A stretch of 64,000 bases of DNA. Origin: a virus. The stretch is from the IMG/VR virus record IMGVR_UViG_3300023174_000063; one strand, written 5' to 3'. The notes beneath the pieces are model-generated. The model was given only the letters and a program-made list of their open reading frames with translations. It searched no databases and was not told the origin of the DNA. Below are positions 1 to 64,000 of this stretch, piece after piece. Both the position numbers and the translations under genes were made by a program. How positions within the stretch are numbered: position 1 is the first letter of the stretch; each line of letters starts with the position of its first letter.

Positions 1-1284
1 GACGATGTTGAAATTATCGTAAATCAAAAGTCAAAAACTTTTGAAGGACTAGAAGATCGTGCGACTTCCCGCAGTAGTTTAAAGTCTGCCACACAGCGCG
101 CGAAGATCTTCGAGATGAAGTACAAACTATTCAATATTATGCTTGAAAAAGAGATCAAGAACGGTCTCGGAATCAATGAAAAGAAGAAATTTGTACAAAT
201 ATTAGAAACTTTGCAGAAGCAGGCAGCAAAAATCAAGAGCGATGCTATACTTACAGAAGGTAGCTCAAAAATTATTAACAAAATGAATAATCTGATTAAG
301 GAGATGAAAATGTCAAGGAAGCGCGTGAACAATAATGTCTTTGATTTTCTTTTTGAGATGGCAGAAGAAGACGGCATGCCAGTAGAAGGCATGCACGAAG
401 AAGACGAGATGCCCGTCGAAGAAGCCCTCGAGGAAGCCGATGAAAAGGATGAGGGCGAGGGTGAGCCTGATGTCGACAGCGCTATCAAGGCGCTCGAGGA
501 TGCGCTTGCTGCTCTCAAGGGAGAGGGCGGCGATGAAGGCGAGGATGACATGGGCGACCTAGGTGACCTCGGCGGCGAAGGCGAGGATGATGCCGAAGGC
601 GCCGACGAAGGCGAGGACGAAGAGAAGAATGAGAGTCAGGTGTATGAGATCGATGAGTCCGTTCTTCGCCGTGAGCTTCGCCGCATGAAGCGTCTTTCAG
701 AGGTCACAAGTGGCGTTTCCGATCCCAAGTTTACAGCCCGCGCCTTTGGCGATGGCGACGTCGAGGATGAGATGTTCATCGACGTTGATGAGGAGACACT
801 CCTCAATGTTTTGGCCGATGAGCTCGGCCGTGTTAAGTTCAAGGGCGGCCGTATGCACGAGTCTGCCCACAGAAGAGCAGTTTCGCCCCGACGCAACAAT
901 GAGACTGCAGCTCTACGCTCCAAACTGAGAGAGTATGAGACAATGACAGAGTCGATGAAGTCACAGCTTGTTGAGATGAATCTCTTCAATGCGAAGCTTC
1001 TCTACGCCAACAAGTTAATGCAGAACAAGAATCTGACACAGAAGCAGCAGCGAGCAATTGTCGAGGCGCTAGATAATGCCAAGACGCTCCGCGAGGCAAA
1101 GCTTCTTTACAAGAGCCTGACTGAGTCCCTCAACAAGGGTGGCGCACGTTCGCTACAAGAGGGAAGCACACGGACGCTCGGATCGGCTTCCAGATCAACC
1201 CAGTCGGCGCAGGTTCGCCCGACATCCAATGGAGTTGAGGTAGATCGATGGGCAGTTCTTGCAGGCATCGCAAGCAAGAAATAA
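1..1284 (+). CDS. Prohead core/scaffold protein (5'-truncated by the window edge)
   Basis: Frame is open from base 1 (DDVEIIVNQ...), upstream of the track's ATG at 115. Long D/E-rich tract and coiled coil (NLFNAKLLYANKL...). Lies directly upstream of the MCP, like T4 gp22. Confidence 0.75.
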   Translation, partial: DDVEIIVNQKSKTFEGLEDRATSRSSLKSATQRAKIFEMKYKLFNIMLEKEIKNGLGINEKKKFVQILETLQKQAAKIKSDAILTEGSSKIINKMNNLIKEMKMSRKRVNNNVFDFLFEMAEEDGMPVEGMHEEDEMPVEEALEEADEKDEGEGEPDVDSAIKALEDALAALKGEGGDEGEDDMGDLGDLGGEGEDDAEGADEGEDEEKNESQVYEIDESVLRRELRRMKRLSEVTSGVSDPKFTARAFGDGDVEDEMFIDVDEETLLNVLADELGRVKFKGGRMHESAHRRAVSPRRNNETAALRSKLREYETMTESMKSQLVEMNLFNAKLLYANKLMQNKNLTQKQQRAIVEALDNAKTLREAKLLYKSLTESLNKGGARSLQEGSTRTLGSASRSTQSAQVRPTSNGVEVDRWAVLAGIASKK

Positions 1285-1325
1285 AAATCGCTAAACCAAA
1301 ACTACAAGGATTAAGGAGATATATT

Positions 1326-3230
1326 ATGAGTTCATTTTCTTTAGAGCAGCTGTCAGAGGGCATCCGCGAGAGGCACCTCGGCACACAGAACAAGCGACTC
1401 ACAGAGAAGTGGTCGCGCACAGGCCTTCTTCGTGGTCTCGACGGTGTCAACCGTGAGAACATGGCTCGCCTTCTCGAGAACCAGGCAGCACAGGTTCTTC
1501 GTGAGGCTTCAACCCTTTCAACTGGTGGGGGCGCACTCAGCGCTAGCGGAGATATCCGTGGCTTTACCAACGTTGCATTCCCAATCGTTCGCCGCGTCTT
1601 TGGTGGCCTCGTTGCCAACGAGCTCGTGTCGATCCAGCCAATGAGCCTTCCTTCGGGTCTGCTCTTCTACCTCGATTACACCTACGGAACAAACGTTGGT
1701 GGAACAGACCAGGGTAGTACATTTGTGTCAGGATCGTCGATCTACAATAACCCAGTCGGCAAAGGCGTCCAGAGCGGGTCGCTAGCAACAGGAGGTCAAT
1801 ATGACCTCGTTGGAACAACATATTCCAGAGTTCATAAAGCAACACCCGTCGATAACGTAGCTCCGACCAACAAACTATTTGCTTTCTCAGGCACCTCTAC
1901 GATTGTAAAGCCAGACGCAGATACAGCAATTGCTTCGACAGCACACGCTACAGGCACAGATGGTTTGCTGTTGCAGTTTGATCCCCAGATTACAAATCTC
2001 ATCGAGGCAGGTGGTCAATTTGTTTTCTTGGCAGTTCCATTCAATGCAGACAACTTCCCAAATGTAGATTCGACAGCTGTCAAAGGCATTTCTCTTGTTA
2101 AAGATAACGGAGCGGCCGGTTTTGATGCAGTCACAAACCTGGAGACAATTCCTGCAACGATTCAGGCAGGATCAACATTAAATGTTCGTCGTCTAAATCA
2201 GCTTGTAATATTCGATGGTACCTCTGTGACACCTGCACCTCTTGCGACAACAGCAACAGGCAACGCACACGTTCTAATGGTTTTGAAAGGTACCGGCATA
2301 CACAGCGGCGATCAGGGTAAATTTACAGTAACATACCCAGTATCAGATAAATTTGAGGCTGATGCTTCCGGTGGTGACACTCTCGTTATTCCCTCATTTG
2401 AATCATCTGCAGCGGCTCGCCAGCTTGACGCAGAGTCGCCAACAATCCCAGAGATCGACATTAAGATCGAGTCGCTGGCAGTTACGGCTCAGTCACGCAA
2501 GCTCAAGGCACGTTGGTCGCCTGAGCTCGCACAGGACCTGAATGCCTACCACAGCCTTGACGCTGAGGTTGAGCTCACACAGATCCTGTCAGAGCAGATT
2601 GCTCTAGAACTTGACAGAGAGGTTCTCAATGATCTTCTCACGCAGGCAAACGGCGCAAACTACTACTGGTCGCGCGCTCCCGGTCGCTTTGTCAACAAGG
2701 AGACCGGCCGCGAGGTCGAGCGTAACGGTTCACTCAACCCAGGACCCGCCTTCACAGGCACAGTCCGTGAGTGGTACGAGACTCTCGTCGAGACAATTAT
2801 CGACGTTGCCAACACAATTCACCGCAAGACACTGCGTGGTTCGGCGAACTTCATCGTCGTTGGACCCGACGTTGCCACAATCCTCGAGAGCTCGGTTTTC
2901 TACAAGCCCAGCTACACAATCGACGGTGAGGGCCAGGTCTCGTCACCCATGACTCTCGGCACCGAGAAGATTGGTACAGTGTCGAACCGTTTCACAGTCT
3001 ACAAGGACCCCTACTTCCCCCGCAACAAGATCCTTGTTGGTTACAAGGGCGGTAGCTACCTCGAGACAGGCTACGTCTACGCTCCTTACGTTCCTCTCAT
3101 CGTCACACCCACAATCTTCGCGCCAGACGATTTCACACCCCGTAAGGGCGTGATGACACGTTACGGCAAGAAGATGGTCCGCAGCGACTTCTACGGCACT
3201 GTGACACTGATGGACATGAACATTATCTAA
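1326..3230 (+). CDS. gp23: Major capsid protein, T4 gp23 family, with large insertion domain
   Basis: Motifs AFPIVRRVFGGLVANELVSIQPMSLPSGLLFYLD, RKLKARWSPELAQDLNAYHSLDAEVELT, YAPYVPL and PRKGVMTRYG. RBS AAGGAG precedes ATG 1326, so the track start at 1248 is likely too long. Confidence 0.96.
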   Translation: MSSFSLEQLSEGIRERHLGTQNKRLTEKWSRTGLLRGLDGVNRENMARLLENQAAQVLREASTLSTGGGALSASGDIRGFTNVAFPIVRRVFGGLVANELVSIQPMSLPSGLLFYLDYTYGTNVGGTDQGSTFVSGSSIYNNPVGKGVQSGSLATGGQYDLVGTTYSRVHKATPVDNVAPTNKLFAFSGTSTIVKPDADTAIASTAHATGTDGLLLQFDPQITNLIEAGGQFVFLAVPFNADNFPNVDSTAVKGISLVKDNGAAGFDAVTNLETIPATIQAGSTLNVRRLNQLVIFDGTSVTPAPLATTATGNAHVLMVLKGTGIHSGDQGKFTVTYPVSDKFEADASGGDTLVIPSFESSAAARQLDAESPTIPEIDIKIESLAVTAQSRKLKARWSPELAQDLNAYHSLDAEVELTQILSEQIALELDREVLNDLLTQANGANYYWSRAPGRFVNKETGREVERNGSLNPGPAFTGTVREWYETLVETIIDVANTIHRKTLRGSANFIVVGPDVATILESSVFYKPSYTIDGEGQVSSPMTLGTEKIGTVSNRFTVYKDPYFPRNKILVGYKGGSYLETGYVYAPYVPLIVTPTIFAPDDFTPRKGVMTRYGKKMVRSDFYGTVTLMDMNII

Positions 3231-3253
3231 TATTAGATAGTTTCTTGTTCTTA

Positions 3254-3285
3254 AGGGGCAGACACTTTGTGTCTGCCTTTTTTTT
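3254..3285 (+). terminator. Rho-independent terminator after MCP
   Basis: GGCAGACAC-ttt-GTGTCTGCC followed by T8. Confidence 0.85.
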
Positions 3286-3302
3286 AATTCTAGAAAGAAC
3301 AA

Positions 3303-3629
3303 ATGACTCGAAGAAATAGAAATCAACCAAAATTATCTAAAGATCGCTGTGAGATCTGTAACTACGATAGATCTGCAGCAATCAATTTTCATCACATTAT
3401 TCCTAGATGTGATCCTCGATGTACTAATGACAATTATAATCTAGCTGTCGTTTGTCACTCCTGCCATGACTTAATTCACGCCGGTGAAATTACCATTATC
3501 GGTGTTTATTACACGACTGCAGGTAGAAAGCTAATGTGGTTTAAGGATGGTGAAGAGCCTCCATTAGAAAAAGAATTTTGGAGAGTCAAAAATAATCCTC
3601 TAGTTTTAAGAAAAAAATTATCAATTTAG
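3303..3629 (+). CDS. Small HNH endonuclease
   Basis: CEIC...HHIIP...NDNYNLAVVCHSCHDLIH, a Zn-binding HNH signature. Confidence 0.85.
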   Translation: MTRRNRNQPKLSKDRCEICNYDRSAAINFHHIIPRCDPRCTNDNYNLAVVCHSCHDLIHAGEITIIGVYYTTAGRKLMWFKDGEEPPLEKEFWRVKNNPLVLRKKLSI

Positions 3630-3672
3630 ACTTCTACGTTATACTTAAAAACAACGACAATGATTTAGTTTA

Positions 3673-3703
3673 GGGGGCCCTGCTTTGGGCCCCCATTTTT
3701 TTT
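3673..3703 (+). terminator. Rho-independent terminator
   Basis: GGGGGCCC-tgcttt-GGGCCCCC-a-T8. Confidence 0.8.
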
Positions 3704-3775
3704 AAACTTACAATTCGTGTGTGATATTTAATGATTGAATAGTGACGATATTGCTCATTAAGATAAAGGATTTAA

Positions 3776-4684
3776 ATGTCATTTCTTAGCGAATCAAAGG
3801 TTAGAAAAATCATTAGAGGCATTATTCTTAATGAGATTGCCAGATCAGATGGAAGTCTTGATGGTTTTTTAAATGTGCTTAATTCATACAGCAATCATAC
3901 GTGGATATTCTTTGATACGGAGACGACAGGCTTAAGACCGTGGACTCGACAGCCTGGCAAAGAAGGTGGGCCACAACTAACACAGATCGCAGCTATAGCT
4001 GTCAAGCCTGACTGGGGTGCAGACAGCGATGGCAGCAATATACTTGGAACTTTTAATAAAAAAATCAGCTTTACTGATTATACTAGGCGGCTAATGACAA
4101 ATCCCAGTTCTAGAGAGCGTCAAAAGTGGGACGCCAAAGATCAAAAGCTAGGAAAGCGCGCGCTTGGAGATCCTAGAAAACTCTTGAGTATGACATCATA
4201 CGGCGTGAGTCGAGGTAAATTTGATCCAGAGCAGGATGTCATTAATGAATTTTTTAATTTTATTTCAGAATATCCAAACCCACTGCTGGTTGCTCAAAAT
4301 GCAAGTTTTGATATGAGATTTATTAATGTTAGAAGTGGTGGAAAAATGCCTAAACTTCCTGTGCTAGATACACTGACGCTAATCCAGCAGTATCTTTTTC
4401 CAGTTTTGACAGCTGCTGCCTCTTCAAGCAACCCTGATCCTGAAGCTTTACGCCTAATTGAGCTTCTTAAGAATCGCGGAAGACTTTCAGCATCCTTGGG
4501 TAATCTTTCAAAAGCATTTGATATTGAAGCATCAGGCTGGCATGATGCCCTAGAAGATGTTAAAATGTTGATGTCTGTCTACGTTAGAACGATAGAAATA
4601 TTAGAAAATCAAGTGTCAAGCGGCCTAAATGCGCAGGCTCAAATTGGAAAAGCATTGGCAGCTGCGCACAAACGTAAAAATTAA
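3776..4684 (+). CDS. DEDDh (DnaQ/RNase T-like) 3'-5' exonuclease with N-terminal basic helical tag
   Basis: ExoI FFDTETTGL, ExoII AQNASFDMRF, ExoIII WHDALEDV. Confidence 0.85.
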   Translation: MSFLSESKVRKIIRGIILNEIARSDGSLDGFLNVLNSYSNHTWIFFDTETTGLRPWTRQPGKEGGPQLTQIAAIAVKPDWGADSDGSNILGTFNKKISFTDYTRRLMTNPSSRERQKWDAKDQKLGKRALGDPRKLLSMTSYGVSRGKFDPEQDVINEFFNFISEYPNPLLVAQNASFDMRFINVRSGGKMPKLPVLDTLTLIQQYLFPVLTAAASSSNPDPEALRLIELLKNRGRLSASLGNLSKAFDIEASGWHDALEDVKMLMSVYVRTIEILENQVSSGLNAQAQIGKALAAAHKRKN

Positions 4685-4753
4685 CACTCTAAGTATCTAG
4701 ATAATCATACTTAGTTTTACTTAGCATTTTAAGAACAAAAACAGGAGGAAGAT

Positions 4754-5308
4754 ATGAATAATTTGGCACGTAGGCGAGGCAGTAAGAGATTGACAGAGGC
4801 AGCTGTTCAAAAAAAAATTAGAAGAATAATAAGAGAAGAATATCTTAGGTCTACTCCTGAGACTCGCCCAGGCCAATTGATGTCAGAGCACCGCGCTGAG
4901 CTTATTGCTGAACAGCTAGTTGAAGCCGGTTTATGGGCTGCAATTAAAGCTGGAGCATCTTCACTTAAGGGTGCTACAAAATCTTTGGGTGGTGCTGCAC
5001 TCGAGCCCCTAAAGGGTGTAGGACAAGTCGCAGGACAGGTTGCAAAATTGGGTCTAAAAGCCGCTGAAGACATCGGTCAAGCAATTCAAAAAATAGAAGA
5101 TGATGCTGTCAAAGCAGCTGCTCAAGAAGCACAAGCTTCGCTGAAGAAGAGCATTGCAAATTCGGCAAAAAATGCTATTACCAAAGCAGTTCCTGCTCTA
5201 GTAAAGGCTGGCATGGAAACACAAGAAGCCAAAGCATTCGTAGCAGAACTAGTTGCCGCAGAAATGGCTGCACTTACTGCAGGTGCAGACACAACAGCAG
5301 CTAGCTAA
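4754..5308 (+). CDS. Ala-rich helical protein, putative head-internal protein
   Basis: RBS AGGAGG; LTEAAVQKKIRRIIREE leader; ATACTTAG motif at 4707. Confidence 0.55.
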   Translation: MNNLARRRGSKRLTEAAVQKKIRRIIREEYLRSTPETRPGQLMSEHRAELIAEQLVEAGLWAAIKAGASSLKGATKSLGGAALEPLKGVGQVAGQVAKLGLKAAEDIGQAIQKIEDDAVKAAAQEAQASLKKSIANSAKNAITKAVPALVKAGMETQEAKAFVAELVAAEMAALTAGADTTAAS

Positions 5309-5495
5309 TTAACTGCCTAGCTCATCTAGTAGACATTAATGTCTGCGTTTATTAAAATGACAGCTTCTCTGCCAATATGCTGGTCTAATCAAAAGATTGG
5401 TTTGCGTGTCACAGAAAGACAACGGAGCTGCTCTGTGTTAACAATTTGTCGAGATGCTAGATAATCGTGTTATAGAGATATTACTGGGAGAAAAT

Positions 5496-5867
5496 ATGGC
5501 AAAGCTGTCAAATAAAAATTATTTCGGTCGTGCAAAGAGAGAAGATTCAGAGACAATGCAGGCAGTCGCAGAGGATTTAGAAGCTTCTGCAGATAAACTA
5601 GAAGTCTTAACGCTAGTTGACAATTCGACGACCATATCTGAAAATACTGTTGAAAAGGTTGAGTCTGGGTCAGCAGATGTTCGACTAGACGAGACAGCGC
5701 AGCTCATCAAGAGAGTTGGTGAGCTTGAGACTCGAGTTCTCTTGCTTGAAAATAAGCTCAAAACACTAATTAATGTTATTACTGTCGAAATGTCTACGGG
5801 CTTAAAGAAGGGGCCCGAAGGCCTTGCTCGAGCGATTAAGAATTCTGGCGTACTTGATAATTTTTAA
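5496..5867 (+). CDS. Hypothetical coiled-coil protein
   Basis: RBS GGGAG before ATG 5496; heptad segment LIKRVGELETRVLLLENKL. Confidence 0.6.
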   Translation: MAKLSNKNYFGRAKREDSETMQAVAEDLEASADKLEVLTLVDNSTTISENTVEKVESGSADVRLDETAQLIKRVGELETRVLLLENKLKTLINVITVEMSTGLKKGPEGLARAIKNSGVLDNF

Positions 5868-5967
5868 GTTTGTGAATCTTTAAGCACATACTTATTTTCA
5901 AGCCCAGCCTGAGTGAACATCTGATACCGACAGAAGGCTGGAAGCATTCGGTTCAAAGGAGATTCAC

Positions 5968-6366
5968 ATGCCAAAAGTAGTTTATACCCCCAACAAAGGT
6001 CTATACCAGCAGTCAGGAACAAACGTCGGTAGCGCAATGATGGCTTTCGTCCCTGATGTTGCACCGCAAGCTATAACAGTTGCAGGACCAGTTTCACCAT
6101 TATGCTATTATACAAGTATAACAACAGCAGGTGCTAATTATGGAGTTACTCTTGCAGCAGGAAGCGTAGTGGGTCAGCTAAAAAAGATTTTTATGATTGG
6201 CAAAGGTGCCGGCGTTGCAACTTTAACAATTGCAAACATTGCGGGCGGCGACGGCTCCTTTGAATTTAATCAGTTAGGTGACACTTTAGAGCTAATGTGG
6301 AATGGCACAGCTTGGAGAGTTATCGCTTCTTATAATAGCGTGCTTGGCGCGGGTGGTCCTGACTAA
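5968..6366 (+). CDS. Small beta-rich virion protein (possible capsid decoration protein)
   Basis: G/A/T/V-rich, ends FNQLGDTLELMWNGTAW; strong RBS; late-type motif at 5888. Confidence 0.5.
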   Translation: MPKVVYTPNKGLYQQSGTNVGSAMMAFVPDVAPQAITVAGPVSPLCYYTSITTAGANYGVTLAAGSVVGQLKKIFMIGKGAGVATLTIANIAGGDGSFEFNQLGDTLELMWNGTAWRVIASYNSVLGAGGPD

Positions 6367-6405
6367 TTTTAGTTTTGCTATTTGAATAATTTACAAGGAG
6401 CTAAG

Positions 6406-6753
6406 ATGTCATCGCTTAAATCAAAAAAGAATAGAGTAAATCCGCTGGCTAGATTAAATACTAATCCTGAGGTTGTGTTAGAGAGCGCTGAAGATTCTGC
6501 AGTGCTTCATGACCATGACGAGTCTGATCTGCCTAATGAGACGCTCGATGTTGTTGAACATTTAGATCCAGAGCCTGCTGTTTTAGCTCCTCCTGTTGTT
6601 CCTCTTCCCAAAAAAGAGGAATTTTCACCAAAGACCTATAAGGTCGGTGATTCCTATGTAAAGGGAGGCATTAGCGGTGAGGTCATTTTTGTTTCAAAAA
6701 ATATGATCAAAATTGTCGTGAAGGGTGAAGGCGTCAAATTAATTTATATTTAA
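6406..6753 (+). CDS. Hypothetical protein
   Basis: RBS AAGGAG before ATG 6406; small C-terminal beta domain. Confidence 0.6.
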   Translation: MSSLKSKKNRVNPLARLNTNPEVVLESAEDSAVLHDHDESDLPNETLDVVEHLDPEPAVLAPPVVPLPKKEEFSPKTYKVGDSYVKGGISGEVIFVSKNMIKIVVKGEGVKLIYI

Positions 6754-6782
6754 TTTAAGGCACGATCTCTAATTGCGAATTT

Positions 6783-6812
6783 AAACCCGACTCTTTGTCG
6801 GGTTTTTTATTT
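6783..6812 (+). terminator. Rho-independent terminator
   Basis: AAACCCGAC-tcttt-GTCGGGTTT followed by T-tract. Confidence 0.8.
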
Positions 6813-6829
6813 AAACATACTTAGACAAT

Positions 6830-7360
6830 ATGACGATGAATTTTAAAAATGGAAAGTCGTCTGTTGCTAGCAAAGCCGACTCAAAAGCAGTCCAGGATTT
6901 GCTTTCAAATGTCATGAAAAATACAGTGCTTACTGAGCTGCCTTTTCATGTTGAGACATGGATTGTTGATGCGGAATTCTATATCGCAGGCATGACAGGC
7001 AATCCATTCGATGATAGCAGTGCGTCTAGCCTTTTAGATGCATATAGCAGTAAAAGTGTTTGTGAGCTTATGATCGACAAACATAATGATGCATTATTGA
7101 CAGGCAGTAGTGCATTTAGCACAGTGATCGGAAATAAGCAGAAATTTATTTGCTTGACGCGTGTTTTTTATCTGGAAAAAATTGCTTACATTGTGGGCTA
7201 CTCAATTGATTCTAGCGATTTACGTGATATTTATAATCAGTTGCTTAGTATTCGAGAGAAGACATACTCGTTACAGAGCAATGAAAAAATAAGAGTTTCT
7301 GTTGATGCAATTTTGAATTCGAATATCTTTAAGATGTTCATTAAAACTGCAGGAGGTTGA
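6830..7360 (+). CDS. Hypothetical protein, possible PAS-like domain
   Basis: WIVD...HNDALLTG...IAYIVGYSID pattern resembles a PAS strand order; followed by a helical tail. Confidence 0.4.
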   Translation: MTMNFKNGKSSVASKADSKAVQDLLSNVMKNTVLTELPFHVETWIVDAEFYIAGMTGNPFDDSSASSLLDAYSSKSVCELMIDKHNDALLTGSSAFSTVIGNKQKFICLTRVFYLEKIAYIVGYSIDSSDLRDIYNQLLSIREKTYSLQSNEKIRVSVDAILNSNIFKMFIKTAGG

Positions 7361-7362
7361 GT

Positions 7363-7722
7363 ATGTCGTCTGATGATCACCGTGATAGATCTGGAAATTC
7401 AGTTAATACCGATGGGTGGAACGAGTATTCGAGGTTAGTTTTAAAGGAGCTAGAAACATTGGGACACGGCATAGAGAGTCTCAGGAGTGATTTACAGGGT
7501 GTTCGAGGTGATATATCAAAAATACAGGTTCGTTTAGACACTGTTGACGAACTTAAAACATGGAAGAAAAATGTTGAAGAAGTGACATCTGTTACTCAAC
7601 TTAAGGAACTAGTTAAATCAGTGGAAGACTTAAAGTCTTTTAAGATAAAAGCTGTTACAATTTTCACAGTTGTACAGTTTTTAATGGCAGGTAGTGGTCT
7701 ACTAATAAAATACATGGCTTAA
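7363..7722 (+). CDS. Coiled-coil protein with C-terminal transmembrane helix (holin-like)
   Basis: Heptads, then AVTIFTVVQFLMAGSGLLI; RBS GGAGG. Confidence 0.45.
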   Translation: MSSDDHRDRSGNSVNTDGWNEYSRLVLKELETLGHGIESLRSDLQGVRGDISKIQVRLDTVDELKTWKKNVEEVTSVTQLKELVKSVEDLKSFKIKAVTIFTVVQFLMAGSGLLIKYMA

Positions 7723-7768
7723 TCATGAATTTGAAGACGTGGCTCCTATTTAGGGGAAGGAGTTGCAG

Positions 7769-8944
7769 ATGGCAAATTTTAATGAAACATTAAATCCTAC
7801 GCCTTTTGGATTTTTTGATGGCGACAGTGATTTTCAAGTCGAAGCAGACGCAATGGTTACTTTCGTCAAGAGACGACTCGGAGATGACATTTTAAGTGTT
7901 GAATTGACAAAGAAACAAATTTGGGCATGCTTTGAAGAAGCATTTTGCATGTACGGTGCGATTATTAATCAATACCAGGCAAAATCTCAAATGGCCAGCC
8001 TCATGGGATTCGCAACAGGAACTCTTTCAGGCGCAGAGCAGAAGCTGCCAAGAGAGAATTTTGAGTTTGCACTGCGTAGAGCAGAACCCTATTCTATTGA
8101 GGCAGGATTAGGCGGCGCATACAGGACATTGAGCGGATCAATTCAGCTAGTTCCTGGACAGCAAGACTATGATATTTACGAAGAGCTCAAAGACATGAAC
8201 GGCGATCTAATCGTGTCTAGCTCTTTCAACTCACCTACAAAAAAACTAAAAATCCAAGAAGTATTTCATTTCAATCCTTCTGCAGCATACAGATTTTTTG
8301 ACACAACTTCAGCAGTCAACTACCTAAATAATGAATTTAATTTTGAATCTTTTACTCCTGAGACTGTCTTTTATGTGTTGCCTGTATTCGAAGATGTCTT
8401 AAGAGGCGGAATGCTTAGCATGTCTCAACGTGTTAGAAGATCTAATTTTTCTTACAAAGTAACAGGAACAAAGATTAGAATATTTCCAACTCCCATTGAA
8501 GCAACAGCGCTGCCACGAAGATTATGGATTCGTGTCGCTTTCGCTCCTGATCCTTTAAATCCTCCTTTCAAGGATGATTCTATCTACGGAGTTAGCAACC
8601 TCTCAAATGTTCCCTTTGGTAATCTTCTCTATAATAGAATTAATTCTATTGGACGGCAGTGGACTAGACAGTATACTATTGCACTCTGCAAAGAAATCTT
8701 AGGTCTGGTCAGATCAAAATTTTCGACAGTCCCAATTCCAGGGGCTGAAGTTCAATTAAACGGTGCAGATCTTGTTAGTCAGGGTAGAGAAGAGCAAAAA
8801 GATCTTAAGACAGAACTCAAAGAAATGCTTGAATCCTTGACTTACTCTAAGATACTTGAGACAGAAGTTGCTGCAGCTGACAATCTAAACAAGTTGTTAA
8901 AATTTGTCCCTATGCCTAATGGCAAGGCAATTATCGTAGGCTAA
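7769..8944 (+). CDS. Neck/head-tail adaptor protein (T4 gp13-like)
   Basis: RRLGDDILSVEL, QWTRQYTIALCKEILGLVRSKF..VPIPGAEVQLNG; position before the other neck genes. Confidence 0.75.
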   Translation: MANFNETLNPTPFGFFDGDSDFQVEADAMVTFVKRRLGDDILSVELTKKQIWACFEEAFCMYGAIINQYQAKSQMASLMGFATGTLSGAEQKLPRENFEFALRRAEPYSIEAGLGGAYRTLSGSIQLVPGQQDYDIYEELKDMNGDLIVSSSFNSPTKKLKIQEVFHFNPSAAYRFFDTTSAVNYLNNEFNFESFTPETVFYVLPVFEDVLRGGMLSMSQRVRRSNFSYKVTGTKIRIFPTPIEATALPRRLWIRVAFAPDPLNPPFKDDSIYGVSNLSNVPFGNLLYNRINSIGRQWTRQYTIALCKEILGLVRSKFSTVPIPGAEVQLNGADLVSQGREEQKDLKTELKEMLESLTYSKILETEVAAADNLNKLLKFVPMPNGKAIIVG

Positions 8945-8945
8945 A

Positions 8946-9593
8946 ATGGCTAGACTTTTTATAACTCCAAGAGAAATAGATTTTATTTCTGATATTACAA
9001 AAGAGCTCATCAAGGATGTTGCAGGTCAGAAAATTTTCTATTTTAGAATTAGAGAAGACTTGAGCAGCGTGCACGATGTGTATGAAGAATCAAGCGACAA
9101 AGTTTTTGATCCTCCTGTAGAGTTAGAGTCGCTAGTAGAATGGAATCCCAATGAGGTTCGAACCAATCGCTTTGGAAGTGAAGAATATCTTTCAGTTACA
9201 GCGCACATTCATGTTAGAGATGTAATTGATAGAAATATTACAGTAAGAGAAGGCGACTATTTTAGCTATGACTCTGTTTATTATGAAATAACTTCAATCA
9301 TCGTCGAGAAACTCATTTTTGGACAAGTAGAGCATATTTCTGGCTATAAGATCACAGGAAAGCAAGTGAGAGCAGGACAAATTAATATTCGTCCAATCTC
9401 TCCGCTCACAGAAAACACAGACGAGACAGATGCAATTCAAGAGGTTTTTATCCAGCAACGTGGTAATGAGACAAATGAGCTTGGAGTCACCGGTGACAAG
9501 CGCGCGCTCGTTGATCAGGGTAAACTCGATTCTGCGACACCACAAAAAGTTGAAAAAGACGGTATTACATCTTCTTTCTACGGAGATGAATAA
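8946..9593 (+). CDS. Head completion/neck protein (T4 gp14-like)
   Basis: DVYEES..KVFDPPV, EGDYF.Y; synteny. Confidence 0.65.
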   Translation: MARLFITPREIDFISDITKELIKDVAGQKIFYFRIREDLSSVHDVYEESSDKVFDPPVELESLVEWNPNEVRTNRFGSEEYLSVTAHIHVRDVIDRNITVREGDYFSYDSVYYEITSIIVEKLIFGQVEHISGYKITGKQVRAGQINIRPISPLTENTDETDAIQEVFIQQRGNETNELGVTGDKRALVDQGKLDSATPQKVEKDGITSSFYGDE

Positions 9594-9595
9594 AA

Positions 9596-10918
9596 ATGTC
9601 AACCAGGTACACACAATTTCCAGGTTCGATTAAGAGAGAAGCAACTGGATATGAAGGCACCAACGTGTCTGATGATTTTGTTTTGCCTTCATGTACGCTA
9701 GAAGACGCTGATCGCTCTGTTTTTAATTTATTTAATGAGCAGCTGCCTTTGCAATTTTATCAAAATGATGAGCTTAAAAGGATCCCGGTAATTTTTGCTA
9801 CGGGTGAAAGATTTGCAGTTCTTAATAGAAAAGAGCCCCTTAGAGACAGAAATAAAACTCTAATACTCCCTCTCATCTCAATTATGAGAACTAGCATTAA
9901 TCAGAACCCTGATAATCAACATGGCCCAGGCCAGATGCATCCTTCCAAATTAAAAATTAAAATTTCGCCTGAAAGTGACACATATCAGCGACTTGTTAAC
10001 AAGTTGGGCCTTTCAAATCAAGATAATTTGGCAAGTGAATCTCATTTATCTGACGGGGGGGTGTTGCCCGGGACCGTCGCCACCAGGAGAGAAAGAAGCA
10101 CACAGGCGCAGTCAACAATTGAAGGAAAGCTTCTTACGCCAAGCCTAGAAGACAATATCTACGAAATTATTACGATGCCTCCTGTCAAGTTTTATCAAGC
10201 GACTTATAACGTAACTATTTGGGCGCAATTTACCAAGCAGATGAACGAGATTTTGTCTGCAATCATGAGCTCTTATCAAAATAATTACGGCAGAACGTTT
10301 AGGCTCGAGACCAGCAAAGGATATTGGTTTGTAGGTTATGTCGCTAGCGATTTTTCAGCAGGTGAAAACTATGATGATTTTACTGATTCTGAAAGACTAA
10401 TTAAGCAATCATTTGACATTAAGGTTAATGCGTATCTTGTGATGCCTGAGTTTCCTGGAAGTCCTAATGGGCTTCGTAGAAGTATTTCTGCTCCCACAAT
10501 TGAGTTTACAGTTACTAGCATTAATGCAGAGATATCTCAAAATATGAATGCTAACGTGCCTAGTCATTCTAAAGAAGCTTTCATTTTAGACGATATTTCT
10601 AATGTGGGAGATGGACTTCCCGGTCAGGCAATTGCTGTCAATGAAGTTAATTCTGGGTTGGCAAGAATTGGTGAAAATGTTGATCAAAGCAGCGTTATCG
10701 ATGACAGTAATCTCCAGGGGCCCAGTGTTGTTGGTGAATTTGCAGCGGGCAAAGATGACTTAATTCTCTATAGATACGATGTTAATCCTTTTACAGGAAA
10801 AAGAAAGAAGATTCCTGTTAGAGCAAGAAAGATGAGACCTGTTGCCGGCGGATCAGAGAGTCGTCAGGGAGAGACAATTTATCGTGAAGAATGGATAGTT
10901 GATATTGGAGATATTTAA
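9596..10918 (+). CDS. Tail terminator/sheath stabiliser (T4 gp15-like)
   Basis: IPVIFATGERF, LPLISI.R, YNVTIWAQFTKQMNEI; lies directly before the sheath genes. Confidence 0.65.
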   Translation: MSTRYTQFPGSIKREATGYEGTNVSDDFVLPSCTLEDADRSVFNLFNEQLPLQFYQNDELKRIPVIFATGERFAVLNRKEPLRDRNKTLILPLISIMRTSINQNPDNQHGPGQMHPSKLKIKISPESDTYQRLVNKLGLSNQDNLASESHLSDGGVLPGTVATRRERSTQAQSTIEGKLLTPSLEDNIYEIITMPPVKFYQATYNVTIWAQFTKQMNEILSAIMSSYQNNYGRTFRLETSKGYWFVGYVASDFSAGENYDDFTDSERLIKQSFDIKVNAYLVMPEFPGSPNGLRRSISAPTIEFTVTSINAEISQNMNANVPSHSKEAFILDDISNVGDGLPGQAIAVNEVNSGLARIGENVDQSSVIDDSNLQGPSVVGEFAAGKDDLILYRYDVNPFTGKRKKIPVRARKMRPVAGGSESRQGETIYREEWIVDIGDI

Positions 10919-11022
10919 CTTCAAAGTTTTTTACATTTGCAATAAATGAAAATTTTCAATTTTACACGATACTTATCTTAGTAAATCTACACATAACATT
11001 TTGAGTCCAAGGAGATATATCA

Positions 11023-14000
11023 ATGGCTGAGCAAACTTTCAGATCACCTGGATTTTTTGAACAGGAAATTGATCTTTCAGCTAGAAGTGCAACTGCATCA
11101 GGTACACCTGGCGGCATTATTGGCACTGCAGAGAAAGGTCCTGCATTTGTACCCGTAACAGTTGGAAATCTAACTGATTTTGAAAATAGATTTGGATTTC
11201 TCAGCATTGACAGATTTGGTCCATATGCGGTTAGAGAATTTCTCAAGAGCAAAAATGCGCTAACATACGTAAGAGTCTTGGGTGCAGGAACAAATGAAAC
11301 TGCAGCGGAACGCTTCCAGACACAAGTAGCAGGTGTTTCAAAAAATGCCGGCTTTAAAGTTGTAGGCCTTGACAGTGAGGTTCCTGCAGGACACGTTCAA
11401 TTCATCATTGCAAAGCACAATGTCAATACATACGAGTCAGCCGGCTTCCCGATCTTTACAGATAATTTGTCTTACGACCTTACTGACAACACTGTTAATC
11501 TTGTGAGAGGTGTTCTCTTTACAACGACAGGATCTCAGTTTGATATAATGCATCACAATGAGACAGTTGCAGAGTTTCTCGGTAGTCCACATGCCTTTGG
11601 AACACTAGACGCAAATTCTAATTTTAGACTCATTCTGTCTTCAGCAGCCGGCACTGCATTTTCGAATGACGAAGGTTCTGCTGGAATTAAGGTTTTTACT
11701 GCTTCGCTTGATCCTAGCAGCATGTCTTATATTGGAAGAGTTCTAAATACAAATCCAGATCGCTTCCAAGAAGAGCAGCATTTGCTCTATCTAGACTTGC
11801 CTATTGAGACTGAGCTGGCAAAGGTCGAAAATATTGTGGCAGGGCTATCGACGTTTGGTCCCGTTGGAATTGTGTTGGGAACAGAAAGCACTACAGACTC
11901 TGGCTATTTTACAGACTCGACTTTTAAAGAGTTATTTGGGCGTTATGATTCAAGATTTACCACACCCAAGACACCCTCGTTTATTTCGCAGCCATATGGA
12001 ACAACTGAGTACGATCTCTTTAGTTTCGAAACTATTAGCGATGGCGCCTGGGGAAATTCTCGATACAAGATTTCTATTGCGAACATTAGAAAATCAAATG
12101 ACCCACTAAATCCGTATGGAACATTTGATGTTCAGCTCAGAAACTTTAACGATTCTGATCTTTCACCCGAAATTTTAGAGTACTACCCTGAATGTGACTT
12201 AAATCCTTCGAGTGAAAATTATATCGCTAGAAAGATTGGAGACAAGAAGGTTTTCTATAACTTCGACGCAACTGATGATTCTGAAAGACGTCTTATTGTA
12301 ACAGGAAAATATGAAAATATTTCTCCTAGAATTCGAATTCTAGTTAGCGACAACGTCGAAATGAGAAAAATCCCTAATGATGCATTGCCCTTTGGCTTTA
12401 GAGGCATTCCTGTCATCAAAACTAACAATCAGCTAACAGATCACGGTGATCTTATTGCTGATAGAAATGGCAGACAATTAGGCACTGAAGGCAATAGAGT
12501 TGTTGGAGCTTATGGGACAGGTGATGGAGAGGATCTTCTTGCGACTATTGAGACAGGTGCAATAGTTCCTCCGCTACCCTTTAGATTTAAATGCACTAGG
12601 GGTGCTGTTAATACAAGCCCATCGTACACAGGACATGTTGGCAAAAATGAAAGAGCAGACTCTAGATTCTACTGGGGTGTCAAGTTTGAAAAGCTGCCAT
12701 CAACAGGTAGCACAGACAATGCCATTCTTAATGCAAATATTAGCTCTGAGATTAATCCTCTAGTTGCTGCATATAGTAAGTTTCAGGGTATTGATAAAAT
12801 TGATACGCTAGTTACAGGATCTGCCAGAGATTATTTCAATGACAATAAGTTTACTCTTGCAAGAGTTGCTCTTCGCAATGGAATGATGTCGGGTCATATC
12901 ACAGATGTAACAGGCACTGCTAGAGATCACATGCTTGAAGCTGCATATATTAGACATGCAAATCCTAGATCAACAGACTACACAATCACAGAGAATATTG
13001 GTGGTATCGATGTAGATAGAATTACTCTTGCGACTCTTGTTCATAGCACATCAACAGTCTTTAATCGCTTCCAAGAGTTTAGCAAGTTTACAACTTTGTT
13101 CTACGGCGGTTTTGACGGTCTTAATATTCTAGACAAAGACATTCGCTTAATGTCAGATAGAGCTTCATCTGCAGACGCAGGTGGAAAAGCAGGAGTTTCG
13201 ATTGAAGGCGGCTTGGGCCTCTCAGGATCAGATGATGGATCACTTTCAGGCATTGGAACCAAGAACAACATTGTTAGCTCATATCGCGCAGCAGTCGACA
13301 TCATTACAGACCCGATGTCATCTAACATCAATATTCTCGCCATTCCTGGAATGAGAGATTCATTTATCACAGATTATGCAGCAGAAAAGGTCAAGGACTT
13401 TGGACTTGCAATTTATCTGATGGATATTCCAAACTATGATGTCGATGGCAACCGTCTATTTGATGACTCCTCATCAAGAGTTGATCCTCGAGAAACTTCA
13501 GAAGTTTTTGAGTCACGCGTTATTGACAACAACTATGTTGCAACGTACTTCCCAGATGTATACATGATTGAGCCGGCTAATTTGAGCAGCGTTAAAGTTC
13601 CTCCCTCTGTTTCTGCAATGGGTGCACTTGCATACAACGATAGAATTTCTTATCCCTGGTTTGCACCAGCCGGATTCAATAGAGGAGCGCTCGACACAGT
13701 TACAAACGTTGACGTTCGACTCAATACTTCAGATAGAGATGTACTTTACGATGCAAGAATTAATCCTATTGCATCATTCCCGGCAGGTGGCTTTGTAATT
13801 TTTGGTCAAAAGACGCTGCAGATGGCAAAGTCAGCCCTTGATCGTGTCAATGTTAGAAGACTTCTTATCGAAGTCAAGAGAATTGTTGCATCTCAAGCTG
13901 GCAGACTCCTATTTGAGCAAAATAATGCTGCCACAAGAAATCGATTTGTCTCGCAGGTTACACCGCTTCTAGCACTCGTTCAGGCTCAGGCCGGAATTGA

Positions 14001-14154
14001 GCAGTTTAGAGTAATTTGTGACACTACGAATAATTCGCAGTCTGATGTTGATGAGAATAGGATGAACGGAAAGATCATAATCGTTCCAACTAGAGCAATT
14101 GAGTACATCTCGATCGATTTCGTAATAACAAATAGCGGCGTTATCTTCGAATAA
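11023..14154 (+). CDS. gp18: Tail sheath protein 1
   Basis: SPGFFEQEIDLS, GTAEKGPAFVP, PWFAPAGFNRG, FGQKTLQ...ALDRVNVRRLL, PTRAIEYISIDF. Confidence 0.95.
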   Translation: MAEQTFRSPGFFEQEIDLSARSATASGTPGGIIGTAEKGPAFVPVTVGNLTDFENRFGFLSIDRFGPYAVREFLKSKNALTYVRVLGAGTNETAAERFQTQVAGVSKNAGFKVVGLDSEVPAGHVQFIIAKHNVNTYESAGFPIFTDNLSYDLTDNTVNLVRGVLFTTTGSQFDIMHHNETVAEFLGSPHAFGTLDANSNFRLILSSAAGTAFSNDEGSAGIKVFTASLDPSSMSYIGRVLNTNPDRFQEEQHLLYLDLPIETELAKVENIVAGLSTFGPVGIVLGTESTTDSGYFTDSTFKELFGRYDSRFTTPKTPSFISQPYGTTEYDLFSFETISDGAWGNSRYKISIANIRKSNDPLNPYGTFDVQLRNFNDSDLSPEILEYYPECDLNPSSENYIARKIGDKKVFYNFDATDDSERRLIVTGKYENISPRIRILVSDNVEMRKIPNDALPFGFRGIPVIKTNNQLTDHGDLIADRNGRQLGTEGNRVVGAYGTGDGEDLLATIETGAIVPPLPFRFKCTRGAVNTSPSYTGHVGKNERADSRFYWGVKFEKLPSTGSTDNAILNANISSEINPLVAAYSKFQGIDKIDTLVTGSARDYFNDNKFTLARVALRNGMMSGHITDVTGTARDHMLEAAYIRHANPRSTDYTITENIGGIDVDRITLATLVHSTSTVFNRFQEFSKFTTLFYGGFDGLNILDKDIRLMSDRASSADAGGKAGVSIEGGLGLSGSDDGSLSGIGTKNNIVSSYRAAVDIITDPMSSNINILAIPGMRDSFITDYAAEKVKDFGLAIYLMDIPNYDVDGNRLFDDSSSRVDPRETSEVFESRVIDNNYVATYFPDVYMIEPANLSSVKVPPSVSAMGALAYNDRISYPWFAPAGFNRGALDTVTNVDVRLNTSDRDVLYDARINPIASFPAGGFVIFGQKTLQMAKSALDRVNVRRLLIEVKRIVASQAGRLLFEQNNAATRNRFVSQVTPLLALVQAQAGIEQFRVICDTTNNSQSDVDENRMNGKIIIVPTRAIEYISIDFVITNSGVIFE

Positions 14155-14208
14155 GACATATGTATTACTTGAATAAACTTAAGATTAATGTGACAGGAGT
14201 GTAAGACG

Positions 14209-17200
14209 ATGGCATCACCATTTAAGAGCCCGGGCGTTTCTACAAGAGAAATTGATGTCTCTGGACCAACTTCTATTTCGCCGCAAGGAATTCCTGCAGG
14301 TGTTATCGGAACTTCACAAAAGGGACGCGCATTTGTTCCAATCACATTTGCGACCTATAGAGACTTTATTGCAGAGTTCGGAAGCTCTGATGGCGAGAAG
14401 TTTGGTCCACTTGCCGTCAATGAGTGGATGAGAAATTCTCGCGCTGGAACATATGTTAGAGTTCTAGGCATTGGTGATGGTAAGCGCCGCACAGACGATG
14501 GTGTCAATGCTGGTCGCATTAATAACGCAGGATTTGTTGTTGGATCAAGCCAAGTTCAATCTAGCGGCTTTGTAGGTGGAAATCCATTTGCAAATTCTGA
14601 TGTCATTACGGCGGTTGTCACTCAGGCCGGAGGAATCGGTGTCGCTCTTCAAGAGAGCCTAACATTCCTAGGTGTTCCTGCTGCAGGGACTAGTCTTTCG
14701 CTTACAGGCAGTGATGGTGAATTTACTGTTGTCACATTTGTTAACGATTCAACTCCAGGCGTTAATGAAATTGATGTCGGTGCGTTGGGAAATGCTGATG
14801 AAGCTGCGGCTGCACTTCAAGCAGTTATAGACAGTATAGACACATTTTCGGCTGTTGTTGATGGGTCTGTCGTTACAGTTACCAGTGATGCTGGACTAAG
14901 TGCAGCATCTATCACTGTTTCTGAGCCGGCACCTGCTCCGGGTAGAACTCACTTCCTTGCGACATTCATGAGAGAGACGTCTGCTGGCAGTGCAAATATA
15001 TTGAATGATGCTCTCGGTGAGGGAACTATCACTAGCGACCAAGGTTTTCCAATTTTAAGAGGAATTATTTTTGCAGCTTCAGGTGTTAATCTTTCTCTCT
15101 CTACAGACGTGGTAGATAATAACACACCAGATCCTTCACTTAGAGCATTTTTTGATTTTGGTGTCGCAAGAGACGCAGGTGCTTCGCACGGTACCGTTAC
15201 AACAGCAGACGGCAAGCAGACATTTGTAATGATTCTTAACGGCCACAAGCCTAGTGATTTACACAACAATGTAATTACTGCTTCATTTGATCCAACGGCT
15301 GCCGATTATTTTGCCAATGTCTTCAATACCGACCCACACAAGATCGAAGAGGCAGGTCATTTACTTTACGCACACTATGACGTCTACCCTTCAATTGCAG
15401 TTCCTGGTGCAGCTTATGGAAGTGGCGAGAATTCTGCAACTTTAACTGTTAATGATGAAGCCGTCAATAACATTGATCTCGTTGCAAATCTTACATTCGA
15501 TAGAGTTCCTTCGGCTGGAACTACTGTCACTCTTACAGATAATGAAGACACAAATACTGTTATCACGTTTGTTGCCGGTGCAGCAGGTCCAAATGAAATC
15601 AGTATTGTTGGATTGGCAGATAATGTTGAAGCTGCAGCAGCACTTCAAGAAGTCATAAATGGTATTGCAACATTTACCGCTGCGGCCGAAGAGGAGAGTC
15701 CTGTCGTTACAGTCACCGGTGCCTCGGCAACTGGTGGTACTCTTCCGGCAATTGAATTAGACGGTGTTAATATTGTTTCACTTGTCATCACCAATGCTGC
15801 AGAACCCGGTGAAGATCTTGAAGTTAACATAACATTTAGTGATATTCCCACGGCAGGCACTTTCTTTGACTTCACTAACGGCGATGGTGAAGAAGTTAGA
15901 ATTACATTTGTTGCAGCTGCACCAGCAGGAAATCAAATCAGTATTGCTGGATTGGCAGATGCTGCAGCAGCTGCTTCTGCTTTAGCAAATAAGATCAATG
16001 ATGTACTGGGCGGTTTTTTTACTGCTTCAACGGATCTGTTAACACCTACTGTTGTTAACGTTATAGGAGACAATACTCCCGCTGGAGCATCTGCACCAAC
16101 AATTAGTTATAGTGAAACCGGTTCTATTTCAATAGAAATAGATACTGTACCGATCGCCGGCGTTAATTTATCAGTTGAAATTGATTTTTCGGCTGTTCCC
16201 TATCCCGGGGATTCATTTACATTTACACCCAGGGACGGAGGAGAACCTGTAACAATAACTTTTGTCGATGATGCAGCCCCAGCAGCTAATGAAATTAATG
16301 TCGGTGATTTAGAAGATGCAAATGATGCTGCAATTGCCTTAGAAAACAAGATCAACTTAATAGCACTCGGCTTGGATGATTTTTTCTCTGCAATTAGCGT
16401 TGGCACTACCGTTACAGTTACAGGCTTTGTAGGCACTGGTGAAATCTCCTTGCCGCTGGCTGTTTTTTCTCCTTTAGTAAATGATGCCGCGCTTCTTTTA
16501 CACGGAGCTTCTAGCTGGAACGTTCCAGACGGCTTAAAGCCAAACTATGAGAATTTTGAAGAAAGATTCCAGACAGCAAAATCACCCTGGTTTATTTCAC
16601 AGAAGTTTGGTGGCAAAAACAAGAAGCTCTTTAGAGTTCATTCGATCGACGACGGTGCTGCAGGAAACAGTGAATTTAAAATTACGATTGAAAACATTGC
16701 AGCTAGCAACAATGTCAATTATAAGTACGGCACTTTTGATCTCTTGGTTAGAAGCATTAATGACACAGATATTGAACCCATCGTTCTTGAGTCATTTAGA
16801 GGTCTAACATTAGATCCATCTTCTGCAAGATATGTAGCTAGAGTCATTGGTGATCGACATGTCTTCTACGATCTAGATCAGCTAACCGGTAGACAAAAGC
16901 TAAGAATTGAAGGTTCTTACCCAAATTCTTCTAGATATATTCGCATAGAGGTTGAGCCGCAAGTTTCAAGGCAAAATGTTAATTCTGAAAGTTTGCCTGT
17001 GGGATTTGAGGGTTTTGCACACACAAATACATCAGGAAGAATTGCCGCTGATGATGATTCACTCTTGACAGGGTATGTGGCAGGTGCATCAGGTCTTGGT
17101 GTTGCTGATTTTGCAAAGGTAAAAGAGCCACCTGTTCCAATGAGAACTTCACTAACCCAGGGAGTTGAGCTAGCAAAGAAACTTAACAGCAAGCTTACGT

Positions 17201-18615
17201 GGGGCGTACAATTTGAAGTTCAAAGCAATCCACTCAATCTAAACTCGAACGCTGTAATCAATAAGTCGATATCGAGCTTTGCAAAGTTTTTCCCAAGCTT
17301 CCAGACAGGGCTTAATTTCTTGTCAGACAATACTTCGGGATTGCCTAATCTAGGCGATGGAATTGTTGTGGATGTTGACACCTTCAATAGAAATAAGTTC
17401 ACACTTGAGAATGTTCAAGTTGTTACAGGCGTCAATAATACTCCCGCTTCTACTCTCTGGAGCGCTGCTGTCTATAGACGTGACGGAGTTTTGGCCTCGT
17501 CACTCACAGCTTCTGACGGTCGCACATTTGAGGTAGAATCGACAAGATTCTTGGACCCAACAAACGATCTTAAAGATCAGACAACTCGTCAATTCGTTAA
17601 ATACACCTGCTTTGTACAGGGTGGATTTGATGGCTTCAATATTTTTGATAGCAATAAGTCCAAGATGACAGACGTTGCCATTAGAAGAGAGTTTGAGGAC
17701 GAAGACAATCAAGGAGGCATCTTTGGATCAACAATTGCTGCTTATAGAAAGGCAATTGATGTTCTGGGTGAGAAGACTGATGTCGATATTCAGCTCCTTG
17801 CAATTCCTGGCATTAGACACCCATCTGTGACAGACTACGCAATCGACGCCGTCGAGAGCCGATTCGATGCAATGTTTATTATGGATGTCGAGGAGAAAGA
17901 TCAAGAAAACGTATTTATTACAGGTTCAGTAAATCAGCTAGCTTCTGTTGCTAACACTGTTAATAATTTCAAGTCGAGAAACCTTGACACATCTTTCGCC
18001 GCGGCTTACTACCCAGACGTAATTGTCATCGATCCTGCAACAAGAACAAATGTTCAAGTTCCTCCATCGGTTGCAGTTCTTGGCGCATTCGCTCTGAATG
18101 ATGCGATTGCTTATCCATGGTTTGCACCTGCAGGTTTCACAAGAGGTGCATTGGCTAGCGTCCTAGAGACACAGGTAAAACTTAGTCGTCCAAACCTAGA
18201 CGCCCTCTACGATGCAGATATCAACCCAATCACTAGCTTCGCAGATTCACAGGGCGTGGTAGTTTTCGGTCAAAAGACACTGCAGACTGCACAAACTGCT
18301 CTCGATAGAGTCAACGTTAGAAGACTTCTTATTGAGATTAGACGACGTGTTAGAAGAATCGCAAATACATTTATTTTTGAGCCAAATAGAGCAGAGACAC
18401 TTGCAAGATTCTCGAGTCTTGTCACGCCAGTTCTTCAGCAAATTCAGGCTCAGAATGGTGTTGATCGTTTCAAAGTTCAAATTGACACAACAACTACAAC
18501 GCAAGCAGACGTCGAGAACAACACATTACGTGGAAAGATTTACGTCCAGCCAACCAAGACTGTTGAGTTCATCTCACTTGACTTCGTTGTAACAAACCAG
18601 GGCGCTCAGATCTAA
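14209..18615 (+). CDS. gp18: Tail sheath protein 2 with four inserted repeat domains
   Basis: SPGVSTREIDVS, KGRAFVP, PWFAPAGFTRG, FGQKTLQ...ALDRVNVRRLL, PTKTVEFISLDF. Confidence 0.93.
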   Translation: MASPFKSPGVSTREIDVSGPTSISPQGIPAGVIGTSQKGRAFVPITFATYRDFIAEFGSSDGEKFGPLAVNEWMRNSRAGTYVRVLGIGDGKRRTDDGVNAGRINNAGFVVGSSQVQSSGFVGGNPFANSDVITAVVTQAGGIGVALQESLTFLGVPAAGTSLSLTGSDGEFTVVTFVNDSTPGVNEIDVGALGNADEAAAALQAVIDSIDTFSAVVDGSVVTVTSDAGLSAASITVSEPAPAPGRTHFLATFMRETSAGSANILNDALGEGTITSDQGFPILRGIIFAASGVNLSLSTDVVDNNTPDPSLRAFFDFGVARDAGASHGTVTTADGKQTFVMILNGHKPSDLHNNVITASFDPTAADYFANVFNTDPHKIEEAGHLLYAHYDVYPSIAVPGAAYGSGENSATLTVNDEAVNNIDLVANLTFDRVPSAGTTVTLTDNEDTNTVITFVAGAAGPNEISIVGLADNVEAAAALQEVINGIATFTAAAEEESPVVTVTGASATGGTLPAIELDGVNIVSLVITNAAEPGEDLEVNITFSDIPTAGTFFDFTNGDGEEVRITFVAAAPAGNQISIAGLADAAAAASALANKINDVLGGFFTASTDLLTPTVVNVIGDNTPAGASAPTISYSETGSISIEIDTVPIAGVNLSVEIDFSAVPYPGDSFTFTPRDGGEPVTITFVDDAAPAANEINVGDLEDANDAAIALENKINLIALGLDDFFSAISVGTTVTVTGFVGTGEISLPLAVFSPLVNDAALLLHGASSWNVPDGLKPNYENFEERFQTAKSPWFISQKFGGKNKKLFRVHSIDDGAAGNSEFKITIENIAASNNVNYKYGTFDLLVRSINDTDIEPIVLESFRGLTLDPSSARYVARVIGDRHVFYDLDQLTGRQKLRIEGSYPNSSRYIRIEVEPQVSRQNVNSESLPVGFEGFAHTNTSGRIAADDDSLLTGYVAGASGLGVADFAKVKEPPVPMRTSLTQGVELAKKLNSKLTWGVQFEVQSNPLNLNSNAVINKSISSFAKFFPSFQTGLNFLSDNTSGLPNLGDGIVVDVDTFNRNKFTLENVQVVTGVNNTPASTLWSAAVYRRDGVLASSLTASDGRTFEVESTRFLDPTNDLKDQTTRQFVKYTCFVQGGFDGFNIFDSNKSKMTDVAIRREFEDEDNQGGIFGSTIAAYRKAIDVLGEKTDVDIQLLAIPGIRHPSVTDYAIDAVESRFDAMFIMDVEEKDQENVFITGSVNQLASVANTVNNFKSRNLDTSFAAAYYPDVIVIDPATRTNVQVPPSVAVLGAFALNDAIAYPWFAPAGFTRGALASVLETQVKLSRPNLDALYDADINPITSFADSQGVVVFGQKTLQTAQTALDRVNVRRLLIEIRRRVRRIANTFIFEPNRAETLARFSSLVTPVLQQIQAQNGVDRFKVQIDTTTTTQADVENNTLRGKIYVQPTKTVEFISLDFVVTNQGAQI
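14659..16425 (+). repeat. Four diverged ~80-100 aa acidic repeat domains in sheath 2 (one at ~14660-14890, three tandem at ~15480-16425)
   Basis: Shared pattern [L/I]TF..VP..G......T..DG....ITFV......NEI....L.D...AA.AL...IN....F.A......VTVTG. Confidence 0.85.
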
Positions 18616-18636
18616 TAAGTACTTAAGGTCGTGATG

Positions 18637-19998
18637 TTATCGTTCGGGGGCTATCAAGCCCCCGAATTTGTATTCGTACAAACTGATGTCGCAGCTCCAG
18701 ATTTTGACAAAAGACTCTTCTTGTATTTTGCAAAGAGAATTTGACAGTTTGTGTCTTGGCAGTCTATCATGACCGTCTGTCCACCAGAACCTAGGTTCTA
18801 CTGTTTTCGTCTTTATAAAATCTGCTTTCTCAAACAGCAGGCCCAAACCTAACCTGTCATCTAGTGCGCTATAGATCTTACTGTTATTGAATTTAGCGCA
18901 TGCATTTTGTGTGATATTTCTTAATATATGACTCGAGTCAAAGTCTGATATATTGCAAAATCTTATTAGTTCTATGGCGTCTTTATAGACTGAATGTTTT
19001 GGTTTTCTAAATGCGGCGACTGCAATAATCTTTTCGCCCATAAAAGCGCCAATATTGCATAAAGAGCTTACATTTCCCTCTATGTGATAGAGCTCCAAAA
19101 AGCTAGATTTTGTTTCATTGCTAATGAATTTATAGTTGATCAATGAATCTATAAACTTAACCTCTTTATACAAAGTCATTGCAATATGATATTGACATGC
19201 TTTCTGTCTGTCTCGCCACTCATCTTCAAATATGTGAACGAGATTAATACCTAGCTTTTGTGTTTCTTTTGTCTTGTTTGCGTGATAAAGACGATTTTTA
19301 AAAATCTCCGAGTGGAAATAGAGTGTGTTGTACTCTAGTGCAGTAGAGTAAGAAGGCATATACACATCAATATTGTCAGGTGGAATTATACTGTCACAGG
19401 ATATCATTGTGTCAGGGTCTAGACCTCTAACGAATCTATAGATTTCTATGTGATTTCTAGAGCCTGCAGGATCGCATGAAATGCAGCTATTATTCAATGC
19501 ATATATGATATTCTTTTTTTGTATATTTCCGCAAACTTTACACTTAAGTTCAAAAAGCAATTGATTATTTGCAGTCTGTATATTGTCAATGAGCTCAAAA
19601 CTAGAGGCATGAAGGGCTAATTTCTGCTTAGCTCTCTCTAGATCTATTTTTTGATCTAGATCTTTTCTCTTATTTCTTAGAGAAGAATTAATTTGCGCGC
19701 TTAAACTACTGTTTTTTCTTAAAGACTTATTTGTATGACTATTGTCAATAGAACTCTCTGTTTGTTCATCTGTATTTTTAAATTTATTGTGACCCTTTAT
19801 GAATTTACGGAAACCTTTTTGCCATGAAATAAATTGAGTTTTTTTCTTACAATTTCCACACTTGCACACAGGATGTGCTTTATTTTCAAAAATTTCGACA
19901 TAAGCATCTGATAACTGCTGGAAGCCATGGTCGGACATGTGTGCACGAAAACGACTAGTTTTTCTATTACAGATAGGACACAACATGTTTAGCCTCAA
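18637..19998 (-). mobile_element. Free-standing homing-type endonuclease (Hef-like): Zn fingers + PD-(D/E)XK/Vsr-like domain + C-terminal domain
   Basis: CPIC..H...H, CKCGNC, CKVC/CISC; IDVYMP...ALEYNTLYFHSE...LVHIFEDEW. Only long minus-strand gene, AT-rich, inserted between sheath and tube. Confidence 0.7.
18643..18669 (+). terminator. Hairpin/terminator after sheath 2, overlapping the 3' end of the antisense endonuclease gene
   Basis: Perfect 10-bp stem TTCGGGGGCT-atca-AGCCCCCGAA followed by TTT. Confidence 0.6.
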
Positions 19999-20102
19999 TT
20001 CTATTTTTATCCGTCACATTTTGTTTGTCTTTGATAAATATTAAAAAATATTTTTCATACTTAGATTTATGACATATTTGTCACGTCACATAGGAGATTA
20101 CG

Positions 20103-20591
20103 ATGGCAGAGACACTTTCAGTTTCAGAGATGTTACCTAATAAGTTTGAACCCAAGAGGAAGTTTAGGTGGGTTTTTGCTATTGAAGGTATCGACTCGTT
20201 CCTCATGAAGTCAGCAGCTAGACCACAGTTTACAACACAAGCGACCGAAATTCCGTTTATAAATTCGACTCGCTATCTTGCCGGCAAAACAAAGTTTGGC
20301 ACCATCCAGTGCACACTTTACGATGCAATTGCACCCTCAGGCGCACAGCAAGTCATGGAATGGATTAGAACACACTTTGAGTCAGTTTCAGGAAGATCAG
20401 GCTATGCAGACTTCTACAAGAGAGACTGTCAGCTCAAGTTGCTTGATCCTGTAGGCACAGTTGTAGAACTCTGGGATATCAAGGGCGCATTCATTACAGA
20501 CGCCGCATTTGGTGAGCTAGATTACAACACAGAAGATCCTACAGAAGTTTCAATAACTCTGCAGTTTGATAACTGCGTACTGCAGTACTAA
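20103..20591 (+). CDS. gp19: Tail tube protein
   Basis: FEPKRKFRW, YLAGKTKF, APSGAQQVMEW, GYADFYK, LLDPVGTVVELWDIKGAF..FGELDY, LQFDNC. Confidence 0.92.
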   Translation: MAETLSVSEMLPNKFEPKRKFRWVFAIEGIDSFLMKSAARPQFTTQATEIPFINSTRYLAGKTKFGTIQCTLYDAIAPSGAQQVMEWIRTHFESVSGRSGYADFYKRDCQLKLLDPVGTVVELWDIKGAFITDAAFGELDYNTEDPTEVSITLQFDNCVLQY

Positions 20592-20621
20592 AATTCTAGA
20601 AATATTTTACGTCTAGGTTTA

Positions 20622-20663
20622 GCCTCCGCTATTATTGAATGTATCACTAATAATAGCGGAGGT
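20622..20663 (+). promoter_or_regulatory. Hairpin sequestering the RBS of the tail chaperone gene
   Basis: Perfect 14-bp inverted repeat CCTCCGCTATTATT (20623-20636) / AATAATAGCGGAGG (20649-20662). The right arm contains GGAGG, 5 nt before GTG 20668. Confidence 0.75.
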
Positions 20664-20667
20664 AGAT

Positions 20668-21519
20668 GTGTCTGAATCTAGAGAAAATCGTAACGAAATA
20701 TTTGGTGGCAACCCGGCACAGAATGCAGGAATTCCTACACGCAATGTCATGAGAGATGATTTTGGCGTCGAGATCCCTGTCGAGACAGTGCCGCTACCCT
20801 CATCAGGACTTATTTATCCGCCTGGATCACCGCTAGCTGAGAGTGAAACTGTCGAGATTCGAGCGATGACTGCCCGCGAAGAAGACATCTTGACATCTAG
20901 GGCCCTCATTAAAAAGGGCACTGTCATTACTGAGCTTCTTAAGTCATGCCTTATCGACAAGAATATCGACCCGGACGCACTTCTGTCGGGAGATAGAAAT
21001 GCAATCATGACTGCAGTTAGAATCACAGGTTACGGCGCTGATTATACAGTTGATATCGACTGTCCTTCTTGTGGAGAAAAGTCTAAGCAGAATTTTAGAT
21101 TGACAGATCTGCCTATTAAGCGCTTGGAGATTAATCCAGTTGAGATCGGCAAGAATCTTTTTGAGTTCAAACTACCAGTTTCAGGCAAAAATATTCAGTT
21201 TAGATTCTTGACAGGCAAGGATGAGCAAGAGATTTCCGTTATTTCAGAGAGAAAAAAGAAGCAGGGCCAGCAGTCTGACAATCTGATAACACAGAAGCTC
21301 ATGTACTCCATAGTCTCTATTGACGGTACGACAGACAAGGTCAAGGTCCAGGCGTTTATTAGAAATATGCCTGCCCGAGATTCGCTAGCACTTCGTAAGT
21401 TTATGGATGCAAATGAGCCGGGTATTGACATGAAGTCTTGGATGGAGTGTCCTAGCTGCGATGAAAGCTCGGAGGTGAGATTGCCTCTTGGCGTCAGCTT
21501 TTTTTGGCCTGAGTCCTGA
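20668..21519 (+). CDS. Baseplate hub/tail assembly chaperone (T4 gp26-like)
   Basis: VPLPSSGLIY, MTAREEDIL, GDRNAIM.AVRITGYG..Y, two CxxC motifs, ends FFWP; GTG start after GGAGG. Confidence 0.75.
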   Translation: MSESRENRNEIFGGNPAQNAGIPTRNVMRDDFGVEIPVETVPLPSSGLIYPPGSPLAESETVEIRAMTAREEDILTSRALIKKGTVITELLKSCLIDKNIDPDALLSGDRNAIMTAVRITGYGADYTVDIDCPSCGEKSKQNFRLTDLPIKRLEINPVEIGKNLFEFKLPVSGKNIQFRFLTGKDEQEISVISERKKKQGQQSDNLITQKLMYSIVSIDGTTDKVKVQAFIRNMPARDSLALRKFMDANEPGIDMKSWMECPSCDESSEVRLPLGVSFFWPES

Positions 21520-21769
21520 TAATACTCAGGAGTACAAAGAGGTCTTTTTAGAACACGTTTTTCTTCTAATGTATTATATGGGCTTTAGTTATATTGAAGC
21601 TTTCAATATACCGATTTGGCAAAGAATATGGTTCATTCAAAGAATTAATGACGAATTCAAAAAAAGTCAAAATGCTTCTAAGGCTGCACACCAGAACACA
21701 CCTGATGAACGCTCGATGAAAAATCTTTCTAGATCGCATGTTCCTGCTAAGCTAAGAAGATTTACATAA
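21499..21769 (+). CDS. Probable frameshift extension of the tail chaperone (G/GT-like second ORF)
   Basis: Overlaps the upstream gene at a T7 run; no convincing RBS/start; FSYIEAFNIPIWQRIWF motif; lies upstream of the tape measure. Confidence 0.6.
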
Positions 21770-21807
21770 TTTTTTTCCGTAATACTTAGCATTGTCAAGG
21801 AGGAATT

Positions 21808-22059
21808 ATGAAAAATCCAGAGAAAGCTTTCCAGGCAATGGCTGCAAATTATATTTTGGGTGAATGTAATACAATTGATATTTCTGGACCTAAAGAAAAA
21901 GTCGAGTGCATTTTAGAAGTTTTAAGATCATCTAGACTTCTTTTTCTGGAATTGGAAAACAAAAATTCAACGCTAAAAGAGATTTTATCACTAACAGCGA
22001 AGAAAAATCTGGCTGCACAAAAATATAAAAATATTACTGGAAAAGTCTGGTATTTTTGA
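21808..22059 (+). CDS. Hypothetical protein
   Basis: RBS AAGGAGG; ATACTTAG at 21782. Confidence 0.65.
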   Translation: MKNPEKAFQAMAANYILGECNTIDISGPKEKVECILEVLRSSRLLFLELENKNSTLKEILSLTAKKNLAAQKYKNITGKVWYF

Positions 22060-22097
22060 CACTTATCTAATTAATTCTAGAAGGATACAGTGCTTAA

Positions 22098-25000
22098 ATG
22101 GCAGATACACCTGATGTAGGCGTTGGAAATCTAGACTTGCAGCGACAGCTCAATAGTCTAATTACAGAGCGCAATAAAATATTAGCACAGCACAATTCTA
22201 CAATTGAGGCTCACAATAATCTTATTGCAGAAATGTCTCTGAAGTTATCCAACATGCAGCTAGCAACAGCTGGTGCTGCTAGATCTAATGCTGAAATGAA
22301 TAGTGCATTAGAGGAGTCTTCTCGACTTGCACGTGCTACCAGTGAAGACATTGATGATCTAAACAAGAAGCTTAAAGAGACAGACAAGAAATCTTTTAAC
22401 GTCACCGGCATTCTCAAAAAAATGGGTGGAGCTTTACTGTCTGTTGGTAAAGTCGCAGGTAGCATCATTGGTGTGTTAATCGATGCAGGAGCTGCAATTT
22501 TTAATATAGCAAAAGCAGTCATTGCATGGCCATTTGCCCTTTTAGGCGCCCTGATTGAACAAGCTAACAGTCTACCTTCAGGACCCAATCCAATTAAAGT
22601 GGCTTTAGAAGATATTAGAAAAGCCTTTGGTGATCTTAACGCTAACGAAGGCAAAGCAGTTGCCGGCTCTCTAGGTGAAATTAGGCGAGAATTAAGCGAT
22701 TTTGCCGGAACTGGCTTGAGAGTTGCTAGAATTTATGGCTACGGATCTGAAGGTATTGCTGCAGCAATGAAAGATTTTCAGGCAATTGCTGAGGCTCTCG
22801 GGCCTAGTCTTAATAGATTGCAGCAAGATGTGAGAGGCAACATACCAGAGCTGCTAGCACTCACAAAAGGATTTACTACTAGCGCAGAAGCAACTGCTGC
22901 TATGCTTAAGCATGCCAAATCGCTAGGTAAAGACGGTACACAAGAAATTATACGCATGACCGGCATGGCCCAAAGAATGGGCAAGCAGTACGGAATTAAT
23001 GCTAAAATTATTGGCAAAGCAGTCGGAGAAATGTCCAAAGACGTCTCTAACTTTGGATCATTGTCGTCCAAGCAATTAATGTCATCAGCTGTTTATGCGT
23101 CAAAATTAGGAATTGAAATCAAAGAGCTCGCAGATGTAATGAATAAATTCCTTAATTTTGAAGATGCTGCCAAGGGTGCTGCAGAAATGGCACAAGCATT
23201 CGGCATGAACGTCGATGTCATGGAGCTCATGAAAGGCGGCCCTGAAGCAATCGACGAAATGAGAAAAGCATTTTTTGCTTCAGGCAGGTCGATCGAGAAC
23301 ATGTCAAATGCCGAACGAAAACTGCTTGAAATGCAAACGGGTCTGACCGGCGCGTCTCTAGAGGCAGCACTTGCTGCAGAAAATCAAGGCCTCTCATATG
23401 ATCAAATAGCGTCTTCAGCAGAGGATGCTGAGAGTGTTCAAGAGCAGCAAATTAAGGTAATGAGAGAGCTCGGCAAGAGTATTGAGAGAGTTTTTGGCAG
23501 CGGCGGAGATACATTTAAAGATTTTACTGAGTCGATTACGAAGGGATTTAATGACGGTCTTAATAGAGCCGGCCCCTTCTTGCAAGTACTTCAATTTATT
23601 AGAACAGACCTTAGAAAGGCTAATTGGTTTGGTCGTGAACTCGGAAAGACTTTCGGTACGCTTTTCCCTGGATTTGTTAAATTTTCTAACGGGCTAGCAG
23701 CTGTCTTTAATCCTGTAAATTTTAAGCAATTATTTCATGATTTTAGTGGCAACTTCAGACAGTTTATGAACGATCTTTCTGATCCCAAGAAGAATGCAGT
23801 CAAAGTTTTTCTAGAAAACATTAAGAAGACATTTAGCAGTTTCTTTAGCAGAAGTGGACCCGGCGGGGAAAAGATTTTTGACGGCTTCAAGACAATGGTA
23901 TCGACGGTCTGGAGAATTTTCAAGGAGCTTGTAACGGTAGGAGCAGAAGAATTAACCGCTTTAATTAAAGATTTTCTTAAGGGTGATTTTATTAAGTCAT
24001 TGACGTCAGGCGTTGATAGTGCATCATCTGAGGTTGGAAAAGCTTTGGGTGGTCTATGGGATGCGATTGTAAAGGCGTGGGATACACTGTGGCCTGTTTT
24101 GCAGCCAAAATTAGAAGAGTTTGGCACTTGGCTTAAAGAGAAATTTTTTGCAATTATTAACTCTTTATTTGGGATCACAAAGGAAGATGTTGAAAGTTCA
24201 GCCGGCTCTCTTATGTCTGCATTTAGCTCGGCTGCACCTTTTCTTGTGGGAGGAATGATTGCACCAATTGCTGCAATGTTGGCGCCAGCACTTGGTGGTG
24301 TCATTAAAGGAGCTTTTACGGCGACAACAGAGCTAATAACTAGATTTGCACTGACTAGTCTGGTTCCTGCGCTCGGTGGACTGCCTGGTGCAGCACCTCC
24401 TATTCCTGGCGCGCCTATGTCTGGTGCGGCATTTGGCAGCTTTTTGGCAAAAGGTTTAGCTATCTTGGTAATCGGCGCTGTCTTAATACCTCTGGCAGCG
24501 TCTTATCTTAAAAAAATAACGCCCAGTCTTATGGAAATTAATCCTGAGGTGCTTCCAAAGCTAGGCATTGCAATGTTAGCCTTAGGCGGCTTATTTCTTG
24601 CCGGCGCCGGCATGTTAGGAATGATAAAGCTAGCTTCTTACTTAGACGTCAAGGCAGGGGCCATGCTAGCAGGCATAGGCATAATAGCTGCAGCAGTTGG
24701 CGCAATGGCACTTACAGCAAAAGCAGTTAACTGGCTGCTAGAAGACATCGATGCTAATAAGCTCAAGACACAAGCTGAAGCACTCGACAAACTAACGTGG
24801 ATGGGCACGAAAATGTCAGCTGCAGCGCTGGTTATTGGAGCAATTGTTGTTCAGACCTACGGCCTCGGCGCACTTGTTATTGGTGCAGGCGTAGCAATGA
24901 TAGCTTCAGTCATTACTGGAACAGTTACAGCATTAATGCCGGCAATTAAAGCGCTCTCAAAAATAAAACTAGAAAACCCAGAACATTTTGAAAAGACAAC

Positions 25001-26627
25001 AACTATAATTACAAAATTGGCAGATACCGGCGCAAATACTGCTATGGCAATTGCAGCAATTATGAAAGCAATTCCTACCGGAAGCTATTTTAGTTTTGCT
25101 GATACAAGGCTAGGCCGTCTAAAAGAAGGAATGAAATTAGTTACATCACTTTCTGATTCGCTCAGTGATCCTATAAAGAAGATGCAGCCAATAATTGCCG
25201 ACGTCAGGACGATGATGACAACAACAGACCCTGCAGCATTTGAAGCGGGCACAAAGTTTTTAGCCGCTCTTTTGCCTCCAATTCTTGATTTTATGATGAT
25301 GGGACCCAAGCTTTTTTCTTCAATACAGAAATCAGTTACCAATAGTGAAGGTGAAATTAATACAATAAAATTTGAAAGATTAGCCATAATAACGGGTCAG
25401 ATAATGAGCTCAGTATCAAAGCCCGAAATGCTGACTAGTTTTAGTGAAGCCGTAAAAGGAATTACCAAGCTTGTCAATGACAAGTCATTCTCTGAAGACG
25501 TTATGAAGCCTGGATTCGATAAAAAAATGACAAAAGTTGTAAAGATTTTCGAAGTCATTAAATCTTTTAGCTCAATAACAGCTGATCTCATAGGAATTGT
25601 CACTGCTTTGCCTTATCTAGGCAATGGAAAGTCTGATTCTGAAAAAATCACATCAACGGTGACTTTGCTCAATAGCATTATTGGCTCAATTCCAGGGATG
25701 CTGAGCCGGCTCGTGACAGAAAGTGCAAATGTTTTCAATAGCCCTGAATTGAACCAGGCACTAAAAGACTACGACCCTAAAAAAGTTGAAGACAAGGTCG
25801 AAATGATCAAGTCGCTGTTTGAAATTCTAGGAGGGTTTACGTCAACAGTTGCAGGAATTTCCGAAGAAGTTATTGAAAAATCTAATGACGCAACCACACG
25901 TACTGGAGGCCTGACACTGGCGCCTGATAAAGTAGTCATGGGTACTAAATTTGGCCAAACAATGGAAGTCATCAGCAAAATAATTTCAGATGGCAAACTA
26001 AGAGATTTTGTAGGACAAATGTCGACCATTTTTGGCAATCTTTTTAAAGAAGTTGGACAAGACGGTTTGGCAAATGTTGGTAAATTTCAAGATTTTATTA
26101 GAGAAAGTATTTCAGCGCTTAAAGAATTTACTAACTTTCCTTCGGGCATAAGTAGTGGAATTAGAGATGCGTATGATGCGATTGTTCAGGGCGCTCCAGC
26201 TACATCTAGCGGTCTCATGCAAGGCACTTGGCTGCAAGCTATCGTACAAGCGCTAAGTTATACAGGCAACGCAGAAACTTTAAAAAATGCCGAGTCAAAT
26301 TCAGATACGTGGATTAAAATTGCCAACAATACCGCTAGCTTTCTAAAAATTCTTTCAGAATCTGCACAATTTGTTGATGCTGTTGCCTCAACATACATAG
26401 GCGCAGTTACTAAGATCCAAGAAATTGGCGATGCTTTTGCAACAACGAAGACTTTCGAACTGGCCATGGATCTTAGAGATCTTTTGCAGTCAAATAAAAA
26501 AGTCGTAGTAGATACAACTGGCGCAGAGTATCATATATCTTTAGTCGTTAATATCGATGCTGAAAAGTTAGCAGAAAATTTGGCAAAGACAAAAATATTC
26601 GGTGAAAAACTTGGAACAGGATCCTAA
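22098..26627 (+). CDS. Tape measure protein
   Basis: 1509 aa, helical, A/G/L-rich, N-terminal coiled coil, central hydrophobic helices; follows tube and chaperones. Confidence 0.85.
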   Translation: MADTPDVGVGNLDLQRQLNSLITERNKILAQHNSTIEAHNNLIAEMSLKLSNMQLATAGAARSNAEMNSALEESSRLARATSEDIDDLNKKLKETDKKSFNVTGILKKMGGALLSVGKVAGSIIGVLIDAGAAIFNIAKAVIAWPFALLGALIEQANSLPSGPNPIKVALEDIRKAFGDLNANEGKAVAGSLGEIRRELSDFAGTGLRVARIYGYGSEGIAAAMKDFQAIAEALGPSLNRLQQDVRGNIPELLALTKGFTTSAEATAAMLKHAKSLGKDGTQEIIRMTGMAQRMGKQYGINAKIIGKAVGEMSKDVSNFGSLSSKQLMSSAVYASKLGIEIKELADVMNKFLNFEDAAKGAAEMAQAFGMNVDVMELMKGGPEAIDEMRKAFFASGRSIENMSNAERKLLEMQTGLTGASLEAALAAENQGLSYDQIASSAEDAESVQEQQIKVMRELGKSIERVFGSGGDTFKDFTESITKGFNDGLNRAGPFLQVLQFIRTDLRKANWFGRELGKTFGTLFPGFVKFSNGLAAVFNPVNFKQLFHDFSGNFRQFMNDLSDPKKNAVKVFLENIKKTFSSFFSRSGPGGEKIFDGFKTMVSTVWRIFKELVTVGAEELTALIKDFLKGDFIKSLTSGVDSASSEVGKALGGLWDAIVKAWDTLWPVLQPKLEEFGTWLKEKFFAIINSLFGITKEDVESSAGSLMSAFSSAAPFLVGGMIAPIAAMLAPALGGVIKGAFTATTELITRFALTSLVPALGGLPGAAPPIPGAPMSGAAFGSFLAKGLAILVIGAVLIPLAASYLKKITPSLMEINPEVLPKLGIAMLALGGLFLAGAGMLGMIKLASYLDVKAGAMLAGIGIIAAAVGAMALTAKAVNWLLEDIDANKLKTQAEALDKLTWMGTKMSAAALVIGAIVVQTYGLGALVIGAGVAMIASVITGTVTALMPAIKALSKIKLENPEHFEKTTTIITKLADTGANTAMAIAAIMKAIPTGSYFSFADTRLGRLKEGMKLVTSLSDSLSDPIKKMQPIIADVRTMMTTTDPAAFEAGTKFLAALLPPILDFMMMGPKLFSSIQKSVTNSEGEINTIKFERLAIITGQIMSSVSKPEMLTSFSEAVKGITKLVNDKSFSEDVMKPGFDKKMTKVVKIFEVIKSFSSITADLIGIVTALPYLGNGKSDSEKITSTVTLLNSIIGSIPGMLSRLVTESANVFNSPELNQALKDYDPKKVEDKVEMIKSLFEILGGFTSTVAGISEEVIEKSNDATTRTGGLTLAPDKVVMGTKFGQTMEVISKIISDGKLRDFVGQMSTIFGNLFKEVGQDGLANVGKFQDFIRESISALKEFTNFPSGISSGIRDAYDAIVQGAPATSSGLMQGTWLQAIVQALSYTGNAETLKNAESNSDTWIKIANNTASFLKILSESAQFVDAVASTYIGAVTKIQEIGDAFATTKTFELAMDLRDLLQSNKKVVVDTTGAEYHISLVVNIDAEKLAENLAKTKIFGEKLGTGS

Positions 26628-26660
26628 GGCATAGTATTTGATTAATTTCGGAGCACACAT

Positions 26661-26864
26661 ATGAATAATTTTGAAGATTTTGACATGCTGTTTGAGGCTC
26701 TGACACAGGACTGGGAGACTGATGTCAAGGATAAATGCAAAGCTGAGTATGAAGAAATTAAAAAAGAAAGTCTTAATTTTATTGAATATTTTAATAAAAT
26801 CTTAAGTGACAAGTCTCTTGCAGAGCAAATTGAGAATGAATTAGACAAGAGGTTAAGATCTTGA
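26661..26864 (+). CDS. Small acidic hypothetical protein
   Basis: ORF between tape measure and baseplate gene; overlaps the next start (TTGA). Confidence 0.5.
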   Translation: MNNFEDFDMLFEALTQDWETDVKDKCKAEYEEIKKESLNFIEYFNKILSDKSLAEQIENELDKRLRS

Positions 26865-29800
26865 CAAAAAAAACACATGATACTAAGGCGACGCTCTCTA
26901 ATAATTTAGAGCCGGAGCAGATTTATCAGACAGGCTACTATAGTCAGTCGAATAGAAGAGGATCGTCTGAAGAACCTCCGGCGCCCGTAAGACCTGACAA
27001 TAACGAAGACATTAGCAGAGACGCTTTAGAGACAACTGCTGATTACACGAGTCGCTTAACGACTGGCGAAATCGGCGATCAGCAGCAGCGTCGTCTTAGA
27101 AAAGGAAATGTGTTTGCTGTCGATAGTGATTTAAATTATTTGCACTCTAGACAGGGTTTGACTAGCGGCGAATCCAATGATAATGCGAACACTGAGATTA
27201 TTAGAGACGGTAGAACTCTTGGAACATTTTTAGATGCTTCACGTCAAGCTAATAGTGAACAGGCCAATAGATTTGACACTACAAGCTTATCGAGCTATGG
27301 AAGGCCAGAGTCAACAGATAACCCATTTTTTAAAGAACGTCCTGTTATAGATAAAACTAAATCAAAGGATGGTCACGTTCTACTGACCAATATTAAAGAA
27401 GAAAAGAAAAATTCTAGAACAGGTGCACCAGCAGTCTATACAGATGGCGACAATAGATCGCTCCCAGAAACTCAAAAAAGAATTTCATCTGTGTTAGAAA
27501 ACAATAGATTTAACCCTTCAGATAAAACTCCTTTTATGAGAGATAATTCTAGAATTGTCGACGATCAAGGGCGCAAGAGATTCGGCACAACAAAACAGGG
27601 AGAAATGGGTGTTTATAATAAAAATTCTGATTTTGTCTTAGAGGAGGAACTCAAAAAAGTCGGAACTCAGCTTGTTAACGTTGCATCAGGTCAGGCCGAT
27701 CTAAATGATGGTAAAACTACTCGTGATGGTAATGTTAATATTGCAGAAATTTTTAGTGCACAGAGACTTACGGGCTGGCAGTCAATTGATGCCTCGGACA
27801 TGCGTGCCTTTAGTACACCCGCAGGTGGCGAGATAGTCGCTCCTACGTCGGGCGAAAAAAGCAGTCTTTTACAAGAAGAGGGTTCTGAGGGAAATCCGGA
27901 TGCTAAAAAGTCTTATGGTGTCCTCAACAATTCATACGAGCAATTCTCTAGCCCAGCTCCCGTTTCAATGATTGTGAATACGCTAGTTGGAATGTTGACG
28001 CTTTTTGCAACTGCCGTGCTAATTAGAACCCTAATGTCAGCTTTTGCCAGATCAGAAAATGAGGGAATTATTCCTGGAGCTGAACATCCAAAGAATATGG
28101 TTCCAGGTAGGCACAGCCTCTATAAAAACTTATTGAGTTCAAAAATGCGCAAGCTCTTTAACGTTCCAGACCTGGAACATGATTTTGATTCTTGCGTGGT
28201 TGCCGGCATTCTCTCGTTCTACGGGCTCGAGGGATTTGCACAATTTTTGCCCGATTCACTAATTAAAAAGCCCAGCATTAAGGATATTGCAGAAGCGGCA
28301 AAAAATCCTGGAGCGATTACGGGATTAAATGTCTTGGATAAATTTAGTTCATTAGCAAATTCTGCCGGCTATTATTCAATTATCACTAGAGCGGCGTCTC
28401 GAGATTCTAGACAAATTTTAGACGCATTTAAAGCCTCTTCGGGCAGCTCAATTATCGGTGCTGTTTCTACACCACTTAGAATTTTTGATGCAATTTTAGA
28501 GTCTACAACATATAAGTTTTTAATGACAATTGCCGTAGTCGGCGACAAACTATTTTCAAGCATGCAGGGTCACCCCACTATTGGTGGTAATGTTGGACCA
28601 AGAGCAGATTCACCTCTAGCAAGAGTGTCATCAAATAGAAATTTATCTGGAGAGTTGACATGGAGAAATTCTTCTGTTAATTCAATGTATCTCTTGCCCG
28701 AAGTTTTCACACAGGCAAATCTTAAAGTAAGGAAGAACAGTGAAATTATTGCTGATAAAATTTTTAAGTCAGCCGGCGCAGTCGATCAGGCCTTAGAATT
28801 CGACATAAACGAGACGAAAGGATCCAATACCAAGAATACAGGACGCTTCAGCAAAGACGTTGTAGAGGCAATTGAAAATAGGCTTGATGCCGAATATGTC
28901 CCCTTTTATTTTCATGATATCAGAACTAATGAAATTATCGCTTTTCATGCATTTTTAACAACGTTGGATGATTCGTACTCGGCAGATTATGCGTCAACCC
29001 CTGCATATGGTCGAGGAGATGAAATAAAGACCTACAGCAAGACAACTAGAGCAATATCGTTAAAATTTTATATTGCTGCAACCAATCCAGACGACATGAA
29101 TGAGATGTATTGGAAGCTTAATAAATTGGTTTCGTTGGTATACCCGCAGTGGTCTAGAGGTAGATCTGTTGTCAACGGAGAAGGAATTAATGCCGAAAAA
29201 TTTATTCAACCATTCTCTCAAATTCCTACGGCGTCACCTCTTGTGCGAATTAGGCTGGGAGATGTTTTGACTTCTAACTATTCTAGATTCGGTCTCATGA
29301 GACTCTTTGGTTTGGGTGATAACAAAAATGTTTTTACACTAGATTTAGATGAGTCTAAGAGCTCCATCGTAGAGGATCCACGCAAAGAGCAATATGAAAA
29401 AGACCTCAAAGAAGCAGAAAGAAAGCAATATTTGGCGCTGGCGCTGAGAGAAGTTAATCCAGGTGCTGACGATGCCTCTCAGCGCACCACATTCACCAAT
29501 GCTTATGCTTTATATGGCGCTGAAGATGCACAGGGTGCTGTAAATTCTGTCGACTTTGGAGACAACTCAATTTTTGGATATCAGCCAGGCGATAAAATTT
29601 TAATACATCCTACACACGGAGATGGCGCGAAAGGTTATTGGCCTAGAAATGCTGAAGGAAAGTTGGCAAAACAGATCAGCGGATACAAAACTACTAACAG
29701 CGTTACAACCCAGACTATCGAATTTGCCACAGGAAGATCAGGAACACGAGGGCGAAATATTTATAAAACTGAAACAAAGGCTGTAGCAACTCCTGCAAAT

Positions 29801-30676
29801 AAGCTAATTGCGTATTCCACTTCTGATGTTAGAGTAGAGGTGATTAAAAGAATACCTGACGGTGTTTCTCCTCTTGTGCAAAATGAAAAAAACTTTTCAA
29901 AGCATGTAGATAAAGTAGATGGCAATCCTGCTATCGCTTGGTTTGATGAAGCAACTGCCGATTTTATGTCACAGCATAACGGTGACCCAAATCACTTTGG
30001 CACAATGGCATATCTCGTCAAGGTGCACCCTGGATCAGACGCGGATATTCAATGTGACAAGAGAAAGATTCCAACTGACATGAGATACCATCGAGTCTTG
30101 CATGATCAAATTTGTGGCATGTGGGATACTACGAATCTTGTGGGGTGGCCAGAGCCTATAGAGCCCGACCAAACAATTTGGTCAAATAGAGAGCACAGTT
30201 ATGATAAATTGCAGCAATTTTTTGACCCTAAAAACAACTTTATTGTAAGATCATTTGAAAGCACTGCAGGACGTGGCCTTGCCGGCTTTATTACTACACT
30301 TGGCATTGATTGGAAATTGAACGAAGCGACTTGGGATATTGATTTTGGAATGATTGCACCAAAATATGTCGAAGTAAATATTGGTTTCTCGCCAATTCAC
30401 GACATTCCTCTGGGTTTGGATCACTCTGGCATGATGAGATCTTTACCGTATAAAGTGGGTGGTACATCAAGACTCGTTGGCGGAGATCCACATAATTCTT
30501 CTGCAGAAGAAAGACGTGCGTCTTTCGAGGCTCTAGAGGACATAGTGAGCGATCAGGAAAAAAAGTTTGTCGAGAACGTGGAAAAGGCGAAGAAAGATGT
30601 GGATAAAATTGAAAAAACTGTTAATACTGCCAAAAATTCTGCAGTTGACATAAAGAAATTTGGAGGAATTCTATGA
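26861..30676 (+). CDS. Large baseplate/tube-initiator-like protein (gp48/gp54-like domain)
   Basis: VPFYFHDIRT..IIAFHAFL..L.DSY...Y....YGR.D.IKTY..TTR.ISLKF, PLVRIRLGD, GFITTL...W, PKYVEVNIGFSPIH. Confidence 0.65.
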   Translation: MTKKTHDTKATLSNNLEPEQIYQTGYYSQSNRRGSSEEPPAPVRPDNNEDISRDALETTADYTSRLTTGEIGDQQQRRLRKGNVFAVDSDLNYLHSRQGLTSGESNDNANTEIIRDGRTLGTFLDASRQANSEQANRFDTTSLSSYGRPESTDNPFFKERPVIDKTKSKDGHVLLTNIKEEKKNSRTGAPAVYTDGDNRSLPETQKRISSVLENNRFNPSDKTPFMRDNSRIVDDQGRKRFGTTKQGEMGVYNKNSDFVLEEELKKVGTQLVNVASGQADLNDGKTTRDGNVNIAEIFSAQRLTGWQSIDASDMRAFSTPAGGEIVAPTSGEKSSLLQEEGSEGNPDAKKSYGVLNNSYEQFSSPAPVSMIVNTLVGMLTLFATAVLIRTLMSAFARSENEGIIPGAEHPKNMVPGRHSLYKNLLSSKMRKLFNVPDLEHDFDSCVVAGILSFYGLEGFAQFLPDSLIKKPSIKDIAEAAKNPGAITGLNVLDKFSSLANSAGYYSIITRAASRDSRQILDAFKASSGSSIIGAVSTPLRIFDAILESTTYKFLMTIAVVGDKLFSSMQGHPTIGGNVGPRADSPLARVSSNRNLSGELTWRNSSVNSMYLLPEVFTQANLKVRKNSEIIADKIFKSAGAVDQALEFDINETKGSNTKNTGRFSKDVVEAIENRLDAEYVPFYFHDIRTNEIIAFHAFLTTLDDSYSADYASTPAYGRGDEIKTYSKTTRAISLKFYIAATNPDDMNEMYWKLNKLVSLVYPQWSRGRSVVNGEGINAEKFIQPFSQIPTASPLVRIRLGDVLTSNYSRFGLMRLFGLGDNKNVFTLDLDESKSSIVEDPRKEQYEKDLKEAERKQYLALALREVNPGADDASQRTTFTNAYALYGAEDAQGAVNSVDFGDNSIFGYQPGDKILIHPTHGDGAKGYWPRNAEGKLAKQISGYKTTNSVTTQTIEFATGRSGTRGRNIYKTETKAVATPANKLIAYSTSDVRVEVIKRIPDGVSPLVQNEKNFSKHVDKVDGNPAIAWFDEATADFMSQHNGDPNHFGTMAYLVKVHPGSDADIQCDKRKIPTDMRYHRVLHDQICGMWDTTNLVGWPEPIEPDQTIWSNREHSYDKLQQFFDPKNNFIVRSFESTAGRGLAGFITTLGIDWKLNEATWDIDFGMIAPKYVEVNIGFSPIHDIPLGLDHSGMMRSLPYKVGGTSRLVGGDPHNSSAEERRASFEALEDIVSDQEKKFVENVEKAKKDVDKIEKTVNTAKNSAVDIKKFGGIL

Positions 30677-30969
30677 GTGTTTCTAGATATAGAAGATCTT
30701 CTAGGATTAAAGCGGGAACCCAGCTGAGTACATCTAATATTAGTGCGCTAATTTACTCTAATGTCAGAGAGGGAAATATTACGACATTTAATTACGTCCT
30801 CAAAGAAGGAGAAAGACTCGATCAACTAGCTGGAAGATATTTGGGGAATGGTGATCTTTGGTGGGTTATTGCTGCTGCAAGTGGAATCGGGTGGATGTTG
30901 CAGGCAGCTCCAGGAACTAGAATTAAAATACCCGACAATGTCGGACAAATTATGTCGTATGTGAGTTAA
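30673..30969 (+). CDS. LysM-like baseplate wedge protein (gp53/tail X-like)
   Basis: YVLKEGERLDQLAGRYLGNGDLWWVIAAAS...PGTRIKIP. Confidence 0.8.
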   Translation: MSVSRYRRSSRIKAGTQLSTSNISALIYSNVREGNITTFNYVLKEGERLDQLAGRYLGNGDLWWVIAAASGIGWMLQAAPGTRIKIPDNVGQIMSYVS

Positions 30970-30971
30970 AA

Positions 30972-33900
30972 ATGTCAAATGTTACAGTTCGACCTGAGTT
31001 AGACGAAATAATTAATAGACTTGGTAGATATTTTGGATCCATCTCTAAGAGTGCATTCTTAAATTACGCCGCTAAAAAAAGAGAAAAAGATGGCAAAATT
31101 GAACCCTTGAGCGGAATTGAGACGGCTATTACAACGCTAGGTGATGTCATTCTTGATATGCAAGAAGGCGGCAAGATGACAAAAGACATTATTCAACAAG
31201 TAAATGAGAAACTAAATAGAACTTCCCCAGAAGATTCTGAAAATAGTCTAGACACTACAATGCCATCTGTTCTTAGAATTACATATGAACCGATTCCTGA
31301 CGCCGCCGCATGCAATATCGTTCATGGGCATACGGCCGGAGCGAAATTAAAAGATCAAGGTTCTTTTGCAGGCTCTACAGACAGTAATATTTTTTCAATT
31401 AGAAAAGTTTTAGGAAAGCTAGACGAATCAAATTTTATTAACATCAATCCAGAAGCACCTGACAAAGATACATCTCCTGGGCTCTCTGTTATTCAAATGA
31501 TACCTCCGGCACTAACACCGGCAAATAGAGACACCGGTGCAATTTCTTTATTAATGAATACGATTCCGACTCTAGAGATGAGTCGAGCCGTCCCATATAT
31601 TGACATTGTAGCTATTTCTAGAACACCGTCGCTTACAGAAGCGTCTAATGGTGCTGGTAGAATTGCCCAAATGTCTCTTGGGCAATTTTTATTAGGAAAT
31701 GATAATGTTACCGGTGTTTCAAAAGTTATAGCAGGAGCGCTAGATCAATCTGTAGTCAAGGACCCGCCGCCACCGCTAGATAATAATGATGGAACTTCTT
31801 CTAGAGCATCAACAGTAAAAGATTTTGGTACTGCAGGAATGGAGCTTTTTACGAGCCCACAGACTCTTGTGAATGCAGATGAAATGCACAATGAATTTGA
31901 CTCAATTGAGAACAGTAATTTTAATACTCTCACCGGCGAAAAAGAGACTGAAACTCTTCATCCGGGCGGGAAAAGGGCAGCACCAGTAATCGACCGCTTC
32001 AGGCCCTTAATGTCGCTTTCTGACTTTAAGGTAAATGTTTCGCCTTTGAAGGGTGTAATGTCTTACAAGAGCGCTGAAATGAATCTTATACTGCACGATA
32101 GATCTAGACTAGCAGAAATTGCACCCTTTGTCAAGCCAGACGTATTTGATAGAAATCATTTTCTCATTGAGTACGGCTGGGCACATCCTGAAAACAAAGT
32201 TCATGAATTTTCTCCTTTGGGACAATCGATGAATATTAAGCAACTTGATGATGATTTAAATGCCAATCTAATCGGCTTATTTATTTCTCACATGAGATGC
32301 AGAGAAAAATATCACGTTATCAACTCTTCCTTCACATTTGATGAAACTGGGCAAGTTCAAATTAACGTCAAATTGGCAATGTTGGGAGGCGAAGACAGAT
32401 TTCTGACTAGAATTGGCAGCGGTGGAGAAGTAGAAGAACAATCAAAAGCAATCAAAAAAGTCACAGAAGCAATTGCAGAAGTAAGAAAAAAAATAGGCAG
32501 CTCGCAGGCCGGTGGCTCTGAAGATGTTTTAGGAGATAGCAATATACTCAATATTGCATCTACAGCAGAATCAGCAGTCAATCTCAAAAAAGATGATATG
32601 AAAAAAATCAATGAATTTCTCAAAAAGAACAAAGGACAATCACAAGTTCAAGAAATAGAGAAACTCAAAGAATGCTTTACACAGCTATTAGGACCGAATG
32701 GCGACGGCACAGGAACTTCATTAATAGCTAGCATTAGAGGAAGTATCGCAGCCGAAATTAATAGAAAAATGTCTGCAATTAAAAACGGATATGATCCATG
32801 GATTCGAACAATGTCTTTGGGTGGAAAAGACATCACTGAAAAGAACATTGGAAATTACGTTTCTCTCGGTAAAATTTTTACTATCTTTTTAGGAATGCCA
32901 CTAGCTGACACTAAAAAATTTGATGATGTTCAAATATATTTTTACTCCTTCAATGACAAAGCATCCTTCGCCAAAGATTTAAACATCGCACAATTTCCAA
33001 TCCCTTGCGACGACTTAGAAGAAATGCTTAAAGAGACAATGAAATTAGAGGCAAATCTTCCACTTATGTCTTTCATTAATTTCATTAATAATGCTTTCAT
33101 CTGCGATCAAGGAAGCCCTGCGTACGGCATGACAAATATTTTTACTGACAGAGACAAAGAAAGCAAGCTTAAAAGAAAGTTAGCCAAAGAATTCGAAGAA
33201 GACGGCACGCTTATGTTTGGAGAAAAGCAGAGAATCTTAAGGAGCGCATACGGAGAAGGTGCCGATCTTGTTTTTAAGCTTCCAGCTTTAAAGATTAAAG
33301 TAGAGACAGTCCCAGTAGCCGATAAGACTAAAGATTCTGATGGTGTCGACGAAATGGGTGCCAGCAAGACAATTCTTAGGGTCCATGTGTTCGATGCGCA
33401 AGCATCTTCTTACACGTGTCTTTCATCTCTTCTTGCGGCATCTAGAAGAGACCAGATGGGCATCATAACAAAGTCTGCCGGGAATGTAACTAATGCATCA
33501 ACTGCATCACCCCAGCACAATGATGAATTTAACAAGTATCTTGCTGAAGCTGTAAGCAGGGGACTTTTAGAGTTAATTCCCGCGACATCAGAAAAAATTA
33601 GTCCCGAGATGAAATCGACAGAAGAAGCCTCAAAGGGCAAACGTTATTATCGCCTCGCTGGTGGTTTCCCTGCCCTAAAAAACTATATTAGCAGAGCAAT
33701 GCCTTCAGTTGCATACGGGTCACAAAATTCAGGTATTATTAAAGCTAATGTTCAGAGCATGCAGAATGCTCTACTTTCCACAGTGAACATGCAACGACAA
33801 GGTTTGCGTCCCGGCGACCAGCCACAGAGTAAGAGAGACGCAGGAGTTCCTATGACTGTCCAGCCTGTCGAATGCAGCCTAGAAACAATTGGTTGTCCTC

Positions 33901-34145
33901 TATGGGAGTTTGGGCAGCAAATATTTATCGATTTTGGAACTGGAACTTCTGTTGACAATGTCTATCAAGTTATTGGTCTTGATCACTCCCTTAAGGCAGG
34001 AGAGTTTAGAACTACAGTTAAGCTGGCGTCATTGTTGACGTGGGGCGTCTATGAATCAATGGTTGACAAGATTATGGAGGCCACTGCAGTCATTGCAAGT
34101 GCGCCGGCGGCTAATCCTCCGGACGATCCCACTGCGAAAAATTAA
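30972..34145 (+). CDS. Baseplate hub-like protein (gp27/gpD-like)
   Basis: FLIEYGWAHP; C-terminal SLETIGCPLWEFGQQIFIDFGTGTSVDNVYQVIGLDHSL..GEFRTTVKL; follows the LysM gene. Confidence 0.65.
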   Translation: MSNVTVRPELDEIINRLGRYFGSISKSAFLNYAAKKREKDGKIEPLSGIETAITTLGDVILDMQEGGKMTKDIIQQVNEKLNRTSPEDSENSLDTTMPSVLRITYEPIPDAAACNIVHGHTAGAKLKDQGSFAGSTDSNIFSIRKVLGKLDESNFININPEAPDKDTSPGLSVIQMIPPALTPANRDTGAISLLMNTIPTLEMSRAVPYIDIVAISRTPSLTEASNGAGRIAQMSLGQFLLGNDNVTGVSKVIAGALDQSVVKDPPPPLDNNDGTSSRASTVKDFGTAGMELFTSPQTLVNADEMHNEFDSIENSNFNTLTGEKETETLHPGGKRAAPVIDRFRPLMSLSDFKVNVSPLKGVMSYKSAEMNLILHDRSRLAEIAPFVKPDVFDRNHFLIEYGWAHPENKVHEFSPLGQSMNIKQLDDDLNANLIGLFISHMRCREKYHVINSSFTFDETGQVQINVKLAMLGGEDRFLTRIGSGGEVEEQSKAIKKVTEAIAEVRKKIGSSQAGGSEDVLGDSNILNIASTAESAVNLKKDDMKKINEFLKKNKGQSQVQEIEKLKECFTQLLGPNGDGTGTSLIASIRGSIAAEINRKMSAIKNGYDPWIRTMSLGGKDITEKNIGNYVSLGKIFTIFLGMPLADTKKFDDVQIYFYSFNDKASFAKDLNIAQFPIPCDDLEEMLKETMKLEANLPLMSFINFINNAFICDQGSPAYGMTNIFTDRDKESKLKRKLAKEFEEDGTLMFGEKQRILRSAYGEGADLVFKLPALKIKVETVPVADKTKDSDGVDEMGASKTILRVHVFDAQASSYTCLSSLLAASRRDQMGIITKSAGNVTNASTASPQHNDEFNKYLAEAVSRGLLELIPATSEKISPEMKSTEEASKGKRYYRLAGGFPALKNYISRAMPSVAYGSQNSGIIKANVQSMQNALLSTVNMQRQGLRPGDQPQSKRDAGVPMTVQPVECSLETIGCPLWEFGQQIFIDFGTGTSVDNVYQVIGLDHSLKAGEFRTTVKLASLLTWGVYESMVDKIMEATAVIASAPAANPPDDPTAKN

Positions 34146-34181
34146 TTTATAAAAATCTACTTTAAGTGCTATCGTTGTTTT

Positions 34182-35405
34182 ATGACGACGATTCTAATTC
34201 ATAAAACGCTTTCCGGAACAAAAAATCATCTTCGAAATGATCCTTCCGGATTTGCAATTACGCATGAAATTTTAGATGATAATTGGATTGTCGGCAATGA
34301 AGAGACAGTTAAGTCTGTAGATGTAGTTTCGCAGATTTTTGATGAACAGCTACCACGAATCTGTGATGCTGCACACTTAGCTGCCTTTAAAGCTCTTAAT
34401 CTGGACGAAGATAATCCAATTCCTTGGCACTTAGTTCTTTCAAAAGAAGAGTTTAAGTGCAGAATTTCTAGGATTATGACTTCTTCTAATGAAGTGTTGA
34501 AAAAGCTTAAGCTTTCAAACTACGAAGAAATATTTGTTCAGAATAGAAAATTTTTAAAGTCATTGTCAAAAGCTGCAATCGATCTAGAAAAACTAGAAAA
34601 TTATCTGAGTGACTCAAGTGACAATCCCACAAGGGCATCAACACTTAAGACTTTTTTGCCTGGTGCTGATGGTTTTGCAGACGCTATAAATTACGACCAG
34701 ACTGCAACAGTAACAGGACGACTTACAGTTAAGTCGGGACCTCGAGTGCTTACGCAGCCGGCGGAGACACGTGACATATTTAAGTCTAGATACACTAATG
34801 GCACAGTTTATTCAGTTGACTTTGTTTCTCTCGAACCTCGTGTTATTAGAAAAATAATGTTTGGCGATGAGACGCCTACTGACATTTACCAGCATGTTCA
34901 AGATCTGATTGGTAATAAGACTTTGGCGCGCAACGAAATAAAGCGACTAATCATTTCTTGCATTTATGGCGCTTCAAAACAGAGATTAAATTCTATGTCC
35001 AAGATAAGCAATCTTTCGAGCGCAATGATTACGATAGATGATTATTTTGGCATTGAAAGATTAAATCAAAAATTACAGCAGTGTCATTCCGAGAATGGTC
35101 ATATTATCAATTACTTTGGTCGCCCCGTCTTTAATGACAAAGAAGAGAGTCATTTGTGGCTTAGCCACTATGTGCAATCAACAGCTGTAGACGTGGCGCT
35201 CGATGGATTCTCTAAGATGTCAAAAGATCTGAATTGTCTAGACAAAGACATCGTTCCTTTCGCTGTCATTCACGATGCAGTTCTCTTTGATGTGCCCAGC
35301 AAGTCAAACAATCTCTTTGTCGATTATACAAATGAACAAATCACGACAAGACTAGGTCAATTTCCAGTGTCTAGGACAGAAATTAGCAGGAGGTCAGATG
35401 TCTGA
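34182..35405 (+). CDS. Family A DNA polymerase catalytic core only
   Basis: TVTGRL; motif A SVDFVSLEPR; motif B RNEIK...IYG; YVQSTAVD; motif C IHDA. No exonuclease domains. Confidence 0.8.
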   Translation: MTTILIHKTLSGTKNHLRNDPSGFAITHEILDDNWIVGNEETVKSVDVVSQIFDEQLPRICDAAHLAAFKALNLDEDNPIPWHLVLSKEEFKCRISRIMTSSNEVLKKLKLSNYEEIFVQNRKFLKSLSKAAIDLEKLENYLSDSSDNPTRASTLKTFLPGADGFADAINYDQTATVTGRLTVKSGPRVLTQPAETRDIFKSRYTNGTVYSVDFVSLEPRVIRKIMFGDETPTDIYQHVQDLIGNKTLARNEIKRLIISCIYGASKQRLNSMSKISNLSSAMITIDDYFGIERLNQKLQQCHSENGHIINYFGRPVFNDKEESHLWLSHYVQSTAVDVALDGFSKMSKDLNCLDKDIVPFAVIHDAVLFDVPSKSNNLFVDYTNEQITTRLGQFPVSRTEISRRSDV

Positions 35406-35973
35406 AGATTTAGAAGTAACGTGGTCGACTTACGAGAAACTCTGCAAGAAGCTCGACGATCCCGGCGTCAATCGATTACTCGATGAGCTTGGTGAGAGGC
35501 TAATCGTTTGTCCCTTTGCCATCAAGACGTCACAGAAAGGCTGTGAGCCTGGTGGCCTTATTAATTATCATTTGGGTGTCACAGATGTCATGCGAAAGGT
35601 GTCTGCAGCAGTTGGTGACGGCTGCTCAACTAAGTCCATTTTGAAAGTGGGCCTTCTTCATGAGATCGGAAAAGTTGGCGATGAAGTCAATAATCTTTTT
35701 CTCGATCAGGACTCATCTTGGCACAGAGAGAAGCTCGGGCAACTTTACAAGTACAACGAGCAGGTTCAGAAAATGCCAGTTGCCCAGAGGACGCTGTACC
35801 TGCTTCAGCACTTTAGAGTCAATCTCACACTAGACGAGTGGATTGCGATCCAGGTGAGCCAGGGCTTGCATTGCGAAGAAAATAAATTCTATATTGGGTC
35901 ATTGCCGCCGCTAGCGGTTCTCTTAAATTCAGCAAGGAGTTTATTTCTGCCAAATAAGATCGAAGAAGCGTAA
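35398..35973 (+). CDS. HD-domain-like protein (degenerate motif)
   Basis: PGGLINYH...LLHEIGKVG (HD->HE)...RTLYLLQHF.V.LT.DEWIAI. Confidence 0.65.
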   Translation: MSEDLEVTWSTYEKLCKKLDDPGVNRLLDELGERLIVCPFAIKTSQKGCEPGGLINYHLGVTDVMRKVSAAVGDGCSTKSILKVGLLHEIGKVGDEVNNLFLDQDSSWHREKLGQLYKYNEQVQKMPVAQRTLYLLQHFRVNLTLDEWIAIQVSQGLHCEENKFYIGSLPPLAVLLNSARSLFLPNKIEEA

Positions 35974-35984
35974 TATTTAGTTAT

Positions 35985-36218
35985 ATGCCTAATCTCATTG
36001 ATGAATTTTGTGACCACTTGGTCAAAGAGTCTAAAAAAGAACTTCTCGCTGATGACAGTCAGTGTGAAAATGAAACCAATGAGATGAGCACAGTTGGTGG
36101 CGCTATGGGAGGAGCTCCTGCAATTGCGGGCTATACGCTTCCTCTCGGTGCTAGCAATGACAATTATACAAAAACTAGACGCAAAACTAAGCGAAAATCT
36201 AAACGCAAAAATGCTTGA
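35985..36218 (+). CDS. Small protein with acidic N-terminus and basic C-terminus (putative head-internal/DNA-binding)
   Basis: TNEMSTVGGAMGGAPAIAGYTLPLG followed by KTRRKTKRKSKRK; ATATTTAG at 35973. Confidence 0.5.
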   Translation: MPNLIDEFCDHLVKESKKELLADDSQCENETNEMSTVGGAMGGAPAIAGYTLPLGASNDNYTKTRRKTKRKSKRKNA

Positions 36219-36243
36219 ACAACAAGCAAAACCAAACTAAACT
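36215..36243 (+). promoter_or_regulatory. Sigma70-like promoter for the SSB operon
   Basis: TTGAAC-N17-TAAACT. Confidence 0.5.
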
Positions 36244-36293
36244 AACATTAGCCGCTCAAAGAAAACTAAGTTGAAAACTAAGGAGAAAACTTT

Positions 36294-37127
36294 ATGCCTA
36301 TTGATTTTGATGCAATTCGACGCAAACTGAATAAACTTTCTGGAAATACAACTTCTCGAAAAGATTCAATGTGGAAACCAGCTGATGATAGCGAGACAAA
36401 TGTGCGTCTTCTGTCATTTCCGAATAATGAGGGACAGCCCTTCAAGGAGCGTTGGTTCTACTACGGCATTGGTAATAGTCCAGGCCTTTTAGCTCCTCAC
36501 CAGTTTGGCAAGCCTGATCCGGTTCAAGAGCTCATTAATAAGCTCCGCGAGGATGGCACAAAAGAGTCGCTAGAGCTTGCAAAGAAGCTGTATCCTAAGA
36601 TGCGCTGCTACGCGCCAGTTATCGTTCGAGGCGAAGAGGACAAGGGCGTAAGGCTTTGGGCCTTTAGCAAGACTGTCTACCAGTCTCTCCTCAACATCAT
36701 GCTTGATGAAGACTACGGTGATATTACGGATGCACTAGAGGGACGCGACATTCGTGTTGCAATCTCTAAGGTACCAGGCAAGTCGTACAGCGACACAAAG
36801 GTGACACCTCGAGCAAAAACCTCAAAGCTCTCGGAGGATTCTAAGAAGTTCCAGGAGTGGACATCTAATATTCCTGATCTAGATGAGCTTTACAGCTGCA
36901 AGTCATATGAGGAGCTCGAGAAGATTGTAAATGATTGGCTCAATGGCGACCAGACAGGAGATGAGACAGGAACTCCTAGAGGTGCCAGCCCTGTGGAAAG
37001 TGATACTTCAGACCCGGACACAGATGATGCACCAGCTCAGGCAGCTCCCTCGCCTAAGAAAGCAGCTCCAGCGTCTGGCAAGTATAAGAATCTAGACGAC
37101 GCATTCGCTGATCTAGAAGACCTCTGA
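36294..37127 (+). CDS. gp32: Single-stranded DNA-binding protein (T4 gp32-like)
   Basis: WKP....T.VRLL, GVRLWAFSKTVY..LL....DEDYGDITD..EGRDI; acidic tail DDAFADLEDL. Confidence 0.85.
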   Translation: MPIDFDAIRRKLNKLSGNTTSRKDSMWKPADDSETNVRLLSFPNNEGQPFKERWFYYGIGNSPGLLAPHQFGKPDPVQELINKLREDGTKESLELAKKLYPKMRCYAPVIVRGEEDKGVRLWAFSKTVYQSLLNIMLDEDYGDITDALEGRDIRVAISKVPGKSYSDTKVTPRAKTSKLSEDSKKFQEWTSNIPDLDELYSCKSYEELEKIVNDWLNGDQTGDETGTPRGASPVESDTSDPDTDDAPAQAAPSPKKAAPASGKYKNLDDAFADLEDL

Positions 37128-37142
37128 TTATTAACTAGCAAC

Positions 37143-37170
37143 AGGGGAGCCGCATGAGCTCCCTTTTTTT
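37143..37170 (+). terminator. Rho-independent terminator
   Basis: GGGAGC-cgcatga-GCTCCC followed by T7. Confidence 0.75.
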
Positions 37171-37189
37171 ATGATTAGGAGTGCATTAA

Positions 37190-38413
37190 ATGGCAAGAAA
37201 GTCTAGTGCTGTCGAAAAGGCAGACAAGCAAGATAAATCAAATGAGCAAGATTTTTCAATCGATCTAATTCGTGCGATTAATAAAGAGCAGGGAACACGT
37301 GTAGCATATAATCTAGCATGCGATGAGTCTCCCACGCACATCAAGCGCTGGATTAGCACAGGCTGCAAACAGCTTGACTATATCGTGTCGAACAGGCGCA
37401 ATGGAGGACTGCCAGAGGGTCGTATCATTGAGATCTTTGGCCCACCGTCAATTGGTAAGTCTCATATTGCTTTGCAGATTGCAAGATCAACCCAGCAGAT
37501 GGGCGGAATTGTTGTATACATCGACACAGAGAATGCGACGTCTGTAGAAAACCTAGGTTTGCTGGGTGTTGATATTACAAAGCGATTTGTGTATGTTGAC
37601 ACTCACTGTACTGAAGAAGTGTTGTCAATTGCGGAGGCGACAATCGTCAAGGCAAAGGCAATGAACAAGGACGTACCAATTACAATCATCTGGGACTCTG
37701 TTGCTGCAACTAGTCCTAAGGCAGAGCTGGATGGTGATTATGATGCGAATAGCATTGGATTGCAAGCGCGCGCAATTTCAAAGGGAATGAGAAAAATCAC
37801 AGGCATTATTGCCAATCAAAATGTTTTGTTTGTTTGCCTCAATCAGACACGAACAAAGATCGGTGTAATGTATGGTGACCCAATGACTACCAGCGGTGGC
37901 ACGGCAATTCCATATCACGCTTCTGTCAGAATCAAGCTTGGCGCAGGTTCTCCTATCCTCAATAAGGCGAAGGAGACAATTGGAATTAATGTCAGTGCCA
38001 AGACGATCAAGAACAAAGTTTCAGCGCCATTTAGGACATGCAATTTTGAAATTCACTTTGGCAAGGGAATCATCGAAGACGAGCAGGTCTTTGATATTCT
38101 ACGACAGCACGGAGCAGAGACGTTAGCGACGGGTGAGACTGTTGAAGTAGGCGGAGATGCTGCTTGGAAGCAGGTTCTGGTTACAAACTCCAAGAACGGC
38201 GAAGTGATTCTTGATAAGAAGTTTCATAAAGCAGAGTTTGGAAGTGTTTGGCGAGATCCTGTCTACGCAAGGTACATTGATGACCTCCTTGACAAGTGCA
38301 TGGTAAAGCAGATAACTGATGCATCCTCTACAGATTTTGATGAGAACTCATATGAGGAAGTTCGTGCAGTGGCGATGGAGATCCAGGATGATTTAGGCCC
38401 CGAGGACTACTAA
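37190..38413 (+). CDS. recA: RecA/UvsX recombinase
   Basis: GGLPEGRIIEIFGPPSIGKS, YIDTENA, IWDSVAA, IGLQAR, NQTRTKIGVMYGDP, KNKVSAPF. Confidence 0.95.
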   Translation: MARKSSAVEKADKQDKSNEQDFSIDLIRAINKEQGTRVAYNLACDESPTHIKRWISTGCKQLDYIVSNRRNGGLPEGRIIEIFGPPSIGKSHIALQIARSTQQMGGIVVYIDTENATSVENLGLLGVDITKRFVYVDTHCTEEVLSIAEATIVKAKAMNKDVPITIIWDSVAATSPKAELDGDYDANSIGLQARAISKGMRKITGIIANQNVLFVCLNQTRTKIGVMYGDPMTTSGGTAIPYHASVRIKLGAGSPILNKAKETIGINVSAKTIKNKVSAPFRTCNFEIHFGKGIIEDEQVFDILRQHGAETLATGETVEVGGDAAWKQVLVTNSKNGEVILDKKFHKAEFGSVWRDPVYARYIDDLLDKCMVKQITDASSTDFDENSYEEVRAVAMEIQDDLGPEDY

Positions 38414-38414
38414 C

Positions 38415-39359
38415 ATGCGCGACGTTATTATGTTAGTCGACGCCATGAATCTCTTCATAAGACATTTTGTGGTGAATCCGACAGCAAGCAATAACGGAGC
38501 GCATGTTGGTGGTTTTGTGGGATTTCTTGGCGCAATTAGGACACTTAGCGAACGACTGAATCCTAAAAAGATTGTGGTCGTTTGGGAGAGCGGTGGATCC
38601 CCGCGGCGCCGAAGAATTTTTCCTGATTATAAAAAGGGTAGAAGACCACAGCGTCTCAACAGAAATAACGAAGATATTCCTAATACAGTTTCAAATCATG
38701 ACCAGCAGATAATGCTGATTATTGAAGCGTTGAGACATGTACCTGTTTCTCAAATTTATATTGCTGATTGTGAAGCTGATGATGTAATCGGCTACCTTGT
38801 CAAATATAAATTTAGAGATGAAAAGTGCGTGATTGTATCTTCAGACAAAGATCTCTATCAGCTTTTAAACGCTAATGTGTCACAATGGTCGCTGGGCCAA
38901 AAAATGCTGATAACTCCAGAAGTAGTTCTAGAAAAGTTTGGGGTCTCTAGCAATAACTTTTGCGTTGCTCGATGCTTTGTGGGAGACAATTCTGATGGAA
39001 TTCCAGGCGTTGAGCGAGCAGGCTTTAAAACTTTGTCTAAATATTTTACAAGTTTACGTGAACATGTCGACTTGTCGGTAGAAGATATTGTTGAGGAGGC
39101 ATCTAAGCGGGTTACAAATAAATCACCTGCGCTTTTCAATAACATTGTTAGCGAGATGTCAACTGCCAAAAGAAACTGGAGCCTGATGTATCTAGACACT
39201 AGGAATCTTTCGGGAGATCAAATACAAAAAATCAATGATACATTAGAGACTTCGACACCAAATAAAAACAAAATGGCATTAATTCGTCTCCTCCTTCGTG
39301 AGGGCATTCAGACGTTTGATGTCGACACCTTCTTTATGTCACTAAAAACACTAGGATAA
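38415..39359 (+). CDS. 5'-3' exonuclease/flap endonuclease (T4 RNase H / PolI N-domain-like)
   Basis: LVDAMNLFIR, YKKGR, EADDVIG, SSDKDLYQL, GDNSDGIPGV. Confidence 0.92.
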   Translation: MRDVIMLVDAMNLFIRHFVVNPTASNNGAHVGGFVGFLGAIRTLSERLNPKKIVVVWESGGSPRRRRIFPDYKKGRRPQRLNRNNEDIPNTVSNHDQQIMLIIEALRHVPVSQIYIADCEADDVIGYLVKYKFRDEKCVIVSSDKDLYQLLNANVSQWSLGQKMLITPEVVLEKFGVSSNNFCVARCFVGDNSDGIPGVERAGFKTLSKYFTSLREHVDLSVEDIVEEASKRVTNKSPALFNNIVSEMSTAKRNWSLMYLDTRNLSGDQIQKINDTLETSTPNKNKMALIRLLLREGIQTFDVDTFFMSLKTLG

Positions 39360-39360
39360 A

Positions 39361-40770
39361 ATGGAAACCGTAGAAACACTTCAAATTCGACGCAATGGAG
39401 ATGTGAATTTTTCGAAATATGGAAAGCAGTTCCAGGAAACTATTTTCCAAGGTCTTTTGACTGACTTTACTTGGGCATCTCAAATGTCCGAAGTCATGGA
39501 TCCTAGCTACTTCGATGTTAAGTATCTGACCTTTCTTGCAGAAAGGTACTTTTCATATTTTTCGAAGTACCGCACATTTCCAACTCTCGGTCTTTTGGCG
39601 ACAATTGTCAAAGAGGATCTAGCAGCTGGATCTGAGACTGATCACATTTTGCGAGATCAGATTGTTGAATTCCTGCATCGTGTTAAGTCGAATCCAAATC
39701 TGGCAGACTTGCAGTATGTCAAAGACAAGAGTCTAGACTTCTGTAAGCGTCAAGCTTTCAAAGATGCTCTGCAGCAAGCAGTAGAGCTGATCTCTACAGA
39801 CAAGTTTGAAAGCGTAGTGGGTCTAATGAAGAACGCTGTCGCTGTCGGCATGCCAAATTCTGTGGGTCATGACTTCTTTGATGACATGGAGGCTCGATTT
39901 GTAAAGCAGCGGCGCATTGTTTGCCCGACCGGTTTCGCAAAACTTGATAGCAAAGAGATCTTCCAGGGCGGCTTAGGCAAGGGAGAAATCGGTGTTATTA
40001 CTGCTAACACTGGCGTCGGTAAGAGTCACTTTCTCGTTGCACTTGGTGCCAATGCAATGAGAGCAGGAAAGAATGTCTTGCATTACACCTTTGAGCTCTC
40101 AGAGACAAATGTCGGTCTTCGATATGACTCAAATCTTTGTGACATGAATAGCAATGAAATTCAGGACAATAAAGACATCGTTAAAGCACGATATCAAGAT
40201 CATGACCTGGGCAGATTAATTATTAAGGAGTTCCCCACAGGGTCTGCATCAGTTCTGACACTTAGAAATCATATCGAGAAGCTTTCGATGAAAGGATTTG
40301 TGCCCGGTGTCATTATGGTTGACTACGCGGACGTTATGAGATCTACAAGAAGCTATGATTCTATGCGCCATGAGCTTAAGCTTATCTACGAAGAGCTCAG
40401 AAATATGGCCATGGAAATGAATGTGCCTATTTGGACTGCCTCTCAGGCGAACAGAGATTCGGCAAATTCTAATATCGTAGGCCTCGAGAATATGTCTGAA
40501 GCATATGGCAAGGCAATGGTTGCTGACGTCGTCATCTCTGTTTCTAGAAAGGCTGTTGAAAAAGCGACAGGTGCAGCAAGACTTTTTGTTGCAAAGAACA
40601 GAGCTGGAAAAGACGGCATTCTTTTTCCTATTCACATTGACACAGGTCGCTCTAAAATAGAGATACTGGACGAGAATCAACTAACCTTGGGTGAGGCAGT
40701 AAGTCAAGATGCTTCTGACACCAAGACACTTCTACGCAAGAAGTGGAACGAATTGAACAGCCCTGAATAA
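39361..40770 (+). CDS. Replicative helicase, DnaB/T4 gp41 family
   Basis: GLGKGEIGVITANTGVGKS, HYTFELSE, MVDYAD, WTASQANR, AKNRAG. Confidence 0.92.
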   Translation: METVETLQIRRNGDVNFSKYGKQFQETIFQGLLTDFTWASQMSEVMDPSYFDVKYLTFLAERYFSYFSKYRTFPTLGLLATIVKEDLAAGSETDHILRDQIVEFLHRVKSNPNLADLQYVKDKSLDFCKRQAFKDALQQAVELISTDKFESVVGLMKNAVAVGMPNSVGHDFFDDMEARFVKQRRIVCPTGFAKLDSKEIFQGGLGKGEIGVITANTGVGKSHFLVALGANAMRAGKNVLHYTFELSETNVGLRYDSNLCDMNSNEIQDNKDIVKARYQDHDLGRLIIKEFPTGSASVLTLRNHIEKLSMKGFVPGVIMVDYADVMRSTRSYDSMRHELKLIYEELRNMAMEMNVPIWTASQANRDSANSNIVGLENMSEAYGKAMVADVVISVSRKAVEKATGAARLFVAKNRAGKDGILFPIHIDTGRSKIEILDENQLTLGEAVSQDASDTKTLLRKKWNELNSPE

Positions 40771-43274
40771 TGATGGAGAAATTTATGACAGAGTCGGTTA
40801 GAGAGAAGGCTCTTAGAGAGACAAATGAATACTTCGAGGGTGATGAATTAGCACCTGATGTCTTTATGAAGTACGCGCTTCGAGACACCGCAGGAAATTT
40901 GCTTGAGACAAATCCCGATCAGATGCATCGAAGACTAGCAAAGGAATTCGCTCGCATCGAGAGCAAGTATTCAAATCCAATGAGCGAAGAAGAGATCTAT
41001 CTTCTCCTCAAGGACTTTAGAGATGTAGTTCCCCAGGGCTCACCGATGTCTGGTATTGGAAATGCATTTCAGCTGCAGTCTCTCTCTAACTGCTTTGTAA
41101 TCGACCAGCCTCATGATTCTTACGGTGGCATTCTTTTCTCTGATCAGGAGCAAGTTCAGATCATGAAGCGCCGCGGCGGAGTTGGCTTTGATGTGTCTAC
41201 AATACGCCCAAAGGGACAGCCAACCACAAATGCTGCTAGGACAACTGACGGCATTGGCATCTTTATGGAGCGCTTTAGTAATTCGACACGTGAAGTCGCC
41301 CAAGGGGGCCGCCGGGGGGCCCTAATGCTTACCATCGACTGTCGCCATCCTGAGATTGAAACTTTCATCGATATTAAGCGAGATCTCAAGAAGGTCACGG
41401 GCGCTAATATTTCTGTTCGCTTTACAGATGAATTTATGCGCGCAATTGAATCAAATTCTGATTTTATTCTTCGCTGGCCTGTTGAGTCGACCATTGAAAG
41501 TGCAGAAATTTGCAAAACAGTTAATGCAAGGCAGATTTGGGAAAAATTTGTTGATGCAGCATGGACATCTGCGGAGCCAGGAGCCCTATTCTGGGACACA
41601 GTTGTAAATCAAGGAATTGTTGACTGCTATCGAGATGTAGGCTACAAGACAATTTCAACAAATCCTTGCGGAGAAATTCCACTCAGCCCGTATGATTCGT
41701 GTCGTCTGATGGTCGTCAACCTTACGTCTTTCGTTAACGACCCGTTTACAGGCAACGCCCAGTTTGATTTCGACAGATTTAACAGCGTCGTGATGAAGGC
41801 ACAGCGCCTCATGGACGATCTTGTTGATCTTGAGGTAGAGTGCGTGGATCGAATTCTTTCAAAGATCAAGAACGACCCACAGCCGACTCACGTAAAGAAA
41901 ATTGAGTCTGATCTCTGGGAGAAAATTCGAGCAGCAGGTCTTAACGGCCGAAGGACAGGTCTAGGAGTTACAGGACTTGGTGATGCACTAGCTGCTCTTA
42001 ATATTCAGTACGGCAATGACAGATCTATTTCGATGACTGAAAGCATCTATAAAGCGTTAGCAGTTGGTGCACACAGGTCTTCGCTCCAGCTGGCAAAAGA
42101 GCGTGGTGCTTTCCCTGTCTTCGAGTACGAGAGAGAGAAAGATCACCCTTATCTCACAAAGGTCATGAATGAAGCTGGCAATGATGCCGTCCAAATGTGG
42201 CAATCGACAGGACGACGCAATATTGCTTTGACGACAACAGCTCCCGTTGGTTCAGTTTCATGCCTCACAAGAACAACTTCAGGAATTGAGCCCGCATTCC
42301 TCTTGTCGTATAAGCGCCGTCGCAAAATTACTCAGGGAGATTTGACATCTCGTGTTGATTATGTCGATCCTATGGGTGATAAGTGGCAGGAGTACACTGT
42401 CTATCATCACTGGTTTAAGAAGTGGATGGATGTGACAGGTAAGTCTGATCCAAAAGATTCTCCATACTGGGGAGGAACTGCAAATGATATTGACTGGGTT
42501 AAGTCTGTAGACATTCAGGCTGCTGCGCAGCGCTGGATTGACCACTCAATTAGCAAGACATGCAATCTCCCCAACTCTGCAACAAAAGAGACAGTCAATG
42601 ATGTCTACCTTCGAGCATGGGCATCTGGCTGCAAAGGATTTACAGTCTACAGAGACGGCTGTCGAACGGGCGTTCTAGTTGCAACAGATGAGCCCAAGAA
42701 GGAAAGCAAAAAGCAGGAGGAGCGCACGGCTCCTAAGCGTCCTAAAGCGCTCTCTTGTGATATTCATAGAGCAAATGTGAGAGATGCATCAGGTGAGTCG
42801 CAGCCATGGCTCGTTCTTGTGGGACTGCTCGACGGAAAGCCGTATGAGGTCTTCTGCGGAATTCCCACAAGCATTGAGATTCCAAAGAAGTACAAGACAG
42901 GCAGCATTGTCAAGAATGGCAAACGAGACGGTATTACAACTTATAATCTACATGTTCCTGTTGATGATGAGAATCTAGTGTTTAAAGATATTGCGAATCT
43001 ATTCGACAACCCCACACAGGGTGCATTTTCGAGGACAGTATCTCTGGCACTACGTCATGAAGTTCCCATCCAGTATATTGTTGAGCAGATCCAGAAAGAC
43101 AAGAACTCTGATATGTTCTCATTTTCAAAGGTTGTTTCAAGAGTTCTTAAGGGGTATATACCTGATGGAGCAAAGACCGGAGGCATGACGTGCTCTGAGT
43201 GCGGTAGCAAAGACCTCGTCTATCAAGAGGGCTGCATGACATGTGCATCCTGCGGAAGCAGTAAGTGCTCGTAA
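40770..43274 (+). CDS. nrdJ: Class II (adenosylcobalamin-dependent) ribonucleotide reductase
   Basis: SNCFV, GGVGFD, QGGRRGA, TNPCGE, APVGS, IDHSISKT, KGFTVYRDG; C-terminal Zn ribbon; no adjacent NrdB. Confidence 0.9.
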   Translation: MMEKFMTESVREKALRETNEYFEGDELAPDVFMKYALRDTAGNLLETNPDQMHRRLAKEFARIESKYSNPMSEEEIYLLLKDFRDVVPQGSPMSGIGNAFQLQSLSNCFVIDQPHDSYGGILFSDQEQVQIMKRRGGVGFDVSTIRPKGQPTTNAARTTDGIGIFMERFSNSTREVAQGGRRGALMLTIDCRHPEIETFIDIKRDLKKVTGANISVRFTDEFMRAIESNSDFILRWPVESTIESAEICKTVNARQIWEKFVDAAWTSAEPGALFWDTVVNQGIVDCYRDVGYKTISTNPCGEIPLSPYDSCRLMVVNLTSFVNDPFTGNAQFDFDRFNSVVMKAQRLMDDLVDLEVECVDRILSKIKNDPQPTHVKKIESDLWEKIRAAGLNGRRTGLGVTGLGDALAALNIQYGNDRSISMTESIYKALAVGAHRSSLQLAKERGAFPVFEYEREKDHPYLTKVMNEAGNDAVQMWQSTGRRNIALTTTAPVGSVSCLTRTTSGIEPAFLLSYKRRRKITQGDLTSRVDYVDPMGDKWQEYTVYHHWFKKWMDVTGKSDPKDSPYWGGTANDIDWVKSVDIQAAAQRWIDHSISKTCNLPNSATKETVNDVYLRAWASGCKGFTVYRDGCRTGVLVATDEPKKESKKQEERTAPKRPKALSCDIHRANVRDASGESQPWLVLVGLLDGKPYEVFCGIPTSIEIPKKYKTGSIVKNGKRDGITTYNLHVPVDDENLVFKDIANLFDNPTQGAFSRTVSLALRHEVPIQYIVEQIQKDKNSDMFSFSKVVSRVLKGYIPDGAKTGGMTCSECGSKDLVYQEGCMTCASCGSSKCS

Positions 43275-43416
43275 AAAAATAAAAAAAAATTTTAAAAATA
43301 CTTTTTTAAGAATATTTAAATCTGAACCGCTTGTTCGGTGAGTTTTCTGACTAAAAAGTCAAAGTCGTATAGTTCTGTCATGTAGGGTTTTGTCAAACAC
43401 TAACATAGGAGACTAT

Positions 43417-45477
43417 ATGTCATTTACAACAAAAATGAGACTCTCGCAGATGACCGGATCAATCGGTACAGGCGAAGGTCAGATTCGTGACGATCACAGC
43501 GCAGAAGTTTCTACAGCAATTGAGGCTGGTGATCTCGGCGTAATGCTAAGCCACATGGCTTCAGCAATTAAGCGCATCCACGGTGCAGACAGCTTCACAG
43601 AGGCTGCTGCCGGTAATTTCGAAATTGCTCTCTACGCACAGGACGCACTGTACGTCTCAGGCGCTGCTGAGTTTGCAGACAACATTCACGCTCTAATGAG
43701 CCTCGACGTTGATGGCGACATCACAGGCTCAAATTTGTCACTCTCGAGCAACCTCTCAGCCGTTGACGGCACCTTCTCAGGTAACATCTCGGCCGTTGAC
43801 GCCACCCTCTCGGGCGACCTCTCGGCTGTCAGCGGTACATTCTCAAGCAACATCTCGGCCGTCGGTGCAACACTGTCGGCAGACCTTGCTGCTGTCAATG
43901 CCACACTTTCAGGCGACCTCTCGGCTGTCGACGGCACCTTCTCAGGTGACATCTCGGCAGTTGATGCGACCCTCTCGGGCGACCTCTCGGCTGTCAGTGG
44001 TACATTCTCAAGCAACATCTCGGCCGTTGGTGCAACACTGTCAGCTGATCTCTCAGCTGTCAATGCCACGCTTTCAGGCGATCTCTCGGCTGTCGACGGC
44101 ACCTTCTCAGGTGACATCTCGGCAGTTGATGCGACCCTCTCGGGCGACCTCTCGGCTGTCAGTGGTACATTCTCAAGCAACATCTCGGCAGTTGGAGCAA
44201 CATTGTCAGCAGACCTCGCTGCTGTCAATGCCACACTGTCAGGTGACCTCTCAGCCGTTGACGGCACCTTCTCAGGTGACATCTCGGCTGTTGACGCCAC
44301 ACTGTCGGGTGACCTCTCGGCTGTAAGCGGTACATTCTCAAGCAACATCTCGGCCGTCGGTGCAACACTGTCAGCTGATCTCTCAGCTGTCAATGCCACA
44401 CTGTCAGGTGACCTCTCGGCAGTTGATGCGACCCTCTCGGGCGACCTCTCAGCCGTTGACGGTAACTTCTCAGGTGACGTTGTAATCACCGGTGATCTCA
44501 CCGTCCAGGGAACAACTACAACACTCGACACACAGAACCTCCTCGTCGAGGATCCTATCGTTCTCTTCGGTTCGAATGCAGTTACATCGAACTCGAACGG
44601 CGGTATTGCAATCCTCTCGGGTTCTTCGGTCGCTGATCAGTCACTCGTCCTCGGCCGCGTTGCCAACGACGTGTGGGGTGTTGGTCGCAAGGACGTCGAG
44701 GGCGGCACAGTTACAACACTGGCCGACATGACACTCGTCGCTTTCCGCGCTGATAAGCTCGAGCTCGGCAGCGCTTCAGACTACATCCACGTCACAGGTT
44801 CGGACATGAACATCATCGCCGCTGGCGACATCATGATCGATCCTGCAGGTGGCGACGTCTTCTTCGACGCTCCTATCCAGCCCAAGTCCGGTGAGATTCA
44901 CGATCTAGGTAAGGATGGCAATGCATGGCGCGACCTCTGGATGCGCTCCAGCGGAAAGTTGACATTCGGCGCCGGTGGTTCAAAGGGTGTTATCGAGCAC
45001 GCCGTGCACGATGGCGCATTTGCAATCACAGTTCCCAGCGGCTCACTGGTCGCCGAGAACAAACTCTACGTTGAGAACATCATGGTCGCCAAGGACCAGG
45101 GTGCAGACCCTGCTTCACCCAACAGCGGCTACGGTGCATTCTACGTAAAGAATGACAAGCCTTACTTCAAGAACGACGGCGGATCTGTTTGGGATCTAAC
45201 AGCCGGTTCATCGTACTACAAGGCACAGCATGCTGTTACAGCTTCTGTTGCAGCCAACACATCTGTCGCCATCGGCGCAGTCAATCACGACAATGCTGTT
45301 CCTGAGCACCTTGACGTTTACGTCAACGGTAACCTCCTGCTGTCGGGTGCACTCTCGGCTGGAAACGTTGCCTCTGGCGCTGACTACTCGATCGACGGAC
45401 TCTCCGGCGCAGAATTCAAGTTCGCGTTCGGCCTCGAGCCCGGCGACGTCGTAGTCGTCAAGAAGATCGCTGTCTAA
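43417..45477 (+). CDS. Fibre-like virion protein with 11-aa beta repeats
   Basis: 22 repeats, then GDLTVQGTTTTLDTQNLLVEDPI (phage fibre shaft motif); C-terminal DVYVNG.LL...G.DY...F.F.L..GDVV; RBS AGGAG. Confidence 0.7.
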   Translation: MSFTTKMRLSQMTGSIGTGEGQIRDDHSAEVSTAIEAGDLGVMLSHMASAIKRIHGADSFTEAAAGNFEIALYAQDALYVSGAAEFADNIHALMSLDVDGDITGSNLSLSSNLSAVDGTFSGNISAVDATLSGDLSAVSGTFSSNISAVGATLSADLAAVNATLSGDLSAVDGTFSGDISAVDATLSGDLSAVSGTFSSNISAVGATLSADLSAVNATLSGDLSAVDGTFSGDISAVDATLSGDLSAVSGTFSSNISAVGATLSADLAAVNATLSGDLSAVDGTFSGDISAVDATLSGDLSAVSGTFSSNISAVGATLSADLSAVNATLSGDLSAVDATLSGDLSAVDGNFSGDVVITGDLTVQGTTTTLDTQNLLVEDPIVLFGSNAVTSNSNGGIAILSGSSVADQSLVLGRVANDVWGVGRKDVEGGTVTTLADMTLVAFRADKLELGSASDYIHVTGSDMNIIAAGDIMIDPAGGDVFFDAPIQPKSGEIHDLGKDGNAWRDLWMRSSGKLTFGAGGSKGVIEHAVHDGAFAITVPSGSLVAENKLYVENIMVAKDQGADPASPNSGYGAFYVKNDKPYFKNDGGSVWDLTAGSSYYKAQHAVTASVAANTSVAIGAVNHDNAVPEHLDVYVNGNLLLSGALSAGNVASGADYSIDGLSGAEFKFAFGLEPGDVVVVKKIAV
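43744..44469 (+). repeat. In-frame hierarchical tandem repeat: 22 x 33 bp, organised as 4 x 165 bp plus 2 units
   Basis: Unit block SGDLSAVDGTF/SGDISAVDATL/SGDLSAVSGTF/SSNISAVGATL/SADL[A/S]AVNATL. Confidence 0.95.
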
Positions 45478-45520
45478 TTTAATCTTAGACTATCGGCACT
45501 AACTTTTAGTTAGTGATTTG

Positions 45521-45559
45521 GCGCCCCGGAGATATTTACTCTCCGGGGCGTTTTATTTT
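45521..45559 (+). terminator. Rho-independent terminator
   Basis: CGCCCCGGAGA-tatttac-TCTCCGGGGCG followed by TTTTATTTT. Confidence 0.8.
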
Positions 45560-45573
45560 GCACGGAGGGTTTT

Positions 45574-46104
45574 GTGAAAGAATTACATGAAGAGTTTGTT
45601 GAATTAGTTAAAACAACAGATGAGGAAGTCAAAAAGGCACAGTCGAAATCGTCGACACTCAATACACTTAGTGGACATATTGTCCCAAAGATTGAAGCAC
45701 TAGTGACAAAAGTTCTTACTCTCGAAGACCTCAACAGCGGAATGTCAGATATTGTAGTTAGCTTGCTTCAAATTAAAAAAGATATTGAAGTTGCCCAATA
45801 TGCTGAACAGGTGCAGGTAGCATTTCGCTTAGGCCAGCAGTTAGTTGCTCAAGCAACTGCCAGCAAGACAGAAGAAATTTTAAAGGCAGAAGATGAGAAG
45901 CAGAGAACTGAAGAGTTAAAAGAGAAAATCTCTGCAGGAGAAGTAGATCCAGAAGCTCACAGGCGTCCTGGCCAGAGACCTGAATCGTTAAGAAATATTC
46001 GAAATGCACAAAAACTCATTGAGGAGTCAAAGTCATCTGAAGAAGTCTCTAATGAGAAGCCTAAAAAGTCTTCCGGCAAATTTAAGAAAAAGAGCAACAC
46101 TTAA
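45574..46104 (+). CDS. Hypothetical coiled-coil protein
   Basis: RBS GGAGG, GTG start; RRPGQRPESL motif. Confidence 0.6.
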   Translation: MKELHEEFVELVKTTDEEVKKAQSKSSTLNTLSGHIVPKIEALVTKVLTLEDLNSGMSDIVVSLLQIKKDIEVAQYAEQVQVAFRLGQQLVAQATASKTEEILKAEDEKQRTEELKEKISAGEVDPEAHRRPGQRPESLRNIRNAQKLIEESKSSEEVSNEKPKKSSGKFKKKSNT

Positions 46105-46110
46105 AAGATA

Positions 46111-46854
46111 ATGCTCAAGAGTCCAAACGATAAAGTTTTAGGCATCAGGCTTACTTCGCAAGCACGTAAGCTACAGACTGCACAGCAAGACTTAGATGAC
46201 CATCAACTTATCGCAGGGGTTTATGAGCAGGACTTTCAGAGGGTTATTAGGATTGCTGCAGGAAACATCAGAACAAAACATGACCCTGAAGTACTCCAGA
46301 AAAATATTGAAGAAGCAAAAGCGAAGGCAGCAAGTGAAGAAAACCCTGAAGATCTAGATGACTCTGAGACTAATCCAACGCTTAAAAATCTTCATCGACG
46401 CATTGCTCTCTTGACTCACCCAGACAGACTTGTTTCTGAGACTAGCGCTGCCGAAAAGGAGCGCAAAGAAGCACTGTTTAAAAGGGCAGCTAAAGCGTAT
46501 GATGATCAAGATCTTTGTGAGCTTGTCTTAATCGCATCTGAACTTAAAATTGCAGTCGAAGATTTCGTCGATGCGCAGACTCTCATGATGGCATATGATG
46601 AAAAAATTAGCGCAATCCAGAAAAAAGTGAAGAACATTAAAGAGTCTTATGTTTGGATTTGGGGAGAGTCACACGGCAATCTAGACATGCGGGTGAGATT
46701 GCTTGACATTTACCTGCAGCAAACAGGGCATGCTAAAGTTGACGAACAAATTCTTCGAGATATTATCATGCACCACGAAGAGCCGACAGATGTTAGAAAT
46801 ATTTCAGTTCGTCAACGTGAAGCAGGCACTAGACCAAAGAGACTTATCAGATAA
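46111..46854 (+). CDS. J-domain (DnaJ-like) protein
   Basis: LKNLHRRIALLTHPDRL...FKRAAKAY, matching helix II-HPD-helix III. Confidence 0.7.
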   Translation: MLKSPNDKVLGIRLTSQARKLQTAQQDLDDHQLIAGVYEQDFQRVIRIAAGNIRTKHDPEVLQKNIEEAKAKAASEENPEDLDDSETNPTLKNLHRRIALLTHPDRLVSETSAAEKERKEALFKRAAKAYDDQDLCELVLIASELKIAVEDFVDAQTLMMAYDEKISAIQKKVKNIKESYVWIWGESHGNLDMRVRLLDIYLQQTGHAKVDEQILRDIIMHHEEPTDVRNISVRQREAGTRPKRLIR

Positions 46855-46870
46855 ACAAAGATTTTTCTTT

Positions 46871-46899
46871 GTGTAAATTGTGCCTACGTTTGGTACAAT
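46871..46899 (+). promoter_or_regulatory. Early/middle promoter
   Basis: GTGTAA-N17-TACAAT with extended TG. Confidence 0.7.
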
Positions 46900-46923
46900 T
46901 TAAGAGAAAGCAATGGAGGTCCT

Positions 46924-48822
46924 GTGAAGTCAATCGAGCAAAAGTATCAAAAGCTAGACGACATTAGCCACGTGCTCTTGCGCCCAGGCATGTACTGCGG
47001 TTCGACTAAGACTCGTGAGGAAGATGTTTTTCTCCTCAATGAAGATCGACATTTTGAAAAGCGTCAAGCAAATGTTAATCCGGCATTCCTTAAGATCTTT
47101 GATGAGATCGTAAGTAATGCTGCAGATGAGCATCGGAGAGATGGATCAAAGCTTGATCGCATTGATGTAAAGGTCGAGCCTGAGACAGGCACCGTCACCG
47201 TCGAGGACAATGGCGGAATTCCTGTTGTAAAGCATGCCACTCACAACGAGTGGGTTCCTGAGATTATTTTCTCTAATCTCAAGGCAGGGTCTAATTTTGA
47301 TGATTCTGAAGAGCGTTTGACTGCTGGCACAAATGGCGTTGGCGCAACACTTACTAACATTTTCTCTACTGAATTCAAAGTAGAGACGTGTGACGGCAAA
47401 AATAAGTTCACGCAGGTCTTTACAAATAACATGCGTGATCGCACAGATCCTATTATTGAAAAGTTTCGCAAGGGTCACACGAGAATCACGTATAAACCTG
47501 ACCTAGGACGCTTTGGCCTCTCATCGATTGACACCGATCATGTGCAGATGATGCGTAAGCGTTGCACGGATCTTGCAGCATGCAACCCAAAGCTTACTGT
47601 TTCATTTAATGACGAAGTCTTTAAGTTCACGACATTCTCAGAATATTGTAAGCTCTATTCTGATAAGGTCTTTAGCGAGACATCAGAACGCTGGTCAGTT
47701 GGAATTAGTAGCTCAAACGGCAGCATGCAGCAGGTATCATTCGTCAATGGAGTTGAGACCCGCGACGGCGGCACACACGTAGACCTTATTGCTTCACAGA
47801 TTGTCGAATTCGTCAGGAAGCGTCTTGAAAAGAAGCACAAGGTCAGTTTGCGACCGGCTGAGATTAAGAATCACTTGTTTGTCTTTATCAGAGCAGACAT
47901 TATTAATTCAGCGTTTAGCTCTCAGACAAAAGAGAAGCTTATCACGGACCCACGTGACTTTGGTTCTAAGCATGAAGTCTCTGAGAAGACGCTGAAGGCA
48001 CTGTTTGAGTCAGACATTATTCAGAATATCCTTGATTGGGCCCAGCAGAAAGCGTTAGCTGATGAGCGTAAGATGCTTCGAGAGCTCAATAAGCAGGTTT
48101 CTCGAGAAAAGGTGCTTAAGCTTATTGACGCAAAGGGTCGCGATAGAGAGAAGTGTACGCTAGCTCTCTTCGAAGGTAATTCAGCAAGTTCGGCATTTAG
48201 AAAGTATCGTGACCCACAGATTCACGGAGCATTCCCGCTTCGTGGTAAATTCTTGAATGTCACTGAGATGCCTGCTGCAAAAATTATCCAGAATGCAGAG
48301 GTCAAAGATATTTTGACTGCGATGGGTCTTAAGATGGGTGAGTCTCCCACTGACCTTCGTTATGGCAAAATTCTCATCTATTCTGACGCAGATCCTGATG
48401 GTGATTCGATCGCAGGACTTCTTGTTAACTTTTTTGGTACCTTCTGGCCTGAGTTGCTTGAGCAGAAACGTCTACTTCGTGTAATCACTCCTCTAGTGGT
48501 TGCAAAGAAGGGAAAAACTGTCCTGTCTTTCTACACATCAAAAGAGCTTGAGGACTGGATGGCACAGCAGAAAGATCTAAACACATGGGATATTGCCTAT
48601 AAGAAGGGTCTTGCAGCACTAGAAGATGATGAGTACTGCGAGATCATCCAGAATCCTAGGATGTTTGCTCTCACATCAGGTTCTAATCTCAAGACTTCTC
48701 TGTATGCCTGGTTCGGCGGAGATCCTTCAATTAGAAAGAGAAAGATTTTAGGCCTCGAAGAAGACGATGCCAGTGCAAATGTCGTAGATGATGTGGTAGA
48801 TTCTACCAGTATGTTCCAGTGA
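46924..48822 (+). CDS. Type IIA topoisomerase ATPase/TOPRIM subunit (T4 gp39+60-like)
   Basis: HVLLRPGMYCGS, EIVSNAAD, GTNGVGA, FSSQTKE, EGNSA, PLRGK, DADPDG, YKKGL. Confidence 0.93.
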   Translation: MKSIEQKYQKLDDISHVLLRPGMYCGSTKTREEDVFLLNEDRHFEKRQANVNPAFLKIFDEIVSNAADEHRRDGSKLDRIDVKVEPETGTVTVEDNGGIPVVKHATHNEWVPEIIFSNLKAGSNFDDSEERLTAGTNGVGATLTNIFSTEFKVETCDGKNKFTQVFTNNMRDRTDPIIEKFRKGHTRITYKPDLGRFGLSSIDTDHVQMMRKRCTDLAACNPKLTVSFNDEVFKFTTFSEYCKLYSDKVFSETSERWSVGISSSNGSMQQVSFVNGVETRDGGTHVDLIASQIVEFVRKRLEKKHKVSLRPAEIKNHLFVFIRADIINSAFSSQTKEKLITDPRDFGSKHEVSEKTLKALFESDIIQNILDWAQQKALADERKMLRELNKQVSREKVLKLIDAKGRDREKCTLALFEGNSASSAFRKYRDPQIHGAFPLRGKFLNVTEMPAAKIIQNAEVKDILTAMGLKMGESPTDLRYGKILIYSDADPDGDSIAGLLVNFFGTFWPELLEQKRLLRVITPLVVAKKGKTVLSFYTSKELEDWMAQQKDLNTWDIAYKKGLAALEDDEYCEIIQNPRMFALTSGSNLKTSLYAWFGGDPSIRKRKILGLEEDDASANVVDDVVDSTSMFQ

Positions 48823-48831
48823 GGTTTTAAG

Positions 48832-50202
48832 ATGTCGAGCAATAATCTTGCAGTTCGAACAGTCGATGACTTTTTTGACCATGAATTGCGTGATTACGCA
48901 AAGTATGTAGTCCGTCATCGTGCAATTCCAAGTGTAATTGATGGCTTTAAGCCATCGCAGCGGAAGATTGCACACACTGCCAATACTGTCTGGAAGACAG
49001 GCAACGAAAAGCCCATGAAGGTTTTTCAGCTCGGCGGCCTGGCAGCATCACAGACAATGTTCCACCACGGCTCTCTGGATGGTACAATCATTGGGATGAC
49101 ACAAGAGTTTAAAAACTCAATGTCAATCTTTCAAGGCATTGGCCAGTTTGGCTCTCTTCGGTCTCCCGAGGCAGGTGCTCCTCGATACGTTGGTGTTAAG
49201 TTCAATGAGAATTTTAGACTCCTATACCAGGACTTCGATCTTGTTGAGAAGCAGACCGAAGAAGGCGTCGAAATCGAGCCTAAGTTCTTTCTGCCTATCT
49301 TGCCCACAGTTCTTTTGAACGGCGGAAGTGGCATCGCTGTAGGCTTCGCGACTAACATCTTGAATAGACATCCTGTGCATCTTATTGATGCTTGTCTTGA
49401 TACGTTGAATGGCAAGTCTTGTACTACCTTGAAGCCATGGATTAACGGCTATGTGGGAGATATTGATCTAGTTCCGGGGACCCAAAAATCTTGGGTGCTG
49501 CAGGGTAAGTTCGATGTTAAAAATACTTCCACTGTAGAGATCACAGAGCTTCCACCGTCTTGGACGTACGAGAAGTATGAAGTGCTGCTTGATGGACTAG
49601 TCAATAAGGGCTTGATCCACTCCTATGACGACCATTCAGCTACGACACCGCACTATGTCCTGAAGTTTAATAGGCTGAAGCTAGCAGAGCTTATTCAGAA
49701 GAATAAGCTTGCAGATCTCCTTAAGATGTCAGAGCGTGAGACCGAAAATTTTACGACACTCGATGAGTCGGGTGATCTTAAAATCTTTGATACCGCTGAA
49801 GGCATCGTCGATTATTTCGTAAATTTTCGTCTGAAGTACTACGATATTCGACGTAGCAAGCTCATTGAGAAGATCAACTCAGAGCTGAAGGTCATCGATA
49901 ACCGTTGCAAGTTTATCGATGCGATTCTCTCAGAAACACTTGTCATTAGCGGTCGAAAGAGGGCTGAGATCGAAGCAGATCTTGTGAAGCTGCAGATTGA
50001 CAAGCACGAAGACAGCTACAATTATCTGCTAAACATGGCAATTCACAGCTTGACACAAGAGAAGGTTAAAGAGCTGGTTGCATCTAAGCTTAAGAAGCAG
50101 AAGGAACTCAAGCAGATTGAATCAACAACAGGAAAGAGAATGTATGTCGATGACCTCCAGGATCTTCGCGCCAAGCTCATCAAGCAAGGTTACACTCCCT
50201 GA
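48832..50202 (+). CDS. Type IIA topoisomerase breakage-reunion subunit (T4 gp52-like)
   Basis: RAIPSVIDGFKPSQRK, HHG, GAPRY (catalytic Tyr), NGGSGIAVGFAT, ITELP. Confidence 0.93.
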   Translation: MSSNNLAVRTVDDFFDHELRDYAKYVVRHRAIPSVIDGFKPSQRKIAHTANTVWKTGNEKPMKVFQLGGLAASQTMFHHGSLDGTIIGMTQEFKNSMSIFQGIGQFGSLRSPEAGAPRYVGVKFNENFRLLYQDFDLVEKQTEEGVEIEPKFFLPILPTVLLNGGSGIAVGFATNILNRHPVHLIDACLDTLNGKSCTTLKPWINGYVGDIDLVPGTQKSWVLQGKFDVKNTSTVEITELPPSWTYEKYEVLLDGLVNKGLIHSYDDHSATTPHYVLKFNRLKLAELIQKNKLADLLKMSERETENFTTLDESGDLKIFDTAEGIVDYFVNFRLKYYDIRRSKLIEKINSELKVIDNRCKFIDAILSETLVISGRKRAEIEADLVKLQIDKHEDSYNYLLNMAIHSLTQEKVKELVASKLKKQKELKQIESTTGKRMYVDDLQDLRAKLIKQGYTP

Positions 50203-50632
50203 AAACTGGTCTCCTCCTAGATCTCCTATCGGACTCATACAAGAAGATCTCTGGCCAAATGAATGGAAGATTCTTGTAGCATGTCTGCTGCTCAACCTCA
50301 CGACACGCAAGCAGGTTGATGGCGTCATCTATGAGCTATTTAAAAAATACCCCACTCCGGAGGCCCTGGGAGCTGCAGGAGACATCGAATTGGAGGAGAT
50401 GATCAAACCATTGGGTATGCAGAAGAAACGCTCTGCGACACTGCGGCGGTTCTCTAATGAATATCTCCAAAAGTCATGGAAGACTGCATCTGATCTTCAC
50501 GGGTGTGGCAAATACGCAAATGACTGCTGGCGGATTTTTTGTCTAGGTGAGTGGCGTAGTGTTCAACCTAGCGATCACGCTTTAAACAAGTATGTAGACT
50601 ACCTTAAGAAAGGAGATTCAATCGATGCCTGA
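50144..50632 (+). CDS. MBD4-like HhH-GPD mismatch DNA glycosylase
   Basis: WSPPRSP.GLIQE, WKILVACLLLN, KPLG, LHGCGKYAND.WRIFC..EW..V.P.DH.LNKY, matching the MBD4 glycosylase domain as I recall it. Likely start 50144 or 50150, overlapping the topoisomerase gene. Confidence 0.85.
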   Translation: MSMTSRIFAPSSSSKVTLPENWSPPRSPIGLIQEDLWPNEWKILVACLLLNLTTRKQVDGVIYELFKKYPTPEALGAAGDIELEEMIKPLGMQKKRSATLRRFSNEYLQKSWKTASDLHGCGKYANDCWRIFCLGEWRSVQPSDHALNKYVDYLKKGDSIDA

Positions 50633-51431
50633 GGGACCTGAGGTGCGACGCTTTGGCGACGACTTGGCAAGAGAAATTTCAGGAAAGACACTTGTCGATG
50701 TCAAAGTGCTTACTGGACGATATCTCAAGAAGCCAATTAACGGAATCGAAGATTTTAAGGCGAGACTACCACTTTCAGTTGTAGGCACCGGTGTTCACGG
50801 TAAGTTCTTGTACTGGATTCTAGAAGATTGCAATTTTGTTTTTAATACATTGGGAATGACAGGGCACTGGTCCAAGACGCCGGGTAAACACTCTAGAGTG
50901 GAGTTTAAGTTCTCAAGCGGAGAAAGTGTATTCTTTGAAGACACACGAAATTTCGGCACAATCTCTCTAGAGCGAGGCAAGAATAAGTTCTACAAGAAAA
51001 TAAACAGTCTCGGTCCTGACATGCTGGTAGAAGATGTAACAGACGACGTTTTTGTCGACAGGCTCCAGAAGCATCCTGACTGGCAGATTACAAGTGCCCT
51101 CATGGACCAGTCAGTAATCGCAGGCGTTGGCAATTACGTTAAAGCTGAAGCACTATACAGGTCGAATATATCACCTCTGCGTGCTGTCAGGTCAATTACG
51201 CGGCAAGAAGCAATTCTTCTGAATAAATCAATTAAAGACATTCTGAGAGAGAGCTACAATGCCGGAGGCACAACGGTCAAAGATTATCGGCGAATGGATG
51301 GCTCTTTGGGCGTGTACACATTCGATCTTCGTGTTTATAATAAGAAATATGATCCGGCAGGTAATCCTGTTGTCAAAACATTAACAGAAGATAATAGAAC
51401 CACGCACTGGGTCCCTAACACACAAAAGTGA
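50625..51431 (+). CDS. mutM: Fpg/Nei DNA glycosylase/AP lyase
   Basis: N-terminal MPEGPE, HGKFL, LGMTG, DTRNFG, LGPD, LMDQSVIAGVGNY..EAL; zincless finger RTTHWVP.TQ. Confidence 0.92.
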   Translation: MPEGPEVRRFGDDLAREISGKTLVDVKVLTGRYLKKPINGIEDFKARLPLSVVGTGVHGKFLYWILEDCNFVFNTLGMTGHWSKTPGKHSRVEFKFSSGESVFFEDTRNFGTISLERGKNKFYKKINSLGPDMLVEDVTDDVFVDRLQKHPDWQITSALMDQSVIAGVGNYVKAEALYRSNISPLRAVRSITRQEAILLNKSIKDILRESYNAGGTTVKDYRRMDGSLGVYTFDLRVYNKKYDPAGNPVVKTLTEDNRTTHWVPNTQK

Positions 51432-51439
51432 GGCAGCAA

Positions 51440-51670
51440 ATGGATAACTTAAAGCTTTCGGATGACTCAATTTCTACTATTGCAAAGCTTTTGCAGATTG
51501 CAATTCTAACAGGAACTGACATCGTCGACAATCTTAGAATGGTGACATTCACTGTCAACGATGGAAAGCTTGTACCAACGCAGCAGTTTATAGACAATCT
51601 CAACGGCGGCATCAACTCGATGCTGGATAAAGTTGAGTCAATTAAGAGCGAAACAGAAACGGTCAACTGA
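51440..51670 (+). CDS. Hypothetical protein
   Basis: LSDDSI..IAKLLQ.AILTGTDIVDNLR; RBS-like GAGG. Confidence 0.6.
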   Translation: MDNLKLSDDSISTIAKLLQIAILTGTDIVDNLRMVTFTVNDGKLVPTQQFIDNLNGGINSMLDKVESIKSETETVN

Positions 51671-51678
51671 GGTTAAAA

Positions 51679-52047
51679 ATGTCAGATCGATTTGACGAAA
51701 TGTACGACCAGCAACGTGATTTCAACCAGCTACTGCATGAGCATCGTGGACAGCCTGCATTTCCACTAGATCTCAAGACAAAGCAGAACCAGCAGTATTT
51801 GAAGTCTCTCACACATGAGTGCATGCATGAGCTTTTTGAAGCAAATCTCCTGCTGAAAAACAGCAAGAAGCATCGTGCAACAATCGTCGAAGATTTTGAT
51901 CGTGAGTCCTACAAGGAAGAGCTCTGTGATGCACTGCATTACCTCCTGGGTATTGTCGTGTATTCTGGCATTTCTAAGGAAGAATTTTTCGAGGCCTACA
52001 TGAAAAAAGGCCAGATCAATGTTGATCGTATCAAGAGCGGGTACTAA
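51679..52047 (+). CDS. All-alpha NTP pyrophosphohydrolase (MazG/dimeric dUTPase/dCTPase-like)
   Basis: HELFE...EELCDALHY...Y..K..IN..R...GY. Confidence 0.8.
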   Translation: MSDRFDEMYDQQRDFNQLLHEHRGQPAFPLDLKTKQNQQYLKSLTHECMHELFEANLLLKNSKKHRATIVEDFDRESYKEELCDALHYLLGIVVYSGISKEEFFEAYMKKGQINVDRIKSGY

Positions 52048-52066
52048 ACCCTAAGGAGACCATCAA

Positions 52067-53026
52067 TTGTCTGATTCTAAGTTTGAGTCGCTTGTTAGTG
52101 CTCTGCTAGAGCAGCGTAAATTTTCAGATCTTTTCTATGACACCAAGAACATGTCTGAGTCGGAGCGAGAAGAGTCTTTGCGCCGACTAGCCTTGTGTGC
52201 ACACACAGCTGTCTCAGACATCGTCTCTTCTGTCAACTTTAAGTCGCATCTCAAGACGCATCAGCATGTCGACCATGCGAAGATGCTCTACAAGACAGTT
52301 GATCTTTTTAGGTACACATTGGCAGTACTCAATCTTTGGGATATTGACCCACAAAAGTTTGTAGATGCGTGTGATATCAAGAACAATTTTCTTCATATGC
52401 GTCACCGTTTAGATTCAGCGCCATGGGACGGTCGTCCTGTTGTTGTGTTTGATTGCGATGATGTAATTGCAAAGTTTAGAAGTCATTTTGATAATTTTCT
52501 CGAGAAGAAGTGGTCGATCCCACTAAACCCTGACTCTAACGAGTATTACAATAACGCAGGTCTTGTTGAGGCAGGTCTAAATCCCGAGATTGCATTTAGA
52601 GACTTCTTGAGCTCTGGGCAGATGCGAGAGCTTAAAGTAAATACAAATGTAGCAGACGCAATGAGAATTCTCTCTGATAGAGGTTACTGGATCCAAATTT
52701 TGACTGCTCGTCCTGCTGAGAGCCTTAATTGCTTCTATGACACATTTCACTGGATTGAAAAGAATGGAATTCCATGCAATGCCGTTGGATTTAGTTCTGA
52801 AAAGTACAGGTGGGTAAGCGAGCAACAGTTCTACATGGACGGCAAAATGGTCTGTGCAGTCGATGACTCTCCTAAGCATGCTGCCGAGTTTGCAGCGCAT
52901 GGAGTGAAAGCCATAATGCCTGCTATGCCTTACAATGCACATGTCAAAAACTCTGACACGCTCGAGCGAGTAGACTTTTCTCTGCTGAGCGCTGATGAAA
53001 TTGTCAAGCTTATTGTCGATCTTTAA
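52067..53026 (+). CDS. Fusion: degenerate MazG-like domain + HAD 5'-nucleotidase (NT5C-like)
   Basis: C-terminal VVFDCDDVI, ILTAR, K, VDDSP. The N-terminal domain parallels the upstream MazG fold but lacks the acidic residues. Confidence 0.7.
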   Translation: MSDSKFESLVSALLEQRKFSDLFYDTKNMSESEREESLRRLALCAHTAVSDIVSSVNFKSHLKTHQHVDHAKMLYKTVDLFRYTLAVLNLWDIDPQKFVDACDIKNNFLHMRHRLDSAPWDGRPVVVFDCDDVIAKFRSHFDNFLEKKWSIPLNPDSNEYYNNAGLVEAGLNPEIAFRDFLSSGQMRELKVNTNVADAMRILSDRGYWIQILTARPAESLNCFYDTFHWIEKNGIPCNAVGFSSEKYRWVSEQQFYMDGKMVCAVDDSPKHAAEFAAHGVKAIMPAMPYNAHVKNSDTLERVDFSLLSADEIVKLIVDL

Positions 53027-53036
53027 TAGACTCTTT

Positions 53037-53065
53037 GTGTAAAATTCGAAGAGTTGTGCTACAAT
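53037..53065 (+). promoter_or_regulatory. Early/middle promoter
   Basis: GTGTAA-N17-TACAAT with extended TG. Confidence 0.7.
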
Positions 53066-53086
53066 ATTAAAAAACGAGGAGTAGTG

Positions 53087-54067
53087 ATGCCAATTAATCA
53101 TGATCTAGAGCCGATTGTTCTTCCTATGGAGCTTAAGTTTGGTCGTCCTGTCAAGACAGAATATCACAATGCACTTGATGCACTCAAGGTTGAGCTTGTT
53201 GATGCGCCTACTCGACAGCAGGCTTGGAATGTTGCTTGGCACTTTGTAAAAGCCACATGGGCAGATCGACCTGATATTGACCCGGGTAGCGCAACACCGC
53301 ATGAACTCTCTAAGAATCTTGAGGATGTCTTTGGTGGCAGGACTCTTCCTGCTCCAATGGAGTGCCTAGGCTTCACCTTCCGGCTAAGCGGTCTATCCTT
53401 CCAGGACGTAACCCACATTATTCGTCACCGTGCTGGAACATTTGCGGCACAGTGTACGGGCGACAGAGACCTGAGAGATGACGATGCTGTAATTCCCGAG
53501 CCGGTGCAAAACTCGCCAGAGTTTCTCGAGCGCTGGAAGAAGATCGTCGATGAATCGAAGCAGCTTTATGCTGATATGACAGACTCGAAGGTCGTCTCGA
53601 TGATGGATGCTCGCCTCATTCTTCCAAAGTGCATGACGTCTTTCTACTATATGCGTCTGCCACTCAAGGATCTCATCGGCTTTATCTACCAGCGCCAGGA
53701 TAGGCAGATTCAAACAGCTGCCGACAATATCCTTGCAGTCAGAATGGCAGTTGAAGTTGCAAAGGTTTTGCCCGAGTTTACAGCTCTCGTCGACTTCAAT
53801 AAGCCCGATATGCACTACATTAAGACATTCCGAGTCAAGGAGGGCGATAAGTTTGTATCTCGTGGTACAAACCTCTACTGGCCTGAGCCCAAGAATGATA
53901 AGTTCGACTTTCACCCTGAGGACACGATCTATCAATGTAGGAGAGAAGAGCTTAATGGAACACACGGCGACGGTGAACAGAAGAAGTTCCTCCAGCACTG
54001 GAACAGCGGTGTCGCAGAGTTTGATGAGATTAAGACAAATTACGCATCATGGAAGGCAGGTAAGTAA
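53087..54067 (+). CDS. thyX: Flavin-dependent thymidylate synthase (ThyX)-like protein, divergent motif
   Basis: E...FTF.LSG.S..VTHIIRHR, DARLILP, F...R....Q; motif reads RHRAGTFAAQCTGDR; RBS GAGGAG before 53087. Confidence 0.75.
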   Translation: MPINHDLEPIVLPMELKFGRPVKTEYHNALDALKVELVDAPTRQQAWNVAWHFVKATWADRPDIDPGSATPHELSKNLEDVFGGRTLPAPMECLGFTFRLSGLSFQDVTHIIRHRAGTFAAQCTGDRDLRDDDAVIPEPVQNSPEFLERWKKIVDESKQLYADMTDSKVVSMMDARLILPKCMTSFYYMRLPLKDLIGFIYQRQDRQIQTAADNILAVRMAVEVAKVLPEFTALVDFNKPDMHYIKTFRVKEGDKFVSRGTNLYWPEPKNDKFDFHPEDTIYQCRREELNGTHGDGEQKKFLQHWNSGVAEFDEIKTNYASWKAGK

Positions 54068-54531
54068 TGAGTTTCGAAAGAAAGCAGTCAGTCTATCTCG
54101 CTAGCGGTTGGTTTTCTCCCGACCAGGACAAACAGCTCACAAAGCTCGAGAAGCTCTTTGATGATCGTTCAAGCTGGATTAATCTTGCATCTCCTCGTCG
54201 AATCTTTGTCTGCCCGCCTGACGCATCTCTTGAGGTGCAAGACAATGTTTTCAAGGGCAACATGAAGCATATCAGAGAGTGCGATTTTACTCTTGTCAAT
54301 ACAACTTATCGTGATATTGGCACGATTTGGGAAGCCGGCGCTGCATTTGCGCTTGATCGAAAGATCATTTACTTTTGTGAGAACCTGCCTGCCGGCGCAA
54401 AGTTCAATCTAATGCTTTCACGAAGCGGAATTAAGGTTTGTACAACTTTTGAACAACTTGAAGACTACCTCAATCGATGTGAAGCAGCAGGTGAGCTTCT
54501 ATATGAGCCGTACGACAAGGAAATTGAGTGA
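54067..54531 (+). CDS. Nucleoside 2-deoxyribosyltransferase/nucleotide N-glycosidase family protein
   Basis: VYLASGWFS, F..NM..I..CD, DIGTIWEAG.A, NLML. Confidence 0.85.
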   Translation: MSFERKQSVYLASGWFSPDQDKQLTKLEKLFDDRSSWINLASPRRIFVCPPDASLEVQDNVFKGNMKHIRECDFTLVNTTYRDIGTIWEAGAAFALDRKIIYFCENLPAGAKFNLMLSRSGIKVCTTFEQLEDYLNRCEAAGELLYEPYDKEIE

Positions 54532-54585
54532 GATTCGTCGATCTAAAACTGATCACAAAGTGCTATTGAACACAGGAGATGGTAG

Positions 54586-55569
54586 ATGAACGTTTTTATC
54601 ACAGGACATAATGGATTTATCGCTATCAATCTTGTGAGCGCCTTCAAAAGACTTGGTCATAAAGTCATTAATTTTAATGAGGCACGAAATCGTCTCATCA
54701 CAAACAGCAAGGGAGAGCCATGTGTCTATCAAAATAGCGAAGATGCATGGCACCAATTTTTTCTAGACACAAAGACTGATGTTATTGTGCACAATGCAGC
54801 GCTAGTAGGCACTGATGTTGTGGCACTAAACCCAGAAGAATCTACACTGAGCAATGTCATGGGTACTCACACAATTTGTCGCGTCGCACGAAAAGCTTCT
54901 ATCCCTGTGTGCTATCTGGGCACATCAGTCATCTATGACACTCCTAAGTACCAGAACGCTGCGATTACTGAGAGAAGTGAACAGCGTCCAGGCACTTTTT
55001 ATGGGGTACAGAAGTTGGCCGGAGAACATATAGTCATGTCAACTGCGTCTGAGTGGCTCATCATGCGACCACTTTTTGCTTATGGCGGCTTAGGCGATAT
55101 GAACTCTCTTCCTGCAAAGACATTTTATGCACAGCATCGAGGCGTTGCCAGCATTCCAATGTTTCTAGATCCTGAAAAGTCAAAAGACTACATGCATGTT
55201 GAAGACTTTTGTGATGCAGTTGCGCTAGGGTGCGATGCAGGTCTTTGGCAGCAAGATTTTAATATTTCAGCTGAGCTGCCACTCAAGACAGGTGAAATCG
55301 TCAACCTGATGTCGTCTGTTTGTGGCCATGACTTGGAAAAGATTATTAAGTGGCACCCAGAGACGGATTACCTTGGAAATCATATTCTTTCATCAGAAAA
55401 ATTTAGGAAAGCTACTACTTGGACACCTAAATTTACATTAGCCAAAGGGCTGAAGCAGTCATGGGAAAGTATCCTCGGCGCCTCTAGTCAGTACAACCCT
55501 CTGACGTATTTGGATGAAGCTGAAAAAAGAGGAGTGGATCTAGTTCAATATTTTCCAAAGAGTACGTGA
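54586..55569 (+). CDS. NAD-dependent NDP-sugar epimerase/dehydratase (extended SDR)
   Basis: VFITGHNGFIA, HNAA, TSVIY, YGVQK, RP..AYG, KDYMHVEDF. Confidence 0.88.
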   Translation: MNVFITGHNGFIAINLVSAFKRLGHKVINFNEARNRLITNSKGEPCVYQNSEDAWHQFFLDTKTDVIVHNAALVGTDVVALNPEESTLSNVMGTHTICRVARKASIPVCYLGTSVIYDTPKYQNAAITERSEQRPGTFYGVQKLAGEHIVMSTASEWLIMRPLFAYGGLGDMNSLPAKTFYAQHRGVASIPMFLDPEKSKDYMHVEDFCDAVALGCDAGLWQQDFNISAELPLKTGEIVNLMSSVCGHDLEKIIKWHPETDYLGNHILSSEKFRKATTWTPKFTLAKGLKQSWESILGASSQYNPLTYLDEAEKRGVDLVQYFPKST

Positions 55570-55823
55570 ATGTGTCAAGATATCAACTAGAAGATGTGTT
55601 CCCAGTAGGCACTCTTCTTAAGCTTAGAGAAAAATATTCAGTACCAGAAAAATATCGCATAGGCCCGCCCACGATATTTCTTGTTGTTGAATTGCTAGTT
55701 AGCCCAAATTCTCGTCGCCCCAATGACTCAGAGGTTGTGCTTCTTGCAGGTCAGGAAATTGTTAAATTTCCTATCGGTACCTGCCTTGATGTTTTTGAAA
55801 CTGTCTCTCATGAGACGCAATAA
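55566..55823 (+). CDS. Small beta-barrel-like hypothetical protein
   Basis: FPVGTLLKL...FLVV; GTGA overlap with the SDR gene. Confidence 0.55.
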   Translation: MNVSRYQLEDVFPVGTLLKLREKYSVPEKYRIGPPTIFLVVELLVSPNSRRPNDSEVVLLAGQEIVKFPIGTCLDVFETVSHETQ

Positions 55824-55842
55824 TTAAGAGAGGTCTAAATTA

Positions 55843-56121
55843 ATGCGCAATAAGCCTTGTAAAAATTGTAGCTGTACGCCACAAGAGAGCAGCACATGTC
55901 CTACGTGTGAGCTAATACTCAGCGAGTATATGTTCGCTGAAAATGAGACTCTCACCAAAGATGCGATGTTGCTGAAAATTTCAGCTCTACAGCTTGAGGT
56001 TTCAAGGCTTCTTGATCTAATAGGCCGCAAAGATCCCGTTAGATGTCCTTCTTGCAATGAAATTCGTGAGCGCCTAGAAAAAACATGCGGTAATTGTTTA
56101 CACGAATTAGGCACGCTATAA
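55843..56121 (+). CDS. Cys-rich (Zn-ribbon) hypothetical protein
   Basis: Four CxxC motifs flanking a short coiled coil. Confidence 0.55.
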   Translation: MRNKPCKNCSCTPQESSTCPTCELILSEYMFAENETLTKDAMLLKISALQLEVSRLLDLIGRKDPVRCPSCNEIRERLEKTCGNCLHELGTL

Positions 56122-56195
56122 TCATTTTTTTATATCAGAATAGTGTAGAGAATATTTACGCAGTATGACTACTCTGCTGTGTGAGGAATTAAGCA

Positions 56196-56948
56196 ATGAA
56201 ACTCTATCATGTTACGCCCGTTGAAAATGCCAAAAGTATTATTAAGACCGGAACGAAAAATAACACTAAACACAAATTTAACCGTGGTGCTTTTTATTTT
56301 TTTTGTAGCTTGAGACATGCAATAAGTCATGCCGTCGCTGAGGAAAATGAACACCGCGGAAAAAACCTATGTATACTGCAATTTGAAATGGAGCCAGACC
56401 CTGCAAATTTCAATATTGACACTGAAGCTAGTTACGAGTTTATTCACGCCTGGATCCGAAAGAATTCAGAAGAAATTTCTAGAGTTACCGGTTATAAATT
56501 AATGGAGCCGGCTAGTAAATTAACCGATAAATTTTCAGATGATCGAGAAGCGCCCCGATGGTTGTATAACCCAGACCCAAATAGACCTCCATCGGACCCG
56601 CGCTACGCCGCGCGCGGCCTCGTCGGCATGTCGTCGACGTACGACATAAAAATACCGCCCGACGACCCTTTTTTTTCTGCAAAAAAGGAAGACGCCGTAA
56701 AGGACAGATTATATGCATTTATTAGTAGCTTTCCACAGCTAGAGGCGTCAATGGAAAAATTTGCATTTGATCACCCCCGGGTACGTAATGGTGAAGTTAG
56801 GCTAGCACTTGCATATTTTGGTCCGCCAGTCTTTCCAGAGAAAGTATTGTCACCCGAGGGAGCTGAAATACAGCTGCAGCAAGAAGGGTTTGCTAGCAGA
56901 AAAATAGTCGTTGAAAGATGGCAGCGTCTAGCTGGAATCTTAAAGTAG
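56196..56948 (+). CDS. Putative ADP-ribosyltransferase-fold protein with scaffold-like C-terminal tag
   Basis: LYHVT...AKSIIKTG...GAFYF..S..HA..HA...ILQF resembles the H-Y type ART N-terminus; ends ERWQRLAGILK. Confidence 0.5.
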   Translation: MKLYHVTPVENAKSIIKTGTKNNTKHKFNRGAFYFFCSLRHAISHAVAEENEHRGKNLCILQFEMEPDPANFNIDTEASYEFIHAWIRKNSEEISRVTGYKLMEPASKLTDKFSDDREAPRWLYNPDPNRPPSDPRYAARGLVGMSSTYDIKIPPDDPFFSAKKEDAVKDRLYAFISSFPQLEASMEKFAFDHPRVRNGEVRLALAYFGPPVFPEKVLSPEGAEIQLQQEGFASRKIVVERWQRLAGILK

Positions 56949-56971
56949 ACATAATAAAACGCAAGGATCAT

Positions 56972-57202
56972 ATGAAAATTTGGGAGAGACATATTGAATT
57001 GATGAAGAGCGAGCGCAAAGAAAGAGAAAAGCTTTTAGAGCCACTTCGCGAAAAGTATGATGCTCTTTATCGCGCTTTGCAAGCAGAATGCTCTCAGATT
57101 GGACACGAATGGCATTTTAGTCACTTTAATGTGGGATCTGATGCATGCTATAAGTGCAATTTTTGCGGCGTAGGCAGAGTTGAAAAGCGCTCAGTGGAGT
57201 AG
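56972..57202 (+). CDS. Small hypothetical protein with Cys/His cluster
   Basis: RBS AAGGA; C...GHEW...C..C..C. Confidence 0.55.
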   Translation: MKIWERHIELMKSERKEREKLLEPLREKYDALYRALQAECSQIGHEWHFSHFNVGSDACYKCNFCGVGRVEKRSVE

Positions 57203-57227
57203 TAAATTTACTAAAAGCCTACACGTC

Positions 57228-57256
57228 GTGTAATGATTTGCTTTGCATGCTACAAT
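57228..57256 (+). promoter_or_regulatory. Early/middle promoter
   Basis: GTGTAA-N17-TACAAT with extended TG. Confidence 0.7.
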
Positions 57257-57274
57257 TAGCCTTAGAGGTAGATT

Positions 57275-57502
57275 ATGACATGTCACTGCGGTGAGAGCGG
57301 TTACTATCATTGCTCTGAACTCAGAGCCAGCCTAGATGAAGCAAAGAAGCTGATCAAACTAATTGTTGGATCAGGTTGTCTAGAAGGCTGGAACAAAGAT
57401 CGTCCTGAAGAATTTGCACAGGACATTTATACAGAATGCGAAAGAGTCTTGTCTCTTCCCACAGAGATTCAAAGCTGCAACGAAGAAGACGAACACGTCT
57501 AA
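57275..57502 (+). CDS. Hypothetical protein
   Basis: RBS GAGG, directly after a promoter. Confidence 0.55.
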   Translation: MTCHCGESGYYHCSELRASLDEAKKLIKLIVGSGCLEGWNKDRPEEFAQDIYTECERVLSLPTEIQSCNEEDEHV

Positions 57503-57513
57503 GGAGGTTCTCT

Positions 57514-57795
57514 ATGAGCGGCGGACATTTTAATAGTCATGGGTACATTTACTACCGAGTCAGAGAATTTGCAGATGAGCTTGAGAACGATATTGAAAAC
57601 AACGACAAGGAAGACGAGTGTGGTTACGCTCCCAGGTTTAGCGAAGAGACTCTTGCAATATTGAGAGAAAATGTTGAGCTCTTGAGGGCAGTCGCCGAAC
57701 GAATGCGTCATATCGATTACCTGTACTCAGGCGATCACGGAGAAGACTCTTTTAAAGAACACATGAATGAATTGGCCTCTCGCGGAGATTCATGA
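57514..57795 (+). CDS. Hypothetical protein (MSGGHF...DYLYSGDHGEDSF)
   Basis: RBS AAGGAGG before ATG 57514. Confidence 0.65.
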   Translation: MSGGHFNSHGYIYYRVREFADELENDIENNDKEDECGYAPRFSEETLAILRENVELLRAVAERMRHIDYLYSGDHGEDSFKEHMNELASRGDS

Positions 57796-58031
57796 TGTCT
57801 GTTCGGGACGTTGAGTTATACCATGCAAGTCTTTTTACTCCCGGTGATCTCTTCCATCTCAAATTAGATTTGTTGACGAATACAAATACTGATTTTTTTG
57901 TGGCGCCCCCCGGTTCAGCTGTTTTGGTAATTAACAAAGTAAACGCTGAAGGCACTGTCATAGACGTGCTGATTGAAGGGCATATGTGCAGACTTTCTGC
58001 CTCTCATCTCGCAGAAGCTCTGTGCGTATGA
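57792..58031 (+). CDS. Small beta-barrel-like hypothetical protein
   Basis: FTPGDLFHL...GSAVLVI...DVLIEG; ATGA coupling. Confidence 0.6.
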   Translation: MMSVRDVELYHASLFTPGDLFHLKLDLLTNTNTDFFVAPPGSAVLVINKVNAEGTVIDVLIEGHMCRLSASHLAEALCV

Positions 58032-58255
58032 TAAAACGAAAGATTCCTGGTGACAGTTATAAGATGACTCTCCCATTCGAGCCAGGCACAGTCTGGTATC
58101 TCGCAGATAAAATACCCTTAGATGAACATGTTATTGAGAAGGGTGCAACTGTTCTAGTTCTGCATAAGCAGCGAAATGTAGTTGACACGCTAATTGAAGG
58201 TCAAATACTACGCTGGGATGTGTGGTCATTGTCTGATGCAGTACGTATCGTGTAA
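58028..58255 (+). CDS. Small beta-barrel-like hypothetical protein (paralogue of the upstream gene)
   Basis: FEPGTVWYL...GATVLVL...DTLIEG; ATGA coupling. Confidence 0.6.
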   Translation: MIKRKIPGDSYKMTLPFEPGTVWYLADKIPLDEHVIEKGATVLVLHKQRNVVDTLIEGQILRWDVWSLSDAVRIV

Positions 58256-58278
58256 TTCTTGTGTGTTCGATGTATAAT
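58250..58278 (+). promoter_or_regulatory. Early/middle promoter for dnaE
   Basis: GTGTAA-N17-TATAAT. Confidence 0.7.
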
Positions 58279-58306
58279 AAGCTTATAAGCAAAGCATGGA
58301 GAAAAT

Positions 58307-61300
58307 ATGTCGTTTGACAGTGCAGCTCTACAAAATCTCTTGAAAATTTCACCGCCCAAGAACTTTACAGGGCTCCATTCACACTCGTCGTTTTCGACGT
58401 TCGATGGGCTCGGTTATCCAAAGGATCACATCGAGTTCATCACTAGCGAAGCACAGGGCATGGACTCGTGGGCACTGACTGACCACGGCAACGGCTCAGG
58501 CCTCGCACACGCTCGAGCTGCTGCTGTTAAGAAGCAAAAGTCAGGCAAGAAGTATCGCCAGCTTTACGGCGTTGAGTTCTATTTTGTTCCCTCACTTGAT
58601 GAGTGGCAAAAGCAGATAGATGCCCACCAGCAGTCTGTAAAGGACGCAAAGTCTTCTCGCGAGGCACAGCTCCTCGCTGAGTCTCCCACAATCATCAAGC
58701 CTGCCGACGAGGATGATGAGCAGGGCGGTCACGTTATTGAAAACGAGGAGGAGACAAAGGAATCGAAGACAGACAAGCCCGAGTGGAAGCGATACTACCA
58801 CCTTGTTGTCATCGCCAAAAACAGAGTGGGTCTCGGCAATCTCTTCACGCTCGTAAAGAAGTCATTCAAGCACGGCTTCTACCGATTCCCGAGAATCGAT
58901 TATAAGATGTTGAAAGAGCACGGCGAAGGTCTTGTCGTCAGCACGGCATGTGTTGGCGGCCTTCCATCGTCGCTTATCTACCGCGAGTTTGCCGGCAAGT
59001 CTTTCAATGAACTTACGCCTGATCTCTTGACAGGACCTGCTGCAGAGGCTGCCGTCAAGAATATTCGCGGACGTCTTGATAATATGGCAGATCGTTTTGT
59101 TGACTGCGTCGGCCGTGACAATTTCTTCCTGGAACTCCAGTTTAACGATCTTCCTGCACAGCATCTGACAAATCAGTGTCTCATCGAGCTTTCGCAGCGC
59201 ACAGGTCTTCCTCTTGTCGCAACGGCTGACTCACACTTCCCGTCTCCTGACAAGTGGCAGGCACGTGAGCTCTACAAGAAGCTTGGCTGGATTGGCGCAA
59301 AGCTTGACAAGACCATGATTCCCAAGCTCGAAGACATGAAGACGATGTTGTACCCGAAGAATGCCGAGCAGATGTGGGAAGAGTTTAAGAAGGGCTACAC
59401 ACAGTACTCCTTCTATCAGGGTCATGAAGAACTAGTTCGTGATGCAATCGAGCGCACACACGATATTGCTTGGCAGAAGTGCGAAGACACCTGGGTCGAC
59501 ACCAGCGTCAAGCTCCCAATTCACCGCTTCGAGGACAAGACACCATTTCAGCGCCTTGTTGAGCTTGCAAAGGACCATCTCGCCCAGGAAGGTCTTGCTG
59601 ACAATCCCGTCTATGTTGAGCGTCTCAAGGAGGAGCTTTCTGACATCAAGCATCTTGGTCATGAATCGTACTTCCTTACGATGTACGAGGTCTTCAAGCG
59701 CGCTGAGAAGCGTACGCTTATGGGTCCTGGTCGTGGCTCTGCTGCTGGTTCACTTCTAAACTTCCTGCTCGGCATCACACAGTTTGACCCACTTCCTTAC
59801 GGTCTGCTTTGGGGTCGTTTTCTTGGGCGCTGGCGCGTCTCATATCCCGATATCGACACTGACGCTGCCAATCGTGACATTCTTATTGATTCTGCACGAG
59901 AGCTCTACGGCGATGATGCGGTCATTCCAGTATCTAACTTCAATACTCTCAAGCTGAAGTCTCTGATCAAGGACATCTCTAAGTTCTATGACGTGCCCTT
60001 CGAGGAGGTGAATGCCATGACTGGTCCCCTCCAGGACGAGGTCATGCCTCACGCTCGAGATGACGACCAGGAGAAGTCTGTGTTCGTCTTGAAGCACGAG
60101 GACTGCATGAAGTACTCAGAGGGCTACAGAACCTTCATGGAGAAATATCCTGACGTTGCGGCGCACGTAGAAACGCTATTCATGGAGAATAGAAGCATCG
60201 GTCGTCACGCTGGCGGCGTCATTCTTGCAGATCCCACCGCGCTTGAGCAGTCAATGCCAATCATCAGTGTGCGCGGTGAACTCCAGACGCCGTGGACCGA
60301 GGGCATGAACTTTCGCAATCTTGAGGACAATGGATTCTTGAAGTTTGACTTCTTGGGTCTCACTCTCTTGAAGGACGTCGAGGACTGCATTGCTCGAATT
60401 CTGCGTCGTAGAGGCAATAAGAATCCCACCTTTGCGGACGTTAAGGCTTTCTTTGACGAGAACATTAACTGCCGCTATCACAAGCTTGACGACCCTGCTG
60501 TCTACAAGCACGTCTATCACCAGCGTCGCAAGACGGGCGTATTTCAGTTTACCAACGAGGGGGCTAGAAAGCTCTGTGAGGAGGCGCGCCCTTCATCCAT
60601 CGAAGAGGTTGCAGCTATTACAGCAATTTATCGGCCGGGCCCCCTCAAGGCAAATGTGCACAGAAAGTACATCAAGGCTCGTGAGGAGTTCGGCGCAGGT
60701 CGAATGAAGTTTGATCATCCTATTATTGAAGAAATTCTAGGACCTACTGCTGGATTCTTAATCTATCAGGAGCAGTTCATGGAGTTGGCTCGACGTCTGG
60801 GCGGCTTTACGAACGCAGAGTCAGATCAGCTTCGCAAGACTCTTGTTAAGAAGTCGCTGGATACTCTCGACAAGAAGGGTTCTGAGAAGGAGCTAGCAAA
60901 GCAGAAGTTCATCGAGGGCGCGCAGAAGCTCCACGGGTTGAGTCCTGCCATTACAGAGCCGCTCTGGCAGACAATCGATTTCATGTCTGTATACTGCTTC
61001 AATAAGTCTCACAGCGTTTCTTATGCAATTGATTCTTACTACGCTGCATGGTTCCACACGCACTATGAGACTGATTGGCTGGCAACTTGTCTACAATCTG
61101 AGAATAATAATCCTGACGGTCTAGAGAAGACGATCACAGAGATTAAGTCGTACGGCTACAAGTTCATGCAATCAGACATCAACTATTCAGGTGATGTGTG
61201 GATGTATTCTAATGAGCTCCAAGCATTTATTCCGCCTCTCAGCTCTGTCAAGGGTGTAGGAACCACTGCCATGGAAGAAATCATGAAGAATCGTCCTTAC

Positions 61301-61981
61301 AAGAATCTTGATGATCTTCTCTACGATGCGAGTGGTGAGTGGCGACACTCTAAGGTCAATAAGACTGCCATGCGATCACTCTGCCTTATCGAGGCTTTCT
61401 CCTCGCTTGAAGAGCTGAAGAGCGGTCGAATTAGAAATCATAGGCAGCTTTTGGCTCTCCTGACAGATGAGAAGAACTATGACACTCTTCGCAAGGGTCG
61501 CTTTGGATTGTCTCCAACACAGATCAAGAAGCTGCAGAAGAGCGGCGAGGTTGTTGTACCCATCATTGATAAGCTTATTGAGACTTACGAGGGGCTGCCC
61601 GACTGGAGTCGAACTGAGAAGCTTAAGAATCTCATGGAGATGACGTCCAGTGTCAGCAATGACCTGCTCTTCCCATCATCGTTAATGCGCAAAGTGAAAG
61701 AGAAGTCAGTGCCTTCAGTCTTTCAAATTCCAGGGGGTACAAAGGGCATTGGTTGGTTCTGCGTGACGGAAGTTCACCAGAAGTCAACCAAGAACGGAAA
61801 GAGCTTTTTGCGCCTTAGAATAATTGACAATGAGAATAATTCGACATGGCTGCGCTGCTGGGGCAAGTTTGAAGAAACACCGGATGAGTTCTCTCTCTGG
61901 ATCGGTGAAATCGAAAATGACTCCAGCTGGGGCATGTCAACATCTTCCTGGAAGATTAAGCAGCTCAAGGCATTTGAGTAA
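58307..61981 (+). CDS. dnaE: DNA polymerase III alpha subunit (family C)
   Basis: PHP domain HSHS.FS.FDG, TDHG, GVE, DSH; GPGRGSAAGSL, PDIDTD, HAGGV, KFDFLGL, GVFQF, YRPGP, YQEQ, FNKSHS. Confidence 0.97.
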   Translation: MSFDSAALQNLLKISPPKNFTGLHSHSSFSTFDGLGYPKDHIEFITSEAQGMDSWALTDHGNGSGLAHARAAAVKKQKSGKKYRQLYGVEFYFVPSLDEWQKQIDAHQQSVKDAKSSREAQLLAESPTIIKPADEDDEQGGHVIENEEETKESKTDKPEWKRYYHLVVIAKNRVGLGNLFTLVKKSFKHGFYRFPRIDYKMLKEHGEGLVVSTACVGGLPSSLIYREFAGKSFNELTPDLLTGPAAEAAVKNIRGRLDNMADRFVDCVGRDNFFLELQFNDLPAQHLTNQCLIELSQRTGLPLVATADSHFPSPDKWQARELYKKLGWIGAKLDKTMIPKLEDMKTMLYPKNAEQMWEEFKKGYTQYSFYQGHEELVRDAIERTHDIAWQKCEDTWVDTSVKLPIHRFEDKTPFQRLVELAKDHLAQEGLADNPVYVERLKEELSDIKHLGHESYFLTMYEVFKRAEKRTLMGPGRGSAAGSLLNFLLGITQFDPLPYGLLWGRFLGRWRVSYPDIDTDAANRDILIDSARELYGDDAVIPVSNFNTLKLKSLIKDISKFYDVPFEEVNAMTGPLQDEVMPHARDDDQEKSVFVLKHEDCMKYSEGYRTFMEKYPDVAAHVETLFMENRSIGRHAGGVILADPTALEQSMPIISVRGELQTPWTEGMNFRNLEDNGFLKFDFLGLTLLKDVEDCIARILRRRGNKNPTFADVKAFFDENINCRYHKLDDPAVYKHVYHQRRKTGVFQFTNEGARKLCEEARPSSIEEVAAITAIYRPGPLKANVHRKYIKAREEFGAGRMKFDHPIIEEILGPTAGFLIYQEQFMELARRLGGFTNAESDQLRKTLVKKSLDTLDKKGSEKELAKQKFIEGAQKLHGLSPAITEPLWQTIDFMSVYCFNKSHSVSYAIDSYYAAWFHTHYETDWLATCLQSENNNPDGLEKTITEIKSYGYKFMQSDINYSGDVWMYSNELQAFIPPLSSVKGVGTTAMEEIMKNRPYKNLDDLLYDASGEWRHSKVNKTAMRSLCLIEAFSSLEELKSGRIRNHRQLLALLTDEKNYDTLRKGRFGLSPTQIKKLQKSGEVVVPIIDKLIETYEGLPDWSRTEKLKNLMEMTSSVSNDLLFPSSLMRKVKEKSVPSVFQIPGGTKGIGWFCVTEVHQKSTKNGKSFLRLRIIDNENNSTWLRCWGKFEETPDEFSLWIGEIENDSSWGMSTSSWKIKQLKAFE

Positions 61982-61990
61982 AACTAAATT

Positions 61991-62019
61991 TTGTACACAT
62001 CGAGTGCATTGTGTATAAT
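61991..62019 (+). promoter_or_regulatory. Early/middle promoter
   Basis: TTGTAC-N17-TATAAT. Confidence 0.65.
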
Positions 62020-62048
62020 ACGTTGAATCCAACAAGGAGATGTTCATA

Positions 62049-63005
62049 ATGCTGAACTTGAAGTGCATTACTATTGAGGGCCCTGACTGCGCCGGCAAGA
62101 GCTCTCTCTATAATGATATTCATCGAGAAACTAGCTTTAGATGGAATATTCAAGACAGAGGTCAGCTAAGCATGGTTTGCTATGCTAGACTCTATGAACG
62201 AGGTAGTGAAATAGTTGATCATTGGCGCGCAGAACTTCATGAGTACCTTAAAAATCTAAATCAACGTCTAATTGTGCTTCTGCCGCCTCTTCGTGTGCTA
62301 CACCAGCGCCTGGAGTCACGAGGCGACCCCATGCAGAATGCAGAGTCCCTGTCTAAACTTTACGAGATATTTGATGACGAGCTTAAGATTTTGCACGCTG
62401 AAGATCTGCCTAATGTGTTGGTTATTAGAGGCGAAAATTCCCTAGATGAAAACGTTAAGCATTGCCTGTCATGGTTGGCGCATGCGGGCATTTCCACTGC
62501 TAGAAATATTGCCAGCGACGTAGAGGCTGCAGTATTTGCATCACCTAAGAATGAAATATGTGGTTTAAATTTTGAACTCAATTTCAAGAGCGGCACCGCC
62601 GAGTTTCAGGCGCTGGAGAATCCAGCAGTAATGCAGTATCTGCCAGAAGAGGTGTATTACTCTGAAATACTGTCAAAAGTTTTAAAGAATATTGACGACG
62701 AAATCAATGGTAGAAATCCTTACTCACGCCCTGAGAACCCGCGGAGTACGCGCCGTTTTATCTTTGCGCAAGATAGCTGCATTTCTACTATTCATACAAT
62801 GATTCGCGACGATTCGATGACAATGAAGGTCTACTGTAGATCATCAAATGTTACCAATACATTTCCCCATGATCTAGGATTTATCTGCTATCTTTTCACT
62901 AGAGTTTATCATCATTTATTTCACCGTACGCTATGGCGACCAACAAATTGCTCTCTGCGAGTAGAGATTGGATCTGCACATTTACCCGCAATGGCGGGCC
63001 ACTAA
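62049..63005 (+). CDS. Fusion: dNMP kinase + truncated thymidylate-synthase (ThyA)-fold domain
   Basis: N-terminal IEGPDCAGKS, DRG.LS..Y, RL..RGD; C-terminal STRRFI...SCIS...YCRSSN....PHD...GSAH. Confidence 0.75.
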   Translation: MLNLKCITIEGPDCAGKSSLYNDIHRETSFRWNIQDRGQLSMVCYARLYERGSEIVDHWRAELHEYLKNLNQRLIVLLPPLRVLHQRLESRGDPMQNAESLSKLYEIFDDELKILHAEDLPNVLVIRGENSLDENVKHCLSWLAHAGISTARNIASDVEAAVFASPKNEICGLNFELNFKSGTAEFQALENPAVMQYLPEEVYYSEILSKVLKNIDDEINGRNPYSRPENPRSTRRFIFAQDSCISTIHTMIRDDSMTMKVYCRSSNVTNTFPHDLGFICYLFTRVYHHLFHRTLWRPTNCSLRVEIGSAHLPAMAGH

Positions 63006-63024
63006 TATTACTGGGAGTAACGCT

Positions 63025-64000
63025 ATGCATGTTTTAGTCACAGGTGGCGCAGGTTTTATTGGCAGCAATCTTGTTCACGCTCTTGTCCAAAAAGGCTGGA
63101 TCGTCGACGTTATTGATGATTTAAGCAGTGGTAATTTAGATAATCTTGCAGGTCTAGAGACAAGGTTTTTGACGACTAATATCCTGCATTTCTATGAGGA
63201 GAATGTAGAGTCAGGTGACCATAAAAAAGTTCGTTTTATTACTGGAGACTTTGCAAATCTCAATGTTCTTCGACGCATAGAGGCTGGAAAATATCGCTAT
63301 ATCTTCCATCTAGCTGCAGTACCTAGAGTTGGTTTTAGTGTTCAATTTCCTGCAGAAACCGCAGAAACTAATCTTTTAAAGACAATCAAGCTTTTTGAAT
63401 CTGCTTCAAAGTCTGGATCTTGTCGTGTTATTTTCTCTTCGTCATCTTCTGTGTACGGCAACGCATCTGTCAGACCCACGCCTGAGTCCATTACAAAGCA
63501 CCCGAGGTCGCCATATGCGCTACAGAAACTACACTGCGAAGATTATGCACGTCTTTTTAGAGAACTTCACGGATTAGATTTTGTTGCGCTTCGATATTTT
63601 AATGTCTATGGGCCTCGACAGTTTGGCAACTCTCCTTACGCAACCGCCATCTCAGCTTGGTGCACTGCAGTTCACACAGGAAAGCCGCTTCGAAGCGACG
63701 GCGACGGCACACAGTCTAGAGATCTCACGTATGTCGATGACGTAGTAGAAGCAAATATTAAGGCAGCATTGGCTGGAGCATCATGTTCAGGAGAGAGCTA
63801 TAATATTGCTGCCGGTAAGCCTGTTTCAAATCTCAAGATTCTCGAGGCGTTTCGAGATCGTTACGGAGATAAAGTCACTATAACAAAAGCACCTTGGCGC
63901 CCCGGCGACGTGATGCATACAGAGGCCGACCCTATGAAGGCACGGCTACAACTAGGATTTACGTGCAGTGTAGACTTTGACACTGGTCTGCGCAAGACAT
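63025..64000 (+). CDS. NDP-sugar 4-epimerase (extended SDR, GalE/WbpP-like); 3'-truncated and missing from the ORF track
   Basis: Translated by hand: MHVLVTGGAGFIGSNL, IDDLSSG, FHLAA, SSSSVYG, PYALQK, LRYFNVYGPRQ, GDGTQSRD; RBS GGGAG. Confidence 0.92.
   Translation, partial: MHVLVTGGAGFIGSNLVHALVQKGWIVDVIDDLSSGNLDNLAGLETRFLTTNILHFYEENVESGDHKKVRFITGDFANLNVLRRIEAGKYRYIFHLAAVPRVGFSVQFPAETAETNLLKTIKLFESASKSGSCRVIFSSSSSVYGNASVRPTPESITKHPRSPYALQKLHCEDYARLFRELHGLDFVALRYFNVYGPRQFGNSPYATAISAWCTAVHTGKPLRSDGDGTQSRDLTYVDDVVEANIKAALAGASCSGESYNIAAGKPVSNLKILEAFRDRYGDKVTITKAPWRPGDVMHTEADPMKARLQLGFTCSVDFDTGLRKT

What the first reader, a model, noticed from the sequence alone, without database searches (positions are those of the whole stretch)
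50144..64000. Candidate novel cytosine (hyper)modification pathway with its own pool-cleaning and repair enzymes
Seen: one region groups an MBD4-like glycosylase, Fpg, a MazG/dCTPase-like enzyme, a MazG-HAD nucleotidase fusion, a divergent ThyX, an NDT-family N-glycosidase, two NDP-sugar SDR epimerases, a phage DnaE and a dNMP-kinase/ThyA-fold fusion. Established: T4 replaces C using the same logic (dCTPase, TS-fold dCMP hydroxymethylase, dNMP kinase, own polymerase, sugar transfer). NDT-family MilB and DNPH1 act on 5-hydroxymethyl pyrimidine nucleotides, and MBD4 removes deamination products of modified C paired with G. Inference: the phage makes a non-canonical, possibly sugar-bearing pyrimidine nucleotide, depletes the canonical one and repairs its deamination products. 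The combination of an altered ThyX, a minimal ThyA and two epimerases matches no pathway I can name. No glycosyltransferase is visible in the window.
Basis: partly seen in the sequence, partly recalled or inferred. Interest (0 to 1): 0.88.

Follow-up and report, generated by a model that had tools for sequence, protein, structure and literature searches.

The report
Phage pyrimidine-modification module with hybrid synthase pair
A widespread group of uncultured T4-like phages carries a conserved gene set, built around an altered ThyX enzyme and a cut-down cytosine-type thymidylate-synthase domain fused to a kinase, that probably makes a modified cytosine nucleotide for the phage's DNA by an undescribed enzyme pair.

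Summary
The glycosylase is a true MBD4 catalytic domain (E 4.6e-53). The kinase/ThyA-fold fusion is real (AF2 pLDDT 92; best folds are T4 dCMP hydroxymethylase and phage dCMP hydroxylase AfhB). It keeps the catalytic Cys and the cytosine-specifying Asp.

New evidence:
- The order MazG, MazG~HAD, ThyX-like, NDT, SDR1, DnaE, kinase~miniThyA, SDR2 recurs in 52 IMG/VR loci.
- Four large relatives, one judged complete, carry a canonical ThyX as well as the divergent one.
- ThyX-like, mini-ThyA, NDT, a P-loop kinase and a 5'-deoxynucleotidase recur together in two unrelated lineages (Geobacillus phage GR1 and a PolB phage). There mini-ThyA is a separate gene overlapping or abutting the end of ThyX-like.
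- A syntenic cousin has, in the same slot, a GT-like gene, a kinase, the SDR2 orthologue and a full-length dCMP-hydroxymethylase-type ThyA, and no divergent ThyX.

Verdict: probably a pre-replicative C5-modified deoxycytidine pathway of the known T4/RB69 kind, run by an undescribed ThyX-paralogue plus mini-ThyA pair (about 0.5). The chemical group, sugar attachment and any DNA glycosyltransferase remain unshown. The main rival is a dC-to-dT nucleotide supply route. First-stage notes on this same genome, read in overlapping windows, made the same points.

The parts
50144..50632 (+). MBD4-type HhH-GPD DNA glycosylase (G:T / G:U / G:5-substituted-U mismatch type)
   Evidence: Profile of 10 homologues against PDB: MBD4 glycosylase domains at E 4.6e-53 over the full length, next best MIG/MutY at 6e-7. 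Present in 11 of 52 related loci.
50625..51431 (+). Fpg/Nei family DNA glycosylase
   Evidence: Pfam Fapy_DNA_glyco, H2TH and Fapy_DNA_glyco_C, all above their cut-offs. Conserved in about half of the related loci.
51428..51670 (+). Conserved 80-aa protein of no known family that always precedes MazG
   Evidence: No Pfam or PHROG hit. Homologues directly upstream of MazG in 38 loci. An 80-aa ORF stands in the same position in cousin G009, but its homology was not tested.
51679..52047 (+). MazG-like all-alpha dNTP pyrophosphatase (candidate dCTPase/dUTPase)
   Evidence: Pfam dUTPase_2/PRA-PH and phrog_12184. Invariant ExxE and EExxD. 49% identical orthologue in cousin G009.
52067..53026 (+). 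Degenerate MazG-like domain fused to an NT5C/HAD 5'(3')-deoxyribonucleotidase
   Evidence: Pfam NT5C over residues 123-296. Clusters with MazG by BLAST. The alignment shows the HAD motifs kept and the MazG acidic motifs lost. An HD YfbR-like nucleotidase takes this role in GR1 and L078.
53087..54067 (+). Divergent ThyX paralogue (RHR kept; Ser88 to Cys, His53 to Cys, Arg90 region rewired; about 90-aa N- and C-terminal additions)
   Evidence: Pfam Thy1 55 bits over a partial match; NCBIfam thyX 31.6 bits against a cut-off of 87.9. Alignment to T. maritima ThyX. ThyX fold by Foldseek. More than 1000 90%-identity clusters in metagenomes. Relatives also hold a canonical ThyX.
54067..54531 (+). Nucleoside 2-deoxyribosyltransferase family enzyme
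   Evidence: Pfam Nuc_deoxyrib_tr 49 bits. Profile against PDB: NDT 6evs at 1.5e-14, DNPH1 only at 0.6; the catalytic Glu in GTIxExG is invariant. Next to ThyX-like in 49 loci and present in the GR1 and L078 modules.
54586..55569 (+). Extended SDR (SDR1), NDP-sugar dehydratase/epimerase/reductase type, subfamily unresolved
   Evidence: Pfam Epimerase and RmlD_sub_bind. Every NCBIfam equivalog falls far below its cut-off. Best PDB match is a dTDP-glucose dehydratase-like protein at 4e-13. Follows NDT in 40 loci.
58307..61981 (+). Phage DnaE-type replicative polymerase, in the middle of the module
   Evidence: Pfam PHP, DNA_pol3_alpha, finger and HHH_6. 53-83% identical in relatives.
62040..63005 (+). 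YorR/TMK-like P-loop nucleotide kinase fused to a roughly 150-aa minimal ThyA-fold domain (Cys247, Asp278, Arg238/239, Arg267-Ser268, His314; RSSN)
   Evidence: Alignment. Profile against PDB: YorR 1e-8 and T4 dCMP hydroxymethylase 0.005, with Cys and Asp aligned to C148 and D179. AF2 pLDDT 92. Foldseek top hits are T4 dCH, AfhB, MilA and TS. VIA gives YorR at Z 14.3. 373 family clusters at 50% identity.
62968..64000 (+). Extended SDR (SDR2), UDP-hexose/HexNAc 4-epimerase-like; runs off the window end
   Evidence: Pfam Epimerase 188 bits and GDP_Man_Dehyd 177 bits. The full-length orthologue is closest to 6dnt (1e-58) and to WbgU/WbpP. 41% identical to the SDR lying between the kinase and the ThyA homologue in G009.

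Best explanation
The region is the nucleotide-metabolism and replication block of an uncultured Far-T4-like phage. Inside it is a conserved module that most likely makes a C5-substituted deoxycytidine nucleotide before replication.

Inferred flow:
1. MazG turns dCTP (and perhaps dUTP) into the monophosphate.
2. The minimal ThyA-fold domain binds dCMP through its Asp and Arg residues and attacks C6 with its Cys.
3. That domain lacks the folate-binding half of ThyA. The ThyX paralogue, a flavoprotein fold that keeps the RHR motif, is therefore inferred to supply the C5 substituent or the reduced flavin.
4. The fused YorR/TMK-like kinase phosphorylates the product. Host NDK and the phage DnaE then put it into DNA.
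5. The HAD nucleotidase and NDT drain or recycle unwanted deoxynucleotides.
6. MBD4-like and Nei-like glycosylases repair deaminated or oxidised products.
7. SDR2, and perhaps SDR1, make an NDP-sugar for later glycosylation by a transferase not yet identified.

Shown: gene identities, folds, conserved residues, synteny and co-occurrence across lineages. Inferred: substrate, product, cooperation of the two enzymes, and presence of the base in DNA.
For: 1. Synteny over 52 loci. The kinase~miniThyA fusion is present in every relative whose contig reaches that position.
2. The four large relatives G001-G004 each hold a canonical ThyX (129-174 bits) plus the divergent one (55-70 bits). One of them is rated 100% complete. 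None holds a ThyA above threshold.
3. The mini-ThyA keeps Cys, the RR pair, RS, His and the Asp aligned with T4 dCH D179, the dCMP-specifying position (meaning of these residues from PMC13326640).
4. Fold matches: T4 dCH, AfhB dCMP hydroxylase and MilA.
5. Independent lineages. In GR1, ThyX-like is followed at once by a standalone mini-ThyA, with NDT, an HD nucleotidase, a P-loop kinase and a GT nearby. L078 has a tight operon of kinase, NDT, HD nucleotidase, ThyX-like, mini-ThyA and UDG~PolB.
6. Cousin G009 (RecA 58%, DnaB 53%, MazG 49% identical) has, downstream of DnaE (after an HNH gene and a small ORF), SDR, a GT-like gene, a kinase, the SDR2 orthologue and a full-length ThyA homologue. 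That homologue has L143D, D169 and N177D, the hydroxymethylase signature. G009 holds only a canonical ThyX.
7. The known RB69/DLP3/RL38J1 clusters also pair a YorR/TMK-fold kinase with the cytosine-modifying ThyA homologue.
8. A true MBD4 domain is present.
Against: - Nothing here bears on the virion DNA.
- The ThyX paralogue keeps the equivalents of Arg147 and Arg174. From my own knowledge these bind the phosphate and the uracil O4 of dUMP, which fits a uracil rather than a cytosine substrate.
- GR1 has no other annotated thymidylate synthase, so there the paralogue could simply be its TS.
- Relatives keep a canonical ThyX, TK and a dCMP deaminase, all of which serve ordinary dTTP supply.
- Position 169 of mini-ThyA is about half Asp and half Asn across the family, so it gives no stable product signature.
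- No GT lies in or next to the module in this clade. The SDRs are missing from the GR1 and L078 modules.
- The pattern of a full ThyA without the ThyX paralogue, against a mini-ThyA with it, rests on a single cousin genome rated 52% complete.
Confidence: 0.5

Rival explanations
1. Ordinary nucleotide economy. The module converts C deoxynucleotides into dTTP and salvages deoxyribose for an AT-rich genome (GC about 42%). The steps would be MazG (dCTP to dCMP), nucleotidase (to dC), deaminase and NDT (to dU/dT), TK, a ThyX-type synthase and a TMK-like kinase. This resembles the E. coli deoxycytidine route to thymidylate. The DNA would be canonical, the divergent ThyX a second thymidylate synthase, and the mini-ThyA a dCMP-binding or regulatory remnant.
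For: Every step has a candidate gene: MazG, an NT5C/HAD or YfbR-like nucleotidase, dCMP deaminase, TK, a Thy1 fold and a TMK-like kinase. The NDT is closest to true transferases. GR1 shows no other TS. The uracil-contacting Arg equivalents are kept in the paralogue. GC is 0.39-0.50. The deoxycytidine pathway itself is from my own knowledge (Weiss 2007), not checked here.
Against: It does not explain a second, rewired ThyX beside a canonical one in all four large relatives. It does not explain purifying conservation of Cys, Asp, Arg and His in a cytosine-type TS domain across 373 clusters. It does not explain the overlapping or abutting reading frames of ThyX-like and mini-ThyA in two other lineages. 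Nor does it explain the cousin's GT/kinase/SDR/hydroxymethylase-type cassette at the same slot, or the MBD4 domain.
Confidence: 0.22
2. The modified base is a thymine/uracil derivative. The ThyX paralogue would convert dUMP into a 5-substituted dUMP such as 5-hydroxymethyl-dUMP. The NT5C-type nucleotidase would remove dTMP, and the kinase and TK would handle the analogue. This follows the logic of SPO1 or the thymidine-hypermodifying phages.
For: The paralogue keeps the Arg147 and Arg174 equivalents and the RHR motif. NT5C-family enzymes prefer dUMP/dTMP (family description). A dCMP deaminase supplies dUMP. MBD4 also removes 5-hydroxymethyl-U (own knowledge). GR1 carries amidoligase and GGCT genes of the kind predicted for base decoration.
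Against: Canonical ThyX and TK are retained in relatives, so dTMP is still being made. The partner TS-fold domain carries the cytosine-type Asp in all 14 fused homologues, all 10 standalone representatives aligned and GR1, never Asn, and the cousin's full-length homologue has it too. The cousin's cassette is of the dCMP-hydroxymethylase type.
Confidence: 0.12
3. The two SDRs have nothing to do with DNA. They would supply NDP-sugars for glycosylating virion proteins or altering the host surface, and they sit in the nucleotide block only by shared early expression. This sub-claim is compatible with any reading of the core module.
For: The complete relative G003 has a separate island with a third SDR, a nucleotidyltransferase~HAD fusion, HtrL, GT4, GT6, GT11 and two GT2 genes, next to very large ORFs of 1085 and 2356 aa that are presumably structural. 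The SDRs are absent from the GR1 and L078 modules. No GT adjoins the module in this clade.
Against: The SDR2 orthologue lies between the kinase and the ThyA homologue, and a second SDR lies next to a GT-like gene, in cousin G009. SDR1 follows NDT in 40 loci. SDR2 follows the kinase fusion wherever the contig reaches. Known cytosine-glycosylating phages encode their own NDP-sugar enzymes in the same cluster.
Confidence: 0.4

Closest known systems
T4-type glucosyl-5-hydroxymethylcytosine pathway (gp56 dCTPase, gp42 dCMP hydroxymethylase, gp1 dNMP kinase, alpha/beta-glucosyltransferases)
   Same: Same logic and several of the same folds. There is a dNTP pyrophosphatase, a TS-superfamily domain with catalytic Cys and the cytosine-specifying Asp (best sequence and fold hit is T4 dCH), a dedicated kinase, the phage's own polymerase, a dCMP deaminase and TK. 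The phage is a distant T4 relative by its gp23 capsid, gp19, gp15 and baseplate proteins.
   Different: The TS-fold domain is only about 150 aa, gets no PF00303 hit, lacks the folate-binding half and is fused to a YorR/TMK-fold kinase rather than accompanied by a gp1-type one. A ThyX paralogue always travels with it. The polymerase is DnaE, not family B. No alpha- or beta-GT homologue was found.
Glycosylated 5-hydroxycytosine pathway of RB69, DLP3, RL38J1 and HY126 (flavin-dependent 5hodCMP synthase/AfhB, adjacent YorR/TMK-fold nucleotide kinase, dCTPase, HAD phosphatase, NDP-sugar enzymes, DNA glycosyltransferases; PMC13326640)
   Same: AfhB is the second-best fold match (9iqu and 9iqc). The window protein carries both published signature residues, N177D and D169N (RSSN...D). 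A YorR-fold kinase is paired with the synthase, here by fusion. The chemistry needs a flavin, and a flavoprotein-fold partner is present. Sugar-nucleotide enzymes are encoded in the block.
   Different: The known synthases are stand-alone homologues of about 217-320 aa that bind the flavin themselves, and no ThyX paralogue is involved. Position 169 is Asp in most relatives of the window protein and about half Asp, half Asn family-wide. The sugar enzymes here are SDR epimerases, not the arabinose-5-P isomerase/kinase/uridylyltransferase set. No GT-B DNA glycosyltransferase adjoins the module.
Flavin-dependent thymidylate synthase ThyX and its paralogue PolB (UMP/dUMP C5-methylase of polyoxin biosynthesis)
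   Same: Thy1 fold (Foldseek E 1e-8 to ThyX, 5e-7 to PolB). The RHR motif and the Arg147 and Arg174 equivalents are kept.
   Different: The signature Ser is Cys, with the S88C mutant structure as the best PDB sequence hit. His53 is Cys in this clade. The Arg90/Tyr91 stretch reads G-D-R. There are about 90 extra residues at each end. The score is far below the thyX equivalog cut-off (31.6 against 87.9). It coexists with a canonical ThyX.
Mammalian MBD4 glycosylase domain
   Same: Full-length match to the catalytic domain at E 4.6e-53, with the catalytic Asp context kept.
   Different: There is no methyl-CpG-binding domain. It is phage-encoded and sits beside an Fpg/Nei gene. Substrate range is untested.

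Membership tests
ThyX (flavin-dependent thymidylate synthase, PF02511 / TIGR02170) | Thy1 fold | tested here: met
   Pfam Thy1 at 55 bits. Foldseek on the AF2 model gives ThyX structures at E 1e-8 and TM(target) 0.6-0.69 (model pLDDT only 68).
ThyX (flavin-dependent thymidylate synthase, PF02511 / TIGR02170) | Signature RHR-x7-S-x-R-Y, the substrate-binding Ser/Arg/Tyr after the RHR motif | tested here: not met
   RHR is kept, but the Ser position is an invariant Cys and the next residues read T-G-D-R. The canonical ThyX of relative G003 does carry RHR...S-R-R-Y.
ThyX (flavin-dependent thymidylate synthase, PF02511 / TIGR02170) | Scores as the thyX equivalog | tested here: not met
   TIGR02170 gives 31.6 bits against a cut-off of 87.9.
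ThyX (flavin-dependent thymidylate synthase, PF02511 / TIGR02170) | Makes dTMP from dUMP | not testable with these tools
   Needs thyA complementation or an enzyme assay. Indirectly, relatives hold a separate canonical ThyX.
ThyA superfamily, cytosine-modifying branch (dCMP hydroxymethylase / 5hodCMP synthase) | ThyA fold with a catalytic Cys | tested here: met
   AF2 pLDDT 92. Foldseek top hits are T4 dCH, AfhB, TS and MilA. Cys247 aligns with dCH C148.
ThyA superfamily, cytosine-modifying branch (dCMP hydroxymethylase / 5hodCMP synthase) | Asp at the E. coli ThyA Asn177 position (dCMP specificity) | tested here: met
   Invariant Asp278 aligns with dCH D179. It is also invariant in the standalone forms and in GR1.
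ThyA superfamily, cytosine-modifying branch (dCMP hydroxymethylase / 5hodCMP synthase) | Asn at the Asp169 position, the published 5hodCMP-synthase signature | tested here: inconclusive
   The window protein, L009 and GR1 have RSSN, while most close relatives have RSTD. Among 109 parsed family representatives the count is D 50, N 46, E 7, H 4.
ThyA superfamily, cytosine-modifying branch (dCMP hydroxymethylase / 5hodCMP synthase) | Full-length domain including the cofactor-binding N-terminal half (PF00303 match) | tested here: not met
   No PF00303 hit for the window protein or for the relatives' genomes. The domain is about 150 aa, against 217-320 aa for known members. The cousin's full-length homologue scores 98.6 bits.
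T4/RB69-type pre-replicative cytosine hypermodification system | dCTP-specific pyrophosphatase | tested here: inconclusive
   The MazG-like enzyme has an intact metal site. Its only structural-sequence relatives are weak matches to dimeric dUTPases, and specificity is unknown.
T4/RB69-type pre-replicative cytosine hypermodification system | Dedicated kinase for the modified dNMP | tested here: met
   YorR/TMK fold at Z 14.3 with an EGxDxxGK(S/T)(S/T) P-loop. This is the same fold as the cluster kinases of DLP3, RB69 and RL38J1. Substrate untested.
T4/RB69-type pre-replicative cytosine hypermodification system | DNA glycosyltransferase in or near the cluster | tested here: not met
   No GT family appears in any scanned window ORF. 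The GT-like gene of cousin G009 has no homologue in the window's complete ORFs, the related loci or G003. GTs of G003 lie about 120 kb away in a separate island.
T4/RB69-type pre-replicative cytosine hypermodification system | Non-canonical cytosine in virion DNA | not testable with these tools
   Needs LC-MS or long-read signal data.
MBD4 glycosylase domain | Full-length similarity to the catalytic domain with the catalytic Asp | tested here: met
   E 4.6e-53 over profile positions 1-141, with GKYGxDxYRIF kept.
Nucleoside 2-deoxyribosyltransferase family (PF05014) | Family match with the catalytic Glu; true NDT or DNPH1 type | tested here: met
   Pfam 49 bits. Invariant Glu89. NDT 6evs scores 1.5e-14 against 0.6 for DNPH1, and no MilB chain was listed. 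Transferase versus hydrolase activity is untested.

The most novel reading that the evidence does not exclude
The ThyX paralogue and the minimal ThyA domain form a two-component, hybrid pyrimidine C5-transferase or hydroxylase. The cut-down ThyA part would bind dCMP and activate it by Cys addition at C6. The ThyX-derived flavoprotein would replace the lost folate-binding half, delivering a flavin-carried one-carbon unit or reduced flavin and oxygen. That would merge the two unrelated thymidylate-synthase chemistries in one pathway. It would also mark a large, globally distributed group of aquatic phages, plus Geobacillus phage GR1, as carriers of a modified cytosine.
Probability: 0.25. Interest if true: 0.9.

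Novelty: new variant of a known kind. Interest (0 to 1): 0.8.

Why it matters
Pre-replicative pyrimidine modification by thymidylate-synthase relatives is the main known route to hypermodified phage DNA. Every described case uses a full-length ThyA homologue.

Here a ThyX paralogue and a half-size cytosine-type ThyA domain travel together in three unrelated phage lineages. One of those lineages is very abundant in metagenomes, with more than 1000 protein clusters at 90% identity.

If they cooperate, this is a new enzyme solution and possibly a new base. That would bear on how these phages evade restriction and CRISPR, on enzyme evolution from a folate to a flavin cofactor, and on sequencing and assembly biases for a major environmental phage group.

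It is also directly testable. Geobacillus phage GR1 is cultured, and the published in vivo plasmid LC-MS assay can be applied to the two genes.

Tried and rejected
- Megablast of the region against phage records found no match.
- No whole genome is held for the window.
- An exact-pattern search for the window's end in viral contigs found none.
- Identity look-ups of two window proteins found nothing on record, so the window could not be extended. Relatives were used instead.
- phmmer of the ThyX paralogue against PDB found nothing. A profile was needed.
- Complex prediction of the ThyX paralogue with mini-ThyA gave no verdict (scores 0.00, 0.43, 0.00). I count it neither way.
- Contigs of P0230 and P0255 were too short to test for a ThyX paralogue. 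The 334-aa neighbour in L076 is not ThyX-like (hhalign probability 0.3).
- A search with the cousin's ThyA homologue found only itself and one weak hit, so the complementary-distribution argument stays at n = 1.
- I considered and rejected DNPH1-like specificity for the NDT. No MilB chain was among the matches either.
- I considered and rejected the 250-aa ORF at 56196-56948 as a second epimerase. It has no family hit.
- Literature searches found no paper describing this ThyX-paralogue module.

Full report
**What is there**

The window is one strand-coherent stretch of an uncultured phage. It has a T4-type capsid (Pfam Gp23, 265 bits), tail tube, sheath stabiliser and baseplate, gp32, RecA, DnaB, a class I RNR and a two-subunit type II topoisomerase. 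The nearest cultured capsids are Flavobacterium phage immuto and Microcystis phage Mel-JY01 at 43-45% identity. No phage record matches at the DNA level.

Three identifications became much firmer with profiles or models.

- The weak HhH-GPD hit is a full-length MBD4 catalytic domain (E 4.6e-53).
- The 321-aa protein is a two-domain fusion modelled at pLDDT 92. Its N-terminal part is a YorR/thymidylate-kinase fold (Z 14.3).
- Its C-terminal part of about 150 residues is a ThyA fold. The best matches are T4 dCMP hydroxymethylase and the phage dCMP hydroxylase AfhB.

**The module is conserved**

A search with the ThyX-like protein returned 52 IMG/VR loci at 55-85% identity, on contigs up to 284 kb. 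More than 1000 90%-identity clusters exist in metagenomes.

The shared order is: 80-aa protein, MazG, MazG~HAD, ThyX-like, NDT, SDR1, (variable genes), DnaE, kinase~miniThyA, SDR2. In relatives this continues with thymidine kinase, a DHH phosphoesterase and a dCMP deaminase. The fusion protein is found in every relative whose contig reaches that position, including the most distant clade.

**The ThyX-like gene is an extra copy**

Four large relatives, one of them rated 100% complete, each hold two Thy1 genes. One is a canonical ThyX (129-174 bits, with RHR...S-R-R-Y) elsewhere in the genome. The other is the divergent one (55-70 bits). None holds a ThyA above threshold.

The divergent protein differs from canonical ThyX in these ways:

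- It keeps RHR and the equivalents of T. maritima Arg147 and Arg174.
- It has Cys for Ser88, so that the S88C mutant structure is its best PDB sequence hit.
- It has Cys for His53 in this clade.
- The Arg90/Tyr91 stretch is rewired.
- It has about 90 added residues at each end.
- It scores far below the thyX equivalog cut-off.

**The mini-ThyA is a cytosine-type domain**

Fourteen fused homologues share invariant Glu, Tyr, the Arg-Arg pair, Cys, Arg-Ser, Asp and His. The profile aligns Cys247 and Asp278 with C148 and D179 of T4 dCMP hydroxymethylase. The region between the Glu helix and the Arg pair, and the C-terminal tail, are missing; from my own knowledge of ThyA these carry its folate contacts. 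PF00303 does not detect the domain.

The family has 373 clusters at 50% identity, and both fused and standalone forms exist. The residue at ThyA position 169 was recently proposed to mark 5-hydroxy-dCMP synthases when it is Asn (PMC13326640). It is Asn in the window protein but Asp in most close relatives, and about half Asp, half Asn across the family. It therefore does not fix the product.

**Independent lineages carry the same core**

- Geobacillus phage GR1, a 79-kb siphovirus, has a 49%-identical ThyX-like gene with the same Cys. A 151-aa standalone mini-ThyA (RSSN, Asp, Cys) follows it at once. In the same block are NDT, an HD nucleotidase, a P-loop kinase, a nitroreductase, a glycosyltransferase and DnaE.
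- A viral contig with a UDG~PolB polymerase (L078) has a tightly packed run of kinase, NDT, YfbR-like HD 5'-deoxynucleotidase, ThyX-like and mini-ThyA, with overlapping reading frames.

The core is therefore five genes: a P-loop kinase, NDT, a 5'-deoxynucleotidase (HAD or HD), the ThyX paralogue and mini-ThyA. In all three lineages it stands next to the polymerase.

**A cousin shows the classical version**

Contig G009 is syntenic with the window (RecA 58%, DnaB 53%, MazG 49%, DnaE 40% identical). Upstream of DnaE it has a canonical ThyX, an 80-aa ORF in the position of the window's small protein, and MazG. Downstream of DnaE, after an HNH gene and a small ORF, it has an SDR, a GT-like gene, a TMK/dNK-like kinase, the SDR2 orthologue (41% to the L009 SDR2 orthologue), a full-length ThyA homologue, TK and a SOD-like gene.

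The ThyA homologue scores 98.6 bits for PF00303. It has Asp at positions 143 and 177 and keeps Asp169, the published hydroxymethylase signature. G009 has no divergent ThyX in its 187 kb, which CheckV rates 52% complete.

This ties the kinase, SDR2 and the TS-fold gene into one cassette of the T4/RB69 kind. It also suggests that the ThyX paralogue appears where the TS-fold enzyme has lost its cofactor half. That last inference rests on one genome.

**Accessory parts**

- MazG has the intact ExxE/EExxD metal site. The fused MazG-like domain has lost it, while its HAD domain is intact.
- NDT is nearest to genuine deoxyribosyltransferases.
- SDR2 is nearest to UDP-HexNAc/hexose 4-epimerases. SDR1 is unresolved.
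- No glycosyltransferase family is hit in the window.
- The complete relative G003 has a distant island with a third SDR and five GTs, next to very large ORFs that are presumably structural. The SDRs could therefore feed non-DNA glycosylation.

**Reading**

The best-supported explanation, at about 0.5, is a pre-replicative pathway to a C5-substituted deoxycytidine nucleotide. It is of the same kind as the T4 and RB69/DLP3 pathways, but it is run by an undescribed pair of a ThyX paralogue and a minimal ThyA domain.

The main rival, at about 0.22, is an expanded dC-to-dT supply and salvage route feeding canonical DNA. A uracil-derived modification (about 0.12) is kept alive by the conserved uracil-type Arg residues in the paralogue.

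Sugar attachment is plausible but unshown. The complex prediction gave no verdict. The open literature searched holds no description of this module.

First-stage notes on overlapping windows of the same genome made the same sequence observations. I re-tested them here.

Noticed in passing
L066:522-10016 (relative G003, 140.5-150 kb): A glycosylation island holds an SDR epimerase, an NTP-transferase~HAD fusion, an HtrL/YibB-like gene, GT4, GT6, GT11 (fucosyltransferase family) and two GT2 genes. It lies directly before ORFs of 481, 1085 and 2356 aa. It could serve virion or host-surface glycosylation, or DNA.
   Followed up: partly
L004, L013 (DnaE) and L084:4817-8275 (RNR of G009): In L004 DnaE is split around a DUF7487/endonuclease-I-like gene of about 300 aa. 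In L013 a gene of the same family precedes a DnaE that is split by other ORFs. The RNR large subunit of G009 is 1152 aa against 834 aa in the window. These look like homing endonuclease or intein insertions in replication genes.
   Followed up: no
L037:13838-about 18000 and L048: Tandem arrays of 6-9 paralogous genes of about 160 aa each (cluster c14) lie inside the nucleotide block of two relatives. They have no family assignment.
   Followed up: no
window 43390-45477: A 695-aa repeat protein gives weak pentapeptide, bactofilin and Ig-like hits in a GC-rich patch (GC 0.52). It lies between the RNR and the topoisomerase, and homologues occur in several relatives.
   Followed up: no
window 34182-35405: A 407-aa family-A polymerase-like protein (38 bits) is encoded in addition to DnaE. 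It is conserved in G003 and G009.
   Followed up: no
L078:7748-10636: A family-B DNA polymerase has an N-terminal UDG-superfamily domain. It stands directly after the ThyX-like and mini-ThyA pair.
   Followed up: no
L053 (GR1 record 24.7-41.3 kb): In GR1 the ThyX-like gene is preceded by an NAD(P)H nitroreductase, a possible flavin reductase. The block also holds a 459-aa glycosyltransferase, NUDIX, guanylate kinase, amidoligase and gamma-glutamylcyclotransferase genes. GR1 also has a second NDT gene elsewhere in the record, at 8.5 kb.
   Followed up: partly
window 18637-19998 (- strand): This is the only sizeable minus-strand ORF in the window (453 aa). It lies among tail genes and has no Pfam family.
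   Followed up: no
window 56196-56948: A 250-aa ORF between SDR1 and DnaE has no Pfam, PHROG or NCBIfam hit and no homologue in the related loci. Another first-stage note calls it ART-like, which I did not check.
   Followed up: no
L059:14170-14859, L006:19731-20522, L077:11134-12000: A protein with an Fe/Mn superoxide-dismutase C-terminal domain is conserved just downstream of the TK, DHH and deaminase genes across the group, including cousin G009.
   Followed up: no

What the first reader, a model, noticed from the sequence alone, without database searches (positions are those of the whole stretch)
56152..56948. ART-like enzyme carrying the scaffold's C-terminal peptide: candidate capsid-cargo tag
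Seen: the scaffold ends VDRWAVLAGIASKK (about 1240-1284) and this unrelated protein ends VERWQRLAGILK, giving a shared [D/E]RWxxLAGI. Possible Glu-specific protease sites lie just before the tag (QLQQE). The gene sits among early/middle genes yet has the late-type ATATTTA motif at 56152. Its N-terminus resembles an H-Y type ADP-ribosyltransferase. Established: scaffold C-termini bind coat protein in several phages, and T4 packages and injects the ART Alt. Inference: a portable tag loads a host-takeover or anti-defence enzyme into the prohead, is cleaved, and the enzyme is injected.
Basis: partly seen in the sequence, partly recalled or inferred. Interest (0 to 1): 0.8.

Follow-up and report, generated by a model that had tools for sequence, protein, structure and literature searches.

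The report
Scaffold-tail address tag on ART-like enzyme
An uncultured T4-related phage ends a small enzyme that looks like an ADP-ribosyltransferase with the same ten-residue peptide that ends its head-scaffold protein, and relatives put that peptide on many unrelated proteins, so it is most likely a removable address label for loading proteins into the young capsid, though no experiment shows this.

Summary
The scaffold-position protein ends in DRWAVLAGIASKK. The 250-aa ORF 56196-56948 ends in ERWQRLAGILK. These are the only two [DE]RWxxLAG[IL] matches in all six frames of the window, and both lie 11-13 residues from a stop.

Comparative data favour a portable tag.
- 79 of 80 related loci keep RW[AS]xLAG[IL] at the scaffold end.
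- In nine relatives' records, ten further long ORFs of at least seven unrelated families end in [RN]WxxLAG[ILV]. Two more carry it at the N-terminus and two internally.
- Five of the eight members of the target family keep the tail. One member has an N-terminal leader instead.
- A hydrophobic-x-Glu triplet (the T4 gp21 cleavage rule) directly abuts the tag in 10 of 18 cargo tails, including VVE|RW in the target. Relatives encode a Peptidase_S77 (gp21-type) protease.

The ART reading is probable, not proven. Sequence matches to DUF3990 and exotoxin A are below threshold. Two models give fold lists made almost wholly of ART-superfamily proteins (Z 5-6.6). His5, Phe33-Tyr/Phe34, Asp75 and Glu77 are conserved.

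The 'late-type ATATTTA' claim is not supported. Packaging, cleavage, injection and enzyme activity are all untested.

This scan has noted the same kind of scaffold-tail tag on other phage DNA (e1-5337247, e1-5633670, e1-5914280, e1-5812893) and on this genome (e1-5763750).

The parts
1..1284 (+). Scaffold-position protein. It is open at the window's 5' end, with 427 aa visible, an acidic and coiled-coil-like middle, and a conserved C-terminal third.
   Evidence: It lies directly upstream of the gp23-family capsid gene. Homologues hold the same position in 79 of 80 loci. The relative L004 has the order S77 protease, small ORFs, this protein, MCP. There is no Pfam or PHROG hit, and hhalign to T4 gp22 gives E 0.2. 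The label therefore rests on synteny.
1246..1281 (+). Scaffold tail RWAVLAGIASKK
   Evidence: W, L, A and G are invariant and R nearly so in 32 aligned tails.
1323..3230 (+). Major capsid protein, T4 gp23 family. This is the presumed receptor of the tail.
   Evidence: Pfam PF07068 at E 1.4e-78 and phrog_138 at E 2e-73. That it is the receptor is inference only.
56196..56948 (+). Target gene: a 250-aa ART-fold-like protein carrying the scaffold-type tail
56196..56504 (+). N-terminal half of the ART-like core (residues 1-103). It holds Tyr4-His5-x-Thr7, Phe33-Tyr34, Asp75 and Glu77.
   Evidence: These columns are invariant in the 7-8 member alignment. The profile aligns YH[VG]T and GFY to exotoxin A His440 and Tyr470. 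DUF3990 matches residues 1-87. pLDDT is about 80.
56508..56693 (+). Variable insertion, modelled as disordered (about residues 105-166)
   Evidence: pLDDT is below 50. This region is gapped and length-variable among homologues.
56805..56849 (+). C-terminal strands of the core (residues 204-218, with invariant Tyr207 and Pro214)
   Evidence: The VIA alignments to ART structures run from residue 1 to about 218-236.
56907..56915 (+). Val-Val-Glu directly before the tag: candidate prohead-protease cut site (VVE|RW)
   Evidence: [LIVM]-x-E abuts [RN][WM] in 10 of 18 cargo tails against a background of 1.6% per position. The cleavage rule for T4-type proteases is taken from PMC9026906.
56916..56945 (+). 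Tag RWQRLAGILK
   Evidence: The model places it in a helix at residues 232-245.
56152..56158 (+). It is a possible weak promoter-like element and is not shown to be late.
   Evidence: Compare the ATACTTA sites.

Best explanation
The last ten residues of the 250-aa protein (RWQRLAGILK) copy the C-terminal docking peptide of the phage's own head scaffold. The proposed mechanism has four steps. During prohead assembly the peptide occupies the site that scaffold tails occupy, most likely on the inner face of the gp23-type capsid protein or in the core. A few copies of the enzyme are thereby enclosed. The gp21-type prohead protease then cuts after Glu240 (VVE|RW) and frees the enzyme inside the head. 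The enzyme leaves with the DNA at the next infection. The enzyme itself is a small, split ART-superfamily fold with a His / Tyr-Phe / Asp-x-Glu set. It probably uses NAD+ to modify a host protein or nucleic acid early in infection. What is shown: the shared motif, its terminal position, its recurrence on unrelated proteins, its modularity within the family, and the adjacent Glu-ended triplet. What is inferred: binding, enclosure, cleavage, ejection, catalysis and the target.
For: The motif occurs only twice in the window, both times terminal, and the pair exceeds a tail-against-tail null. The scaffold tail is conserved in 79 of 80 loci. A DNA pattern for WxxLAG was run in nine relatives' records and gave 29 hits against 11 for the reversed control. 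Of the hits in long ORFs, 9 are scaffolds and 10 are other proteins with the motif 7-12 residues before the stop. Two more are N-terminal and two internal. The tagged proteins fall into at least seven families without mutual similarity. One is a class I methyltransferase and the rest have no family. Three loci have a tagged gene just downstream of the capsid gene, inside the head module. Within the target family (25-36% identity), five of eight members end in the motif or a close variant. One has another tail. The L118/L119 pair has no tail but a 15-residue N-terminal leader. The hydrophobic-x-Glu triplet abuts the tag on the cargo side. This holds before C-terminal tags in 10 of 18 cases (p about 4e-14). 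It also holds after N-terminal tags: VTE, INE and ITE. Peptidase_S77 is present in relative L004 (E 1e-26). The cultured Flavobacterium phage immuto ends its scaffold-position protein in RWQKLAGIIK. It also starts two dissimilar small proteins with a leader holding RMQ[KF]LAGII followed by ITE|S. ART evidence: DUF3990 matches three of five members (best E 0.0047), and DUF3990 belongs to Pfam's ART clan (PMC7955679). The nine best PDB profile hits are exotoxin A, at E 0.16-0.45. VIA-align lists for two independent models (pLDDT 66 and 85) consist almost wholly of ART-superfamily chains, at Z 3.5-6.6. The ESM Atlas structure rows include DarT, DUF3990 and Tpt1. Precedent: T4 loads the ART Alt and the internal proteins into its core through short terminal propeptides that gp21 removes, and Alt is cut at both ends (PMC9026906).
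Against: There is no experimental datum for any step. The scaffold label rests on synteny only. The hydrophobic residues and Glu before the tag could be part of the binding helix rather than a cut site. Three of the ten positive tails come from one family. The gene lies among nucleotide-metabolism and replication genes: ThyX, nucleoside deoxyribosyltransferase, an SDR epimerase and DnaE. It lacks the ATACTTA motif seen before structural genes, so late co-expression with head proteins is not indicated. All ART sequence matches are below curated thresholds. Fold Z values are below the level the tool itself calls trustworthy. Foldseek on the better model gave no ART hit near the top. Position 34 is Phe in three members.
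Confidence: 0.6

Rival explanations
1. The shared peptide docks on a hub other than the capsid shell. Candidates are the prohead protease, the portal, a chaperone or the scaffold core itself. The shared function would then be processing or co-assembly rather than binding to the capsid protein. Enclosure in the head may still follow.
For: T4's targeting sequences are described as having affinity for the core, not the shell (PMC9026906). The tag is adjacent to protease-type sites. The receptor was not identified here.
Against: In the studied systems that I recall (P22, phi29, 80alpha; PMC5644958 was listed but not read here), the scaffold C-terminus is the capsid-protein-binding element. A scaffold needs a shell contact, and its most conserved segment is this tail.
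Confidence: 0.15
2. The tagged proteins, this one included, are auxiliary core or scaffold components. They are enclosed and then degraded or expelled, or kept inactive by sequestration. They are not delivered effectors. The ART-like fold is then a decayed or structural domain.
For: Most tagged proteins have no family and look like fast-evolving core proteins. T4 core proteins gp67 and gp68 are cut to pieces and leave the head (PMC9026906).
Against: His5, Phe33, Asp75, Glu77 and Tyr207 are invariant over 23-36% identical homologues. This argues for a maintained active site. A methyltransferase also carries the tag.
Confidence: 0.1
3. The enzyme works in the cytoplasm together with its neighbours in DNA or nucleotide modification or RNA repair, as DarT-like or Tpt1-like enzymes do. 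The tail would serve another purpose, such as oligomerisation or late inactivation by removal into heads.
For: The neighbours are ThyX, nucleoside deoxyribosyltransferase, an epimerase and DnaE. The closest structural matches are the nucleic-acid-directed KptA/Tpt1 and DarT. No late-type motif lies upstream.
Against: It does not explain why the tail equals the scaffold terminus. It does not explain why unrelated proteins, some inside the head gene module, carry the same tail.
Confidence: 0.1
4. Chance or convergent similarity of two amphipathic C-terminal helices, with no shared function.
For: The motif is short, and the window alone gives only two instances.
Against: The window null was never reached. 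The motif recurs terminally in nine other records, above the reversed-pattern control. It is kept in distant homologues of the target.
Confidence: 0.03

Closest known systems
Phage T4 capsid targeting sequence (CTS) of internal proteins IPI-III and the packaged ADP-ribosyltransferase Alt, removed by prohead protease gp21 (Mullaney and Black 1996, as reviewed in PMC9026906)
   Same: A short terminal peptide on unrelated proteins sits next to a Glu-ended protease site, in a phage with a gp23-type capsid and, in relatives, an S77 protease. One cargo is an ART-type enzyme.
   Different: The T4 CTS is N-terminal, has a different sequence and does not copy the gp22 terminus. T4 gp22 ends ...YAKVASRF. 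Here the tag is the scaffold's own C-terminal peptide and works mostly at the C-terminus. Alt is an R-S-E type ART of about 70 kDa, whereas this protein is a 28-kDa His-Tyr-Glu-like minimal fold. tblastn of the target against 50,697 phage records found no match.
80alpha scaffolding protein and SaPI1 CpmB (PMC5644958, Dearborn et al. 2017; identified, not read here)
   Same: A second, unrelated protein carries the scaffold's C-terminal capsid-binding motif and uses the same site. This rests on my knowledge of that paper.
   Different: CpmB is a rival scaffold encoded by a pirate element that resizes the capsid. Here the phage itself places the motif on enzymes and unknown proteins, apparently as cargo.
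Encapsulin cargo-loading peptides and the HK97 protease C-terminal targeting tail
   Same: A C-terminal peptide directs an enzyme to the interior of an HK97-fold shell. This is from my own knowledge. The encapsulin reviews listed were not read.
   Different: The motifs differ, there is no scaffold mimicry, and encapsulin cargo is not removed by a protease or delivered to another cell.
Minimal ART-superfamily enzymes: DUF3990 (PF13151), KptA/Tpt1, DarT, and the exotoxin A / diphtheria toxin catalytic core
   Same: The YH[VG]T and GFY motifs align to exotoxin A. The fold lists are dominated by these families. DUF3990 is the only Pfam family that hits.
   Different: Every match is below threshold. 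The core is interrupted by an insertion of about 90-100 residues. The acidic motif is Asp-x-Glu, about 40 residues after GFY. No target or activity is known.

Membership tests
ADP-ribosyltransferase superfamily (Pfam ART clan) | Sequence match to a member family above its curated threshold | tested here: not met
   DUF3990 scores 14 bits against a cut-off of 32.2 (E 0.03-0.005; 3 of 5 members). The PDB profile hits to exotoxin A are at E 0.16-0.45.
ADP-ribosyltransferase superfamily (Pfam ART clan) | Split beta-sheet ART core fold | tested here: inconclusive
Two models were searched: the target (pLDDT 66) and homologue P0003 (pLDDT 85). Both give VIA-align top-50 lists made almost wholly of ART chains (KptA, Tpt1, CC0527, PltA, pertussis S1, LT, DarT, PARPs, DT). 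Z is only 3.5-6.6, over 75-138 aligned residues.
ADP-ribosyltransferase superfamily, His-Tyr-Glu class | Conserved His on strand 1, aromatic residue on strand 2, catalytic Glu | tested here: inconclusive
   His5, Phe33, Asp75 and Glu77 are invariant, and position 34 is Tyr or Phe. His5 and Tyr34 align to exotoxin A His440 and Tyr470. The spatial equivalence of Glu77 to the catalytic Glu was not checked.
ADP-ribosyltransferase superfamily | NAD+ binding and ADP-ribose transfer | not testable with these tools
   This needs a biochemical assay.
T4-type capsid targeting sequence cargo | The same short terminal peptide on otherwise unrelated proteins of one phage lineage | tested here: met
T4-type capsid targeting sequence cargo | N-terminal position and T4-like sequence | tested here: not met
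   The target's tag is C-terminal. N-terminal copies exist only in relatives. The T4 gp22, gp67, gp68 and gp21 termini lack the motif.
T4-type capsid targeting sequence cargo | Removal by a gp21-type protease at (L/I)-x-E | tested here: inconclusive
   A hydrophobic-x-Glu triplet abuts the tag in 10 of 18 tails and after all N-terminal copies. Peptidase_S77 is present in relative L004. The protease gene of this phage lies outside the window. No cleavage data exist.
T4-type capsid targeting sequence cargo | Physical presence in proheads or virions | not testable with these tools
   No proteome exists for this clade. The XacN1 paper gives no information on the relevant ORFs.
Scaffold C-terminus mimicry (80alpha SP / CpmB type) | A second protein shares the scaffold's C-terminal motif | tested here: met
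Scaffold C-terminus mimicry (80alpha SP / CpmB type) | The motif binds the major capsid protein | not testable with these tools
   This needs procapsid cryo-EM or binding assays.
T4 Alt family | Sequence homology to Alt / R-S-E motif | tested here: not met
   tblastn of the target against 50,697 phage records found no match. The conserved motifs are His / Tyr-Phe / Asp-x-Glu, not Arg / Ser-Thr-Ser / Glu.

The most novel reading that the evidence does not exclude
A broad group of T4-related aquatic phages and huge phages may use the scaffold's own C-terminal peptide as a universal, position-independent address label flanked by a protease site. The group runs from this clade to Immutovirus, Microcystis phage Mel-JY01 and XacN1, whose scaffold-position proteins end in [WM]x[KR]LAGI. 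The label would let them load a fast-changing set of enzymes into the head. One such enzyme is this nucleic-acid-type (DarT/Tpt1-like) ART. On injection it could ADP-ribosylate host DNA or RNA, while the phage's own modified pyrimidines keep its genome immune.
Probability: 0.15. Interest if true: 0.85.

Novelty: new variant of a known kind. Interest (0 to 1): 0.66.

Why it matters
If the tag works as proposed, it is a natural, sequence-readable rule for which proteins a large group of uncultured T4-related phages inject along with their DNA. The injected-protein repertoire (takeover and anti-defence candidates) could then be listed from sequence alone. Scaffold-capsid recognition and cargo loading would share one mechanism. 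The tag would also be a compact, protease-removable label for loading foreign proteins into T4-type capsids. The tagged ART-like enzyme would be a second, unrelated example besides T4 Alt of a packaged NAD+-using effector. The cultured phage immuto carries the same motif on its scaffold and on two small proteins, so the idea can be tested directly.

Tried and rejected
- Complex prediction of the capsid protein (alignment A4) with the 30-residue tail (alignment A3) returned 'no answer' (ipSAE 0.00 and 0.01; controls not run). It is not counted either way.
The contexts of P0002-P0006 could therefore not be read, including the 192-kb contig that holds P0004. Co-variation between a cargo tail and its own phage's scaffold tail (for example P0003's RMLRLCGII) could not be tested.
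- The target and its relatives were not found in IMG/VR or in the first JGI scan. The second JGI scan gave only L118 and L119. The record behind L119 is not held.
- No whole genome is held for the window.
- Scaffold identity by family failed. Pfam and PHROGs are blank, and hhalign against T4 gp22 gives E 0.2.
- In XacN1 only the scaffold-position ORF275 has the C-terminal tail. ORF218 has a weak N-terminal look-alike. The published proteome text says nothing on either.
- The apparent similarity of target residues 160-250 to the end of a 656-aa tagged protein is carried by the tail alone.
- BFVD fold search gave only weak rows.
- QLQQE as the cut site was rejected in favour of VVE|RW, because only the latter position is conserved among tails.
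- ATATTTA as a late promoter was rejected as unsupported.
- Literature searches found no description of this motif.

Full report
What is there. The window comes from an uncultured phage with a T4 gp23-family major capsid protein at 1323-3230 (PF07068, E 1.4e-78). Its nearest named relatives by capsid protein are Flavobacterium phage immuto, Microcystis phage Mel-JY01, two uncultured huge phages and XacN1. The ORF that runs from the window's 5' end to 1284 lies directly upstream of the capsid gene and ends VDRWAVLAGIASKK. The 250-aa ORF 56196-56948 ends VVERWQRLAGILK. A six-frame scan finds [DE]RWxxLAG[IL] only at these two places, 13 and 11 residues before a stop. Among the C-terminal 16-mers of 54 ORFs, the pair scores 37. 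Random internal 16-mers gave a maximum of 28.1 +/- 2.8 per replicate, and none of 40 replicates reached 37. The only higher pair is two full-length paralogous tail proteins. Codon usage differs between the two copies, so selection acts on the peptide.

Is the first protein a scaffold? No Pfam or PHROG family matches it or its full-length relatives. hhalign against T4 gp22 gives E 0.2. The label rests on position and composition. In relative L004 the gene order is Peptidase_S77 protease (E 1e-26), small ORFs, this protein, capsid protein, which is the T4 order 21-22-23. Immuto and S-SKS1 have the same layout. The protein is acidic and coiled-coil-like, with a conserved C-terminal third. I treat 'scaffold' as a well-founded inference.

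The tail in relatives. The capsid protein retrieved 80 loci from IMG/VR at 61-81% identity. In 79 of them the protein before the capsid gene ends in RW[AS]xLAG[IL] plus 0-6 residues. In 32 aligned tails W, L, A and G are invariant and R nearly so. Four loci also showed a second ORF with the tail downstream of the capsid gene.

I then searched nine relatives' records (132-318 kb, plus the complete immuto genome) with a DNA pattern for WxxLAG. It gave 29 hits, against 11 for the reversed control. Read in frame, the hits in long ORFs sort as follows.
- Nine are scaffolds.
- Ten are other long ORFs (311 to 943 aa) with the motif 7-12 residues from the stop.
- Two have the motif within the first 30 residues.
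- Two have it internally.
- The remaining hits fall in short or off-frame ORFs.
A random in-frame position would lie that close to the end of such ORFs only a few percent of the time.

By BLASTP the tagged proteins form at least seven groups without mutual similarity. One is a class I methyltransferase (PF13489, E 1e-11). The rest match no Pfam or PHROG family. The cargo tails form a subtype, hydrophobic-hydrophobic-E-[RN]-W-x-[KR]-L-A-G-[IL]-[IL]-K. The scaffold tails of this clade read D-R-W-A-[VT]-L-A-G.

The tail is modular within the target's own family. An exhaustive profile search found four distant homologues, and later searches brought the family to eight members. Their cores align from Met1 to a conserved G-x-P near residue 222. 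After that point they diverge.
- Four members end in RWxx[LM]AG.
- One ends in RMLRLCGII.
- One has an unrelated tail.
- The L118/L119 pair stops without a tail. It instead has a 15-residue N-terminal extension (MFKLKEILYESHEKSE) whose start is shared with the next ORF.
Gain, loss and exchange of a terminal peptide on a conserved core is what a portable signal predicts.

A protease site at the junction. In 10 of 18 cargo tails a [LIVM]-x-E triplet ends exactly where [RN][WM] begins. The target is one of them, with VVE|RW. The background frequency of this triplet in the same proteins is 1.6% per position, giving a binomial p of about 4e-14. Three of the ten tails belong to one family. Where the tag is N-terminal, the triplet follows it: LAGVVTE|Q, LAGINE|S and LAGIITE|S. 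The internal copies are also followed by one. T4, phiKZ and SPN3US prohead proteases cut after Glu following a short motif. T4 removes the N-terminal targeting peptides of IPI-III and both ends of Alt in this way (PMC9026906). The hydrophobic residues could instead belong to the binding helix, and the data cannot separate these two readings.

Reach of the motif. Several scaffold-position proteins outside the clade carry a related tail.
- Immuto: ...SRWQKLAGIIK. This protein is annotated 'DNA polymerase phi-like'.
- Mel-JY01: ...ERMKKLAGIVK.
- LR756508: ...SRMQKLADIS.
- XacN1 ORF275...NMMKLAGIKG.
T4 gp22 and S-SKS1 gp22 lack the motif. In the complete immuto genome no other protein ends in the motif. 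However, two dissimilar small proteins (154 and 131 aa) begin with the same 20-residue leader containing RMQ[KF]LAGII. That gives a cultured system in which to test the idea.

The enzyme. Sequence evidence is weak but coherent.
- DUF3990 is the only Pfam hit (E 0.03; three of five members; best 0.0047; cut-off not reached). It belongs to Pfam's ART clan (PMC7955679).
- The nine best PDB hits of the family profile are exotoxin A at E 0.16-0.45. They align YH[VG]T and GFY to the toxin's His440 and Tyr470 segments.
- The AlphaFold model of the target (pLDDT 66; core about 80; residues 105-166 disordered; tail helix 232-245) gives a VIA-align list made almost entirely of ART-superfamily chains at Z 3.8-6.6.
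- The model of homologue P0003 (pLDDT 85) gives a similar list at Z 3.5-6.4.
- These Z values are below the tool's own confidence level.
- The ESM Atlas adds DarT, DUF3990 and Tpt1 by structure.
- Invariant residues are Tyr4, His5, Thr7, Phe33, Asp75, Glu77, Tyr207 and Pro214. Position 34 is Tyr or Phe.
I rate an ART-superfamily fold at about 75%. Activity and target are unknown. The nearest structures (KptA/Tpt1, DarT) act on nucleic acids.

Context and timing. The neighbours are a ThyX homologue, a nucleoside deoxyribosyltransferase, an SDR epimerase and DnaE. This is not a head module. The heptamer that marks structural genes is ATACTTA. Seven of its eight plus-strand copies lie in intergenic DNA between 3641 and 21789, upstream of structural genes (with the ORF table and the upstream stretches). 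It is absent here. ATATTTA occurs 15 times, mostly inside genes. The copy at 56152 may be a weak variant, but 'late-type' is not supported. This is the main point against simple co-expression with head proteins.

Verdict. The shared peptide is real, and it is conserved, terminal, modular and reused on unrelated proteins across a large clade. A scaffold-mimicking, protease-removable capsid-loading tag is the best explanation (about 0.6 for the mechanism as a whole, and higher for the narrower claim that it is a shared docking peptide). It is a new variant of the T4 capsid-targeting principle, combined with the scaffold mimicry known from SaPI1 CpmB. I found no published description of it. Earlier notes of this scan describe the same kind of tag on other phage genomes and one more tagged protein just past this window's end. 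I did not test those notes. Nothing about binding, packaging, cleavage, injection or catalysis has been measured.

Noticed in passing
window 3641, 4707, 5888, 6817, 10969, 20057, 21782 (+ strand): ATACTTA, often ATACTTAG, lies 13-135 nt upstream of structural-gene starts. Seven of its eight plus-strand copies are in such intergenic spots. It is a candidate late promoter element of this phage.
   Followed up: partly
MW353176.1 111631-112095 and 25470-25865 (Flavobacterium phage immuto; loci L127, L123): Two dissimilar small proteins (154 and 131 aa) share a 20-residue N-terminal leader, MKKQILSEQF[RK]RMQ[KF]LAGIITES. The leader contains a copy of the scaffold tail followed by an I-x-E site.
   Followed up: partly
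L119:9953-10594 and L119:10676-10954 (also L118): A tail-less homologue of the target and the next ORF both start M[FI]KLKEIL. This is possibly a different, N-terminal targeting leader in another phage lineage.
   Followed up: no
L093:745-2004 and L113 (about position 1517, minus strand): These ORFs carry internal copies of the tag (SRWAKLAGL..LTE and ILERWHKLAGLEPLNE) in the middle of 420-aa and more than 660-aa ORFs. They may be cargo polyproteins or gene fusions.
   Followed up: no
L100:1497-2429 (minus strand): A class I SAM methyltransferase (PF13489, E 1e-11) ends in ENWKELAGR. It is another enzyme with the tail.
   Followed up: partly
window 1323-1502: The capsid protein has VLRE followed by ASTL at residues 57-64. 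This is an L-x-E site at about the position where T4 gp23 loses its propeptide.
   Followed up: no
window 3303-3629: A small Cys/His-rich ORF that looks like an HNH endonuclease sits between the capsid gene and the next head-region genes. It was not checked against families.
   Followed up: no
MW353176.1 125582-126823: The immuto scaffold-position protein is annotated 'DNA polymerase phi-like protein', probably because of its acidic low-complexity region.
   Followed up: no
window 3776-4684: An RNase_T/DEDD exonuclease domain protein (PF00929, E 1e-9) is encoded in the head-gene region.
   Followed up: no

What the first reader, a model, noticed from the sequence alone, without database searches (positions are those of the whole stretch)
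62049..63005. dNMP kinase fused to a stripped-down ThyA-fold domain with a cytosine-specifying Asp
Seen: a P-loop kinase is joined to STRRFIF..DSCIS...YCRSSNVTNTFPHD...GSAH. Against E. coli ThyA (RR...PCH...YQRSCD......PFN...DTHLY), the RR pair, catalytic Cys, RS and His are kept. The Asn177 position is Asp (PHD), the change that gives dCMP specificity in T4 gp42. The folate-contacting Asp169 is Asn, and much of the N-terminal folate-binding region appears absent. Inference: it activates C5 of dCMP toward a non-folate co-substrate and passes the product to the fused kinase. It sits 19 bp upstream of an NDP-sugar epimerase gene behind one promoter.
Basis: partly seen in the sequence, partly recalled or inferred. 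Interest (0 to 1): 0.82.

Follow-up and report, generated by a model that had tools for sequence, protein, structure and literature searches.

The report
Nucleotide kinase fused to minimal thymidylate-synthase-like enzyme
An uncultured giant phage encodes, right after its DNA polymerase, one protein joining a nucleotide kinase to a stripped-down thymidylate-synthase-like enzyme built to read cytosine, so the phage probably puts a chemically altered C (most likely 5-hydroxy-C) into its DNA.

Summary
ORF 62049-63005 (318 aa) has two domains. Residues 1-149 are a YorR/thymidylate-kinase-like P-loop kinase (Z 14). Residues ~150-318 are a 170-residue core of the ThyA fold (Z 10-11). In an exhaustive search, only TS-superfamily chains score Z 8 or more.

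Cys244, Arg235/236, Arg264-Ser265, Asp275 (= E. coli Asn177) and His311 are invariant or nearly so in 80 unique homologs. Asn267 occupies the Asp169 position. The W80/W83/Y94 region, a loop before the Cys and the C-terminal ~50 residues of ThyA are missing.

Closest relatives by profile and fold are T4 dCMP hydroxymethylase and the recently described flavin/O2-dependent 5-hydroxy-dCMP synthases (HY126 AfhB, RB69 gp48). Those clusters carry a separate YorR-like kinase, which is fused here.

Position 267 switches among N, D and E at least 11 times in the family, which fits neither known class.

The family is large (427 clusters at 50% identity), viral, without a Pfam family for the TS-like half, and absent from cultured phages. 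This scan has found the same family before on other DNA, with the same reading.

The parts
61992..62019 (+). sigma-70-like promoter match (TGTACA-16-TATAAT) upstream of the fusion gene
   Evidence: It matches 10 of 12 positions, but such matches are no more frequent here than in shuffles (3 found, 2.8 expected). It is a consensus match only.
62035..62040 (+). ribosome-binding site AAGGAG, 8 nt before the ATG at 62049
   Evidence: read directly from the sequence.
62049..63005 (+). fusion gene, 318 aa plus stop
   Evidence: All 88 related loci carry a fused ORF, mostly of 295-330 aa.
62049..62495 (+). N-terminal YorR/thymidylate-kinase-like P-loop kinase domain (residues 1-149)
   Evidence: VIA Z 14.0 to YorR 2axp (141 aa aligned, rmsd 2.9) and Z 13-13.5 to TMPKs and a dNK. 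Profile E 3.6e-10 to YorR. phrog_761 'thymidylate kinase' E 2.9e-10.
62076..62102 (+). P-loop E10-G-x-D13-x-x-G16-K17-S
   Evidence: E10, G11, D13, G16 and K17 are invariant in 80 of 80 unique homologs.
62496..63002 (+). C-terminal minimal ThyA-fold domain (residues ~150-318)
   Evidence: AF2 pLDDT 93.9. Z 11.1 to MilA, 11.0 to AfhB and about 10 to ThyA, with 139-144 aa aligned. Exhaustive search: only TS-superfamily chains reach Z 8 or more.
62751..62756 (+). Arg235-Arg236, counterpart of the trans-acting Arg126'/Arg127' of ThyA
   Evidence: R235 is in 80/80 and R236 in 79/80. In the predicted homodimer, R235 touches S309, R264, S265 and H311 of the partner.
62778..62780 (+). Cys244, counterpart of the catalytic nucleophile (E. 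coli Cys146, T4 Cys148)
   Evidence: 80/80 invariant. Aligned to T4 Cys148.
62838..62873 (+). R264-S265-S-N267 ... D275 segment, with the same spacing as ThyA R166 ... N177
   Evidence: R264, S265 and D275 are in 79/79. Position 267 is N 36, D 28, E 15. Alignment to T4 dCH and AfhB.
62979..62981 (+). His311, counterpart of ThyA His207 / T4 His216. The protein ends 7 residues later.
   Evidence: 79/79 invariant. Alignment.
63026..64000 (+). downstream extended-SDR NDP-sugar epimerase/dehydratase gene (cut by the window end)
   Evidence: Pfam Epimerase E 2.7e-55. The full-length copy is GalE-like at 161 bits, below the equivalog cut-off of 262. It lies directly downstream of the fusion in 55 of 79 loci.
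58307..61981 (+). phage DnaE-type DNA polymerase III alpha, always immediately upstream
   Evidence: Pfam. The DnaE-fusion order holds in all 88 loci.

Best explanation
The gene encodes a bifunctional phage enzyme of deoxynucleotide metabolism.

The C-terminal domain is a homodimeric, minimal thymidylate-synthase-fold enzyme. It binds a cytosine mononucleotide, presumably dCMP. Arg264, Ser265 and the partner's Arg235/236 hold the phosphate, Asp275 reads the 4-amino face of the base, and Cys244 attacks C6 to activate C5. It then installs a C5 substituent without the canonical methylene-tetrahydrofolate chemistry. The most likely product is a hydroxyl group, as in the flavin/O2-dependent 5-hydroxy-dCMP synthases AfhB and RB69 gp48.

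The N-terminal YorR/TMPK-like kinase then phosphorylates the modified dNMP to the diphosphate. After host NDP kinase acts, the phage's own DnaE polymerase (the gene just upstream) can incorporate it. The neighbouring SDR 'epimerase' genes, and glycosyltransferases elsewhere in related genomes, may then decorate the new hydroxyl.

Shown here: the two folds, the conserved residues, the predicted TS-like dimer and the conserved gene order. Inferred: substrate, chemistry, product, hand-over to the kinase and glycosylation.
For: Fold:
- C-domain model has pLDDT 93.9.
- Z is 11.0 to AfhB 9iqu, 11.1 to MilA and about 10 to ThyA.
- AfhB entries top both other searches: 9iqu by Foldseek (E 3.8e-7) and 9iqc in the exhaustive search (Z 10.5). 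All seven chains with Z 8 or more are TS-superfamily.

Sequence:
- The C-domain profile hits T4 dCH at E 4.5e-4 and AfhB at E 0.018, and no canonical ThyA.
- Catalytic and substrate residues are invariant in 80 unique homologs: C244, R235, R264, S265, D275, H311, E200.

Dimer:
- Homodimer score 0.74, best of 3 controls 0.00.
- That mark was reached by 20 of 30 proteins solved as pairs of one chain and by 1 of 23 solved as single chains.
- The runs agree in at least 97% of contacts, and partner pLDDT is at least 88.
- R235 touches the partner's R264, S265 and H311.
- TS dimers are solved, so this pass may reflect likeness to them.

Non-folate chemistry:
- Asn267 sits at the Asp169 position. The D169N mutant of TS fails to open the cofactor's imidazolidine ring (title of PDB 1bjg).
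- D169N + N177D is the published signature of 5hodCMP synthases, all nine tested being active (PMC13326640).
- The domain lacks about 33 residues between the E58 and R126 equivalents, 11 before the Cys, and about 50 at the C-terminus.

Kinase link:
- HMMs of the N and C halves pick RB69 gp45 (cluster 'nucleotide kinase', E 2.2e-6) and gp48 (5hodCMP synthase, E 1.7e-5) as the only significant hits among 154 ORFs of the RB69 region.
- The paper's Table 1 gives YorR/TMPK as top folds for those kinases, as here.
- A split kinase | homing endonuclease | mini-TS form exists.

Context:
- A nucleotide-pool module surrounds the gene: MazG/dUTPase_2-like, NT5C-like, NDT-like, dCMP deaminase and TK.
- An SDR gene lies directly downstream in 55 of 79 loci.
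- GT4 glycosyltransferases are present in 3 of 5 large related contigs.
Against: - No activity data exist for any member.
- The position equivalent to Asp169 is N in 36, D in 28 and E in 15 of 80 unique homologs. It changes at least 11 times on the tree and has no co-varying active-site residue. The 'D169N = hydroxylase' rule does not describe the family, and the residue looks interchangeable.
- The domain is about 65 residues shorter than AfhB or RB69 gp48. About a third of AfhB's aligned span has no counterpart, so the flavin site may not exist.
- The structures of AfhB, MilA, ThyA and T4 dCH are tied within about 1-2 Z units, so fold does not choose among chemistries.
- The best sequence hit is the folate-dependent T4 dCH, not AfhB.
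- Glycosyltransferases are not adjacent, and the GT/SDR cluster in the complete relative could serve glycans other than DNA.
- The phages also carry dCMP deaminase, TK and a ThyX-like gene, so the kinase could simply be their thymidylate kinase.
Confidence: 0.45

Rival explanations
1. The mini-TS domain performs a C5 chemistry that belongs to neither known class, folate-dependent methylene transfer or AfhB-type flavin hydroxylation. The co-substrate would be delivered by a partner or by the fused kinase domain. Candidates are the conserved, rewired ThyX-like flavoprotein of the same module, or a pterin. The product would be an undescribed modified cytosine nucleotide.
For: - The Asp169-equivalent varies freely among N, D and E with at least 11 switches. 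Both known classes fix this residue.
- The cofactor-side walls of ThyA are deleted: the W80/W83 region, the loop before the Cys and the C-terminus.
- The full-length model is rigid (pTM 0.88), so the kinase domain could complete the pocket.
- A divergent ThyX sits in the same conserved module. It scores 31.6 bits against a cut-off of 87.9 and has RHR-x7-CTGDR in place of RHR-x7-SxR.
- Pterin_4a genes recur nearby.
Against: This is inference from absences only. No cofactor site was modelled. Co-occurrence within one phage lineage is not independent evidence. The window protein itself does carry the published 5hodCMP signature.
Confidence: 0.2
2. It is a folate-dependent dCMP hydroxymethylase (or methylase) fused to its dNMP kinase, that is T4 gp42 + gp1 in one chain. 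Folate would be bound in a reduced pocket.
For: - The best sequence match of the C-domain profile is T4 dCH (E 4.5e-4).
- Asp or Glu at the Asp169 position in 43 of 80 homologs.
- An acidic or polar residue lies 2-3 positions before the Cys, as in hydroxymethylases (rule from PMC13326640).
- The IRD motif after the Cys is shared with T4 dCH.
Against: - The window protein and 35 other homologs have Asn at the Asp169 position, which in TS blocks cofactor activation (PDB 1bjg title).
- The Trp80/Trp83 region and the C-terminal segment are missing.
- Pfam PF00303 is not reached.
Confidence: 0.15
3. The TS-like domain is no longer an enzyme. It would be a nucleotide-binding, dimerising or regulatory appendage of the phage's thymidylate/dNMP kinase.
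For: - The domain is heavily reduced.
- The gene sits in a dTTP-supply context (TK, dCMP deaminase, ThyX-like).
- JGI annotates homologs as 'thymidylate kinase'.
Against: - The nucleophile Cys, both phosphate-binding Arg sets, Ser265, Asp275, His311 and Glu200 are invariant across 80 sequences that are only about 30-50% identical.
- Standalone mini-TS proteins keep the same residues.
Confidence: 0.1
4. It is an ordinary thymidylate synthase-thymidylate kinase fusion making dTDP from dUMP.
For: A 437-aa viral 'thymidylate kinase/thymidylate synthase' cluster carrying PF00303 exists in the ESM Atlas. The kinase is TMPK-like.
Against: - Asp, not Asn, is at the Asn177 position in 79 of 79.
- Asn is at Asp169 in this protein.
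- The folate-binding elements are missing.
- The phage carries a ThyX-like gene.
- No canonical ThyA appears in the profile search.
Confidence: 0.03

Closest known systems
Flavin/O2-dependent 5-hydroxy-dCMP synthases of the TS superfamily (HY126 AfhB, PDB 9iqu/9iqc; RB69 gp48; DLP3 gp80; RL38J1 gp216), PMC13326640
   Same: - TS fold.
- Catalytic Cys and the Arg-Ser phosphate site.
- Asp at the Asn177 position, and Asn at the Asp169 position in this protein.
- The C-terminus ends a few residues after the His.
- Top structural hits.
- A YorR/TMPK-like kinase in the same gene set, with sugar-nucleotide genes nearby.
   Different: - About 65 residues shorter, with no counterpart for roughly a third of AfhB's core span.
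- The kinase is fused rather than separate.
- The Asp169-equivalent is not fixed in the family (N/D/E).
- Flavin binding is unknown.
- No adjacent glycosyltransferase.
- Sequence similarity is only marginal (E 0.018).
T4 gp42 dCMP hydroxymethylase (PDB 1b49/1b5d), together with T4 gp1 dNMP kinase
   Same: - Best profile hit (E 4.5e-4).
- Cys148, Arg168-Ser169, Asp179 and His216 are all matched in register.
- The Ile-Arg-Asp motif after the Cys is shared.
- The pathway logic is the same: modify dCMP, then phosphorylate it with a phage kinase.
   Different: - gp42 is 246 aa, folate-dependent, and has Asp171.
- Its kinase (gp1) is a separate gene and a different kinase family.
- This protein has Asn267 and lacks the folate-side elements.
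E. coli / L. casei thymidylate synthase ThyA (Pfam PF00303)
   Same: - Core fold from helix A to the strand carrying His207. The structural alignment spans E. coli residues 1-214.
- Predicted obligate-dimer geometry with trans Arg.
- Identical R166-to-N177 spacing.
   Different: - Asp instead of Asn177, and Asn instead of Asp169.
- Deletions of about 33, 11 and 50 residues.
- Below the Pfam threshold.
- No dUMP-type specificity residue.
YorR (SPbeta prophage, PDB 2axp/3kb2) and thymidylate kinases; the 'nucleotide kinases' RB69 gp45, DLP3 gp78 and RL38J1 gp214
   Same: - Fold (Z 14.0).
- The EGxDxxGK P-loop, the Asp-Arg motif and the Arg-x3-Arg-Gly-Asp lid segment.
- The profile picks RB69 gp45 as the only hit in its region.
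   Different: - Fused to a TS-like domain.
- Below the Pfam thresholds for Thymidylate_kin and dNK.
- Substrate untested here and, for YorR and gp45, in the papers read.
MilA/MilB of mildiomycin biosynthesis (CMP hydroxymethylase plus NDT-family N-glycosidase)
   Same: - MilA ties for the top structural match (Z 11.1).
- It has a cytosine-specific Asp.
- An NDT-family gene lies in the same phage module.
   Different: MilA is 318 aa, folate-dependent and CMP-specific, and it belongs to an antibiotic pathway. Nothing here shows a ribonucleotide substrate.

Membership tests
Thymidylate synthase / dCMP hydroxymethylase superfamily (ThyA fold) | TS alpha/beta fold | tested here: met
   Z 10-11 with 138-144 aa aligned. 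In the exhaustive search, all seven chains with Z 8 or more are TS-superfamily and the next hit is Z 5.6.
Thymidylate synthase / dCMP hydroxymethylase superfamily (ThyA fold) | Catalytic Cys nucleophile and the Arg-Ser phosphate-binding pair, 20 residues apart | tested here: met
   C244 is in 80/80 and R264-S265 in 79/79. The spacing of 20 residues matches ThyA and T4 dCH.
Thymidylate synthase / dCMP hydroxymethylase superfamily (ThyA fold) | Obligate homodimer with an Arg pair reaching into the partner's active site | tested here: met
   Prediction only. Score 0.74 against 0.00 for the best of 3 controls. R235 contacts the partner's R264, S265 and H311. The pass may reflect likeness to solved TS dimers.
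Thymidylate synthase / dCMP hydroxymethylase superfamily (ThyA fold) | Reaches the Pfam PF00303 gathering score | tested here: not met
   The window protein has no PF00303 hit at E up to 1. Standalone relatives score 12-13 bits against a cut-off of 24.3.
Folate-dependent members (ThyA, T4 gp42, MilA) | Asp169 plus the Trp80/Trp83 region and the C-terminal segment that bind CH2-THF | tested here: not met
   Asn267 sits at the Asp169 position. The protein ends 7 residues after His311. The Glu200-to-Arg235 span is 35 residues, against 68 for E58-R126 in ThyA. Equating Glu200 with E58 is motif-based inference.
5-hydroxy-dCMP synthases (AfhB / RB69 gp48 class) | Asp at the Asn177 position | tested here: met
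   D275 is in 79/79.
5-hydroxy-dCMP synthases (AfhB / RB69 gp48 class) | Asn at the Asp169 position (diagnostic residue of PMC13326640) | tested here: inconclusive
   It is met in this protein (N267). Across orthologs the position is N 36, D 28, E 15, with at least 11 switches.
5-hydroxy-dCMP synthases (AfhB / RB69 gp48 class) | Bound flavin and O2-dependent hydroxylation | not testable with these tools
   No coordinates or ligand modelling were available, and He et al. 2026 is not held.
5-hydroxy-dCMP synthases (AfhB / RB69 gp48 class) | Gene set with a YorR/TMPK-like kinase, NDP-sugar genes and DNA glycosyltransferases | tested here: inconclusive
   The kinase is fused, so that part is met. 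An SDR gene lies downstream in 55 of 79 loci. GT4 genes occur only elsewhere, in 3 of 5 large contigs, and their target is unknown.
Thymidylate kinase / dNMP kinase (YorR-like) | P-loop kinase fold with the EGxDxxGK(S/T) loop, the Asp-Arg motif and a lid Arg | tested here: met
   Z 14.0 to YorR and 13-13.5 to TMPKs. E10, G11, D13, G16, K17, D36, R37, R87 and R91 are invariant.
Thymidylate kinase / dNMP kinase (YorR-like) | Reaches the Pfam Thymidylate_kin or dNK gathering score | tested here: not met
   There are only sub-threshold AAA_28, AAA_18 and dNK hits. phrog_761 gives E 2.9e-10.

The most novel reading that the evidence does not exclude
The mini-TS domain represents a third cofactor regime in the thymidylate-synthase superfamily. 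It would be neither folate-dependent nor AfhB-type flavin-dependent. The co-substrate would be supplied by the fused kinase domain's surface or by a partner such as the rewired ThyX-like flavoprotein of the same module. The result would be an undescribed C5-modified cytosine that replaces C in the DNA of a very abundant group of aquatic jumbo phages.
Probability: 0.2. Interest if true: 0.85.

Novelty: new variant of a known kind. Interest (0 to 1): 0.64.

Why it matters
TS-superfamily enzymes are the entry points to nearly all known phage pyrimidine hypermodifications. Their active-site signatures are now being used to predict DNA chemistry from sequence.

This family is large: 427 clusters at 50% identity, and 133 IMG/VR loci on contigs up to 284 kb. 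It is purely viral and absent from cultured phages. Current annotation misses its TS-like half, labelling the proteins 'hypothetical' or 'thymidylate kinase'.

It shows how far the TS fold can be pared down, to about 170 residues, while keeping the covalent-catalysis machinery. It also gives a natural fusion that ties a YorR-like kinase to a dCMP-modifying enzyme, which suggests what the unassigned 'nucleotide kinases' of the RB69, DLP3 and RL38J1 clusters do.

The free N/D/E variation at the supposedly diagnostic Asp169 position is a caution for signature-based prediction, and a hint of different chemistry.

If these phages carry modified cytosine, that affects restriction and CRISPR evasion, and how well their DNA is recovered and sequenced in metagenomes.

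Tried and rejected
- tblastn of the fusion and of the standalone mini-TS P0198 against 50,697 phage records found nothing. P0192 gave only marginal hits to 225-253-aa TS-like proteins of Tenacibaculum and Bacteroides phages. No cultured relative is available.
- The DnaE has only matches below 30% identity in cultured phages.
- No whole genome is held for the window.
- He et al. 2026 (AfhB structure) is not held, so flavin-contacting residues could not be mapped.
- hhalign of the family against single RB69 sequences was weak (probability 85% over the P-loop only, 42% for the TS core). HMM searches of the RB69 region replaced it.
- I tested whether N, D or E at position 267 tracks the presence of either SDR gene and found no association.
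- I tested whether it co-varies with any active-site residue. Only gappy tail columns did.
- The idea that the epimerase adjacency was lineage-specific, raised, was rejected after counting 79 loci (55 have it).
- Literature searches for a described kinase-TS fusion in phage hypermodification found none.
- One Pfam call failed on a mis-framed reference and was not repeated.
- Sequence methods could not align the N-terminal half of the mini-TS to ThyA. The equivalence Glu200 = Glu58 rests on the E-x-x-aromatic-aromatic motif and on helix order.
Full report
**What is there.**
The finding lies in a 64-kb stretch of an uncultured contractile-tailed phage. The window encodes a major head protein, two tail-sheath-like proteins, UvsX, DnaB, RNR, topoisomerase II and a DnaE-type polymerase.

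The ORF runs from ATG 62049 to the stop at 63003-63005, giving 318 aa. AAGGAG lies 8 nt upstream of the start. Homologs begin at the same Met.

A sigma-70-like match lies at 61992-62019. Such matches are no more frequent here than in shuffles. No terminator-like site separates the gene from the SDR gene that starts 20 nt after its stop.

**Two domains.**
AlphaFold2 with a 31-sequence alignment gives a confident model (pLDDT 93.6, pTM 0.88).

Residues 1-149 superpose on the SPbeta protein YorR at Z 14.0 (141 aa, rmsd 2.9). They also superpose on thymidylate kinases and a deoxynucleoside kinase at Z 13-13.9. The family profile hits YorR at E 3.6e-10, and phrog_761 'thymidylate kinase' scores E 2.9e-10.

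The C-terminal part was folded alone (173 aa, pLDDT 93.9):
- It superposes on MilA (Z 11.1), HY126 AfhB (Z 11.0, 139 aa, rmsd 3.3) and many ThyA entries (Z about 10). The alignment spans E. coli residues 1-214.
- AfhB is the top Foldseek hit (E 3.8e-7).
- An exhaustive alignment to 48,161 representative chains gives seven chains with Z 8 or more. All are TS-superfamily, led by the AfhB-type entry 9iqc at 10.5, and the next chain scores 5.6.

The would-refute condition 'does not adopt the TS fold' is therefore not met.

**Residues.**
A profile of 47 C-domains hits T4 dCMP hydroxymethylase at E 4.5e-4 and AfhB at E 0.018. No canonical ThyA is hit. The alignment is in register:

| This protein | T4 dCH | E. 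coli ThyA |
|---|---|---|
| Cys244 | Cys148 | Cys146 |
| Arg264-Ser265 | Arg168-Ser169 | Arg166-Ser167 |
| Asn267 | Asp171 | Asp169 |
| Asp275 | Asp179 | Asn177 |
| His311 | His216 | His207 |

Among 80 unique sequences from 88 loci, these residues are invariant or missing only in one truncated row:
- Kinase half: E10, G11, D13, G16, K17, D36, R37, R51, R87, R91, G92, D93.
- TS-like half: E200, R235, C244, R253, R264, S265, D275, F278, H311.

The Ile-Arg-Asp motif after the Cys is shared with T4 dCH and RB69 gp48, but not with E. coli ThyA (the ThyA sequence is from memory).

**What is missing.**
The domain has about 170 residues, against 264 in E. coli ThyA and 238 in RB69 gp48.
- Glu200 to Arg235 spans 35 residues, against 68 for Glu58 to Arg126. 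This leaves no room for the Trp80/Trp83/Tyr94 segment.
- Arg236 to Cys244 spans 8 residues, against 19 in ThyA.
- The chain ends 7 residues after His311, as RB69 gp48 nearly does.

The equivalence Glu200 = Glu58 is my inference from the E-x-x-aromatic-aromatic motif and the order of helices. The rest follows from the alignments and the secondary structure.

**Dimer.**
Two copies of the C-domain were predicted to pair. The score was 0.74 and the best of 3 controls was 0.00. That mark was reached by 20 of 30 proteins solved as pairs of one chain and by 1 of 23 solved as single chains. The runs agreed in at least 97% of contacts, and the partner's pLDDT was at least 88.

Arg235 of one copy touches Ser309, Arg264, Ser265 and His311 of the other. 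This is the ThyA arrangement, in which Arg126'/127' complete the partner's phosphate site. TS dimers are solved, so the pass may be partly from memory. It shows likeness, not binding.

**Literature.**
Lee et al. (NAR 2026, PMC13326640) show that phage ThyA homologs with N177D and D169N make 5-hydroxy-dCMP. These include RB69 gp48, DLP3 gp80 and RL38J1 gp216, and all nine further D169N homologs tested were active. The enzymes use a loosely bound flavin and O2.

The paper cites He et al. for the HY126 AfhB structure (PDB 9iqu/9iqc). It proposes D169N as diagnostic.

Its Table 1 lists an unassigned 'nucleotide kinase' in each cluster (RB69 gp45, DLP3 gp78, RL38J1 gp214). The top folds for these kinases are YorR and thymidylate kinase, the same neighbours as the N-domain here.

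HMMs of the two halves of the fusion were searched against all 154 six-frame ORFs of RB69 20-45 kb. They picked gp45 (E 2.2e-6) and gp48 (E 1.7e-5) as the only significant hits.

The title of PDB 1bjg records that the D169N mutant of TS does not open the cofactor's imidazolidine ring. An Asn here therefore argues against canonical CH2-THF use.

**Family and context.**
- The family has 427 cluster representatives at E 1e-3 or better, among 1.84 billion proteins.
- There are 133 loci in IMG/VR, on contigs up to 284 kb.
- Three all-viral 'hypothetical protein' clusters in the ESM Atlas belong to it.
- Nearly all members are fused. Standalone mini-TS proteins of 166-200 aa keep the same motifs.
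- One locus has the order kinase | homing endonuclease | mini-TS.
- A separate 437-aa viral 'thymidylate kinase/thymidylate synthase' cluster with PF00303 also exists. The fusion idea as such is therefore not unique.

The gene order DnaE - fusion - (SDR) - TK - (DHHA1) - dCMP deaminase holds in all 88 loci. The SDR gene lies directly downstream in 55 of 79 informative loci.

Upstream lie Fpg, a MazG/dUTPase_2-like protein, an NT5C-like protein, a divergent ThyX, an NDT-family protein and a second SDR. Three of five large related contigs encode 3-4 GT4 glycosyltransferases. In a complete 284-kb relative, two of them sit with three SDRs, a methyltransferase, a radical-SAM protein and a carbamoyltransferase. 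The target of these transferases is unknown.

**The complication.**
The Asp169-equivalent is N in 36, D in 28 and E in 15 of 80 sequences. It changes at least 11 times on the family tree. It is unrelated to the presence of either SDR gene, and no active-site column co-varies with it.

Known folate enzymes fix Asp here, and known hydroxylases fix Asn. Either this family switched chemistry repeatedly, or, more simply, its chemistry does not depend on that side chain's identity.

This keeps three readings open: hydroxylase, hydroxymethylase, or something else.

**Verdict.**

The most likely mechanism (0.45) has three steps:
1. The dimeric mini-TS activates dCMP through Cys244.
2. It installs a C5 group by non-folate chemistry, most plausibly hydroxylation.
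3. The fused kinase makes the diphosphate for the phage's DnaE.

The rivals are an unknown third chemistry (0.2), a folate-dependent hydroxymethylase (0.15), a non-catalytic appendage (0.1) and an ordinary TS-TMPK (0.03).

It is a new variant of a known kind. This scan has reported the same family on other genomes (e1-5335440, e1-5388500, e1-5335431) with the same reading. New here are the N/D/E lability with its tree count, the dimer test, the standalone and split forms, and the locus counts.

Noticed in passing
window 53054-54067 (+): The ThyX homolog is divergent. It scores 31.6 bits against the TIGR02170 cut-off of 87.9. Its motif reads RHR-x7-CTGDR instead of RHR-x7-SxR (Ser replaced by Cys, Arg shifted by two), and it has a long C-terminal extension. 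It is conserved in the same module in related phages, so it may not be an ordinary thymidylate synthase.
   Followed up: partly
window 54067-54531 (+): A nucleoside 2-deoxyribosyltransferase-family protein (Pfam E 6.4e-13) is conserved next to the ThyX-like gene. Relatives such as MilB hydrolyse (hm)CMP (this point is from memory). Here it could clear canonical dCMP from the pool or release a modified base.
   Followed up: no
window 51679-52047 and 52067-53026 (+): A 122-aa all-alpha MazG/dUTPase_2-like pyrophosphatase is followed by an NT5C/HAD-like nucleotidase with an N-terminal extension. These are candidate dCTPase and dNMPase enzymes for excluding a canonical base. Both are conserved in related loci.
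   Followed up: partly
window 54586-55569 (+) and 63026-64000 (+): Two extended-SDR 'epimerase' genes flank dnaE. One is RmlD/dTDP-glucose-dehydratase-like and the other GalE-like, and both score below the equivalog cut-offs. 29 of 68 informative loci have both, and 11 have neither.
   Followed up: partly
L102 (G002:C1:118000-137000), ORFs at 7311-17429 (-): A complete 284-kb related phage carries a glycan cluster: two GT4 transferases (one resembling 'GT4-conflict'), a PD-(D/E)XK nuclease, a true GDP-mannose 4,6-dehydratase, two more SDRs, a methyltransferase, a radical-SAM protein and a carbamoyltransferase. Whether it decorates DNA or another glycan is unknown.
   Followed up: partly
L002 20780-20936, L008 18801-19163, L009 17177-17545; also L004 11269-11952: Pterin-4a-carbinolamine dehydratase-like and Sod_Fe_C-like genes recur a few kb downstream of the fusion in several related phages. 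The pterin-recycling enzyme is odd for a phage and might relate to an oxygenase cofactor.
   Followed up: no
L098 2499-3990 (+): In one metagenomic contig the kinase (152 aa) and the mini-TS (186 aa) are separate genes, split by a NUMOD3 homing-endonuclease gene.
   Followed up: partly
window 50625-51431 (+): A phage-encoded Fpg/Nei-type DNA glycosylase, complete with H2TH and zinc-finger domains, heads the nucleotide module and is conserved in relatives.
   Followed up: no
window 11023-14154 and 14209-18615 (+): Two adjacent, very large tail-sheath-like proteins (1043 and 1468 aa) carry the sheath domain only at their C-termini.
   Followed up: no
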